A stretch of 63,187 nucleotides of DNA, filler included, from Lenisia limosa (Eukaryota > Protista > Breviatea): the NCBI GenBank assembly GCA_001655205.1. It is 8 parts of 8 records of this genome, joined end to end, with 100 filler letters (N's around TTAATTAATTAA, not from the genome) between each part and the next. Parts side by side here need not be neighbours in the genome. Positions count along the whole stretch, not along the records: positions 1 to 11,456 come from LPNZ01009024.1; positions 11,557 to 24,665 come from LPNZ01001868.1; positions 24,766 to 32,669 come from LPNZ01007514.1; positions 32,770 to 39,516 come from LPNZ01005593.1; positions 39,617 to 41,460 come from LPNZ01001027.1; positions 41,561 to 51,777 come from LPNZ01010007.1; positions 51,878 to 56,861 come from LPNZ01002272.1; 1 more part is not named here. One strand, given 5' to 3'. The notes beneath the pieces are model-generated. The model saw nothing but the letters and a program-made list of their open reading frames with translations, made no database searches and was not told the origin of the DNA. Positions 1 to 63,187 of this stretch are shown here, one piece after another (the first letter of the stretch is position 1; every line of letters begins with the position of its first letter). The position numbers were made by a program, and so were the translations under genes.

Positions 1-3000
1 ATAAGGACAGGAGGCGGGGTGGCCAATCAGGAGAGGAGAGGTGGTGGAAAGAATGACGGACAGTTCAACGGCGACTGATCCGCTTTTTGGGAGTTATCCA
101 CTATATTGCTGTGTATTTGAATACCCCCCGAGATTGTATTTTATGATTCTCAAAAAACTAATCCATGAACATCATCAGAACCCCCCCCCCCCNNNNNNNN
201 NNNNNNNNNNNNNNNNNNNNNNNNNNNNNNNNNNNNNNNNNNNNNNNNNNNNNNNNNNNNNNNNNNNNNNNNNNNNNNNNNNNNNNNNNNNNNNNNNNNN
301 NNNNNNNNNNNNNNNNNNNNNNNNNNNNNNNNNNNNNNNNNNNNNNNNNNNNNNNNNNNNNNNNNNNNNNNNNNNTAAGCTAGCACATACAATTGTTCAA
401 AAGCCACCCCTCCCCCCACACCAGTCATATCTTGAGTTGTAGCAGCGGCAGAGGCGGCAGCAATTGTATCAGGAACTATAAGTGTTGGAGGAGTCTAGAG
501 TGAGCGTATGATGGACCAGTGGGGGGGGGGTGGAAGTAAGAACCGTAGTGTAGCAAACGATATGATACTGAAATTATTGCAAGGAGTGAAGGGGTCAATA
601 TAATCTTCAAGTGCTTCACTTTCAGTTTCAAAAGACGTAAAATGATACTTCCCAAGAATTTTGACAAAATGGTCTGAAAGTGAATGCCTGATTAGACAAT
701 TGGAACTTTCGAAGGAAAACCAGGGCTTTTCTACAGTCCGTGTAAATATCAATATTTATCAAGAAATTTGATCCTCTGATTACTGAAAATGTCTAGTTCA
801 AATAACATCTCCAATCAATGAAAGTTCTATCATTTGAANNNNNNNNNNNNNNNNNNNNNNNNNNNNNNNNNNNNNNNNNNNNNNNNNNNNCCCCATCAAA
901 CATCAAAAATTAGTTTCAATAGAGTGAAACATTGTGTCATCATGTATTTTTTTAATTGACAGTTGAAAAAGGCAATCTCAGATTTTTATTCAGAAAATCG
1001 GTAAGGGTTTTCCAGTCAGCGTATCTTTAAAGACCTGTTGTTTTTTATTTTAGATCTACGTCACTAAATACCTGCTGTTGGGTTTTCATTACGGACATCT
1101 CTCCCTGCAGTGTAGCAACCGCGTTCTAAAAGCGTAAATACAGTGAATAGTACTTATGTTGAGGGAAGTGAGTAAACATTTTTTATCCCATTCACAAATA
1201 CATATAAGAAATGAAGTTTAATCATCGAGATTTCGTTTTCTTTATCCACCTCCACCCTCCTTTGGCTCTTCGTTTGAGACCCCCCCACCGCATAAGTCTG
1301 GACTTGAGTGGCCAGGTCAGAGTTCTGGCTTTGTAGCTGAAGAAGGGATCGTCGTAACCCCGTGTTCTCATTTAGGGCATCATCCTGGGAAAGGAGAGGG
1401 AATAAAGGTAGAAGAGGGATTTTATTAACTACTGATCTATTCTATCTCAGAACCCCTCCCCCACCACCACTAACACCCCACCCACCAATCTCGCCTGATT
1501 GGCCTCGATACTCGATTTGGCTGATTGCATGCGTGCGACTTGGGCCTTGAGGTGCAGGGCTTGGCTTTCAGGACTGAGGCTGGATTCCTAGGGGGGGGGG
1601 GGTAAAATTGGAGAATTTACAAAACAAAACAAGCCAAAATCAACTCTGTTGGCTGACAACACACGAGGGTTGATAACAACAAAACAAACAAGTNNNNNNN
1701 NNNNNNNNNNNNNNNNNNNNNNNNNNNNNNNNNNNNNNNNNNNNNNNNNNNNNNNNNNNNNNNNNNNNNNNNNNNNNNNNNNNNNNNNTACATGTAAGTA
1801 CCACCACCCTACAACTAAAGCTTTGGTCCCCCTCACCGAAACCAGGTCTTCCCACGGTGGCATGGCCTGGGTGGTCAGAAAAGACCAGCAGGGGGGAGGG
1901 TAGAATAGGAAAATTTATGAAATAAAAAATCCCAAAATTAACTCTATTGGCTAGGAGGGGCAGATCCCAAATTATGGGAGTGTAAAGACATTGGGCAGAT
2001 TGAAGTCATGGGAAACTTGTTTCCTCATTTACTACTTGAAAACAAGCTAGTGTCAGATATTAAGCCATATCCAATATAATCACAGAATCAGGATAATACG
2101 AGTTATAATTGAAATTTGTCTCGATTGCATTCGAAAATAAACATGTACTATAGTAGTATTATCTTATCATGCCGTACTTGGGTAGAGCATAACGACTGAG
2201 CAAAATTACTTGCCATTGAAACGTCACCGGTATTTGGCAGTGTGGGGACCTGGTTTGTGAGATATCGGATGGATACTATTGATTTTTTGTCTCACAAGTG
2301 TACTGGATATGCCTTGTAACTAGGGTTTCACTTCGGTTCAAAAATAGAATGAATTTCTCAATAAATCCTTGGTAAATACCGATATTTTATCGGTCTTTTT
2401 CGGACCAGAATCCGTGCAACCCTATGTATTGTAGTTTCAAAACCTGCAGCAATCACCCACCTTATGACTAGACATCTGAAGGGAATCTCTCAGGTCGTCA
2501 CGCAGCAGTGTGTTTTCCTCTTGTAAGTCTGTGACTACATAGTGAGATACAATCGTGTGAAAATGACCCAAATGAGGAAACAAGAATAAAGGAAGGCAGT
2601 AAAAAAAAAATACAACGAAAACCATCTTAAAAATCCAAAAGAACATAGGGTAGGGTCTTCACACACCTTGAATGCTGAGTTTCTGAACTTGTTCCGACAT
2701 TTCTCGCGTGACCTGACTTTCAGCAAAGGACTTTTCGCGCTCACTTCTAAGTTCAATTAATCCAAAAGCAGGCTACTGAATCCAATTATCACGTCGAAGT
2801 GAAGGATTTTTCGATAAATTTGTGAACAGAGTTTAGCAATTTTTGACCGTGGTATGAGTTGATCACAATTCTTAGAAAATCCCTTTTACCATGTATTGCA
2901 GAAAAAGAGTAATATAAAATAAAATGTTTCAATTACCACCATTTGACAAAATCCATCGTACATTCCCTGTTACTTGGGCGTAGCGTCATCGTAAATCCCT

Positions 3001-4636
3001 ATTTAAGCCCCAAATACCTGGGCGTAGACGTCATAGTCACGTTGGCAAGCTCCTGAGTTACTGCAGCCACCCTCTGCGACTGTTTGGGTATGTCAGGAAT
3101 GAAATTTAATATTTGCGGATGTTGGAAATGATGTTTCAATTTTGGAACAAATAGGCTTCACTTCGTTCGAAAAAGACTGAATTTCTCGATAAATCCTCGA
3201 AAACTATCGATAATTTTTCCGGAAGTGAAGCCCTAGGAACAAATAATAGATATGGGGGAAAGATTCAGTATTTTTACACAGAGTGGATCGGGGTGAATTG
3301 TGATTGCACTGTAATAGAATATTCATATGGATTGCACTTTTCATATGGTTGATACGATATGTAGTTTGGGGATTTTCACACCAAAACAAGTTGCACCCCC
3401 CACAGATTTATCCGCTTCCAGATTGGCTTCGGCTATCTGCTGGTTTCGAGATTCAATTATTCCTGTCAGTCTAAAGAATGTGATGTTTTTAAAGGTTTAA
3501 CCTGAAGGTATCTGAGTATCATTGAGACTTATCGGTCAATTATCACACGAGTGGATACTGAGTGGAAAATGCTACATTCATAGAGATGAGAATTAAAACA
3601 GGGTTATATCGGGCCGAAGCTGTTCACACTTGTAGAATTTACCAAAAAAAAAAAAAAAAAAANNNNNNNNNNNNNNNNNNNNNNNNNNNNNNNNNNNNNN
3701 NNNNNNNNNNNNNNNNNNNNNNNNNNNNNNNNNNNNNNNNNNNNNNNNNNNNNNNNNNNNNNNNNNNNNNNNNNNNNNNNNNNNNNNNNNNNNNNNNNNN
3801 NNNNNNNNNNNNNNNNNNNNNNNNNNNNNNNNNNNNNNNNNNGCAATGAGACGGAATGTGTGTTAGCAGTACAATCTATGATAAAAAGGAATCATGATGT
3901 ATGTATGATAGATGGTTTGTACATGGTTAACTTTTCTTGAAAAAAAATAGCATCAACTTGAAATGTAGAAACTGTTTTGAAAATCGATTCCAAGGACTAC
4001 TTCTAACGATAAGAAAACAGTTATGGCTTTGCAATTCAATTTTTGTCCAACAATACTTCATAAATTGATACGAACAACTTCAAATATAAGTATTAAAGGT
4101 TTAAGAGAATATTATATCGATTTTTACAAATATTTTTCAGCACAGAGCGAAGCCCATCCCTTTCCCCATTAAACATCTTAAAAACGGTTAGAAAGACTCT
4201 CAGGCCTTGGTCTCTGTGATCTTTGATTTTGTGACCATGTGACAATTTAATTGGCTTCTATATGATTGAATTTGGTGTTTGTTATTAGTATGGTTGTTCC
4301 TCCATCTGAGTGTTTAAGACAATTAAGCAGGGTTGACATTCTGTTCAACTGCACTAACCGTTATGAAGATATATGATCAAGCGCAAACCACACCCACTTC
4401 AGTAGACTTCAACTTTGCAGTAGCGGCAGTGAGCCCCATTGTTGCGTCGTCTAAAAGGTCTTCCAGCCGGCTGATCTCCTCGTCCTTGGCGAGAAGGAGA
4501 CCGAGAACATGATGATCACGACCATCATCTTCCCCATGAAGGCCGTTGGGCTCTGTTGTGGCTGTGGTATGAATGAAATGCCATTAAAATAAGTATGTTG
4601 GGAGGTTAGAAGAAGCGAGAAGAGCTTACCTTGCAT
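1..4636 (-). CDS. Multi-exon coiled-coil protein, 3' end outside the window
   Basis: ATG at 4636 (ATG CAA G|GTAAG). Phase-consistent GT-AG exons include HVLGLLLAKDEEISRLEDLLDDA, IELRSEREKSFAESQVTREMSEQVQKL, LQEENTLLRDDLRDSLQ, AMPPWEDLVS (1866-1837), ESSLSPESQALHLKAQVARMQ (from 1587) and DDALNENTGLRRSLLQLQSQNSDL. Heptad-like composition; no family recognised. Confidence 0.75.
1588..1693 (-). mobile_element. Element B, sense copy ending at the 3' splice site
   Basis: Minus strand ...TTATCAACCCTCGTGTGTTGTCAGCCAACAGAGTTGATTTTGG...AATTTTACCCCCCCCCCCCTAG|exon at 1587. Confidence 0.75.
2321..2424. mobile_element. Family A MITE copy
   Basis: TA|GGGTTTCAC...GTGCAACCC|TA with the shared core TTTCTCaATAAATCC...ATCGAT. 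Confidence 0.7.
3152..3235. mobile_element. Family A MITE copy
   Basis: TA|GGCTTCACTTC...GAAGTGAAGCCC|TA terminal inverted repeat. Confidence 0.8.
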
Positions 4637-4954
4637 TTATCTAACTCTACAAAACCGACTTCTTGTGATTTAAAATGTGTGTCATAGTTCTTCTTAAGTG
4701 CTTAGATATTTTATTTCAATGTAATTACTTATGATCTAATCTAAAATAAATCTAACAATAAATAACTAATCTATACTGTGAATTTGGGAGTGCATTTCAC
4801 CAAATTTTAACTTGCATGGCGTTTTTGACCTTAGCATAAGTGTAAAAGTAATGATATTGTCAAATGATTGAATAGTTTAGTAGCTTTCTAATATATATAG
4901 TGATTTTTGAGAAGAAGTGCAGAGAGGTGCACTGTACAATGGACGAGGGCTGAA

Positions 4955-7900
4955 ATGCCAGATGAGCCTAGTACCCACCTCCTTAGGGCTTCCATTGCTT
5001 TACTAAGAAGAGAGTGGCAATCCGGCCTTCCAATGTTTGGTTTTGTGAAAGCCCGTTTGTTTTTCCTCACCCCTTCAGCCCCTTTGTGTCGCTTGTTTTG
5101 CTTCTATCAACGCTATCGCACGTTGGACAGTTCTTTCTCAGCGAAAACGTTTGTTTCTATTTTCCCCCTGCTCCTTAACTCTCGCAGTTGTCTTCAGGAT
5201 GGTGTTTAGGGTGGGCAACAGCCTTCCTTGGATGTACCTATTTCATCAAGCGGCATAACAGTCTGTGGGACGTGAATAGAATGGAATATTGTTTATTGGG
5301 AAGGCTGATCTCCCTCCGATGTTTTTTATTGGCTTAACCGGGCCCATCTGTAGTTGTCGACACAATTCCAATTGATGGTAGAGTGTGGGGGGGACACATG
5401 GAAAGCAGCTTCCATGGAGATTAAGCAATTTTCAGGATCATTTCCTTTTTTATCATAATAGAGGATGATCACCCCCCCCCCCCCCCNNNNNNNNNNNNNN
5501 NNNNNNNNNNNNNNNNNNNNNNNNNNNNNNNNNNNNNNNNNNNNNNNNNNNNNNNNNNNNNNNNNNNNNNNNNNGCTTTTCCTGAGAAAACTACATTGGA
5601 AAGATTATTTATATCACCTTGCGTTTCTCACCTATCTAAGGCACTAGCTTTCTTTTTCTCCCTCCTTAGAAGATGCCCTCCCTTATTGTTGCTGATCTTG
5701 AAGATCTGTTGACATTCCCAACATGAGAGCAAAAATACATTATTACAATATATAAATAGAATTTAGTGATACAAAAACAAACATGACACAGTAAAACTAT
5801 TCTTAGTGATACAGAAACAAACATGATACAGTAAAACTATTCGATATTGTGGAGATAGGTTCAGACTAATTCAACCTGCATTCCCTCCATCTCAATACCT
5901 TTGCGCAACTCTTCTTTGAAGCAATCATCTTTTCACCTTATGTTGTTAGGAATTATTGGTTTTGAATTTCGATGAGATGATATGAATGAATCCCTATTTT
6001 TATGGTTGATATTTTACGTGTACAATTCTGTGACACTCTAGCCCAACGACACACTTGGGCCGAGTTTCAGGATCATCCCCTCCCCACTTTTCTACTTAAG
6101 TATGTTGGGGTGCCCCTGAGAAGTATTTCAAACGGAAAAGTTGCCCGGGATGCTATTCATTTTTGCGCACCATATTGAACGTTATTCACGCCACTTTTGT
6201 CTCTTTCTCAACTTCTTTCTCAATTTTGATTGAAGAGTCATATCAATAGAATAAGAAACTGTTTTTGGAAACCTGAAAATTTATTGGATACTGAATATAT
6301 TGGTTACACTTACCACTATTCGTGTAAGTACATTGAGATGTCTTCTGGTCATTGTATAGTATAATAATATACTATTATCATTACCAACTCTTTTTGATGA
6401 AATGTCTTTGCTCCTTAAATGATATGCTATTTACTTCTCAATAATTTTTTGAGAGCCTCTAAAGTCCGCGGTAGTGATATTTGCCCTGACAGTTCAGATA
6501 CCTTCCCTCCCTTGGCCAATACGTTATCACTGGGACTAACAAGGCTGCAAGTTCGTTCTGTGGTGGGTGGGGGGAGGGAGCAGAAGAAATTCGTTTTTGC
6601 GGTGGTATTTTAACCAAATTCTGCTAAAATGACAGCATTTCGGAGGTGATTCCTCAAGATTCAGGAAATAATTGCACTCGAGTATCTTAATTATTCAAAG
6701 CATGAAATAACCAGGGAAATCTCTGTTTTAGAATTGTATTTTGAGTTGCTGGACCCTCTTTTCTAAAACAGAGATTTGTATGGTTTTTTCATGCTTTTGA
6801 GCCAAATAATTTAAATAGTAGTCAATTCACGTATTTTATTCACTTGCATCATAAGTAATGTTTGTAGATATATGTCATGTAAATCCGATACTTGAAATAA
6901 AATAAGTTGTTTTTTTGTCGACGGTCCAAATATCCCATAATAACCTGAAGGACTTGCTAACTCATGAGCAGGCTGATCAGCAGAAAAAGAATACAATCGT
7001 CATGCATGATATCCATCGCGTTTTTTTTTATACCTGCTAAAATTTAGTATTCTCAGAGAATGTACCCACCCAATCTTCCCCTTAAGTACCATCAGTGGTC
7101 CCCTCCCCCTGAACCTATTAATTGCCCTTTTGAGAACCAGAAATGTCTTACATATGTAGAGGTACAATAAACCAAAATTACATATGATATGTATTGTATG
7201 TCCTCTAAAATATCATCCCCCCCTGAACAGCATTTATTCCTGGTAGAATGTACCGGCAGCCATACGGTGAATACCATTGAAGACTGCTTTCCACTAGCCC
7301 TTGAATCAGGCCTTATTGATGTTGGGGGGGCGGGGGGTAGTAATGAGGGAGAAGTAAATATAGCAATAGACATTTACCACCCAGGGATTGGACAATGCTC
7401 GACGAACGTCAGAAGTTCAGCAGAAGGACCTGGGGCCACAGTTTGCATCTGAGAACAATAACATCAAATCTGGTTTGTTCGATAAATCATTGATAAATAT
7501 CGATAGATCCTTGATAATATTATAACGATGGTGTACGTTTTTGCTTCTTGTTTAGTACATCAGTATCATAGTATCTTTTATTATTATTATTATACTATTA
7601 TTCTGATCATGTAGACTTGGACCATTGCTTCCATTTGGTGTGCCTCATTATTCCTCTCGATTCTGGTAGGGTGGGGGGCTTAACCTATGTTCCATAGTAA
7701 TCCTCGATAATATGATATTATGTTTGGAACATGGGGTAACATGCTTACGGATATCATATTATCATGTGAATGGCCACTCATTCTCAAGAAGAACTCGTTG
7801 TGAGTTTGAACCACGACTCTACCACTACACGCCTACCAAGTAATATATCTGATGGTAAGCATCCCGATATAATTTTTGTTTTGGTGTCATTTCACTCAGG

Positions 7901-10900
7901 GTAACTCCCCTCCCATTCTGTGTGTTGGTCCGTTTTAAAATTCCCTTTACTCCACCTCTTTCTGATTATATTGTCTTTTTCATTCCCCCCATCCCCATGT
8001 TTCTTTTTTCTCTATTTTCCCTTTCTTATCTTCCCTCCCTCTCCCCCTTTGTCGGGCATAAAGCCAACAAAGTTGCGNNNNNNNNNNNNNNNNNNNNNNN
8101 NNNNNNNNNNNNNNNNNNNNNNNNNNNNNNNNNNNNNNNNNNNNNNNNNNNNNNNNNNNNNNNNNNNNNNNNNNNNNNNNNNNNNNNNNNNNNNNNNNNN
8201 NNNNNNACCATAGCCACTGCCAACGCCGCCGCAGAGAGAATGTTCCAGTGCGACTTAGATGTCCTTTTGGGCCTCCCAGTGGCGCGGTTGAGCCTTGAGC
8301 CTGGTGGGGGGGGTATTGTTGATAGTGATAATGATGGTAATTATGATGACGATGATGGTAATGATGATGATGATGATAATGATGATGATGATGATGATGG
8401 TAATGATGATGATGGAGATGATGATGATGGAGATGATGATGATGGAGATGATGATGATTGAGATGATGATGATGGAGATGATGATGATGACGATGATGAT
8501 GATGACGATGATGATGATGGATGATGATGATGGAGATGATGATGATGGAGATGATGACGATGATGATGATGATGGTAATGATGAGGTAATGATGATGATG
8601 ATGATGATGGAGATGATGATGATGACGATGATGGAGATGATGATGATGACGATGATGGTGATGATGGTGCATAATGTGATGACGTGCTCTGCAATGCTGA
8701 CCTTACCACCACAGACACGATTATGACGTGCTTTGACGATCTGAAGCAGTTCTTCCACATATGTAACGACGACGCTAAAAGCCTATTCGAAACCGTGGCT
8801 GTCCGTAATGTGGGGGGGTCTATCATTCTTATGATTGTACATACTTTTAGTAGTAAATGTAGCTTCACTTCGATCCGATAAAAGACACAATTTTCGGAGT
8901 ATTTTCGAAACTTAGCTACTGAACTTTTGCGGACCGCGGTGAACACGTATTTCGCAATGATGACGTCGACCATTTGCTCCTTATTATTCCTCTTCTCCTT
9001 TTTCCTCACGCAAGATAGAATGTGAACTACATTTCGAGTAACTATGCATAAGGATTAACGGTCTAGGATGGAGTGCAGTTTCCTGTCGAAGTCTCAGCCT
9101 CAGCTCTCAACATCTCTAAAAACATGGTTGTTGTCATTTTGAGGTTGGTACGGATTATTATTGGAGCTTCACGTTGGTCAAAGAAAGATGCTTTTTCGAA
9201 CTGAGGAGGAGGATTGTGAATGGAAAGGGGGTTTGGCGTTCCGAGTGTTTGCTAGAGGATGCACTACACAGAGAATTGTTTATTATCACAAAGGCTTAGT
9301 CTTTTTTTTAGGAGCTGCGGGCAAGCCCTTTTTATCATAATCATCCATGTCCCTTCTTACAGTTTCTCATTCTCTCTCCATTACCTCCCCCCCTTAGGGA
9401 TTTGACGATGGCGAAAGAGGCCGAAATGAATGTTCGAAGGGCGCATCACGAAACCGAAGCCGCCGCCAAGGTGGGGGGGGGGTNNNNNNNNNNNNNNNNN
9501 NNNNNNNNNNNNNNNNNNNNNNNNNNNNNNNNNNNNNNNNNNNNNNNNNNNNNNNNNNNNNNNACAAAGAAAGCTCAAAATCAACTCTGGTGGCTGGGGG
9601 GTAAGGTGATTGATTATTCATGTAAAATGACTATTCAAATAAAACATGCAAAAGTGATTATTGACACCCGCCCCCCTTTGCACACACAGACAAGAGCATT
9701 GTTTCTCTCCACCCTCAGCCATGAACTGGTCACTCCGCTCAATGGCGTTACCACCATGTCAGGCCTCCTGCAGGTGGGGGGCTAGATAGATGCGTAATTA
9801 TATAGGATGTATATGCATATAGTGGAGTATAGGCTCATCTCTGTATTTTGCCCCCCCCCCCCAGAGTTTATTTTGGGTTTTTACTATTTTGCTTCAAATT
9901 CATTTTCTACTTTTATATTTTCTTTCCCAGGAAACCGAATTAGATGACCAGCAAAGGGACTGTCTGGACATTATTGATGCGTGAGGGGGGGTATTTTAAT
10001 TATTATGAGAAATATTGAGAGAAAGCTATTGTTGTAACAAGAATTATGGTTTAACATTACCTCAACCCCCTTCCCGCGCTCACCCATCAAGATCCTCGCG
10101 GGTTCTGCTGAACTTAGTGCATAACGTATTATCCCTTACTCGAGCCCATCGCCACTCCCTCAACCTCTCTCTCCAGGTGGGAGGGACGCAAAAGGAATTA
10201 ATGACACATTTGTCTTTCGTTAATCAAGATTCTAAGTCTTTCTTTTGGGTTGTAATATATTAATATAAATCGACATAATGTTGACTGGAAGTAGAAATGT
10301 TTCGTTCTTTGATACAGTGGCCGTGATCTTTTCTTCTGCAAGGAAATATGACTTTATCAAAGACTATATACTACATGGATACTTACCATATTAGGAAGTT
10401 GACACGGTTTCCACCTTTGAACAGATTGCCAGTTTACTGACATCATTGGTGTGTGGGGGATATGGCCAGTTGATGTGCTATGAGGTAGGTGAAATGAACA
10501 ATGCTGTGACAATAGGACTGATCTTCCACAGCATTAACCAACTAAGTTGTTATGGGTTGATAAATTGTCCATTTTTATTTTTGTTTGGAGTTTCAGATTA
10601 TGAGATTCTACCTTCACGCCAATATTCTTCATCGAAATTTCTTCGTTTTACCCCCCCCCCCNNNNNNNNNNNNNNNNNNNNNNNNNNNNNNNNNNNNNNN
10701 NNNNNNNNNNNNNNNNNNNNNNNNNNNNNNNNNNNNNNNNNTGTCCCGTCACATGTCCTCTCAGACCCTGCACGATTGAGGTGAGGGTGAAATAAATGAG
10801 AAGAATGAGGGGAGTGAGGGAACTTAAGATTGTTGTATTCCCCTCCAATACTATCATCATCACCATCCCAACATCACAGCACCATCCTCACCAACCTCGG

Positions 10901-11406
10901 TACCAACGCTGTGAAATTCACCCCGTCTGGCCACGTCCTTATCAAAGTCTCCTGGTAAGATAGCTGGTGCTTGATCGCTATCAAAAGTGTTAAATTTCTC
11001 AAATCGATTATTTTGAGTCGAACATTTGAAAGGGAGCTTCCCAACAGTCACAATAACCGCCTAATATTTTGGAGAAATAAGTTCGCACAAGAACTTACCT
11101 ACTCATCCAAAAACTGTTCGATGTTTATCGAGGATTCAACAAGGATTTATCAAGGATTTTCGAGGATTTATCAAGGATACACATTAATTATATATTTAAC
11201 CTCTCACCCCAGGAGGGCCTCTTCGCAATATTCCGATTTTGCTGGGGGCTCGGAAGAGACAATGACTCGGAACCGCCCTGTAGATCTCAGCCGATCATTC
11301 AGTCGGTCCGGAAGGAACCTTCTCGGCAACATGGTGGGCTCTAGTGAAAGCTCCGATCTTCTCAGCAGTGAAACGTCCTCTTCAGATTCGAGTTCCAGTT
11401 CAAATG
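4955..11406 (+). CDS. Membrane PAS-domain sensor histidine kinase (TM-sensor-TM-PAS/PAC-HisKA-HATPase_c), cut off by a contig join
   Basis: PAS: TANAAAERMFQCDLDVLLGLPV (~8210-8303). PAC: ETVAVRN|DGVQFPVEVS...VILR|DLTMAKEAE. H-box: FLSTLSHELVTPLNG (~9700-9750), then ETELDDQQRDCLDIID and SSRVLLNLVHNVL. N-box: SDPARL|..ILTNLGTNAVKFT (~10745-10920). Hydrophobic exons at ~5080-5150 and ~7610-7665. The start codon and N-terminal exons are tentative; G-boxes and any receiver domain are not visible. Confidence 0.85.
8325..8670. repeat. (GAT)n/(GATGGA) degenerate microsatellite in the intron that splits the PAS domain
   Basis: Lies between donor GT at 8304 and acceptor AG at 8713-8714. It explains the spurious poly-His, poly-Asp, poly-Met and poly-Ser ORFs. 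Confidence 0.95.
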
Positions 11407-11456
11407 GTTGGGGGTGGAGGCGTTATTATTTTATTGGATTGTTTGTTTTTTGTTGA

Positions 11457-11556
11457 NNNNNNNNNNNNNNNNNNNNNNNNNNNNNNNNNNNNNNNNNNNN
11501 TTAATTAATTAANNNNNNNNNNNNNNNNNNNNNNNNNNNNNNNNNNNNNNNNNNNN
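11457..11556. other. Artificial 100-bp contig spacer (44N-TTAATTAATTAA-44N)
   Basis: Identical spacers at 24666-24765, 32670-32769, 39517-39616, 41461-41560, 51778-51877 and 56862-56961. The 12-mer gives stop codons in all six frames. Confidence 0.95.
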
Positions 11557-11893
11557 ACGCTCTCACTCTCCATTAGGAAGAGGAGAGCAGGGTAGGTGGG
11601 TGTGTCAATTAATGCTGCACTTCGGTGACATAAATTGACTGAATTCTCTATATATCCTCGATAATCGATGTTTACTGGTAGCATGGGGAAGCCCTACCAT
11701 AATGCTTAAAGAGTGCAACATGAAAATAAGCCGAATATTCCTATATTTTTCTTGAATCCCCAGGTTTTTCCATGCATTCCTCTTGTCCTATGTTAATTTA
11801 ATTGGTGTACAATTGTTGTACAGTTTGACCGCTGGTTTTTTTGAACATAGTTATAATAGAGACTTTAGTGCAAAAAATATCTCCAACTCACCA

Positions 11894-12405
11894 ACGCAAC
11901 ATCTTGCGCGGCTTGGCGCATAGCTGGCGCCAATATCTAGAAGGTCAATAAGGCTTTGATTAGACCTTCACTCCCGGGTCTTGACTGAATTCTTGACAAC
12001 CCAACTATTGAAAAATTCAAGAATAATATTTTTGAACGTTAAAATGAAACATCTTTTATACAGATACTACGATAAACACTGTGAATCCATGACGCAAAAA
12101 AAACCCACCAATCGCACATAATACACGCCCCATACACACATTTAATCCCACCCTCCCTCTTACCTCCAAGATTTACGCCACACATACACCCTCTTCACTT
12201 CGCTTCGAAAAAAGACTGAATTTTTCGATAATCCTCGAAAACTATCGATATTTTACTGGTTTTTTTCGAAGCGAAGTGAAGTTCCTCAAACACACCATCC
12301 TCCTCAAAGACCCTCCCCCACTCTGCGTTTGGATCGCAGCCGCTCCGCATGCGATGATGCCTCTTTCCTCAAGTTCTCCTCTCGCCCTGCCATGTCAGAT
12401 TTCAT
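11894..12405 (-). CDS. 5' exons of a hypothetical protein, cut off by a contig join
   Basis: MKSDMAGREENLRKEASSHAERLRSKRR|GTGGGGAGGG donor, then phase-0 exon ILAPAMRQAAQDVAL|GTGAG. The intron carries a family A MITE. Confidence 0.45.
12193..12281. mobile_element. Family A MITE copy
   Basis: Perfect inverted repeat CTTCACTTCGCTTCGAAAAAA...TTTTTTCGAAGCGAAGTGAAG. Confidence 0.8.
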
Positions 12406-13446
12406 TCAAACGGTCATTAAAATCCCAATTGGTTACACGATGCACAAGGGATACCCACCAAAAAAAAGATATAACTGAAAGATGTATATGAGGTTTTAAA
12501 ATCTTCCTTTTTCAGCATTGTATTGTGACAACAATACCATGATTGATACACGATACACAATCTTCTTCAATATAAGTGCATTTCTTAAATATAACATGAT
12601 ATACTAATCATAGGATTCCGCTACAGTCAATTTATCGAGAATTCTTCGAGAATATATCGAAACCCAGCGAGTCAAAGTTAAGTCATCATCTCTTTTTTAA
12701 AACAAGAGAAATAAAATACATTAGAAATCTAGGGAAATAAATATATACATATGTCGGGATACCTCATTTCTAAATAATATATATATATAGTATATCAATA
12801 TATATATATATCATATATATATACATGTACATATATATCATAAAATACTCTCGTGAAGGGTTTCTGTGTCACTAGTTGAACTAATATTCCCCAAGATTCA
12901 TTATAAATAGTATTAGGGTAAGCATTTGAGAAAAAAAAAATTCAAAGCGTGACGTGAGAAATAGTGTTAACAGAACTCCCTGCCCAACACTTTAATTTCA
13001 AACTGTTTAATTCCCTCAAATAATGACTGCACAATGCCCTCTCAGAAAAACCCCTGACCAGCTTGGCTTTCTGTTTTGTCTAGCTGTGTCAATAGCCTTC
13101 GTTTAGATCTGTGATCATTAGACAAACTGGAAGGGGGTGGGGGGTTAATTATACCTAATAAGAAACAAAAGTCTTCAATTTCCCCTACCCCTAACATACA
13201 ATATGTTTTGAAATAGCTGAATGGAAATTTGGTTATTGATTGACTTTAAAATCCCTGTGTTTATCGTGTATTGAAGTATTGATATGATACCTGTGAATGC
13301 TAAACTGTAGTACCAAATTCCGCACTGACAAACACGTTATATGAATAAAAACCGTAACATGCACAATACAATAATTATCAATTCTCCGATTCCCTTATGG
13401 GATCCTCATTGAGATCTTAACATCCACTCAGTCCAACCTCTTGAGG

Positions 13447-14068
13447 TCCTGAATTTGAGATTCGAGTTCATCACGGACGCGCGACAATTCAATCGATTCC
13501 AATGCTGACTGACGAAGATGATCTGCCACTTGGCTACAAGGATAAGGGCAAAACCCACGGTGCAAGGCGCTATGATGACAGTTTAATGTGTATGGAAAAG
13601 AGGAGCAAGGCTTACTTCATTGCAGTGGTGGCTTTGGAAACGGCTAAGACGCGCCGTTGGATTTTCTCATCATGTATCAAGCTTTCGCTGCTTCCAATGC
13701 GTTGAGGAAAGAACTTCTTAGGCGAACCAAAGGCCGAAGTGTCCAAATGCGAGATATCTTCTTCAAGATCGCTCATTGCTAACGGATGAGCTGGTATCCT
13801 TTGCCCGCCGGCTTTGAAAATGTTATATAAAGCAATTACAAAATGAACTCTGTTAGAAAAGGCCTTTTTTTTGAAGATTCCGCTCCTCGAACACATGCGA
13901 TCAATTAGATCATTAAACTGTGATCCTTGTGTACACCTTTACAAAACGTACATCAATTCATTGTTTATTATTGACCAAAGCATAGTCATATTAACACACG
14001 AATACGCGTACGCATTGCTTTGGGATGGTAATTCATCCGGAGGCAAGCATGAGAAACCTTCCTTATAA
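13447..14068 (+). pseudogene. Intronless, stop-interrupted coding-like segment (pseudogene or mobile-element relic; identity unknown)
   Basis: Less AT-rich than its flanks. Open stretches EFEIRVHHGRATIQSIPMLTDEDDLPLGYKDKGK...MR* and ...MYQAFAASNALRKELLRRTKGRSVQMRDIFFKIAHC* lie in different frames. The minus strand also has a 94-aa ORF, so the strand is uncertain. Confidence 0.25.
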
Positions 14069-14218
14069 GGAAGTAAGGAGACTTTTCACAGTTCCTGCGC
14101 TTTCCAAGCCTTTCCCCTGAAGAGTTAGTGTGAAGAAGAAAAGCAAAAAATTTCCTACTATAAGGGAGAGTAGAGTTGGGTTTGAGGATTTGAGAGGAAT
14201 ACCATCTGCTAGTGCAAT

Positions 14219-17200
14219 ATGAAGCTCCAGTTCGCGCTGTGGTTGTTTCTGTCAGGGCTTCTTCTTCTGCAAGCTTCAGGTTGGAATGGGATTATGATGA
14301 ACAATGTTGCTCGAGTCGAAGATTATTATCCTTTATTGCTGTAGCCCAAGAATGTCCGGAAACAGCTTCTATATGCGGAGGAGAATGCGTCTTCACCAAC
14401 AACGATCGCGAAAACTGGTTTGCTACAATAACGGCACAATTAATAACGAGCTTTTAAAAACTCTTGAGTTCCAAAAAGACTGATACAATACTTAATAGAT
14501 AGCTTATATCAAAGAAATAAGACCACACATCATTTCACTATTTCTTTTCATCATCTGTAAGTTTTACTGTTTCATCAGTTGTTTGGTTTTGTGAGAGGCA
14601 AATTACAAGCTCAGAAGAAATGAGCTGTCAAGGAAATCAAAAAACCTTGAGGATTTTCAAGAAATCCTTGATAGATTGCAATTTTACATGTGCCTTTAAG
14701 TACCTAAAGCTATATTTATAGAATAGTTATTGTGAATTTCGAGAATCTTCTAACGATATTTATCAAGCACTTATCAATTATTTATTTTCGTTTTACGCTT
14801 TAGTGGAGAATGTGGTCATCAATGCGGTCCCATTGAGCACTGTCTTGCCGGCATGTGTTTTGTCAGTTGCAATGCCGGGACTGAGCCTTGTGGAAATATG
14901 TCTGTGGGATTGGAATCAAGGACTTTTTGTAATTAATTGTTTGAAGAAAATATTTGAATTAAAAAAAAATTGAAATACAGTGATTGCCACAGAATATCTC
15001 TGTTTTGCAATATATTTTCCAATTAACTAGACGGACCTCTAGATACTACACAAGATACATTACCTCTATTGTTCAAAAAATTACAGTCGTTATGGTGTCG
15101 AGCTTCGGCTAGTAATACCTTTGTTTCATTTCCACATATTTGTGACTCATAAGGTACTAGATACAAGGGCTTCTTTTGTCCGAAACAGAAAGCAACAATA
15201 TCAATAGTCTGCGTTTTGAATCAAAGGGAATCGTTTGATCCAATCTTACTTCTGCAGATGCGTTGATCCAATGTTGTACCAAACTAGCAACGACAATTGT
15301 GGGGCCTGTGGTAAGGTCTGTGCACCCGATGCAGCCTGCAACCAAGGGCTCTGTGTCAAAGGTAATGATGCTGGTTTTGTGTCTACGATTTTATGGTGTT
15401 GGTTTTTTTATATGATATGCTATGTAATTAAACCGTGATAGTCTTATTAATGTGTTGACCAACAACTCGCTACATTCTCATTTCCCCATGTCCAGGCGCC
15501 ACGCCTCTCTGTGCGGACGGCCAGTCTCTTTGCAGCAATAAATGCGTAGACACTATTACTGACGTTGATAATTGGTTGGCAGGTTTTTGATAAAGTGTGT
15601 TAGAGAACAATCAACAGAGAACAATCACGAAAGAATGTGTGTTAGATAATCCCATAACTTCGGATTTCCATTCCCATGTAAATAATGGCAATCCCAATGT
15701 TTTCATCAGAATCCCAAATCAAAGGGGCGTAGTGAAAGGTTACTATTTTGAGCAATTATTTTGCATTCATCCATTAATCCACTCCAACGTTTGTTATTGC
15801 TTGTTGTTTTAGTTTTTTGGAGTTTTAAATGATTCGGTTTGTGATAAGAAAGTCTTTAGCAAACTTTCCTTCGTTTTAATCACCATAGCGGCTCCTGTGG
15901 TATTAAGTGCTATGATGGCTGGGAGTGTGTGAACGGTGCCTGTTCAAGTGGGTGGTATTTAATCCTGGATGGCATTTCATCCTGGGGGTTATCTAATGAT
16001 TTTACCTGACAAGGTGGAATTTTTCCCATTTTACAAGTGCCTGAAACAAGTTCTCATTACAATATTTCAAATATGTTTTGCTCTTATTCACTACGCTTTC
16101 ATAGTTGTGTCCAATTCGCACACATTTAGAGGAATCAAGTTCAAAAGTACCTTAATATTTACCTAAGCAGACCCCTGTTATAAAAATGGCAATAATAGAC
16201 ACTTACATCACATCGCAGTTCCGACCTTATGTGAACCTGACGAGATCCAATGTGGTACTCAATGTCTTCATGCCGACTCGTTCTTGACCGATGTTACCAA
16301 CTGCGGGTCCTGTGACTTGATTTGTGACAATGATCAAGTCTGCGCTTCCGGTGTTTGTGTTGATGGTAAGCAAGTTGGTTTGGTGTTTGGACTGATGGTA
16401 AGTTGATTAGTTTGTTGTGTTAGCGGTTCTTTTTGGACATGCCGATGATCGTGTTAGCTCGATAATGATTATATATCTACAGAAAGCTGTGTGTACATGG
16501 AGTGGGATTAATAGCATATTATAATCCCTTATTAGTGTGATAATGTGATAGTGTGATAGTGTGATGGTATGATGGTGTGATGGTGTGATAGTGTGGATTG
16601 TTTCGGTCAGATACTTGACTTTATCATCATATGACCGACTTGTAAGAAAATAACACGAGGGTTGTAAACATGGTGTTGCAGGTAACGATGGGTTCCTAAC
16701 AGTATGTTATTATATTAGTCTTTATTGTCCTGTTGCCAATCATATAACCAAAACTTTTCTACTATTACATAACAGTAAACCATCGATATTTACCTTGAAT
16801 TAAATGAGAAATTCATCTTTAGAGAACCGATCTTATAATGCCTTTCAGAGGGAGCAGAAACCGAAAGTTGCAGCAATGGACTCGTGAAATGTAACAATCG
16901 TTGTGTTGGTGTCAAAAACGACCCATTAAACTGGTGGGGATTGGGCTTCATTTTGGTCTTTAAAACAACTGAATAGACTATTTTGATCCAAGTCGATAAC
17001 CGGGGAAAACTTTCATAGCTAGTTATCTGAATACAATAGAAATGAAAGGGATTAAAATTGGTTTAGGTTAAAGTAGATTTCACCTATAATTCAAGCATTT
17101 TCCTAGTGCTTCCCTTCGATTAGGAAAAAGACAGGCGGTAATGATTTATCGAGATCAGAAATTCAGTCATTCTGGATCGGAGAAAAAATCTTCATTCACC

Positions 17201-20200
17201 AATTGCAGCGGTGGATGCGAAGTGGAATGCGGGATCACTGAACACTGTATCAACTCGTTCTGCGCATCTAAGTGCCTGGCTGGCATGGAGTCTTGTGGTG
17301 ATATGTGGGTGGGGATTGTTGCATGAAAGTTTGATGATGTGTTTCGAACAATTTCAACCTTGACTATTGCATGACAGCCAATTATAACGTCCTAGCTGTG
17401 TACTGCCAAGAGAGTACCGAAATGACCCTCTCAATTGTGGCGAATGTGGCAATGTGTGTGCAGCAGGGGCCTCCTGCGAGGACTTTGTTTGTAGTATGAT
17501 GGGATTTTGAAACCCTCCCCCCTCCTCCACACTACCTGTATACTACCCCATATTTTGGTCAAAACTATTCAATAAACTCAATCTGGGAGAAAAAGAAATA
17601 CATATTAATAATCTATAAGTCTTCTGCCATGTTTTTTTAGTCCATATAAATGATCTATAATCCAGAAGTCCGTATTATTGATCACTAACCTACGTTTCTG
17701 ATCTTTGATCCTCACCTCTAGTCCCATGATAAATAGTAATTGTGATCCAGTTTTCTTTTTTAGTTTACAAGTCTAACTTCAACTCTTTCTCTTCCATTCT
17801 CGTTTTTGATAATTTGATCTTTCAACATCCCTTCAACATAAAACTCCTATTTTGCAAGTCCACAATCAAGTCCTATTAAGAGGGATAATAGAATGGCCAA
17901 GTCCCCCGTGAACTCGATATATAATACATATCATATAGTTATATATATCTGTTATTGACACACTTCTGCATTTGCAAACTGATTTGTTTTGTAATGTTAA
18001 AAACACATAGGGATAATACATAGGGATATCATAAAACACAGTGCCATAATTCGTACCTTCACACCAAGTCATTATCAAAATTTCTAATTTCACCCCATCC
18101 CAGGGTGCCCTCAAGGCTATATGTCATGCGATGACACATGCAAACCCTTGACATTTTTCCTGACAAGCCCCGACAATTGCGGAGGGTGCGACAGAAAGTG
18201 CGAAAGCCGTCTGTGCGTTTCAGGTCACTGTGGTGGGTTGGAGCCCCATCTAAATGAATTGATTTCTGTTTTTAAAATAGTATTACAACTCGTATTTTTT
18301 TACTCAAACCAATTAAATCACAAGGAAAAATTTTGGGGGACTTCCTTTGTTATCGTGGTTTGGACATTTTTAACAGAAATTTCCTTTAAAAACAAACTTT
18401 TTAAAAAACAAAGTTGTTCTTCACTTCTATTTTACTATTTTTTTAGCTTTTGTATTATTAACTTGTTCCATAATAATAATAACCATACACATATAATTGT
18501 ATATGTATCTCGATATACTCTTTTAAGTCATTTGATCAATAATAATTACTGACCCATCCCTCCACAGAACCAATGGAGCCTGTTGAATCCGTCCCTTCTG
18601 AGGAGGAAACCACCGAAATACCCCCAGAAAACCCTGAAACCCCAGAAGTTTCAGATGAACTCGAGCCGTCTGAGTCGGAGGTCGAGCCAACCAGTTTGAG
18701 TGGTTATGCCATGTTGATTTTTTGGTATTTCAAGAGAGAATGAAACTGTTATGATATAACCCTAGTAGACATCATCATCATTATCATTCTTATCACCCAT
18801 CATCACCCCTCCACCATAATTATCATCATTCTTATCACCAACATCAGAGCCATCATCATCATTATCATCATTCTTATCACCAACATCAGCCATCATCATC
18901 TTTAGTTCCATCAGAGCCCTCAGAGCCCTCAGATATCGACAGCGGCATGATACCGGTGGAAAGTTCCCAATGTGCCGTGGTGGAAGCGACCACTATGGGT
19001 ATCCATAAGGGTAGGTAGGAAAAGTAAATTGTCATAAGGGTTGGACAAGTGAATGGATACGGGGCCAAATCCACCTCTTGTTACTATATATCTCCAAATG
19101 TTTGGACTCGTTTCAATTAATTGAAAAACTTGGCAAAATGTGAAGTGAGACACGATGTAATGTGAACTCAATTTCAGACATTCATTTCAATTAGTTTTGT
19201 AATTTTTTCAAAAACAATAATTGCATTGAGTGCTACTAAATATCAATAACCGCCCCCTCAGGCACGACATTAGGCTTGGAAAGTGGCTTGAAAGGAGGAG
19301 ACGTTCACATTGTCATTCTTCAACAGCAGCTGGACCAGGCTTCCATTGTTGCCATTTCAATCCAGCATCAAGTATACGGGGATTCATGAATACTACACCA
19401 TGGTGACTTGGGATTCTTATAAACACTACTACACATTGATTTGGTATTCTTATGAAAGGTTGGGATTCCTATTAATTTTATTGGCATATCATGTAATTAT
19501 TTTCATTCATTGCCCCAATACCTTTATTTATTGCCATTTAGACAAAGGGTCAATGTAGCTGGCCTAACAACCCCGATTGGATAAAGTCGTTCATTGAAAG
19601 TTCTTGCATGTGAGTGAACAAACGAATAGTGAAACCATCCGGAGAATAGAAACAAAAGTGTCAGGATTCTCTAATATTACGATTATGGGAAGTTGTTGCT
19701 TCCAGGGGTTACTGTTTGGTGACTAAAATTTAAAGGGATGGGATGAAATTTTGGTGTTTACATTATTGTGTAGTATATGTGTATGTGTTGACAATAAGGA
19801 GAATGCGTGAAAGAAAAACCACCTCATAATCTTTTCCCTTTTTGCGTTTCAGATCGTATCTATTATTATTGCATTTTAATACTCTTTTAGGTGGCGTTTG
19901 GAGATTTCTATTCCGTTTATGGACTTCCTTGGTGAGTCTTGTACCCGCATGTAAACAAGAAGATACATATGATCAAATCTGGTTTACCATGACACCACAA
20001 TCATAAAATGTTACAAGTAACTATTTAGCCAATTGTCAATTGGACAGTACGGCCACTCCTGATGGGTCGATATACAGTGGAAGTATCCAGGTTGGTGTGT
20101 TGTGTTGTTTTCTCTATTATTTGGAATGTAAAATTATCCTTGTTTCATCTTGTGTTGGATATTTTCATCTTGTGTTTGGGATGTGTAATTGTGGCTTTAT

Positions 20201-23200
20201 TTTTGGACACATGCAAAATTCAAAAATTCACTCTCATTAAATACACGAAGCCCAATGTTTGTAAAAGTCACCAACATAGGTAATCACACAAGTTGCAAAA
20301 CCTGCCTTCACACAAAAAGTTGGTCATATATATTTTGGGTGAATGTAGCAGAATTTTGTGACTTTTCTGTTTCATTACTGTTCCCATTGCACCCTACCCG
20401 CTTCGGGAAGGAGGATAAGATAAATTTTATTAATGTTTCCATAATAAAATTTCATAAATGTTTCCATTTTACCCACACCATCATATAGGTATATTTACCA
20501 TCAATCCAATATCTCTTAAAAACGTGATGGTGTGGACGGAGGTCGAGTCGAGGCTTCGGCCAGATACTACCATATTTTTGTATTTCTCATTGCTAGGTAT
20601 ATTCACCATCAAGGTTGATATAGTCCTGCCTTTCAGTTTGTTTGTTCCCTCCGACAACCCTCTCAACCAGGACGGCTCAGTGTGGATGGCGGGAAATACC
20701 GCAGGATTCCCTATTCAAGTGAGGGCAATACCCCGGGGCGGACTTGCTATTGTTGTAATACCCTCTTGCTAATACTATATACCCTATGCTTAATGCTAAT
20801 ACACCCAGGGCTGGCTGACGGCGAAGGCCTGGGACTACGGCACGGGACAGGGTTCGGCAAGCTTCATGACCAAAGTCGACTGGCCACACCGGGTGTCTCT
20901 GGCCACTGTGGATGTTTTAGTGGGGACTGGGGTGAATTTATACAATTAATAAATGTGAGGAGGGGGAATTGAGTGACTGTGGAGTGGGTAAAAATATTGA
21001 TTTAATACTTATACGTGTTAGTGTGGACGGCTTAGGCCCTCTTGTATATGCAGATATACTTATTTTAATATGGGTATCATACAAGTGGCAATCTACTCTG
21101 ACTAGAAATTCACTTCGGTTCGAAAAATACTGGTAAAATATCGATAATTTTTGAGGATTTATCGGTAAATTCAGTCTTTTTTCGAATCGAAGTGAAGCCC
21201 TATGACATTTTAGACTCCTGAAGGAATTATCTCAAAAGCCGTTGAGATGGTGGAACTGGAGGACTGTACCAATATGGTGAGTAGAGGACTGTACCAATAT
21301 GGTTGTGCTGAGGGGACTTGTTTGAGGACAAAATGATCGGATGAATTAATATTCAAAATATCAAATAAGCGTGACGATGTGGACGGCTTCGGCCAGATAC
21401 AACCCTGTTTTATTTGTCATCTAGTAACACAGATATATAGGTATTCAAAAGCCTCACTTACCCAACTAGGGGCCTTGTCAACAGTTCTTCGACATCTCCA
21501 TTGACCCCCAGGAAGTGTGTAACGTATCAGGTGCGTAGTCTGATCTGGCTTAAACTAGCACATTAATATTACTATATTTGACCAGTTCGGGGTCTGTTTT
21601 GCAAATAATAAGACAATATATTGAATAGCATTGCACGATATTTATGTACACATAGGTTACCCCAGGTTCCTTTACTTCTCTCCAGGCTTTTACACGCTAA
21701 AACTTCACGCTTCTTGTCGCGATGAAACAGACCCCGGATGTAGCCCAGGTGCAGCCGAACTGGTGTCAAAAATAATTTGTGATTCTAATATGTTGGTGGA
21801 GAAGGGGTTGAAGAGAGTAAAGGTTATCCACTCGTGTGATATTTCACTGAAGCGTTTCAATGATACTCTGATGTAATCAAGATGAACCATTTCACTTTAC
21901 ACTAACTCCGCAGTTGCACTGAAATGCAAATGATTGGTCACGTGACAGTTGATATCAACCCGCTCAATACTGAAGTTTTCAGGGTGGGTCCATTCTAGGG
22001 AGTGAGATTGAAGATATTGTTTATGAAAATAAGGCCCAAAATCAACTTTTAAATGTGGGGAAGCACACAAAAAGTTGTGTGTAACAAGTTGTAAAACAAA
22101 TCTTTGGGTGAATTAATATAAACCTATTTATCCAAAATCTCATAGACAAACAGATTCGACTAGGTACTACCTATTTCATATTTCCCCTTTCTAATGATAA
22201 TGTAAGGGCTTTCACTAATTCGAAGTAATAATGACGATGTAGAACGACACAATTGCAGAGTTCCAAATAGAAGTTGAAAGTGAAGACGTGGACGTTTACG
22301 AATACAGCGTACAGAAGGTCTACATCATCAACTCCGCGAACACTCACAAGGTCTGTTTCTGATTTTGACTCCTCAAATACAATCATCAGATATGCTGTGA
22401 ACTCACGACATAAAAGGTGTCTTGAATAACAATAATTCACACAATTGAAAATAGCAAAACTATTATCAAAATCACTACGGCTGCGTATCAATTTGAATCC
22501 TTATGAAAAAGGGATTCATTTTCCCATTAAAATCCCATTCGAATACATGTAACAATATTTGGAAACCTGCGCTTGTTTTAGAATTCCTAAATGCTAATTG
22601 GGAATCCCAAGTCAACGAATTATAGTGCTTGAAGGTTAAATTGAATTTCCATTCACTACGACACATTGACGATGCTTTCGAAAACGATGTGATTCCACTA
22701 TTCATGTTGGAATAATATGATGCTAACTTTATATAGTTTTATGTAAATCCGAAGAAATATGTATAATTATACATGTATATGCATATGTATGGGATTCCTG
22801 AATACTATATACTCTATCGGAATTCCAAATCGAATCACCGAAGTGTTCCTTTGTTGTTAATTCTCACGTTTTCAGGTGCTTTACGAGTCTCTTTCCCCCA
22901 CAAGCCTAGGAGTGGCCAATTCCTTCTTCATCAAACGTTTGCAAGAAATGGGAAGATAATATCACCACCTCTAACTAGTCACGTTCTTCAATTATTTTGT
23001 GTTGTCTCAGGGTTTTTTCTTCTGTTCTCAAATCAGCAACATAATTTCACCACCCACCCCCACTTCAAACTTTTTCTCAAATACAAAATAGTATTTCACC
23101 ACCATCCCCCAGCGGCCCAAACAAGAACAAAGGAAAATGGCATTAAGGTGTCAACAATGAATCTCGGATTCCTGTAGGAAGGGGGCTATGTCGTGATGTC

Positions 23201-24665
23201 ATGGAAATTAGTTGCTTGTTGAGGGTTTGGTGTGTCTAGGATTGTTACTTTCTTGGTGAATATTGCATTGTTAGATTTTTGGTGTAGTATATTAGATTGT
23301 TATATTTTGGGATATTTTTATTTGAATCTGAAAATGGGATGGGTTAACATTCCAAAATACACCAATTCACATACATTATCTTCAAGGATTACCGTGGGTA
23401 CTCTGCCGACTCAAATTCTCCTCCCAAGCGTCCACCCAACCCAGGTATGTTAACCCATATCTACTAGTGATATGATCATATGACCGACTTTAGAAATGAT
23501 AAACAAAGATAACATGAGGGTTCATCCAAACTTCAATTTCTTACGCCTTCTAGAGCTTTATAATGAACGTGGAGATTCACATGAAGTTCCACGGGGGAAA
23601 TCGGCAGTTTAGCTTTAGTGAGGGGAACTGTATTTGAGAGAAAGAAGTGAATTTAATAATGAGGGAACAAATAAATACACAGGGATGCCGGATACATTAA
23701 TACGTGAGGACATCCATTCCGAAACAGCCGGTTTTAGTGGAGAGCAACTTAGGATTCCCATGTTATGAGGCCAATTATTGGGTGAGGAATTATTATACTA
23801 TCATCCCATATGTCTAATAATGTTGTGAACGATTAAAACCTGATACCTCTTTGTGTAGGATATACACATAACCAAGCAGGCACGGACGAACAGAGTGAGT
23901 ACACCGCTATGACAACTGCTGACTTCTACGCCTTTTCATCTACCGATATTTGTGGGGATGATTACGTCAACCCTTGCCTTGGTATGGTGGATGTGATGTG
24001 ATAGTGGCAACATAAGTGTAAATATTACAGCAATACAGGTGTATTTCATCTGTTAAGTAATTTCTACCTGCCTTGGTGGGGGGTGGGGGTGGGATAAAAG
24101 TTCAAAAAGTACTAGAGATTCACCTGTTAAATAGAGTGCAAAAGGTACTGACATTTCCCATAGAATACAACGGGGGATGCGACCAGACCAACGGACTGTG
24201 CACACCCTTGTCCTGCAATACCAATGATGTGAGATTATGACAAGTTTCTTTGTGCCCTTTTTGAATTTTCACCCTCAAGATAAATATGTATTTCATTTTT
24301 TACGGTATTGCAGAAGCAACTGGCCTGAACTTCATTTGTTTTGTTGTTTTCAGCGTTGAAGTTTTATGTTTCAAAAATGTTCTGACCCTTCAGGTTGTCT
24401 GTTCGGCATGCACCGAAATAGACATTAACAACGGCGTCTGTGGCACACACGGCCCCGATATTAATGATGGTTGGTAGTGTTGGTGATATGATGGTACTGG
24501 TTTTGGTGAGTGATATTGTCTGTTTAAAACATCTTAATAAATCCACCTTTCGTTATAACTATCCCCACACAACCCCCAAGGATGGAATAGTTATACCCCC
24601 AGGTTTTACCACCATCGAAGCAGTGGCAATAGGAGCTGGTGTTGCTGCGCCGGCTGCCATACTTG
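14219..24665 (+). CDS. Secreted or type-I membrane Cys-rich protein: signal peptide, 7 STIG1-like DxxNCGxC repeats, Glu/Pro linker, beta-rich region, EGF-like module, start of a TM helix
   Basis: MKLQFALWLFLSGLLLLQAS|AQECP. Repeats: DRENCGEC, SNDNCGAC, DVDNCGSC, DVTNCGSC, DPLNCGGC, DPLNCGEC, SPDNCGGC. Linker EPMEPVESVPSEEETTEIPPENPETPE. Later exons NPCL|EYNGGCDQTNGLCTPLSC and GFTTIEAVAIGAGVAAPAAIL up to the spacer. Joins between ~19400 and ~23400 are only partly resolved. Confidence 0.85.
21103..21202. mobile_element. Family A MITE copy
   Basis: TA..TTCACTTCGGTTCGAAAAA...TTTTTCGAATCGAAGTGAAGCCC|TA. Confidence 0.8.
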
Positions 24666-24789
24666 NNNNNNNNNNNNNNNNNNNNNNNNNNNNNNNNNNN
24701 NNNNNNNNNTTAATTAATTAANNNNNNNNNNNNNNNNNNNNNNNNNNNNNNNNNNNNNNNNNNNNCATATAATGCAACATGAGGAACCC

Positions 24790-27700
24790 CAATCATCCTT
24801 CTGAAAAGCAAGTCCTTTGCGGTCGAAGGTTTCATCAAGAAACGGCCTTTTTGTGTCCTTAAGTGGTCTGGTCTTCAGATTGGATTCGAGCAATTCTTCT
24901 TATCTTTCTGTAGTTAGAATCTCTTCACCTCCAATCACCTTCCATCTGTTCATANNNNNNNNNNNNNNNNNNNNNNNNNNNNNNNNNNNNNNNNNNNNNN
25001 NNNNNNNNNNNNNNNNNNNNNNNNNNNNNNNNNNNNNNNNNNNNNNNNNNNNNNNNNNNNNNNNNTATTGTGGAATTTTGTATTTATGGAGTTTTTGTTT
25101 GAATGTGGCCAAATTGCTTATCTTGAATTATACTTTAAGAGGAATAATCAGAGACACGTGTTAAGTGATAGCCCCGTGGAATTCTTAGAACGACATAAAT
25201 AATATACAGGCAATCATTTCATTTTCATACTAAACACCAGAAGACCTAAACCGTAAAAAAGCAAGTGTGATGTAATCGCATCCCAATCAGCGAAAGTGTT
25301 GAACCCCCCTCCTCCCACCTATCGCTTCTGTCTTTTAAATTGGGAGAGGTCCACAATCTATATGAAGATTATTCACAAAAAGAAAAGCAGTCAACGCAAC
25401 TCTAAATGTGCGACATATTTTAATGGTAACTCAATTTTTAATTTCAAATTTTCAATTAATTTCTTCAACAAGTTAACGGAACCCTACATACCCACCAAGT
25501 TTATCATATGAAGCTGAGGAATTAAAATAAACATAAGAATCAGTCAAAGCGGTAGGAAACCAAAGAGCGAGAGAGAGAACGAGAGAGAGAGGGCACTTCC
25601 CTTCACCAACAATGATACACCCACCACCTGCTGCGGTAAGACCTGTCGTCTCAGCGGACGGGTGACTGGGCCTCTGAGCATAGTGGGCTTGGTAGGCACT
25701 ACCGGTAATAGGGGTGGAGTCGGCATAAGAACGTTCTCCACGGCCTGGGGGGGGGGGGGTAAAATNNNNNNNNNNNNNNNNNNNNNNNNNNNNNNNNNNN
25801 NNNNNNNNNNNNNNNNNNNNNNNNNNNNNNNNNNNNNNNNNNNNNNTGTTGGCTGACACGAGGGTTGATAATAACAAAGAAAACCAAGGTATAACACAAA
25901 CAAGGGCGGAATACAACGTGGGGGTGAGGTGTCCCTCCCCATGTGGGATAATTTCAGTTCAGTTCACCACCGACCGTGATGTCCAACATTGGGACGACCA
26001 CTTCTATTTCATCAGGATCTTCTCCAGGGATCTGAGGGGTAAGAGAAAATATGTTTATTGATAAGGCGCTTAAAACAATATGGCAAATTGGAGTACCTAC
26101 TCCTTTTGAAAAATAAACGCAAAACAAAACCATATTGAAGCCTACTGTGGGGTTTGGCAGATTTCGATAGGCGAACATGTCTCTCCTCTCCTCCTCAATG
26201 ACCTCGGGGTGACAAAAGGCCGACCTGGTGTTCTCCACAATAGGCTGTGCATCAGGCATATCTTCCTCAGGACCGAAAAATTGGCTTGAAGGGTGAGACT
26301 TGTTGAACTTGTGTGGAGTACACAAAAGTCCCTTTCTCCACTCCCGGCTTGCACCCGTTCCCCTCATCCACCTTCCCACTCAGTCGTCAAGGTGCTCTTC
26401 CATGAAGGCGGCTCAATGAAGCGCGGGATAAAGACACAGAGATCCTCGGGAGCTGAAATGGGGAATTGCTTGGGCTGGGGGGGGGGGGNNNNNNNNNNNN
26501 NNNNNNNNNNNNNNNNNNNNNNNNNNNNNNNNNNNNNNNNNNNNNNNNNNNNNNNNNNNNNNNNNNNNNNNNNNNNNNNNACAAATTTGTTTCAATTATT
26601 TGCCAAAAGAGAATTGAATGTGTTTACTTGATTTACCACTTTCGAATTCACGCTCGGACCACTTTTAGTGGGAGACAAACACGAAAGAAATGCTGTTGAT
26701 TAACACGGAACCAAGAATTTGGAGCCTTTTTCTCACAAAAAGTTCTTGAAGTGAGAAATGAAACATAGCGTTTTGCGTTTACACTGCAGCCCATTATTTG
26801 CGGAATACCACATTTTCCAATCTTCGTCATTCGTACTGGAAGACACTTTCATGCAACTTTGTGCGTGGAGCATCCGCAATGCTCGCAACAACCTCCATCA
26901 AATTTCATAGCCACTTCCGTTCAAAAAAGACCGGTAAAATATCGAATCAACTCTGTTAGCTGACAAGACACAAGGGTTGATAACAACAAAACAAAAACAA
27001 AGCCCAGACCAGTCGCTTCGTGGATGAAGTGGTGGCAGAGAACGTACACAATAGACAGGATAGCAACTCTTTTACTTGAATATTAAAAACAAATTTCAGT
27101 ACTTTATGATATCTATCTCAATGTTTTCAGGAGGGAGGGGGAAACAAACACATCCAACTCAGATCAAAGAACACAAGCTTCTTCTGTTGGGTCAATTAAA
27201 GGGGGGGGGGGGACCAAATCACTTAGGTTTTAAACGATATTCACTTAATTAAGCCTACATGCAGTTGGATGTTCTTGATGAAAAGGCTCTGGTCAAAGTT
27301 TGTTGTTTTGTACCACTTTTCAAGACTGTCAACAAAGTGTGGCAACCTACAAGCGGTAATTCGATTGTCCAGTCATCAATTTGACCCTGGTTACTTCCCG
27401 ACACCTACCTGATTTTGATATCTGTAGAATAGGGGAAGACGCTGGTGGGATCTTCCAGGCTAAAGAAGTAGCTACAGGGTAAGGCGAGTGTTCCCTCCAA
27501 TTAGGTTTATAATATCACAATTGCAGTAATTATAATCAATTTCCTCCTCATCGCATTTTGAAGAGAATGGGATGCAATGGTTATCTTGGCTTTAATTGTT
27601 TCTTCATGCCAGTTATTAACCTATACTACTTAGTATCAAATACAATATGACCACCAAGCTCCACTCACTCGAAAAAAGCCCTTCGGATTTCGGGGGTGAA

Positions 27701-30700
27701 GTGGGGCTGGCTGCAGTAGCTGGGGAATGCAAAGGGGTCTGCCGGTGAACGGACAATATAGGAGCTGTAGAGTACCTGGGGGTGGGGGGTAAATTTGGAA
27801 AATTTATGAAACAAAAGAGCCCAAAGGGGGTGAGGGAAGCGGGATATCTTTTTATTGTTTTTAGATTGCTTTGTCACAATTGCATAAAGTAGATATGATA
27901 TTGAGTAACAGAATGGCAGTTCACCTCCAAAAGGGGGCAGAGCAGCTTAATGAGCTCGGCATCATCTTCAACTATTCGTGAGGGGAGGTGTGGAATCTGG
28001 AGGGAGTAAAACGAAGGAAATTGGGGGGGGGGGGNNNNNNNNNNNNNNNNNNNNNNNNNNNNNNNNNNNNNNNNNNNNNNNNNNNNNNNNNNNNNNNNNN
28101 NNNNNNNNNNNNNNNNNNNNNNNNNNNNNNNNNNNNNNNNNNNNNNNNNNNNNNNNNNNNNNNNNNNNNNNNNNNNNNNNNNNNNNNNNNNCCGCATCCC
28201 ATCACTCCAGCGTACGGGTGATATAAATGATGATGTCCCAGTCTTAGACCTTCACCACAATATCCCCTCGACACACACGCATGTATACTATGAAAAAGAG
28301 TATCCAACAGAAGCCAGGGGCGTTCACACCATCACATCTATATGTATGTGATGATTACACTCTAATATTGATTCAGAAATGGTGTAATTGTTTGTTCTCA
28401 GAAGTCATCATACTCGTTTCAGACAGGCCCCAAGTTCAATGAAAGTGGCCATGTAGCGTGGATGGATCATGTCGCAGAAATGAAGAATCGATTTTCGCGA
28501 CTACAGCGTAAGCTTCTTCGGAGAAAGAGCGAATCAGGTTTGCATTATTTCTCCCTTTTAATAATGGAAAAAAAACCATCACGAGTAGGAGAAAACGAAG
28601 TTTGAGCAACAGTCATCCTCCCCTCACTTTTGTATAGACACAATTGACCACTTCAGGGTCCTGTTCAATCCTAGATTGCGTGAATACTAATAATAATAAA
28701 AGAAAGTGGTTTCAGGAGAGTTTTTTGTAAAAACAAATAAAGCAAAACAAACAAAAAAAAAAAACGAAAACGAAGCTTGAAAATGAGGGACAGCTTTTCG
28801 AAAAAAGTTGAGACAACGCGTTCCTCACATTTCCCTCAGATGGCAGTCCATTTCTGGGGTGAAGCCAAGGAGTTTGTCCGAGACGACCAGTGCCAAAATG
28901 GGGTTGCAGAATACGGCAGGGTACACAAGGTTCTGGTGGGATTATCAACAACAAAAAGGGAAAAAATGAGGTAAGTAAACACAGCCCCCCTCCCCCCACC
29001 GGACGCCACCAATTTGAGGGGTCCTTCAACTGCTGTAGTGGCCAACGAACGGAATGCTTCAGTTTGTTTGCATGCACCCAATCGTTGAACATGAAGGAGA
29101 TCGAATCTAGAGGGATGAAAATGACCAAGTCAATGACATGGTATTGAAGGTGTTATCTTCAAGTTGAAATTGAACACTTGTCAAAGTATCGATAGCATCC
29201 CAGAGAAAGTTCAGTTACCTTTATGAAGTTGTGTGCAGAAGAAAGTGCTTTGATGCTTGACGGACACATCGCTGAAGAGGTTAAATGAACCCTGAACCTT
29301 TTGTGTTATATTGTGAAATGGGATATGTAACTGTATGCGTGTGTCTCTGTCACATTTCAAACAATATCGATACATTCTTAAGATTCGTGGTCTCAAGTAG
29401 ACAACTGTGTTACCCAGCGATACCCATCCGTGGCCCTGGCAAACTCAATGAACTTGGCCACAAGGGCGCGGGGTAAAATAGGGAGTCGCGACGAGAATTC
29501 CTTTCCGCCTGTGTAAAGGCACTGGAGAAGGTGAAATGACAGATACACTATGTAACAAATACATATAAGCACATATGCATATAAATTGTCAAATATTTGT
29601 TTGCTGCAAGACAGTACGAGTTGCTGATAGTGAATAACAACAAAGTGTAGTAATGGTTCAATTTGATTTGACCCCTCCACTTTAATGAAGAAAAGGTTCA
29701 CTCCAGCAAAGGTTGAGGGCACTTTGATATTCTGGCTCTAAAATGTGTTACAATCGGGGACGAAGCTTGAATACAAGTGCATTACTTCCACCTCAATGAT
29801 AAAAAAAAAAACAAAGAAAAAACTCCATTAAATCTTCAAATTATCATTCTTTATGAATATGAGATTCCCATGCTCATATATATACTATATGGTATACTAT
29901 ATCATCATTTGATTGATGACAATTTACAATGGGAAAACAGCACATACCCCACACCCCAAACCCAATTATAATTGTTGACTGGCATCTGTTTGAGGATATC
30001 AAGGAAATAGGTTGTGTGGATATTGGTCCATCCGTCAAGAGCTGTTCCGCCTTGCTGTAGGGGGGTGGGTAACATTAGAAAATTTATGAAAAAAAATCCC
30101 AAATCAATTCTGTTGGCTGACAACACACAAGGGTTGATAACAACAATCGCTTCTGCAGCACCATATCCCATCACTCCAGCGTACGGGGGTTCAATGGGAA
30201 TAAAAATGAAAGCAAACAGTTCACAACACAAACAAGGCAGAACAACAATATTTCTATTCTACATANNNNNNNNNNNNNNNNNNNNNNNNNNNNNNNNNNN
30301 NNNNNNNNNNNNNNNNNNNNNNNNNNNNNNNNNNNNNNNNNNNNNNNNNNNNNNNNNNNNNNNNNNNNNNNNNNNNNNNNNNNNNNNNNNNNNNNNNGAT
30401 GGTTGTAGTCCTTATTGCTGCAATGGTGACCAAGAGGCATGTATATTGGAGGAACAAATGGCCAAAACAAAGCCTTTAGCAGTACAGTTAAACAAAATCC
30501 ATGATGCTCAGTATCCACCCATAATTCACAGTCACAGTATCCATGATTCATATAACCGATGTATCCATGATTCACAGCATCCGGTATCCATGATTCGCAG
30601 TATCCAGTATTGACGAGAATCTCGACAGTTATCGTGGATGCATTCGACTGAAGTATGCATTCGATGCCCCTGTACGCGGCTTTCAGAACACTCAGTTGGC

Positions 30701-32292
30701 CAATAGAGGGCTTTGCAAGAGCACTTCGGTTCATGAACGTGAATGAGGGAACCTACGGGGGGTAAACAAAAGTAAACAAAAGTAAACAACAGTTGGTGGG
30801 GGAGGGGTAAAACAAGGAAATCTCCCATTATAAGAGGATTTTTATTAATTATTGAAAGCCCCCCCCCCCCACNNNNNNNNNNNNNNNNNNNNNNNNNNNN
30901 NNNNNNNNNNNNNNNNNNNNNNNNNNNNNNNNNNNNNNNNNNNNNNNNNNNNNNAAGAGCACTGTTGTATTTCGAGCAACTGAGGGGTTTTGTGAACACA
31001 CGGAAATGCGAAACTATAGCCGTTCCCAGGCATTTCAGTCCAAAAATGAATATCTCGATAAATCCTCGAATAAATCGGCCTTAGGGACTAACTGAAGCAG
31101 AAGTTGTTCCCATCAACACCCCTGTGCCAACTTGATCAGTCTCGCTAAAGCATCTTCTGCCAGCTCTCTGCCGTCCATATACTGGTCCGGCTGACCCACC
31201 ATAAGGGCGTTTTTGATGCGGCAATACGGGTTCTATTGCGTGAAAAGAACACGATTGTTTGTGGAAACTTATGTAATTATTATACTATGATAGAGGAATG
31301 ATTAAAGTATAATTGCGGTGTGTCTTATTTCTCATTTCTCCACATTATACAATGCTATACACACGATTCTCCTCAAAGTATTTATAATCCATAATACTTA
31401 CCTTATAGAGTAAATGGAGGTGATTTTCAAAGAGTTTTTTTCGCCATTCTACCAGACGAAGAACGGCCAAGCTGATGTTGATGTTGGAGAAATAGTCACA
31501 GTCTTGATGGAGGTATCTGAAAGATTAATGCCAAACAGACTGATTGGAAAACAAAAAATTGATATTCTCATCACTGGGGTATTCAATGCGATGAATTAAG
31601 GTATTTACAATATATAGATTATATCGTATCATTGCTTCAAAATATTATCATAGTCAACAAAGTGAAGATGATTATCGAGGGTCTATTGAGACCCCTAGAC
31701 AGATATAAGGGCAAACCCGCCAATGAAGTCAGTTGTATTTTGGCAGCTTACTTGAGTAAAGTTGGACGGAGTTCTGAAGGTACAATGGGGGCTAGGCATT
31801 TCAGACCCTCATCATCACAAAACAGGGCCTTTTGGGTTAGTAACAGTATTGTTTATGGGGTCTTTTCTATGTTCTGATGAACATTTGAAGCGTTTAAGTA
31901 ATATTTGGGACATTATGAAAAGTTGCAGAAAATAAAGATGCTACCCACAGCATGGATGAGGGGGAGAAGGCCAGTTGTCGACACTTGCATGCCTCCAAGA
32001 TTTTGCCACAGAACAATACCCTAGGAATATTAAAAGAACAAATGAGTCTCTCATTCCTCTGCGTTTACTTCTTGAAACGGCCTGGAACAACAAACACAAC
32101 GAATATAACCCCACCGCCCACGTTGTTTTTTGGAGACTCCGACATCACTTCAATTGAGGGGTGGATGGCCTGAAGGTAGGTTGCGATCACAATGCACATG
32201 TCCTTGTAGCGGCAGCTGAGACTGCACCCCTGAAACAGTGGGTCCTTATTGCAAGCAAAATGTGAGACCCTCCATGACAATTTCAACCCTGA
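24790..32292 (-). CDS. Large multi-exon hypothetical protein (no family recognised)
   Basis: Phase-consistent runs: YLHQDCDYFSNINISLAVLRLVEWRKKLFENHLHLLYK|NPYCRIKNALMVGQPDQYMDGRELAEDALARLIKLAQG; QGGTALDGWTNIHTTYFLDILKQMPVNNYNW|NIKVPSTFAG|CLYTGGKEFSSRLPILPRALVAKFIEFARA; IPHLPSRIVEDDAELIKLLCPLLE|VLYSSYIVRSPADPFAFPSYCSQPHFTPEIRRAFFD|YFFSLEDP. Could be more than one gene. Confidence 0.6.
25745..25882 (-). mobile_element. Element B, sense copy ending at the 3' splice site (gap inside)
   Basis: TTATCAACCCTCGTGTCAGCCAACA-N-ATTTTACC(C)nAG|exon at 25744. Confidence 0.7.
30055..30190 (-). mobile_element. Element B, near full-length sense copy ending at the 3' splice site
   Basis: CGTACGCTGGAGTGATGGGATATGGTGCTGCAGAAGC...GCCAACAGAATTGATTTGGG...TCATAAATTTTCTAATGTTACCCACCCCCCTACAG|exon at 30054. 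Confidence 0.8.
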
Positions 32293-32944
32293 CATATAAA
32301 TATGTAATATATCGGGTGGTCATCCAATATAAAAATATTGATATATTTTATACACTATATACATAGTTTTTTTGACCTGGACCCCATGGCCCCATGAAGA
32401 TATACAATGTATATGGTATATATACTATACTATATAGTCAAAATTTGGGGTCAACAAATTGCTCTTACAAATCTTTGTTTTTTCATGCAATTTTGTAAAT
32501 AATATATATTCAAACTTGGTTCTTAGTATTTATTTTTGGAAATCAGTAATCGGTGAACTCTCATTTACATCAGAAAATTAAAATCTTAAATATATCATAT
32601 ATTACCCGCTGCCATGCCCCATGGTAAAACTTAAAAATATTATATATCCCCGTTCACAAAAACTGGTGCNNNNNNNNNNNNNNNNNNNNNNNNNNNNNNN
32701 NNNNNNNNNNNNNTTAATTAATTAANNNNNNNNNNNNNNNNNNNNNNNNNNNNNNNNNNNNNNNNNNNNAAAAAAAAAAAAAAAAATCATAAAATGAGAA
32801 AACAAAAACAAAATATCTAATGAACAGCAAAAGTGCGCTACCACTCATCGACATGGGGTTCGCTGATGTAGTATTTGCGAATCCCATAAATTTCACCGGA
32901 TTTCCAAAAAAATTCCCATACGCTAAGCAAAAGCCCCAGCAAAC

Positions 32945-33706
32945 ATGTATGATCTGCCCCTCCTTCTCATTCAAGTTGTGACTCGAGTTTTCGAGGAAAA
33001 CGTCGTTCAACATCAACAGGTGCCGTCCACTGGAGAACAGGTCCTTGCTGAAGCCGCCAATGAGCCTGAAAAATACGCACGGCGTCTGGACCCTTGTGAT
33101 GTAGAGGCAGGAGCAGAGGAAGAAGGAGTAGAACGATGAATGACTCTGTGGAGGGAAGTTAACGGGGAAATTGTACGAGCGCCTCAAAATCATCTGTTGG
33201 TTAAATTTGCGAAAAATTACGAGGGTTGAAAACTAGAAACAAACAAAGCCCAGGCCAGTCGNNNNNNNNNNNNNNNNNNNNNNNNNNNNNNNNNNNNNNN
33301 NNNNNNNNNNNNNNNNNNNNNTTTCACCATATTTAAACACCTCTCACCAGATTGATATTCGAAGATGGATGCTCAAATCTCAGACCAATAGTCGACCAAA
33401 AGTTGAGGAAAATTGTTGAAAACCTGCAACATTATACTATTTTATCCATATTATGTTAGATCTATATCATATTATAGCAAAATGATAAATTAATATAATA
33501 TATGCCATTTATTACGTCTCTACAACAACATATGATTAGGGCTTCACTTCAGTTCAAACAACGACTGAATATCTCGATACCTGGGTTGTTTCGAACCGAA
33601 GGGAATCCCTACATATCATACATTATTCACCCACCAAGAAGACGTCATGAGGTAGTCGCAGAGTTGCATCCATTGGTTAACCGTCCAACTGCCTTTTGAC
33701 GGGTCA
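32945..33706 (-). CDS. Exons of a hypothetical protein; may be the upstream part of the 24.8-32.3 kb gene, but a spacer lies between them
   Basis: DPSKGSWTVNQWMQLCDYLMT|FSTIFLNFWSTIGLRFEHPSSNINL|MILRRSYNFPVNFPPQSHSSFYSFFLCSCLY...EGQIIH, all GT-AG and phase-consistent. Further unresolved exons are likely up to ~34.5 kb. Confidence 0.5.
33537..33611. mobile_element. Family A MITE copy (internally deleted)
   Basis: TA|GGGCTTCACTTCAGTTC...GAACCGAAGGGAATCCC|TA. Confidence 0.7.
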
Positions 33707-34698
33707 CTGTCAAAGAAGAGAACTTTGTTCTAAATCGTGAGAAGTGTAATACTGTTGATTGACTATTTCTAAATCGAGAAAAGTGTGAGAAAATAATCAT
33801 TTACGCAGAAATTTGTGAAAGCTTGTAGGATAATGATTGGGGTTATTTATGATACTATAGCCAATATCTCTTTTAAGCGTGATGATGTATGGCTTCAATA
33901 AACTTGATTGTTTCAAGGGTTTAAGTGAATATCAAGGCTTAGTTTATTCAGTGAGGATGGAAGGGTTTAATCTGTTTTAGTAATATCGCGTTTTTAGAGC
34001 TTTCTCCAAACCATTCGTAACTCCTTTTTCCATTTACACCTTATTCTCAAATTGATGACACTGGTGACACCACCTAGTTATATTTCTTATCTCTACACAA
34101 GAATTCCCAAGCTTACCAGTATTAGTGTTTTGAAATTATGATAATATCTTCCACACCGCACATACCATTTGAAAATTTGGAAGAGGAAAGAGGGGATCTG
34201 GTGATGGCCAGCAGTGAAACCGATTTATCCCTGTTAACCAGGAGATATAAAGAGGATAAGTAATTAGATAACGTTTCCTTCTAAATTGAACCGAGAAGAG
34301 GCTTGTTGATTCACAAACCTAAAAAGGATAGATCTCCAGATCGTTGCTCCTTTACGCACTTTTTTCCAGCTGTTACCTCTCTTTTATTGACTAAACAGCT
34401 TGAAGAACATTAACAAAACAATAAAACAGAAAAACTTTGCTTTTTTCTTCTTGGAGAAAAACAAGTGTTGCCATTCTTGGGATCCTTCTTTTGTTCAAAG
34501 TCTGTTGTCAAGTACAACGCTTTGCTTACAGGTTAAGGTAAGCTCTTACCACACAGGAAGATGGTATAAGTTTTGAGTAAACTTTTTTCACCTTACCCCT
34601 AATGTCTTCTTCTTCCACAACTCACCTCCCAGATATCCTATTTTTCTATCTCTCACCATCCCAAATGTCTTCTTTTTTATTCAAAACTCACCGCCAGG

Positions 34699-37600
34699 AT
34701 GTCAGAAGCCCCGCGGGGTGGGCGAGGCCGACGAAGGGCCGGAAAAGCCAAGGCCTATACCAAGGACAAGGAGAGGGCNNNNNNNNNNNNNNNNNNNNNN
34801 NNNNNNNNNNNNNNNNNNNNNNNNNNNNNNNNNNNNNNNNNNNNNNNNNNNNNNNNNNNNNNNNNNNNNNNNNNNCCCATTATAATGGCAAAATACGCAC
34901 ACAACTTGAGGCGTGAAATTTACGTCACTCACTTGAAAAAAAGTACTATCCATAAAATCGTCCTAAACATATCCGAACAACGTGAAAAAGGGAAAACACG
35001 AAGACCCTTCCCCATATCCCCGCTTAAACCTATCCAAGATATAGGCCATTTGAATCATTTCTTGTGTTTCAAAAGCCGCACAACATGATGCTAGTCTTTT
35101 TTAATATGTTTTGATGTAAAATTACATTCGCTTTTCGTACGTTGGAGTGATGGGATGCGGTGCTGCAGAAGCGACNNNNNNNNNNNNNNNNNNNNNNNNN
35201 NNNNNNNNNNNNNNNNNNNNNNNNNNNNNNNNNNNNNNNNNNNNNTTTTTAATTTTACCCCCTCCCCCCCAGAACCAGTAGCAGCGGAAGAGGCAAAAAG
35301 AAGCCCCGCGGCCGGGGGAGGGGCCGTGGAGGTCGTGGAGGTGGAGCCAACCGCGCCGAACTTGAGGAGGAAAAGAGGATTCGTCTCAGTTTACAAGCGG
35401 AATACGAGGTTGGTTGTAGATATATTTATCAAAGATTTTTCGAGATTTCAATTTGTTTTTTGGAGTTCTAGTTATTTGCCTCGGCGGTGTATAATTATAT
35501 GTATAGATATGCATATTTCACACATTTTTTTTTTATCTCCTAAACCCATCCCTTATCAAGCCCTATTTCAAAACGGGGTTTCCGGACTACTTAGCCAACA
35601 GAGCCGATTCAGAGCCGATTCTGCGGTTTTTTGTTTCACTAGTTTCCCAATTTATTATTTACCCCTCCCCCAGAGTAAAGTGCCGCTAATGGAGGAAGCA
35701 CCAAAAGCGGAGCCTTCCAAACCCCAGCAAAAAGTTGGTCAATACCCCGATGGTTAATCAAATACCCCCATTGTTACCTGGGTTCCACTTCAGTTCGAAA
35801 AGACCGGTAAAATATCGACAGTTTTCGGTGATTTATCGAGAAATTTAGTCGTTTTTCGAACCGAAATGAAGCCCGGTATGTCATACCCCCCCACCCCGCA
35901 TACCCATAAAGCACTCCTCTGTAGAGATTCTCTGTGTAGAAATTGTCCGAATTTTTCGAATATACATGTACATAAATGTCTCGCAATATATTCTGTCCTG
36001 ATTTTTAAAGTTATTCATCATAAATCTGTCATTATTGATTATTTTTCAGCCCGCGCCGCGACCCTCAAAACCAAAGAAGCCGCGCAACCCCACGTCTGAC
36101 ATTAAAATCCGCGGCCAGATTCGGCAGCCAGTTGACGGCAGGACACTGTTTATTCCAGGCCAAGCCGGGACGCTGATGCAACAGAAAGTTATCCCGGGCA
36201 TCACACTAGAGGAGCTGCAGCGCCCCAGAATTCCACATCCAAGTGGGGGAGGGGTGTAATTATTCTTTCATTTTATTGTTTATCACTCCAATATAATATC
36301 CCTTTAACACTAATTTACGCAAAATGGTGGCCAAATACGCACACATTTTGATTTGCATGAAATTTGGTTTACGTGCATGTTGTTACGAGTTTTTATTCTG
36401 ATCAAAAAAAAAACATGTCATAAAGGTCAGAGTTTCACTGCGGAGATGACACTAGTGGGAATTGTGGGGGAGAACAGAACATAAGTTCATATTCTGCCTC
36501 AGATACCCAGCAAGGAGGTCTCTCATTAAACATTAAAGCAGCACTATCGTTTATAAACTTCGAACTTTGAAATTTAATGCATGGGGGTATATTCACCCAA
36601 GAAACAACAAAGTCTCCGATTTTGCATGGGGAGTCCCGAAATTGAACTTCACACAAGCCCTCCTAGGGGTTATACAACATAAAACTACTACAAAAAAACA
36701 GCAAGACACTTCATTACCTCAAGGGCTTCACGTTGACTCCGTACTGCTTTTGATTTTTTTCCTTCCTTCCTCCTCCCTCTTCTCGCCCTCACCATGATAG
36801 TAGAAAGAAATCTTCTTCTTTTCCCCCTTCAGCTCGTTGTCGTCGTCTTCCTCTTTCTTCTCTTCCATCATCCATATTCATTCTCCTTCTCTTCGTATTC
36901 GTCCTGATACTCTCTCTTCTCCTCTATTATGTTAAAAGCAGATTGCTGTGGAGCGTGTGTCTCATGCACACACTCTGCAATCGTAAGCACCACCCCCAAA
37001 CCTTCTCGGGCATGGCCTTAGCTACACAAAATGAGATGCCGTTCTCGTGGCGAAGTAGTACGTTACCGCGTAGAAATGCATAAATGTGGCATCATTCCGT
37101 ATTAGATCCGGCGACATCTTTGATATATTAAAGGACGAAAGCTAAAAGCGGTAGGGTTAATAATCACATAGTGTTACTTGGAGTGATCCTGAATATTCAA
37201 AAGGAATTTCTTGAGATCGAGTCTATAAATTACCCAGAAGAAAAGAACTTCCCCCATCATCCACTGGAGACAACATGCCCCCTTCTCTCAAATTCGTTTC
37301 CTTAATTATGAGGAGAAAAGATTATAATTTACAAAAATCAAAAGCTTACTGATATTGAAACTTTGCTGATCCTGTATAGACGAAATTCACCCCTCAAGTG
37401 ATCAACTTTGGTTTTGCGTAAAATAAAAGCATAACCCCATTTCTTATAACCCTCTGACACCATTCTCCTACTAGTCCTCCCCTTGTAACTTCTTACCCGA
37501 TAGTGTTTATTACATCAATTTTCCATTTTGTCCCCCCCCCCCCNNNNNNNNNNNNNNNNNNNNNNNNNNNNNNNNNNNNNNNNNNNNNNNNNNNNNNNNT

Positions 37601-39400
37601 CAGCCAACCTAATTTTTTTTTTGGGGCTTTTTGTTATTAATTTTCCGGTTTTTCCCACCGCCCAGCAATATTGAGCTCATAACAGGATACAATTTCTTCT
37701 TCCTCCCTTACCATCCCCCACTTAGACGAACCCAAAAACTTACCTACTGCACCAGCAAGAAGACCGTCTGCACAGCGGTGGGGAGGGGAAGAAGATTATC
37801 TTTATTAATGGGGGGTGATCAGACCAGAATCTGACTTAAGGACCCCGGAATTCCATTTCAAAACTCCGACTTAAGGATTTTGAAAGGTGTCTTTGGTCAC
37901 TTCGAAAAAATAAATTACACAGGAGTATTTGTGATACTCAAATTATCTATACCATGAACCAGACCTGAGGTCAAATGTATGTAGTGTATCCGGAATAAAT
38001 CTTGGTCGATTTACTACAAGATTATCTTTTATACAGATGATGGATGGAGGGGAGGGGGGTATCTTTAATATATGTATAGATGATGGATGGAGGTGTGTGT
38101 GTGTGTGTTTTTTTGGTTGGAAGAGTTTTTGATCTGGTTAATTATTGGAGTTGGAGGACTCTCTTTTAATCGATGAAGAATATATGTCATAGTGATGGGG
38201 AGGCAAGCAGAAAGCTGTACTGACTGTGTAATATCATGATTCAGAGTTTTTGAGGATGAATACCCCAGCCTCCAGCCCCAGGCTAATCCACACACCCCTT
38301 ATGAGGTAAGCTGTGATTTTACTTCTTTCCTTAAAAGGAATCGGGGGGTTTTGTCCATTACCTAAAAAGGAAGCTAAAGGGGGCAATATTCATTTTTCGG
38401 GGTGCGGGAGGCGAGTAAATTGAATTCTATATCAGTAGAAGGATTCTATTGGATTCAAGGAGCGTATCTATACAGGGGAGCAGCGGTTTATTTATCCTCT
38501 CCTAAATTGAATTCCAGGGGCAGGNNNNNNNNNNNNNNNNNNNNNNNNNNNNNNNNNNNNNNNNNNNNNNNNNNATTATATTCCAACAATATTCATTAAG
38601 TTTGATTCTAGAGGTTCATTCATCCAGGAACCTGCAGAGACTGTCACTGAAGACTGGGAGGAGGAGGCTGCCAGAATCCGGAAAGCTGAGAAGAGGGAGC
38701 AGCAGGCAAGGCAGCTTGAGAGGGTGGGTGGGAGCTTCTTTTTCAATATGCTGGGGAGCCACGTAGTAAGTTGTGTACAGAGTTGTAAGGCGAATGATTG
38801 GGTGAATTAATATTATACAGTAATCCAATTATGAGCTTTGTTTTTGTTTCATTTGAAAAACTATCCTTTTTTTTTACTCCCCCAGAAAAGACTCCAAGCA
38901 ATTGAGGATGAAAAGGTTAGAAGGGTTATGTGGTATTTTTCGGGGGTGTCCCCTTATGTTGTAGTGAAGGAGGGAAATAAGACTTAGTTTTATTATAATA
39001 CTATCATTGATATACAGTGACGGGAGAAGCCTTGACCGATTTGCTCTGTGGTTTCCCAAAAAATAGGTCAAGACTTATCCTAGTCCAGTGTATATTATTA
39101 TATACTTCATTTCATCAGCCACTCTGATTTTTTCACTGTTTTTGTATTTTGTGATATGAATTGTCTTGCCATTATATCAGCTACGTGTACAGTCAATGTC
39201 AAAAATACATTTAACACCCTGTAAAAAATGCCACCATTAAGTATTACTACATTTTCTATCATACCTGTTATCTGTGTATTCTTCATAATCGTCTTTTCTT
39301 ACCTTCTCTAATATGCGATGACAGGCCCAAACAGCAGCGAAGCTCTATGAAGCAATGAAGAAAGAGGAAGACATGCTTCAAGCTCGGAAGACCAACAAAA
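34699..39400 (+). CDS. Basic RGG/RG-motif protein with C-terminal coiled coil (putative RNA-binding), cut off by a contig join
   Basis: MSEAPRGGRGRRRAGK...; GRGKKKPRGRGRGRGGRGGGANRAELEEEKRIRL (35273-35409); PAPRPSKPKKPRNP...LEELQRPRIPHP; EDWEEEAARIRKAEKREQQARQLER|KRLQAIEDEK|AQTAAKLYEAMKKEEDMLQARKTNK. Confidence 0.65.
35138..35272 (+). mobile_element. Element B, sense copy ending at the 3' splice site (gap inside)
   Basis: CGTACGTTGGAGTGATGGGATGCGGTGCTGCAGAAGCGAC-N-TAATTTTACCCCCTCCCCCCCAG|exon at 35273. Confidence 0.75.
35780..35874. mobile_element. Family A MITE copy
   Basis: GGGTTCCACTTCAGTTCGAAAA...TTTTCGAACCGAAATGAAGCCC. Confidence 0.75.
36688..37117 (-). pseudogene. Degenerate antisense ORF (stop plus frameshift) nested in an intron of the RGG gene
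   Basis: The minus strand reads MSPDLIRNDATF...HFV*LRPCPRRFGVVLTIAECVHETHAPQQSAFNIIEEKREYQDEYEEKENEYG*, then shifts frame to MMEEKKEEDDDNELKGEKKKISFYYHGEGEKREEEGKKSK...FL*. Confidence 0.35.
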
Positions 39401-39516
39401 GTGGGTGAGGAGCCTCTAAGCTAGGAAGACGACCAAAAGTGGGTGAGGAAATCTCTAAGCTAGGAAGACGACCAAAAGTGGGTGAGGTAATCTCAAAGCT
39501 AGGAAGACGACCAAAA
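39380..39516 (+). repeat. 38-39 bp tandem array copying an exon end plus its 5' splice site
   Basis: GTGGGTGAGG recurs at 39401, 39439 and 39478. The unit tail AAGCTAGGAAGACGACCAAAA mirrors the exon end AAGCTCGGAAGACCAACAAAA. The array runs into the gap. Confidence 0.9.
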
Positions 39517-39657
39517 NNNNNNNNNNNNNNNNNNNNNNNNNNNNNNNNNNNNNNNNNNNNTTAATTAATTAANNNNNNNNNNNNNNNNNNNNNNNNNNNN
39601 NNNNNNNNNNNNNNNNATTCTGTCTTTATTTGGGGGGACTCATTATAACCATCTTAG

Positions 39658-41165
39658 CGTCCCTCAATGCTGGGGGCCTTGTTGTCAATCTAAACCGTGA
39701 AACCGTCGCGTCTCTTTCGAGTTTCTTTGCCCCGGTCACAAACGCTCTCAGGTAACCAACACTAAAATTTGCGAATTTGGTCGAGTCACAAAGAGGGCTT
39801 CACCTACAGAAGTGAGGCCCCACCCACAGTGCATTACAAGTGATTATTTACTTGAGATAGCTCTCCGCTTGAATTTGTATAAATTCCAAGTGATGGGATG
39901 TGGTGCTGCAGAAGCAACTGGCCTGTTTGTTTTGTTGTTATCAACCCTCAGTTGTTGTCAGCCAACGGAGCTTCTTCTTTTTATTTATTTTTATTTATTT
40001 CATAAATTTTCTAATTCTCCCCTCCCCTAATATCCTGGCAGTTCCAGTCCACCCACAGACGAACGAATTGCTAAGCAAAGCCCCAAACAAACCGCCCAGC
40101 CAACTTCCGCCAGGGTTGGACATTGATGATAAGGAGGAGGGTTATCACGGTCATTTTTACAACCTGTCTTTTTTCTTTTCAAGTGTAGCTCATATAATGA
40201 GAAAAAAAAATAAGGTTGTATCTGGCCGAAGTCGTCCACACCACCACGCTTATAAATATTGGATTATAGAATAATTTTATTCACCCAATCATTTGCCTTA
40301 CAACTCTGTGCACACAGCTTTCTGCTCGCCTCATTGTAGCTCAGAATAACCATCACCATAATACTCCAGAGTTCTTTTCTAATCGACATCGTTTCTGCAG
40401 TTCATTTGCTCACATTTTAGTATGACGTCAACGCCGCATCCATTTTAATTCGTCTCAATGAAATTGACTCAATGGAAGTTATCACCGAGGTTTCTCTAGC
40501 TGGAATGGGTGAGGGGTCTAATATTGAGTGAAAGGGGGTTGGCTTTTTTTTTCTTTTTTTTTTTCTTTCCCAAATGTTGTCAGCTAACAGAGTTGATTTT
40601 GTGCTTTTATTTGTTTAATTTGTTTTCCAATTTCTCCCCTCTCCCTCTTTTCCTCATTCCCCCAGCACTTTCAATGCTCGAGACAGAGACTCTTACATCG
40701 ACACATATGAGCTTGGCAGCCCTCTCAGTTAGCGACACCCTTTCCAACGCCGCCATTATTCGCGTGCATGGTGACCAGGTTGGGGAGGAGCTTGATCTGT
40801 AGAGCTTCCATACGGTCAAAAAAGACCGAATTTCTCCATAAATCCTCGATAAATCCACGACAACTATCGATATTTCCCGGTCTTTTTTGGACTGCAGAGA
40901 AGCCATAGTGATCTGAATGAAGGGTAACAAGGTGCTGCGTAGACAGATGGGGATAATGGAATTTTAAAGATTATCAGAACGGAGATTCAACGTTTGTTTT
41001 CAAAAAAAAAATTATCACACTTCCAGGTGGCTTCCTTCCACCATGAGACCTACACAGGAAAAGCAGCCAGGACGTCCGGTCACGACACCTTACTCGAACT
41101 TTGCCTTGGACGGGTGGTCGCGGAGGTCAATGGAGTTTGGCTTGCTCGAATGGCCAATTACGCTA
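39658..41165 (+). CDS. Internal fragment of a VPS13/bridge-like lipid transfer protein (repeating beta-groove type)
   Basis: ASLNAGGLVVNLNRETVASLSSFF; YDVNAASILIRLNE...EVSLAGM|ALSMLETETLTSTHMSLAALSVSD; GHDTLLELCLGRVVAEVNGVWLARMANY. The strand-helix pattern resembles VPS13/ATG2 modules; this is pattern recognition, not a database hit. Confidence 0.55.
39888..40041 (+). mobile_element. Element B, sense copy ending at the 3' splice site
   Basis: GTGATGGGATGTGGTGCTGCAGAAGCAACTGGCC...TCATAAATTTTCTAATTCTCCCCTCCCC..GGCAG|exon at 40042. Confidence 0.75.
40208..40330 (-). mobile_element. Element C, reverse-orientation copy
   Basis: Its reverse complement matches 42450-42573 along the whole length. 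Partial copies at ~16478, ~20520, ~21367, ~22055, ~33830, ~38748 and ~49383. Confidence 0.7.
40800..40907. mobile_element. Family A MITE, subfamily A2 (GGGCTTCC-CTACGGTCC ends)
   Basis: TA|GAGCTTCCATACGGTCAAAAAAGACCG...CGGTCTTTTTTGGACTGCAGAGAAGCC with the same internal core as family A. Confidence 0.7.
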
Positions 41166-41595
41166 GTCAGAGCGTTGATTTATTGGTTAGTGGTTGATTG
41201 TGGTTGATTGTGGGGCTAATGGTGTTTGAATGTCTAACCTAGTCCCCTCCGGCGTTTGAATAACGATAATTGGACAGGTCTATTTGATTGGGTGGTGTTG
41301 GTTAATATCTGTGTATGATTGGGGGTATTTTTTGGAGGTGAGAAGGGGAGATTATTTCGAGGCCGGCGGATGTACAAGGGATTAGCCATATATGAACCAA
41401 GGCAGTTACAAGGTTGTCTATTCTATCTTATTAAGCAAACCATTTCCGGGGGGGGGGGGGNNNNNNNNNNNNNNNNNNNNNNNNNNNNNNNNNNNNNNNN
41501 NNNNTTAATTAATTAANNNNNNNNNNNNNNNNNNNNNNNNNNNNNNNNNNNNNNNNNNNNTAAAACCCAACTCTATTCTCCTCACCGCCCCCCAG

Positions 41596-44500
41596 GACGC
41601 TTACGAGCTGATTGAGATGGTGAAGAAGAAGCGAACTGCGGCAGCGTCAAAACGCACTGTTGAGGAGGTACCCGAGATTGACAGCGAAGGTCCGAAGATG
41701 CTTTATATTGCCGGCTTTGTGATGCTTTATTCATGACCATGTGATAGTCATGTTCATTAACGTTTCTCATATGATATAATTTACATGTATACATATGTAG
41801 TACATCTGTGATGTACAGCATATGTCCCATCGTATGTTCATTTGAAAGCCACTTTCATCTATTGTGCTTTTACAGTTCAATATCTGTTACCAGTGTAATG
41901 GTGTGGACAGTTTCGATCAGTTACAACTTTGTTTTTTGTTTTTTCTCATTGTACTCGATATATATTGTGCTTTTTGACACCTTATTTTTATCACCTTTAA
42001 CTTATAACCCTGCAGCCATCTCCGGCTGGACCGGCTTTGGGCTCTCAGATCCGATTCTGGCTGGCATCCAAGCGTTGCAGTTCAAAACTCCCCTCCCGAT
42101 CCAGGGTATGGGCCTATCATATGATGTGTCGTATTTCATACAGCTATGTGTATCATGGGCATATAATAGTCCTTGGTCAAGATTTTTGAAGGTTTTGATA
42201 AAACCAAGGCTCCTAACAACTAAAAAATCACTATATGACTAGTATGATACTATGCTATGATAGTATTATAATATATATACAATGTATATAATTATGTATA
42301 TGTAGTAGTATATGATATAATTAGGGCCTCTACGGTCCCTAAAAAGACCAAATTTCTCGACAATTCCATGTCGATATTTTGGAAGTCGTCGATATATTAT
42401 TATATTAAATTGTATTATGTGAGGAAAATGAAGGGTCTGGGATGCTGGGGAGGCACGCAGAAAGCTGTGTACACAGAGTTGTAAGGCAAATGATTGGGTG
42501 AATTAATATTATACTACAATCCAATATCTCTATTAGCGTGATGGTATGGACGGCTTCGGCCAGATACAACCTTGTAATATTGTCATTGCAATATTGTCTC
42601 CTGGTATTTCTACTGCTTTTGTCTCTGTTGAAGTGACTGTTCAGCTGCAACGCTTCCCCCTCTGCTCAAGGGCTACGATGTGATGGGTGCTGCTGAAACT
42701 GGGTCCGGAAAGACCCTCGCCTTCTCCATTCCAATCGTCAACTATCTTGCCAACAACCCTGGTTCGCGAGGGGGTTGGTGGGTTGATTTTGAACCCCATT
42801 TTGTCATTATAATATGCGCGAGAATGAATGTACTTTATGTATAATCTAGGGAAACAAAAACCAAATACTGAATCTACAAACAAAATTACCAGAAGGCAGG
42901 GTTATTTTGGGCATGCCGAAAGCTGTGTACACGGATTTGTAATGAATCTGTTAAAAACACACACTCACCATTTCAGCTGATAATGCCTCTATCCGGGCCT
43001 TGATCCTCTCCCCCACCAGAGAGCTGGCTGTGCAGGTATGGGGTTGAAGGGGGCTTACTGAACTGTATTCAGGATATTTATTAAAATTTTCTTCGAAGTT
43101 TTTAAGGAACCAGACTGATAAAGCAAAGTCGGAATATTTTCGATAGTCTTCTTATAGCAGTATTTATCTTGTTTATACAACTAATGCAACAGATTGCCGA
43201 TAACGTGGCACTCATTGCGCGCTATACGCCAATTCGCGTGGTAACTCTTGTTGGAGGTATGCTTCTTGGGGGGGGGGGGGCTGTNNNNNNNNNNNNNNNN
43301 NNNNNNNNNNNNNNNNNNNNNNNNNNNNNNNNNNNNNNNNNNNNNNNNNNNNNNNNNNNNNNNNNNNNNNNNNNNNNNNNNTACTAATTTTCTGCATTTT
43401 GGCACTTGGCTTGCTTTTTTGGGAAAGTTGAGACTTACCGTATTAGGCATGTCGATCGCGAAGCAAGAGCGTCAAATGCTGCACCAGCCTGAAGTGGTGG
43501 TTGCCACCCCAGGTCGCCTCTGGGAGGTCATTGAAAAGGTCCGTGCCGTATACACAGTGACCTTAAGTCTTGACCCATTTTCCTTGGGAAACCGCGTAGC
43601 AAAGCGGTCAAAACTTATTCCGGTCACTGTATATTCTATGCAAGTGTTCTGTCTTATTCTCATATGCATATCATATATCTTTTTCGGACTGTAGGGAATC
43701 CCTAGTGAGATATATTACTGATCTTTTTCATACCTGACTGAAACCCTAGTTACCGTTACTACATGCCGGAAGTCTGACTCTTTAGCTGGGAGACAAAATT
43801 AACTTCGAGTCTCTCCGATTTGTCGCGGTAGATGAAGGTTAGGGGGACCTTTTTGCCTCTGTGTGAATAAAGGGGGACAATGATGAAGTCTATTTTTTCC
43901 CAAGAGATCTAAAATTAACTTTAATAATATTTTTCATCTGTTATAGAGTCGGTTTTTTTTTTTTTTTTCATGATATTNNNNNNNNNNNNNNNNNNNNNNN
44001 NNNNNNNNNNNNNNNNNNNNNNNNNNNNNNNNNNNNNNNNNNNNNNNNNNNNNNTGTTTTGTTTTGTTTTGTTTTGTTTTGTTTCCCCAAATGTTTCATT
44101 CGACCCCCACCCCTTTTCCGTGATTGCCAATTCCTTATCAAAGTTTCTATAATCTACCCTTTTTGTTTCATAAATTTCCAATTTGTGCGCTGGAGTAATG
44201 GGATGCGGTGCTGCAGAAGCGACTAGCCTGGGCTTTTTTTTGTTTTGTTGTTATCAACTCTCTTGTGTTGCTAGCCAACAGAATTGATTTTGGGCTTTAT
44301 TTGTTTCATAAATTTTCCAGCTTCTATTTTGAAAAGAGTTGAGTTTTCTAGGTGATCGTATGGTGGAGTCCGGCCACTTCAAAGAATTCGAGAGCGTCAT
44401 AGACCACCTGGGATTTGAGAAGAAAAAGTGGGGGGGGGGGGGGAANNNNNNNNNNNNNNNNNNNNNNNNNNNNNNNNNNNNNNNNNNNNNNNNNNNNNNN

Positions 44501-47500
44501 NNNNNNNNNNNNNNNNNNNNNNNNNNNNNNNNNNNNNNNNNNNNNNNNNNNNNNNNNNNNNNNNNNNNNNNNNAACTATACATATTTTATCGGTCTGTTT
44601 CAAATCGAAGTGAAGCCCAAGTGAGGGGAGAAGAACAAGTAGCAGTGGTGAGAAGGACGCCACAACCTGGGGGTTGTTCACTTTTCCTTGTCTTTTACTT
44701 TAGATTTTACTGTGTAGGCGTAAGGAAAAGATGACTGAAGTGAAGCCTGAAGACAGTATGAGGGTATTAATGCAATTTATCCCCTTGATGGTAAGTAGAG
44801 CTTCCCCTGCGGTCTGAAAATCGGTCTTTTTTGGGATCGTAGGGAGGCCCTAATCATGGGGTTTATGTTATTGCAAGATAAGACACTGTGCTTGTCCTTT
44901 GGCCAGTTCAATTTGAAATCATATTTCCTTGTCCTGTTTTGGTAAAATTGCAGCTNNNNNNNNNNNNNNNNNNNNNNNNNNNNNNNNNNNNNNNNNNNNN
45001 NNNNNNNNNNNNNNNNNNNNNNNNNNNNNNNNNNNNNNNNNNNNNNNNNNNNNNNNNNNNNGAGTTTTTTTTTTGAGTCAAACACCTGCTAATTTACAGT
45101 TATCTCCGGAAAACGTACATTCAAGGACCTTTACAGCGCCCCCGTGGTTCCTAATGAGGACGGCTCGTTACCTCCAAACATCCAAGTATGGAGTTGATTA
45201 GGGTTGCATACAATTCTTCATATTTACTACCCCCCCCCNNNNNNNNNNNNNNNNNNNNNNNNNNNNNNNNNNNNNNNNNNNNNNNNNNNNNNNNNNNNNN
45301 NNNNNNNNNNNNNNNNNNNNNNNNNNNNNNNNNNNNNNNNNNNTAATTTTTTTCTCTTTCCGCAATAGTAGATTCCTCATCACAAATCTCGCTTTATACA
45401 AGCATTTTGATGCTTTATTGCTTTAAGAGCAAGAATAACGCATTGTCTACATGAAATATAAATCAAGATATTATATAAAATATACATAGGGATACCATAA
45501 CCATACTTCCGAATCGTCACGCTCCTTAGCACCCCCCTGCTTTGGGATCAAAAACAAAACCATTAACTAAAACCTATGCATAGAAATAAATACCTAGGGA
45601 TGCCGTCAGCAAAAATCTCCTGATTCTTTAGGTTTTAGTGTTTTCAGCCACCCTCTCCATCAGTCAGAAGGCAAGACAGCAAAAGGTGGGGGCCTGACAT
45701 GGGAGGTTCACAAGGTGGTGGGCTCTAAAGTGTGAAAACTAAGTGGGGAGGGGGNNNNNNNNNNNNNNNNNNNNNNNNNNNNNNNNNNNNNNNNNNNNNN
45801 NNNNNNNNNNNNNNNNNNNNNNNNNNNNNNNNNNNNNNNNNNNNNNNNNNNNNNNNNNNNNNNNNNNNNNNNNNNNNNNNNNNNNNNNNNNNNNNNNNNN
45901 NNNNNNNNNNNNNNNNNNNNNNNNNNNNNNNNNNNNNNGTAAATTAACTGTATTTAACCAACTTAGGCAAACCGCAAGGTCAAATCACGCACTGCTCTTG
46001 GTTTGTGGGTATTGTCAAAGCTGAGTCTCTGATATAATTCAAAGCAGAACAATATGTAAGTGACAAGTAAGATGAATAAGCTGAGTAGGATAGATTTTTA
46101 AGTTTTGTGTTCACTCCGATCCAGGAAATGGCTGAATTTCTCGATAAATCATCGATGTATTAGATAGGTTGCCGATCTTTTTCGTACCGGAGTGAAACCC
46201 TAATTGTGATACACATCATATGATGGGCTTCTATTAGTTTCAATAATATAATATGTTATGATATGATGTTTGCCTTTCTCTCCCAATTATTGCCCTTTTC
46301 TTCCTATTATTACCCTCTTATTCACTTTTGTTTTAAACCTATCATGTATTCTATACTCAACCACAGAGTTGATTTGCAGGGGTGTTTCTTGGTATTTTCA
46401 GAAAAGCCCTCCGTTTGTCACCCCCTCAGACCAGATTGCGACTCTCTTTAACTTCCAACACAACCCTCTGCTTATTGACATGTCTGTTGACCAGGTCGTC
46501 TCCTCGCAAGTGCATGAGGCCAAGGTGGGCGGTAATGAGGCCAGGGTGGGCGGTATTATGATGTTTTTTTGTTAAATTGAAAGATTGCTGGGAGCACATT
46601 GATGAGTAGACGAGTTCCAGTGGTATTTTGATGGGCGCTATCGCATACTAATATGAGATGAAAGTATTTCTTGGACATACCCCCATCTATTAAAGATTAG
46701 AAATAAAAGTTAAGTTTCCTGGTGTTTACAAGGATGTTAGGACAACAGTAGTACTTTATTAGTGACCGTGATAAGTTTTGACCGATTTTCCTTTGGAAAT
46801 CACATGGTAAATCGGTCAAGACCTCTCTCGGTCACTGTGTGTTGACACATTATATAATTGAGAAATGATAAGGAAACTCAGATTTGACAATACGGTTGGC
46901 ACACTGATAGATATTACTCTGTGTTATAAGGGGGGGTATTATGATTGGGCGCTATCTCACACTATTTCGTTTATATAATATCATATTGTCAATAATAACT
47001 AGGGCTCCATGCAATTAATTTTTTGAGCAAACTAATTGACAAAATTAGAAATTAAAGTGTCTGACAGTTCTCGTTGTAATAGGTCGCACTTCAACTTTTG
47101 AAATTAATTTTTCAATTAATTGCACGGAGCCCTAATAATATCATTCAGGAATATTTCAAAACATTGAACAAACAACATTAGCAAGTAATTTAACTCGAAA
47201 AGATTACAACTATGCAAGAGGACAAAGATGTCCAGTTGCTTTACCTCCTCTCCCGCTACCCTGGAAGGACTGTGGTCTTTGTCAACGCCANNNNNNNNNN
47301 NNNNNNNNNNNNNNNNNNNNNNNNNNNNNNNNNNNNNNNNNNNNNNNNNNNNNNNNNNNNNNNNNNNNNNNNNNNNNNNNNNNNNNNNNNNNNNNNNNNN
47401 NNNNNNNNNNNNNNNNNNNNNNNNNNNNNNNNNNNNNNNNNNNNNNNNNNNNNNNNNNNNNNNNNNNNNNNNNNNNNNNNNNNNNNNNNNNNNNNNNNNN

Positions 47501-50500
47501 NNNNNNNNNNNNNNNNNNNGATGGAGTTGGATGTCCCAGCTTGGCCCCTTCACGCCTCTATGCAGCAGCGCCAACGAATCAAGAACTTCGACAAGTTCCA
47601 AGCTTCTCCAATGGGCGTTTTGGTGGCTACTGATGTGGCTGGTTGGGGNNNNNNNNNNNNNNNNNNNNNNNNNNNNNNNNNNNNNNNNNNNNNNNNNNNN
47701 NNNNNNNNNNNNNNNNNNNNNNNNNNNNNNNNNNNNNNNNNNNNNNNNNNNNNNNNNNNAATTAATTGCATGGAGCCCTAGGACTAAACCCATCATTCCC
47801 CTCAAAGCATTCTTTCATAATTTCCGTTTTTTTTTTGTTGCTGGCATTCCCCTCACCCCCCAGGCCGAGGATTGGACATTCCTGAAGTAGACAACGTCAT
47901 CCACTACCAACTTCCAAGAAGCTCTGAGGTCAGAGTCTGATCTTTTGATCCGTTTCTCTGCGCTCCTTATTCTTATTCGTATCTTCTTTTCCTCGTCATT
48001 CCCTTTTGTTATTTCGCTTATCCCAATCCTTAGTTTTGGTCTTTGTATTTATAAGTAGCAGAATTATCTGATTGGTTAAGAAGACTTACAACTTACAACA
48101 GTCACTCAATCATGTATTACATATGATAGTATTATAAGAGCTTCACTCCAAAAGCGTTTTTGATTATTTGATCTTTTAGATTTACGTTCATCGCGCGGGT
48201 CGTACCGGTCGTGCTCGTAGCGTTAGGGGGAGGGGGGGTAAAATTGGAAATATTGAAACAATAAAAAGCCCAAAATCAACTCTGTTGGCAGGGGGGATAT
48301 CTATCATTGTGTTTCACTTCACTTTGGGTTCCAAAAAGACGGAATTTTCAATACATCCTCGATAAATATCGATATTTTACTGTCTTTTTGGATAAATATT
48401 TTTGATATTTTATTTATAAGTCTCTTTTGGAAGCGAAAGTGCTCCAGAATATCATCTTGTCGTATTTGACAGTGATTATGTAGAGCTTCACTTCGGTTAC
48501 TCAAAAACGGGAGAAATGTCTATATTGAGTATCTATTCAAGAATTCCTTCTTTCATACCATATTAGGAACCACTTACCATATTAGGAAGGTCTTTCCGTC
48601 GTACTCCTTAGCCCCGAAGACGCCGAAAACTACCGCAGGATCATGGCCGCGCTTAACATGACTGAAGATCTCCCCGAATTCCCCGTGGAGCATTCTTATA
48701 TCCCTGCGGTGGCGGAGCGGGTCAGTTTGGCCACTCAAGTTGCCAAGTTGAGGCACCACAAGTCCAAGGTGGGTGGCTGAAACACTTTGTTCATTGAGCT
48801 TCCTTTTCACACCTCATGGCTAACCTATTTATATATTATTATGATATTAATACATATTATACATGTATTATATACTAATGTAAATTTCCCATTGCACCCC
48901 CCCCCCCCCTTNNNNNNNNNNNNNNNNNNNNNNNNNNNNNNNNNNNNNNNNNNNNNNNNNNNNNNNNNNNNNNNNNNNNNNNNNNNNNNNNNNNNNNNNN
49001 NNNNNNNNNNNNNNNNNNNNNNNNNNNNNNNNNNNAGTTGATTTGGGGCTTTTGTTTCATAAATTTTTCAATTTCACCCTCTCCCCCTCCCGCAGGCAGA
49101 GCTGGAGAAGAATTGGTTGGTACGACAGTCACAGGAGGCTGAGCTCGACCTTGACGATGATATGATGCTGGAATTCGAGTGGGGGGAGGGGACCTTCTCT
49201 ACAAAGTGTTCATCAATATTAACATCACTTAGCAACACCTACATACATTATTTAGCACTCTGCCATGAATTAATATTATTATATAATCAGAGTTAAATAA
49301 TGAGTGTAGCAATAATAAAACAAGCAATGTCACAAAATAACAAGAGATCAGTCCTGATTTTTGTAATAATTTATTGCATTATCGGTGTGGTATGGACAGC
49401 TTCGGTCTTAATTTTTGATCTATATATGGCCTTATATTTAACACTACAGGGAGGATCAGACCATGGTGAAGGACAAGAAGAACGAGATTGGACGGTTACA
49501 TGCCGAACTGAGGGAACTTCTTGCTCAACCTCTCCTCACAGTTGGACGCAACAGGTGGGGGGTGATCATTAATATACTGTTTTTTTTTGGGGTCATGTGT
49601 GTGTTGGGGTATTATTTGACTGTTTTCTGTTTGACTTTGTTTTTTGTTCTTGTTCTGAGTGTTATGTGTTATCTTGCTTTTGCTTTAAATACTCTAGAAT
49701 GGTGTTGTTTCAGCTCAGTGTTTAGCCAATAGCATTAATACTCAGCATTATGTAACCAAAACTGGCTTACTGTTTTCTTTTATAAACTTCCATAAAGGCA
49801 ATTATTGCATTATCTAACCGAAATGACTTGTTTTCCTCATCGATAAATCCATGACCGGACACTGTAGATCTTTCATGGTGTCACGTGAGCATCACAAAAC
49901 CGTTGAGAATGACTTAAAGAAGGGCAACTGGTCCCAAAGGATCCGGGCCGGCTCCATGATGGCAGGCAAGACTAGTCAACTTCCGGAGGTGGGAGGGAGG
50001 GGGTTCAATGTGGGAAAGGGGCAAGAGTCAACTCAAAACACTGTAATCCGTACCTTATTGCACCGTCATCGCCATTTCCCTGTTTACGACCAGGTGCGAA
50101 AGGCGCTTGAAGCGCTCCAAACCGCCAAGACGGAGAAGAGCACCAAGGGCATTACCCTCATTGGAGACAAGGCTGATAAACATCGTGAGGCTCAGAAGAA
50201 AATGGCCCAGGACAAGCTGAAGAGAATATCAGAAAGCAAAAAGGCGAAGAGGTTGGGGGGGGGGGGGNNNNNNNNNNNNNNNNNNNNNNNNNNNNNNNNN
50301 NNNNNNNNNNNNNNNNNNNNNNNNNNNNNNNNNNNNNCTTTGGCTTTATTTATTTTTGAAAGACATGATATTTATACAAGAGTGAATCAATTCTTTTCTA
50401 CAGTGTATGATCATCAATGTTCCTTTTGGTGCGTTCTGACCAACTGTTATCGTTATGAACGGCTGTACTCTGGTATTTTAGTTTCTTATGAACCATCTGA

Positions 50501-50761
50501 TACTAAGACATTGCTCTTATTTTTCCTAGGTCAAGAACCTTCCCGGTCACTGTATATCATATCTGTATTATTTCTCTGGTAATCCTTCATCTCATTTCCA
50601 CCTTTTGATTTTGATGGTGTAGATGGAAGGGCAAGGCGAAGAAACGCGAGACTAAGAAGCAAGAGAAAACCAAGGAGAAGAAGTTGGCAGAAGAGAACAA
50701 ACAAGAAAAAACGACGAAAAAAAGAACACCAAAGAAGAAAATGCCGAAGAAAGCTGAGTAG
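41596..50761 (+). CDS. DDX24: DEAD-box RNA helicase, DDX24/MAK5-like (5' end missing)
   Basis: Q motif FKTPLPIQ; I AETGSGKT; Ia [10 protein letters not shown]; Ib VATPGRLW; II VDE|[10 protein letters not shown]; III VFSATL; [15 protein letters not shown]; [10 protein letters not shown]; V TDVA|GRGLDIP; [13 protein letters not shown]. Family-typical tail [14 protein letters not shown] and [10 protein letters not shown]; Lys-rich end; TAG at 50759-50761. Confidence 0.9.
42440..42573 (+). mobile_element. Element C (~130 bp, no TIR, 3' GGC-TTCG-GCC hairpin)
   Basis: ATGCTGGGGAGGCACGCAGAAAGCTGTGTACACAGAGTTGTAAGGCAAATGATTGGGTGAATTAAT...AGCGTGATGGTATGGACGGCTTCGGCCAGATACAACCTT. Confidence 0.7.
43555..43629. 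mobile_element. Family F MITE with Tc1-like CAGTG termini
   Basis: CAGTGACC-TTAAGTCTTGACC...GGTCAAAACTTATTCCGGTCACTG|TA, TIR about 25 bp. Confidence 0.8.
44186..44351 (+). mobile_element. Element B, full-length sense copy just upstream of the 3' splice site
   Basis: GCGCTGGAGTAATGGGATGCGGTGCTGCAGAAGCGACTAGCC...TTTCATAAATTTTCC, then ~30 nt to the AG at 44350-44351. The 3' end of another copy lies directly upstream. Confidence 0.8.
44796..44852. mobile_element. Family A2 MITE, minimal copy
   Basis: TA|GAGCTTCCCCTGCGGTC...GATCGTAGGGAGGCCC|TA. Confidence 0.7.
46109..46202. mobile_element. Family A MITE copy
   Basis: TTCACTCCGATCC...TTTCTCGATAAATC...GTACCGGAGTGAAACCC|TA. Confidence 0.65.
46760..46837. 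mobile_element. Family F MITE copy
   Basis: AGTGACCGTGATAAGTTTTGACCGATTT...AAATCGGTCAAGACCTCTCTCGGTCACTG. Related copies at ~39015-39090, ~50527-50552 and ~52582-52670. Confidence 0.75.
47000..47134. mobile_element. Family G MITE (termini shared with family A)
   Basis: TA|GGGCTCCATGCAATTAATT...AATTAATTGCACGGAGCCC|TA; a second right end lies at 47760-47780. Confidence 0.8.
48222..48290 (-). mobile_element. Element B, antisense copy starting at the 5' splice site of a DDX24 intron
   Basis: exon|GTTAGGGGGAGGGGGGTAAAATTGGAAA...AGCCCAAAATCAACTCTGTTGGC is the reverse complement of the B 3' end. Confidence 0.75.
49037..49095 (+). mobile_element. Element B 3' end at the 3' splice site
   Basis: AGTTGATTTGGGGCTTTTGTTTCATAAATTTTTCAATTTCACCCTCTCCCCCTCCCGCAG|exon at 49096. 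Confidence 0.7.
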
Positions 50762-50968
50762 ATGGTGGCGATGTTGATGAATCTGATTTTTATGTTTTGA
50801 AAGTTTGGGCTGTTCTGCTGTTCTCAGGGCCTCTTACTATCATCCGTGATAGGTCTTCGGCGAGACCTTGTTTTATTTCTCAGCTCTAGACATAGTATGT
50901 AAAAACATGGGCTAGCTCCTTGGATTCGTTTTACTAGAACAAAGAGGGGGGTCTGAGTGCAGAACATA

Positions 50969-51530
50969 ATTAGGCGTTGTGTTGAGGCATACACTGAAAT
51001 CCTTCATATTCAACACGACCCAATCCATCAATTCAATAAACACTTGAGCCTCCACTTTTCGAGTTCATCTCGGGCAATAGTGCAACCTGAAGCGTGGTGG
51101 TGCCCCCCTCCTCCGAAACACTAAACCGTTAATAGGCCGGCTAAACCGCATATGATATGAGTTGACGCAATATATATCTAGAAGGGCCCCCTCCTCCCTA
51201 CTTCAGTGATCTCAGTGGTTGAGTTTGAGGGGTTGAAGCTGCCAAGCTTATCCCACTTTGCTGGAGCAGCCCATTTAGCTTCCCTGCAGGATGAGATGAA
51301 TCTTTTTGGAAGGATATCAGTAGTAAATAACAAATATAGAAATGAGATGAGTCTTTTTGGAAAAGGATATCATAGGAGTAGTTACAGAGGCTACAGCAAC
51401 CTCCCCTGTTGATTCTGGGTTTTTTGTTTCACAAAATTTCCATTTTATCCCCCCTTCCCCCAACTCAGGTAACTTGGCATAGGCCTCAGTCGCCTTGTCT
51501 TGAACCAAACTTCTAAAGGAAACCTTGTAC
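50969..51530 (-). CDS. Probable 3' exons of a convergent hypothetical gene (strand and frames uncertain)
   Basis: YKVSFRSLVQDKATEAYAKLP (51530-51465), EAKWAAPAKWDKLGSFNPSNSTTEITE|GTAGGGAGG. A plus-strand reading is partly open too. Confidence 0.3.
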
Positions 51531-51562
51531 CTAATATGTAAAAACACCTTCTGAGATATACC

Positions 51563-51660
51563 TAAGGCTTCCTGCGGTCCCGAAAAAAGACTGAATTTCT
51601 CAACAAATCTTCGATAAATATCGATATTTGACTGGGCTTTTTCGGACCGTAGGGAAGCCC
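51563..51660. mobile_element. Family A2 MITE copy
   Basis: TA|AGGCTTCCTGCGGTCCCGAAAAAAGAC...TTTTCGGACCGTAGGGAAGCCC. Confidence 0.75.
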
Positions 51661-52225
51661 ACGTACTCCAGTATTACTTTAATACGTTATTACTCCAGTT
51701 CTACTTGAATAAGTTGTTGAAAACGTCTTACTACCAAAGATTACCCCCCCCCCATACACACAAAAAAATGGCTTTCCNNNNNNNNNNNNNNNNNNNNNNN
51801 NNNNNNNNNNNNNNNNNNNNNTTAATTAATTAANNNNNNNNNNNNNNNNNNNNNNNNNNNNNNNNNNNNNNNNNNNNTTGCTGGCTGGGTATGTGGGTTT
51901 TTATTGTTTCTTGCTCTATTAAACCCAGCTTCTCAAACCATATTCAGCTTCTGTCGTCTTTTGGGGGTCCTATTCTGCATATCTAAGATGGTTAAATAAG
52001 AGAAATAAAGGAATATAATGAGAAGATGGGAGGGAAATGGAAATTATACGCTTCAAATACTTATGAGCGGATGTACACATACTATTAATCAGAAGATCCA
52101 TCACGTTGAAAAGACATATGTATATCATGTTGAAGTAGTGTTTATACTTGTAATATTGAAATCACGCAGCGTGTAATAATCTAGTGTAAATCTTTATAAC
52201 TGTGTATTTTGATTTATTTGCCAAC

Positions 52226-55200
52226 TTTTTGGCTTCGGCGTGGTTTGCGAGGGCGAATAGAGCCGTCTCCGAACAGGAATCGTGTCATCTTCTGACTGGG
52301 GAGGGTAATGAGTTACGGGGAGGGAAATTCTGGGGAGGTGTGGATGGGGATCGTAGAAATATAATGAAACAAACATAATCTACTCTGTTGGCTCAACTTT
52401 TGAAGAAACACAATCTACTCTATTCGCTCAACTTTTGAAGAATAAAAGAGGTGTTTGAAAAGTAAACAAAGCCATTATATATTATATTATATTCAAATAA
52501 ACAAAACAAAAAACAACTCTACATGGGAGTTACACCCCCCAAATTGATGGTCATCATAGCAATATAACAATCAATGACATACAATGACCGGAATAAGTCT
52601 TGACCGATTATCTCTGTGATTTCCCAGAAAAATCCGTCGAGGATTTCCCAGTCAGTGAATATCATACGATATGTAATTACCTACAGACTGTAACAGATAA
52701 CTCCCCCAACCATTACATCAGGGAGTCCATCTTGAGGGGAAAGCGGCGGAGATGTGAGGTAACTGGCATTGTTGAAGCGATCCTGTCCGTTGTTGTCAAA
52801 AACTGCATCGACAACTTCGTTAAATCGGTCAATGTTGAACTCTTCGTCATCATCATTATGCTGCCTCATGATATGCTCGTTACCGGGAGCAACGGAAGCT
52901 TCCGCGTTGCTAAAGTCCACTTCACGGAGCGGGGAAAGAGTTTCATCGTCTCCTAGATGCGGTTGCGGGCTAGAGCCCTGGGACGCAGGACTGAGGACCA
53001 TGGGGGACCCGGGGAATCTCGGGGAGAGAGGGGGGGAGGGTGAGGGTCTTCCAAAAATGGGGGAAACTGCGGGGGATAGCGATCTATGATCGGGTGAGGC
53101 GAATGCGAAGAAGTTTGTTGATCTGGGAGCACTCGGGTTCCCCGGGGAGACCAAGGCGGCAAAACCTCCGGTTATCGGAAGCGGCGAGGTCGGCTCTGTT
53201 TTCCGCCCGTGTTTCTGCGGTATATTTGTCCCCGCCATGCCGGGAATACTTTCATCACTTGAGCTGAGATCTATTGATCCGAAGTCAGCGGGGCGCTTCA
53301 ACGTGGCATCTGGGTTCCTGAGAGCTTTTCGCGAGGCTTTCGGTTTCTCGGGAGTAATGCCCGGCCTGGGCTTGGTTTTTGGTTTTGTGACAGACTGGGG
53401 CTCTTGCGAGGTGATTGCCAAGATCCGATCGAGTATGGGGTCCCGTTTTGGCTCTGTCGGCTCTTTTTTCTTCCTTTTTTGGGTCTTTCTCCCTGGCTTT
53501 GTATCCAGTATAGGAAGAGCTGTTTTGTCGGTTTCCGTCTTCCTTGTCTTCTTCTTGTCTTCTTCCTTCTTTTTTGAGACAGTTGCTTTAACCCCCTTCT
53601 TTTCGTTTTTCCTCTTGCTGCGTGCCCCCAGGATTGTATCGGATAATGATGACAAGGAATCGTCAGAACCAGGACCTGATAGCTCCGCAGCCGGGGATAG
53701 AGAAGCTTGGCGACCGGCTGTTTTTGGTGGCAGTTTTGGTTCATCCGACTCCGAGCCAGATGAAATGGATCCCACGATCTGACTGGGAGTTCTTCGCTGG
53801 GGCTTTGGCCGAACAGCTGGCTTGTTTTTCTTCTTGTTGCCCTTCTTCTCCTTGGTTGTTCCAGTTGCCTTTTTGTCAAGTCGGGCCTGGCGTTCTGCTT
53901 TCTTTTTCTCAGCAGCGGCCTTCCTTCGGTTTGCCGGATTGAAGAAGTCACTTAAGCTGGCGTCGGAATCGGAAGCGTCGGAAGCTTCTTCGGAAGATAA
54001 CACGGGCTCGGGTTCCGCGACCGGTTTTGCCTGTCTTTTCTTTGGCTTGTCGCCCGGGCTGGGCTTCTTTGGTGTGGGCCTTTTAGAAGCGGGCTTCGCT
54101 GGCGGCGTGGGTTTCGTGTACCGGACGGGCTTTTTGCGCGCTTGTTGCTTCGACATGGGCTTGTTTCGGAAGTATGGGGTGTCAGACAGATCGGAAAGCT
54201 CGGAGTCGGAAGCCATTCCTAGGTCTGCCGTCGGAATTGTCGGAACCTTCGGAACTGGCCGGACCGGAATGTCGAGGTCGGAGGAGCTGTCGGAGTTGGA
54301 CCGGACCGGCGGCGGCAGGTCTTCAGCGTCACTATCGAAAAGATTGTTTTTGAAAAGAGAATCTAGGGAGCCTGATGACCCCGGGGAGTCCGGGAGAGGT
54401 TTTTCTCCGATTTTGCCTCGGCGCTTCCAATCGCTATTAGAATCTGGCGACGACGCACTGCGCGCATGGGATGATAGTTCTTCCGTTAGTCGATCGAGGG
54501 AGAACCCCGGGTCCTCCTCATCACTGTCCAAATCGATCGGCGACCGCTTCGGCTGTCGGGTCGGAACCGCAGCTTCCGACTCACTTTCCGATGAGACTAG
54601 AAGGGCCAGCCGGCCGTCATCGCTCTCATCGTCGTCTTCGACGATTGTTTTTGGCTTCTTTCTAGTGTTCGAAGAGAGCTTGAGCTCGCCAGATCGCGAC
54701 AGATCAGACGCCCCCGTGATATGACTGGTTTGAGAAAAGAACATTTGAGATGGAGAGAAGGGGGAGAGATGGGCGGTGGAGGAGCGTGCGGCAGCTGGAA
54801 TGGTGTCTCTTTGTTGGAAGGATGAAGGAGACTGCTCGTCTAGGGGGTTCTATGGGTAGTTAGCGGAAGTGTTTCTAAAAGTCTATCACGCACATTCACA
54901 TCAAATAGAGTTTTACAAAAGAGTAATAGGAGTTCAGGAATACATAACATTATAAAGACAAAGACAGAGAGTCTTAAGCAAGCAATTTATTCGAAGAGAC
55001 AAAGCAAAATGAAATGTCACAAACAAAAAGACGAAAGAGAAAAAAAAAAGATGAAAGAAAAGCTGTCAAACATACCTGGTTCTGAGGGGTGGAGGGAAGG
55101 CCAACAAGCTCAGGCTCCGAGTCGGTATCAGGATCACTAATGTTGACCGGCGGGGGGCTTGAGGGAATCCTGACTTTAACTTCCGAGTCGGCTTTTTTCT

Positions 55201-55801
55201 TGTCTCTTTCTGAGTCCGCTTCCGACACCACGTCATCGTCAGGCTGGGTTTCGGACTCCTTTAGAAGGGCCTCTAGTTCGGCGTCGTCCTCAACAAATGC
55301 CATTCCGACGGCCGTCCTGGGGTTGTGTGTGAAATGTGAAATATGCCGATGAGACGATGAGAATAAAAGTGAGACCTTATGTAATAACATAAATACGCGT
55401 AGTGCTTAAGTAATGTGAAGCATTATTGAAGCCCCCCACCCCCCTCCTCCACTTTCACAGTTACCATATTCATTTTATAGTTACCATATTAAAATAGTAC
55501 CCGTACCACTTTCACAGTTACCATATTCATTGGAATAGTATCCCCCACCCCTCCCCACAAAACACTACCGCTTACCCCTTGTGCTTTGCCTGAGAGTTCT
55601 CCACACATCGATCAAGATGGGCATTGATATTGACCTCGGGGATCTCATCGCCGCAGACTGGACATGGAATGTTGACATTAGCACGTGCCGGGGCCGAACC
55701 GGCAGCAATGCAGACGTCAAGGTGATCGTTAACCTCGGATTCCGGGACCTGGCGATTACAGCAGGGGCAGGAGACCGTTTTGATGACTGGTGGTGCCGGG
55801 G
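52226..55801 (-). CDS. Tandem UBZ4 (Rad18-type C2HC) zinc-finger protein with a long Ser/Asp/Lys/Pro-rich disordered region; putative DNA-repair scaffold
   Basis: Exon 55801-55576 encodes VSCPCCNRQVPESEVNDHLDVC and IPCPVCGDEIPEVNINAHLDRC. Then exon ~55320-55077, a single exon 54849-52711 (acceptor CTAACTACCCATAG, donor GTTGGGGG) and exon 52295-52226. Both ends are unresolved. Confidence 0.75.
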
Positions 55802-55837
55802 CTGTGACCCGATTAGGAAAGTGGGTGAAATGTAGTG

Positions 55838-55926
55838 CGTCACTTTTGTTTCCAAAAGACTGAAATATATCGAGATTCATCTGATCGAGAATTCAATTTT
55901 TTTTGGAACCGAAAGTGAGGTTCTAG
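55838..55926. mobile_element. Family A MITE copy (diverged)
   Basis: TCACTTTTGTTTCCAAAAGACTGAA...TTTTGGAACCGAAAGTGA. Confidence 0.55.
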
Positions 55927-56998
55927 TGAAATGGGATGCTGTGAAGAATACATTCTTCTGCATGTGAGTGTNNNNNNNNNNNNNNNNNNNNNNNNNNNNN
56001 NNNNNNNNNNNNNNNNNNNNNNNNNNNNNNNNNNNNNNNNNNNNNNNNNNNNNNNNNNNNNNNNNNNNNNNNNNNNNNNNNNNNNNNNNGGTCTCGAATT
56101 CCGTGATTAACTGTAAGATGCCAAAGGGATGTTTCGTCTTTTTGTTTTTGTCAAAAAATGAGAACAGTAAGAAGCAAAAGTGGTCAAAGAATGATTTGAT
56201 AAAAAACAGGAATCCAGACAGATTGTCAAAACATGCTATTTCACCTTTTGACGTAACTCCTTCATTTTGCCCTTGTTTTCTGAGGTATCATTTTGCTCGG
56301 TGTTTCTCCGCTAAGGTCCACTAGCTCCCCCTTTACTTTGCTGGGAGAAGAATACTGGTCATATAGGAAAATGGCCATTCCCTTTTTATCAACCATATAA
56401 CTTCGATTTTTATGATATTATTTATGTAGTGGTGTTCTTTTGTTCCATCTTTAATAAAACTTTCAGAACCCACTATCACATCGATGTCGGGTGAGATAGT
56501 GTCTTCAGGGATTATTGTTGTATCCCCCAATGGATTTTATTCCAATGTTATGAGTATTCTTTAGATTGAACATAAGAAGTATCTCTGAATTGATATTTCG
56601 GTTTCAAGTCGGCTGAAATTGTAAGTGGCAAATATATTCTATCTTCTTTCTTCATTTACACACGAGTCTCAAGCTATTGTTATTCTAATGACTGAGTCGA
56701 CATGTATTCAAGTTATTTCAAATATATCTGTCTGGTCTTCCTGAGAAACAACAAAATGTAGAAATGAGAAATAAAAATTGGTAGAACATGGCCGAAGCCA
56801 TTATAAACGAGATAATGGATACAACACTAATAAAACACTTGAAAATCAAAATAAGAGCAGTNNNNNNNNNNNNNNNNNNNNNNNNNNNNNNNNNNNNNNN
56901 NNNNNTTAATTAATTAANNNNNNNNNNNNNNNNNNNNNNNNNNNNNNNNNNNNNNNNNNNNGGTGGAGGGTGAAAAAAAAAAAGCATGTAACAACCTA

Positions 56999-59900
56999 CC
57001 AGGTTTAATGATTTCATCTATGTTGAATGATGAGTCTGACTGAGGCACTAAAAAGGTTAGGCATAACATCTTTATGTGAAAGAGGCAAACACAAAAGGGG
57101 AGACGTTGAAACACGTACTATCCTTCAATATGTGTAAAAGTAACACATCCACCTACATTCAGACGAAGAAACGTGCTCAATAGGGGCAGCAGGCTGTTCG
57201 GTTGAGGGCTACAGCAATATCAAAAGGGATATGAAAAACGCCAGCAGTATTGCTACACCCAGATAACAATTGAGACCTCCCTATTGTCCAAAAAGACAAT
57301 AATCGAGGATATCAAAAACTTCGTCCAAGGGGACAGCTGGGGTAGCTAATCCAAATATATCTAAAAGACCAATTGGTAAAAGTAACATCATAAGCTCACG
57401 TCTAATCTTGCCAATGTCTGGAGATGCGCATGTCTGGCTTGCTCCAAGGCTGCTTTTAGAGATGAAACTTCACTTGTGGATTGCTGAGTGGTCAAATGTA
57501 AGAAACTCAATGACTTTGATTCCTCAAAGCTAATATTCCCTTCCCCCCTCCTCCTCGTTGAATAATAGTTCAAATTACCCCGCCCCCTCCAACTGCAGTT
57601 GCGTCAGCCATTTGGCGCAGCATTGCCGCTCTTTCAGTCTAAAAGTTATTATTATTAATAATAATAACAATTATAAGTACCAGTTTACTTTGCTTTACTT
57701 TTGTAGATATTAGGCTTACTATTCCCAGGGAATACGGATTCAATTTTGATGGAATTAATAGAATAAGACAGAATATTGTCTTCACCAGTAAAATATAAAC
57801 GTGATAAGACATGCTCACTTATTACCCACCAACCTGTAGTGCTGCAGTAATCTCATGCTCACGTAGTTCTGAGAACCTTTTCCTCGCAATAAGCGTCTAA
57901 AATTGTAAGAAGGAATTCAGTTGCAATAGTATGCTACAATTGTAGTCAAAATGCTACCGGCATACATCTTCCTTTGCCTGTGTAACTTCGGATTCAACCC
58001 TTCCGATTTCCTTTTCAGCTTGCTACAAAGAAAACAAGTCAAAAATGAATCCGTGAAACCATATTTTATTATTCATCCATTTCCAGCAGTCATATGTCAA
58101 GCGACAAAGGTGAATAAAAGATGGACTACATTCGAATACAGACAAAATTCTTTGACTAGACAACATAGAAATGTTTTTTGTAAGAAATATGTAAATTGAA
58201 ATGGCATACCGAAAGTTTGAATTGCAAATCCGCTAGGTCATTTTCCAGCCTCTAAATTGGTGAGATTTGATATTGATTGTGGCTCCTGAAAGAGTGGGGA
58301 ACACATGAGCATATGTGAGGATGGTGTTTAACATGTTCAAATGTTCAAAGGGAAAAGAAACCTCAAAACAAACATAACAGGCAAGAAACAAATACAATCG
58401 TATCAAAAATAATAAAAATATCCATCCACTATTTCGCTTTCCAAATAAGGCAAGTTTGATAGGCTTTAGCCTCGAGGGCTTCATTGCTTCTTCATTTCTA
58501 TTTGTTTTGCCGCTAAGAAGGTTTAAAGTAGTGCATTTTATATTTAGTGATTTCCATCTTCCATTTCCTCTGAACACGCATCTTAACTAATTTAATTGTT
58601 AAGTAAAAAACAATGAGAGGAGTGAGCTATTATCTCCAATTTTGCCATAACAATTCAGCCACAACCAACTTATGAACATGTTGATCATCATGTTCGAAAC
58701 ACCCCCCCTCCGAACACAAAAACCTGTGGTGTGTCACCATGTGTAAGCGGATTTTTTACTGTTGTCACAGCCTCAGATTCCGTATTCGCATACTCACGAG
58801 GACAAGCAACTGGCACCATCACCACCTCCGATGCCTAAAGACTTCGAGCCATTCCATCCAGGTACATATATCACTACTTTTTCTACAGTATTAATACTGT
58901 CAGAAGACACCGAAATTGAAGTACCTCGTCCGATACGTTTGGAAACTCAAATGAAAACAGCCTTTCGATACCCTCATTGCGTTGGCAGCTTGTATTTCTT
59001 ACCAATTTGCTTTGCTTTTAAAACTTACTGATATTTGTATTAGGGATCTCCAAAGTCCCCAAAGCTCAAAGCAAAGCACAACTACCCAATTCCACCACTC
59101 ACTGAGTCGCCAAAAGTGACAACAAACAAAAACGTAGGGGAACGAAGCTTTGGTAGACAACTATCTTTAACCAATTCAGGTAATGGGGCGCTATTAACTC
59201 GTTTTTGATGTGAGAAAATGTTATTGGAGAAATGACATGCTGACTAAATTCATTTTCTGGGGTATTTCTACCTCCACCAATTAGCCCCCAAACCTTAGTA
59301 GTTACCAGGGCATCATCCAGGGCCATTCGGCTGACTCGGCGCTCAGCGTCTAAATCTCCCTGCAGCGATTTCACCATTTCTTCAGCACGATCGAATTCTG
59401 GCATTCAATAAATATCACAGATTAGAGAAAGTTCAAAATCAAGCTTTAGACGAAGTAACAAAATTAATATGGGTTTCAAGAAAGATAAACTTTCCCAAAA
59501 TACCATTCTTTAATTCTTCATGGGATTGAGCAGTAGGACGTTGTTCCACTTGCTTGGACACTTCATCAACCAGCATTTGCAGTGACTCAGTCTACTTAGG
59601 TAAGTGCAAGCAGGTCTAAATAATATGAAGCAAAACAATATCAGCAGAGTGCATGATAAATTAACCATTAAACTCTCCGTTTTTTTGCAATGCTATGAAG
59701 TCGGAGTTCAGGAATATAGCACACAACCAACATACCTCAACTGCATGTGCTCTTTTCAATTGAACAACTTCACGTGCATGGCGGTCCAGGTAGGATTCAT
59801 ATGCTGCAGCATTCTCAGCGAGCTCGCCTTCTTTTTGAGCAATTGTCATCCTGAAAAGGTGAAATTGTTGAGTCCCAGGAGATGGATTTTAAACAAAGGA

Positions 59901-62900
59901 ATGTAAAATATGGGACGTCACATGTCTTACCTTGATTGTGCGAGTAGTCCCTTCAGAGTCTCCAAATCGCCTTCCTGAGCAAGGCTCAAGCGTGAGTCTA
60001 AATTATAACTGAATGTACACGAAATGTTAAAGCTGTTCAAAAAAACTTACCATTTCTTGCAGAGCACAGCGAGTGAGTAACGGGTGTTTCACTGAAAAGT
60101 CAATCAGCGCTCAATTCATCATAATAGTTTGCATGTTGCCTCAATGTGTTTGGAAATGGTCTTCATCTTTTGGCTGATAAAAAAGGCCTGCTGAAGACAT
60201 ACTGATAAACAGTTCACAATCATCTTATCACATTCCCTTCTCACTTTGTTGGGGGTGGCTGAAGAGTTGATGCCGAGGTGTTTGGAATCAAAACAGACTC
60301 CAAAGCTTCATCCTAGATATTTAGCACTATACAACAGTGTTTACCTGTTCTTTGTACATCTTGACTTGTGCTTGAAGTTTCGCCAGCTCCTCTTTCACAT
60401 TAGCGTTCTAAATGAGATAACTCTGGTAACTAATTGGTTTATAAGTATTGAACAAATAAAAAAACTTACAATTTGTTTTTAAAAAATAATATTAGTATGA
60501 AATACCTCAGATTTTGCTAAAAGGATTCGAGTTTCTCGGTCTTGAACCTTGGCCTCTAAATTACGGTTCTAAACAGTAATTCGACTTTGATCAGTCAGAC
60601 ATACCAATTGCTTCAGTTCATTCAGCTTGGTGTATAACTCTGAGTCTTCCTGAGAGGGAGACAAAATGATTGGATTCCTAAAATATCAAATAACAGAATC
60701 TACCTCCTTTCTTCACCATTATTCCAATGGAAACTATGAACCCCAGTTAGCATACCTTTCCAATAAAGCTGTCGAAGTGCTAAATGTGATTGGGTTCAAC
60801 GGAAGATTCCCATGAGGTGTCTAAAGTGTGAACCAAGGACAATACATAATAAAACTTTGAACATATAATCTAAGAGCATTTGCAATTTAGAATATGACTA
60901 ATGCATACTGTTGTTCTTCTCAGTGCGGCCTGAACACTTTCCTCCCAGGACTCATCACCTTGTGACGCAGTTATGCCCAAGCTTGATTGGGATCGGCTTA
61001 AGGAAGGTGAAAAATGAACAATGTGGCAGTTGACTGAATGTTATTATTAGTATCATCTGCTTGGACCAACCTATGCAGTGAAGAAGCGCTAACACCAAGA
61101 TCATTTGACGAACCCCCAATTGCTCCTGCTGGCCTAATGCCTGGAATATCGGGATAGGACGTTTTGGGTCTAACAGTATCTTCAAGTTTGTCTGAGGAGA
61201 GGAATTCCTCAGATATTTGTGGGTCCGTTGGGGTTTCCTAAATTGACAGTGAGAAGCATATTATACATGAAATGTATCAAAAGCAGCCAATATAAGCCAT
61301 GTAAAAAAAAAAAACTAATGCTACTCACGCTATCCAATGATGTCTGTAATGTACTTCAAAAATCCTCATATTACCATCCCATCCAAGCGGACTTTGTAAG
61401 CCTGTGTGATAGTAGCAACAGAAGGTGAGTCCAGGTCGGGGGAGGGTAGCGATGGTTGGGAGGCAAATGATTCAGGTTCTCGCACTGGAGCTGAAAGAAA
61501 TTAGAACTTTTGTATTTAAATGGTGTTTTTCTTTTTCACAACTTTATCCATCCAGAGATGGTACAATACAAAGCGAAAAAACACCCACTTTCATCAGCCA
61601 TATTGTGATCAGTCGTGGACAGTTCAGACATTGCATCCAAAACTGTGGCCTGGGAGACAACCACCGGGGGAACAGTACTAAAAATGTGAATCCAGAGAGA
61701 ATAGAGAAGACATTCAAGGAATTAGTTGTGTTTTTATCTGTATGGACAACCAAACAGGTAGTCTTTCGTGGCAATAAACATACAATAATACCTGAGTCAA
61801 TGACATACCTTATTACTTCTGGTTTTTGATCATCGGGTTGGGGAAGATTGTCAAGTTCAGGGGTTGTTGAGGCAACAGGTTCAACAGGTTTGGCACCCTG
61901 TTCGTCCTTTGTAAGGTCGTTACTACTTGTTTTATTAACACTATCAGAGAGGGGTACGTGGGCCTGTTCAATTGCTGGAGTAGCTATTTCTGGAAGTAAA
62001 AAGTGTTCTTTTGAGGGAAGAGATGACATGGAAGAGGATTCGGATGGAGTAGCGATCATGACGGGGGATGTGGTGTACAGGGACGGTGTGTTTTGTGAGG
62101 CTGAAGTTGAAGGTGGTAAATTTGGAGATGATTGAGAAGACATTTTCTTGAGGGGAGCTGCCAGTGAATCTTCATCCGTGATTGTAGTGAGGTCTAAAAG
62201 GAGTTAAAAAAACCCATTTTGAACGCTTGGTCAAATATAAGAGGGTGTCTGATTAAATCATTCAGAGAAGTTGATTTCACCCTCTTACAATTTGGTGCTG
62301 TTGGGACAGTATCCAATGTAGACGGTTTTTCAGACGGGGGTATGTTGAAAGACTGTGACTAAATCCGTTAAAGAAAGTAGAAATGGAAAAAAAGATACGG
62401 CAATAACACCTATTCAATAACAATATTAAAAGTATCATATCATATACCTTATCATATACAGTCTCCTCAAACTCTCAGTTTTTTCGCAATCTCGCTTGCA
62501 GGGGTTAAGGATGAGCGTGGAGGTGGAGACATCAAATTCGCCTTCAAAAGATTCTACACAAGTGAGTGAAACAGCATAGCGGGGAGTAGAATGCTTGTTA
62601 CCAAAGCCCACATCAGCATCCGAGGAGGACTGAACAAGACCGTCTTGGACTAGTTTAGACTACAATGTTAATTCCGAAAGCTAATGAAAACGTAGCACTA
62701 TTGTGAAAATAATAATAATAATAATAATAAAAACAGTAATATTGTTCTATGTTATGAATACCTTAAAACTGTCTTTGAGCTTGGACATTTTCCGTTCATA
62801 GCTTTCTTCCAGTTCCATCTAAGTGATCAGAGAAGGCCAATAGTAAGGTGAAGCTTTCCCCACACAGTTCAGACCTTCATGCTTTCAACTTGAGCAGCGT

Positions 62901-63168
62901 AGAGGGAATGGGCCTCTTCTACTCTACTGCCCTCCAGGTCTGCCTGCGCCTGCTGCTGTTCTATCCAAGTGCGACGTTCCTGAAAGGTCACAAATGAATT
63001 ATTGTTCTTGGTTAAAATAAAAAAACAATTAAAAAATATACTGTAAAAGTTGATATATCAGAAGTTTCTGAATGATGACTCACCAGCTCAAAATCTCTTT
63101 CAAGTGAGGCGACTTGGCTTTCAAACTCAACATGCATTTCTTTCGAAGCCTTGTGTAGTTTTTCCTAA
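56999..63168 (-). CDS. Long multi-exon coiled-coil protein with a central Ser/Pro/Thr-rich block (both ends truncated)
   Basis: EKLHKASKEMHVEFESQVASLERDFEL|ERRTWIEQQQAQADLE...|MELEESYERKMSKLKDSFK; MSSQSSPNLPPSTSASQ...; MTIAQKEGELAENAAAYESYLDRHAREVVQLKRAHAVE; EFDRAEEMVKSLQGDLDAERR; QAEKEIGRVESEVTQAKED; QSTSEVSSLKAALEQARH. Confidence 0.75.
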
Positions 63169-63187
63169 TTTGATATAAAAAAAAAAA

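Follow-up and report, generated by a model that had tools for sequence, protein, structure and literature searches.

Element B, a short dispersed repeat in the genome of Lenisia limosa, lies at the ends of host introns with a fixed polarity: all 19 copies that could be assigned, by hand, to a splice site point at the exon, 15 of them in sense at acceptors and 4 in antisense at donors. The sequence analysed, hereafter the window, is a 63,187-nt stretch of assembly GCA_001655205.1 made up of 8 parts of 8 records. We lean, if only slightly, towards the view that element B is a ~140-nt non-autonomous retroposon that would be pasted by target-primed reverse transcription at G:C runs, with its C-rich end facing the exon in either orientation, and that is predicted to act as a stand-in for the branch point.

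Element B is a high-copy, non-coding repeat

Searches with nhmmer yielded 23 matches to element B at E<0.05 in the window compared with none at this threshold in 11 control sequences; no match from the 10 locally shuffled windows had an E-value under 0.39, and the reversed window remained empty even at E<=5. Element B is a real repeat, and the dispersed ~140-bp element claimed by a previous, sequence-only reading of this DNA is upheld, with a consensus of ~142 nt plus a C run. Read depth points to a copy number of ~10^4 (the depth ratio of ~1.5e4 is rough and is not itself a copy number), and the genome of this intron-rich microbial eukaryote likely harbours thousands of copies. The ratio of head to core depth differs between copies (~0.25 versus ~0.7).

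No open reading frame is conserved across the copies, and a coding role was therefore rejected; the inverted repeats are internal, only 5-6 nt long (the longest 6 nt), and do not form terminal inverted repeats (TIRs), so that the absence of both ORF and TIR is borne out. The small hairpins described earlier are present, but sense copies fold no better than shuffles (z from -1.62 to +1.17), which led us to reject a stable RNA structure. Rfam produced no match at the gathering score across the whole window and, at E<=10, only 3 chance bacterial motifs in the region of a full copy (44050-44445). ARAGORN found nothing, and neither program detected a tRNA-, 5S- or snRNA-derived head. Among generally known promoter motifs, an A box is lacking on the sense strand, one B-box-like match (8/9) occurs, and the box pair is absent. 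Motif scans of metagenome and viral contigs returned no match.

Copies cluster at splice sites

The automatic gene finder was noisy on both strands and served as a guide only, after which introns were curated by hand; the gene models are not blind to element B, and the training of the splice models included B-adjacent sites. Because projected ends overshoot in gapped or deleted copies such as those at 24302 and 35136, the main placement count was restricted to the 17 copies in which the 3' end can be seen, 6 of the 23 being dropped. The 3' end lies within 45 nt of an exon edge in 13 of these 17 copies (null 0.196, p=7e-7), compared with none of the 23 5' ends.

Twelve of the 13 acceptors that the earlier reading had listed carry element B in sense upstream of the AG (nhmmer matches throughout). 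On the minus strand, these are the copy at 1591..1693, with its 5' part in an N gap, followed by a C run and the TAG of acceptor 1588 in a coiled-coil gene whose exon chain is open over 10 exons; the 5'-truncated copy at 1888..1953 (acceptor 1867), with the host branch-point-like motif kept downstream and a 6-nt duplication-like flank; the copy at 25747..25887, split by an N gap and followed by a C run and AG at 25745; the copy at 27778..27825 (acceptor 27776), which comprises only the last 47 nt of B, has a 7-nt duplication-like flank and lies directly downstream of a stranded branch-point-like motif and C run; the near full-length copy at 30059..30185 (acceptor 30055), with a 20-nt internal deletion; and the diverged, 5'-truncated copy at 52340..52394, which stops 52 nt short of acceptor 52296 in a UBZ zinc-finger gene. 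On the plus strand are the copy at 35136..35270 (acceptor 35272), with a full 5' end and an internal N gap; two head-to-tail pieces flanking an N gap at 37503..37665 (acceptor 37665 or 37725, listed earlier as 37663); the near full-length copy at 39887..40027 (acceptor 40041, exon chain), again with the host branch-point-like motif kept downstream; the 5'-truncated copy at 40570..40645 (acceptor 40665, exon chain); a 3' fragment followed head-to-tail by a full copy without C tail at 44160..44325 (acceptor 44351 of a DDX24-like helicase gene, by homology); and a 3' part after an N gap at 49036..49090 (acceptor 49095). The remaining listed copy, at ~8210, went undetected, with only a ~13-nt match before a 129-N gap.

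Four further acceptor copies were absent from that list: a diverged copy at 24302..24393 (+), whose degraded 3' part reaches acceptor 24393 of a Stig1-repeat gene (match 24302-24354, the remainder by eye); a copy with a full 5' end, an N gap and then a C run 26 nt from acceptor 27997 at 28023..28217 (-); a diverged copy at 33153..33261 (-) before predicted acceptor 33146 of a single predicted exon; and a diverged, 5'-truncated copy at 35591..35671 (+; acceptor 35673). The claim that sense copies end at 3' splice sites captures only part of the pattern, since it missed 4 copies that lie in antisense next to donors (9470, 21983, 48221 and 51465). These comprise a 5'-truncated copy at 9564..9596 (-; E 2.8e-4) that enters an N gap reaching to the G run that follows donor 9470, in a histidine kinase gene (HisKA exon chain); a weak, diverged copy at 22000..22047 (-; E 0.014) with its 3' end 19 nt from donor 21983; a 5'-truncated copy at 48226..48289 (-; E 1e-12), the C tail of which is the G run after the donor GT at 48222 and which has a 7-nt duplication-like flank; and a 5'-truncated copy at 51408..51461 (+), at donor 51464/51465 of a minus-strand gene with an exon chain. 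Two copies lie elsewhere, namely, a weak 3' part in mid-intron at 20349..20400 (+; E 0.025), 205 nt from the next curated acceptor, and a copy at 26940..27019 (-), away from curated splice sites, with its 3' end cut by a family-A MITE fragment.

Overall, element B is borne by 15 of the 124 curated acceptors. Runs of at least 5 are occupied by B at 9/23 acceptors, 3/34 donors and 1/69 other positions (acceptor versus donor, Fisher p=0.009), with acceptor occupancy inflated by B's own tail and N gaps following 3 donor runs. The preference for acceptors over both donors and mid-intron runs implies that plain run-targeting is not the whole story. The family A MITE, used as a control in the window, shows no polarity (5/23 at one end, 6/23 at the other). 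Families A and C sit freely mid-intron, and introns thus tolerate insertions.

Intron ends, RNA support and the branch point

RNA junctions, inferred from the piece coordinates of RNA contigs, support one antisense donor and two sense acceptors. At acceptor 30055, the RNA contig departs from the genome exactly at 30054; at acceptor 49095, an RNA contig has a gap of 85 nt (2+83) that agrees with this site; and at donor 48222, a gap of 108 nt (1+65+42) does likewise. Use of the adjacent AGs, on which the earlier reading depended, is thus supported at 30055 and 49095. Acceptor 44351 is based on DDX24 homology and reading frame, and the absence of its exon among the RNA pieces listed is neutral either way; one of the protein searches gave no match, and the other led to 4 DEAD-box relatives, which were used for tblastn.

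Introns free of element B likewise show a G run at the donor and C enrichment towards the 3' end; per 12 nt, their donors average 5.5 G, compared with 2.1 in the background. A C run of at least 4 is found at 10/12 B acceptors versus 18/112 B-free ones. Donor G and acceptor C content co-vary weakly (rho 0.27, n=87) and not significantly within genes (p=0.12), and pairing between the intron ends was rejected on this ground. Assembly gaps cluster at G:C runs.

The YTNAY branch-point-like motif closest to the acceptor lies inside the end of B itself in 9 of the 15 B-bearing cases; the copy at 44185 has neither C tail nor YTNAY. Judging by sequence, the contribution of element B is likely twofold, a branch-point-like motif and a longer C run, and we predict that it stands in for the branch point where the insertion separates that of the host from the AG. 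Of the two options offered earlier, an element that brings or reinforces a 3' splice signal in the manner of introners survives in part, with the likely motif and the longer C run, but the AG is the host's and B forms the whole intron in none of 87 curated cases. The other option, targeting of existing C tracts, is supported by the same polarity at donors, where the coding strand carries G, by the C-rich 5' flanks described below and by the presence of such tracts in B-free introns.

Insertion footprint and proposed mechanism

Among the 19 copies with a visible 5' flank, 15 are 5'-truncated, and only 1 copy is clearly cut at the 3' end, which is otherwise fixed. Truncation starts cluster at model positions 89-92 and 97-107, that is, in the 3' arms of two nested stems. 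A C-rich 5' flank is seen in 8/19 copies (p=5e-6 against intron interior, a test weakened by the general C-richness of acceptor regions). The absence of target site duplications claimed earlier is less clear-cut: flanks resembling duplications of 5-7 nt accompany 5/13 copies, a frequency not significantly different from swapped pairs (p=0.057). Tandem copies in head-to-tail order are present both in the window and among the DNA contigs; the consensus of loose contig ends, built from 58 and from 103 DNA contigs, terminates in the G/C run; and DNA depth across the 5' end of B drops from 120,000 to ~100.

In the curated gene models, introns start with GT and a G-rich run and end with a branch-point-like motif, a short C-rich stretch and AG. 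We propose that a putative LINE-like enzyme cuts such runs in their G strand and uses the C-rich end of the B RNA for priming; the sense strand of B would then be the C strand, so that copies would come to lie in sense at acceptors and in antisense at donors. With this geometry, the body of B would always fall on the intron side, and GT with its G run, as well as the C run with its AG, would stay attached to the exon, turning the insertion site into a safe harbour. Where B lands at an acceptor, the branch point of the host may end up ~50-150 nt further upstream; the survival of such copies would be explained by the last bases of B, which make up a branch-point-like motif immediately ahead of the C run. 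The acceptor excess over donors and mid-intron runs might reflect better priming at targets resembling the end of B (motif plus C run), selection, or both. A bolder and rather doubtful extension sees in B a retroposon family acting as a mobile 'half-intron' cassette. Its copies would home to the branch point and C run that introns already possess and would by now furnish the functional branch point in several percent of the introns of this genome (9 of 124 acceptors here); the tails may seed the G and C runs that mark intron ends in L. limosa and offer targets to further copies, and a GT-headed full form may occasionally create introns.

Alternative origins

It is unlikely, in our estimate, that element B inserts with little target preference, bringing its own C tail, and that selection then purges mid-intron decoys and mainly retains those copies that can serve acceptors as branch point plus C tract, or donors as G run. 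Such filtering would fit the longer C runs at B acceptors, the favouring of acceptors over donors and the paucity of copies ending farther than 45 nt from either intron end, a zone that holds 63% of curated intron bases. However, the C-rich 5' sides are what one would expect from landing inside a run, the mid-intron copies of families A and C indicate that insertions are tolerated, and strong selection at thousands of loci would seem ill-suited to a repeat-laden genome.

Quite improbable is a second scenario, in which B is an intron-shaped unit, with a donor-like GT head, a branch-point-like motif plus C run and a co-opted AG, spreading either as an introner or from one, with most survivors truncated or stranded in older introns. 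The full-length 5' end does start with GT and has G at +5, as do 109/124 donors, and the head scores above 30% of real donors and 92% of intronic GTs; there are described introners that bring a single splice site of their own and co-opt the second (PMC9860276). Nevertheless, this head starts none of the 87 curated introns, the RNA contig at 30054 is not joined to the sequence upstream of B's GT, and reverse splicing at the RNA level cannot yield the 4 antisense donor copies.

A DNA route, whether a run-targeting Helitron/DINE-like or MITE-like element or templated repair at breakage-prone G:C runs, is the least probable origin, as the known microsatellite-targeting Helitrons and MITEs (PMC3812793), the short internal inverted repeats, the lack of a Pol III head and the concentration of assembly gaps at G:C runs are set against a longest internal repeat of 6 nt with no terminal one, the lack of both the fixed terminal motif and the GC-rich hairpin at the 3' end that are generally attributed to Helitrons, and a one-sided truncation with a homopolymer end that better suits reverse transcription.

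Relationship to known systems

In the literature searched, mainly through titles and the beginnings of abstracts, we found no description of a splice-site-hugging family like B. If the retroposon reading is right, B represents a transposon family for which splice signals are the landing pad, G:C runs the safe harbour and a displaced branch point is replaced, joining the literatures on repeat-targeting retroelements and on transposon-donated splice signals at the scale of a genome instead of single loci. It would then become testable whether mobile elements can remodel the core signals in introns that are already there, with no intron being gained, and whether element tails can build unusual G-run/C-run intron ends.

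With SINEs, element B shares small size, lack of coding capacity, high copy number, a C-run tail, a fixed 3' end and 5' truncation; what sets it apart is the lack of a head derived from an RNA gene (tRNA, 5S, 7SL, snRNA) with an internal Pol III promoter. By sequence, B has a donor-like head and a branch-point-like tail, next to an AG that is the host's; with regard to insertion into an exon as a whole intron, 0/87 curated introns qualify and the junction at 30054 is not at B's GT. Since B is never a whole intron here and has no AG of its own, introner status is unsupported. Other classes fare no better: B does not fit MITEs, given the lack of terminal inverted repeats (family A is the MITE for comparison in the window); a group II intron remnant was rejected, with no Rfam match even at E<=10 around a full copy and a GT start and AC end as the sole likeness; and stwintron-like nesting was rejected as well, as removal of B would leave no AG. 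Helitrons and Helentrons have conserved termini and a GC-rich 3' hairpin or sub-terminal inverted repeats. The B consensus has no such hairpin or sub-terminal repeats, and a DINE-1-like identity does not fit either.

In introns bridged by complementary simple repeats, the repeats are reportedly of the AC/GT type. The weak G-C co-variation, lost within genes, leaves end-to-end pairing unsupported in L. limosa, unlike in bridged introns. The likeness is in the complementary low-complexity tracts at both intron ends, here G and C (PMC4691745).

Closer parallels come from microsatellite-targeting elements, which include the non-LTR retrotransposons Waldo, Mino, Kibi, Koshi and Dong, the MINE-1 Helitron and the Micron MITE (PMC3812793). 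As in B, their insertion is tied to a simple repeat, the strand of which presumably sets the orientation. However, the five retrotransposons are autonomous, whereas B is a 140-nt non-coding unit, and the targets listed in that source (ACAY, AC, TC, TTC, TAA, GAAA and TA) include no G:C homopolymer and none described as part of a splice signal. Alu and the canine merle SINE resemble B as short insertions at an intron-exon boundary with altered spacing between branch point and acceptor and a homopolymer tail serving as pyrimidine tract, their target duplication having a possible counterpart in the duplication-like flanks of B; they work in antisense orientation by way of a poly(A)/poly(T) tail, at single loci or in rare exonisations (PMC7349775), whereas B lies in sense at acceptors with a C tail, is flipped at donors, keeps the host AG and is found at more than one in ten curated acceptors. 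Introners, finally, are likewise high-copy repeats at splice junctions of unrelated genes, with a GT head and a branch-point-like tail, and some co-opt one site; they insert into exons as whole new introns (PMC9860276, PMC12130899), in contrast to B, which forms part of longer introns, is mostly 5'-truncated and occurs in antisense as well.

Identity and copy number of the repeat

A profile built from 14 window copies of element B, a non-coding interspersed repeat with a C-rich 3′ end, gave 23 matches in the window at E<0.05, and neither the reversed window nor 10 local shuffles produced anything below E 0.39, confirming the dispersed element described in the sequence-only reading. A C-rich run follows the unit, which is about 142 nt long. 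On the core of one copy, summed DNA depth reaches 552,706 versus 30–35 on its unique flanks, and at another 377,230 versus 14–28; such ratios suggest roughly 10^4 copies, the depth figure itself not being a copy number. Depth falls from ~120,000 to ~100 over 30181–30194, so that the 5′ end is sharp, and a G/C run terminates the loose-end consensus of 58 and of 103 contigs, indicating that the tail is general. RNA depth on B is tiny (28–49), so that poly(A) contigs do not contain B in abundance. Contigs of two runs from the same study, one RNA and one DNA, contain the sequence; as the assembly may derive from the DNA run, this run is not independent.

Other repeats share the window. Family A comprises palindromic MITEs of ~97 nt that have long TIRs and, commonly, TA flanks (23 matches: 35780–35874, 21105–21200, 51566–51660, 12193–12284, 2323–2422 and 18 more). 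Family C repeats are ~125 nt long, have no Rfam match and carry a GC stem with a TTCG loop towards the 3′ end (42452–42576, 40211–40330, 38758–38836, 21331–21409, 20498–20573 and 9 more). Family C is a second orientation-biased element, with 12 of 14 copies in the sense direction of their host gene (p=0.013); its start often follows a G-rich stretch, and its summed DNA depth reaches 233,000. Family D is a 133-nt element in DDX24 introns with 18-nt terminal inverted repeats (47001–47133, also 47759–47779).

Gene content and intron style

The window DNA is eukaryotic (GC 38%), with intron-dense genes for a DDX24-like helicase, a histidine kinase, a Stig1-repeat protein and a UBZ zinc-finger protein. 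Fourteen of its 44 N runs make up seven identical 100-base linkers (11457, 24666, 32670, 39517, 41461, 51778 and 56862; 44 N, a 12-base all-frame-stop spacer, 44 N); these join contigs, so that adjacency across them is not assured. Many non-linker gaps start or end in G or C homopolymers. A GAT-type microsatellite about 370 nt long lies within an intron at 8320–8690, and a 39-nt tandem repeat at 39376–39516 extends into the linker.

Retaining exon chains open in a single frame gave a curated set of 124 acceptors, as many donors and 88 introns, of which one with a phase slip was removed to leave 87; these gene models are our own and not blind to B. Motif II of the DDX24-like helicase (43786–44427) is predicted to read DEGD, not the usual DEAD, and spans a predicted junction adjoining a B copy without C tail. 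The histidine kinase gene (9398–11406; HisKA E 1.6e-5, HATPase_c E 0.04) has very small exons, one of 16 nt, and the gene at 15258–24469, with at least 24 predicted exons, encodes N-terminal Stig1-like cysteine-rich repeats and an acidic linker. The minus-strand coiled-coil gene at 56962–63187 stands apart within the window in its short introns (median 106 nt), its weaker G/C tracts and its lack of matches to B, A or C.

Intron style is unusual throughout the window: G-rich runs follow GT, +5 is G in 109 of 124 donors, and 3′ ends are C-rich rather than U-rich, with a branch-point-like motif just 9–10 nt from the AG. Such tracts characterize the host sites as well: the mean G content of B-free donors is 5.5 per 12 nt (background 2.1), with a G run of at least 4 in 48 of 121, and the mean C content of B-free acceptors is 4.2 per 12 nt (background 2.0); C runs of at least 4 occur at 18 of 112 B-free versus 10 of 12 B acceptors. 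Of 102 B-free acceptors, 86 (expected 38%) have the branch-point-like motif YTNAY at a distance of 8–30 nt from the AG, with a peak at −9/−10, so that the branch point is likely close to the AG. Donor G and acceptor C co-vary weakly (rho 0.27), and within genes no co-variation is found (p=0.12).

Polarity at exon edges

The 3′ end of B lies within 45 nt of an exon edge in 13 of the 17 copies where it is visible (intronic-position null 0.196; p=7e-7), whereas no 5′ end is that close (0 of 23). When copies are assigned to splice sites, including gap-split ones and some slightly further off, 15 are sense at acceptors, 4 are antisense at donors (9470, 21983, 48221, 51465) and none faces away, with four (20349, 27019, 37503, 37600) outside the assignment. 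MITEs of family A in the same introns show no such polarity. Placement follows one rule, to which the antisense donor copies are key: B's C strand is aligned with that of a G:C run.

Three B-adjacent splice sites have direct RNA-contig support. One contig aligned over 29962–30054 departs exactly at acceptor 30055; in DDX24, a 108-nt gap between aligned RNA pieces (1+65+42) requires donor 48222, and one of 85 nt (2+83) requires acceptor 49095. The observation in the sequence-only reading that sense copies end at 3′ splice sites is largely confirmed and extended, as regards both the bias in orientation and position and the use of adjacent AGs (30055, 49095), but was incomplete, having overlooked the antisense donor copies; its interpretation is partly supported.

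Splice signals and insertion footprint

Of the 15 B acceptors, 9 have their nearest YTNAY inside B's own end (A at −9 to −21), and 5 keep a host motif between B and the AG; acceptor 44351 has no YTNAY in either place. Acceptor 27776 has a motif and C run stranded directly upstream of B, and a 7-nt duplication flanks this copy on either side, an arrangement that insertion between branch point and AG would leave.

Among 19 copies with a visible 5′ flank, 15 are 5′-truncated; a MITE truncates the 3′ end of one copy. Starts cluster at model positions 89–92 and 97–107, which form the 3′ arms of two short stems, one nested in the other, as if reverse transcription had stalled there. At least 4 C in 8 nt occur in 8 of 19 5′ flanks versus 5.7% expected from intron interiors, a contrast that loses weight if acceptor regions provide the more appropriate background. 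Head-to-tail tandem copies are seen in the window and in DNA contigs. As previously noted, B in the window has no TIR or conserved ORF, nor does it match a known RNA family or carry an A box; the reported lack of TSDs is less clear-cut, given 5–7-nt duplication-like matches in 5 of 13 copies, borderline against swapped pairs (p=0.057).

Discussion

We lean, with somewhat better than even confidence, towards B being a non-autonomous retroposon primed at G:C runs, which would be tolerated through a geometry that leaves GT and AG with the exon and through rebuilding of the branch point by B's end. The repeat itself, its ends and polarity, the use of three junctions and the host tracts are established by the data, whereas reverse transcription, targeting and branch-point use are inferred. 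Run occupancy does not fully fit. Excluding runs with a gap upstream, B is held by 9 of 23 acceptor runs of at least 5, 3 of 34 donor runs, 1 of 69 other non-exonic runs and 0 of 25 exonic runs, where acceptor occupancy is inflated by B's own tail and donor copies may be hidden in gaps. Pure run-targeting would predict more donor and mid-intron copies; several weak matches (E 0.2–4) lie at other runs. An extra factor is needed, either priming on motif plus C run or selection. That selection following untargeted insertion suffices seems to us rather unlikely.

Derivation from an introner is improbable. The B head scores as a weak donor, and, of the Introner-like option proposed earlier, the supply of a branch-point-like motif by B's end is likely; however, B is the whole intron in none of the curated introns, no curated intron starts with its head, and the AG is the host's, because antisense copies terminate with the complement of the donor. 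Spread by a DNA route we regard as more improbable still.

Our literature searches listed no genome-wide family like B. No Pol III head was found that would place B among SINEs, and on the whole-intron definition (PMC9860276, PMC12130899, PMC11282704) it differs from introners. It resembles repeat-targeting non-LTR elements (PMC3812793) in placement and merle and Alu tails (PMC7349775) in donating splice signals, as predicted for B.
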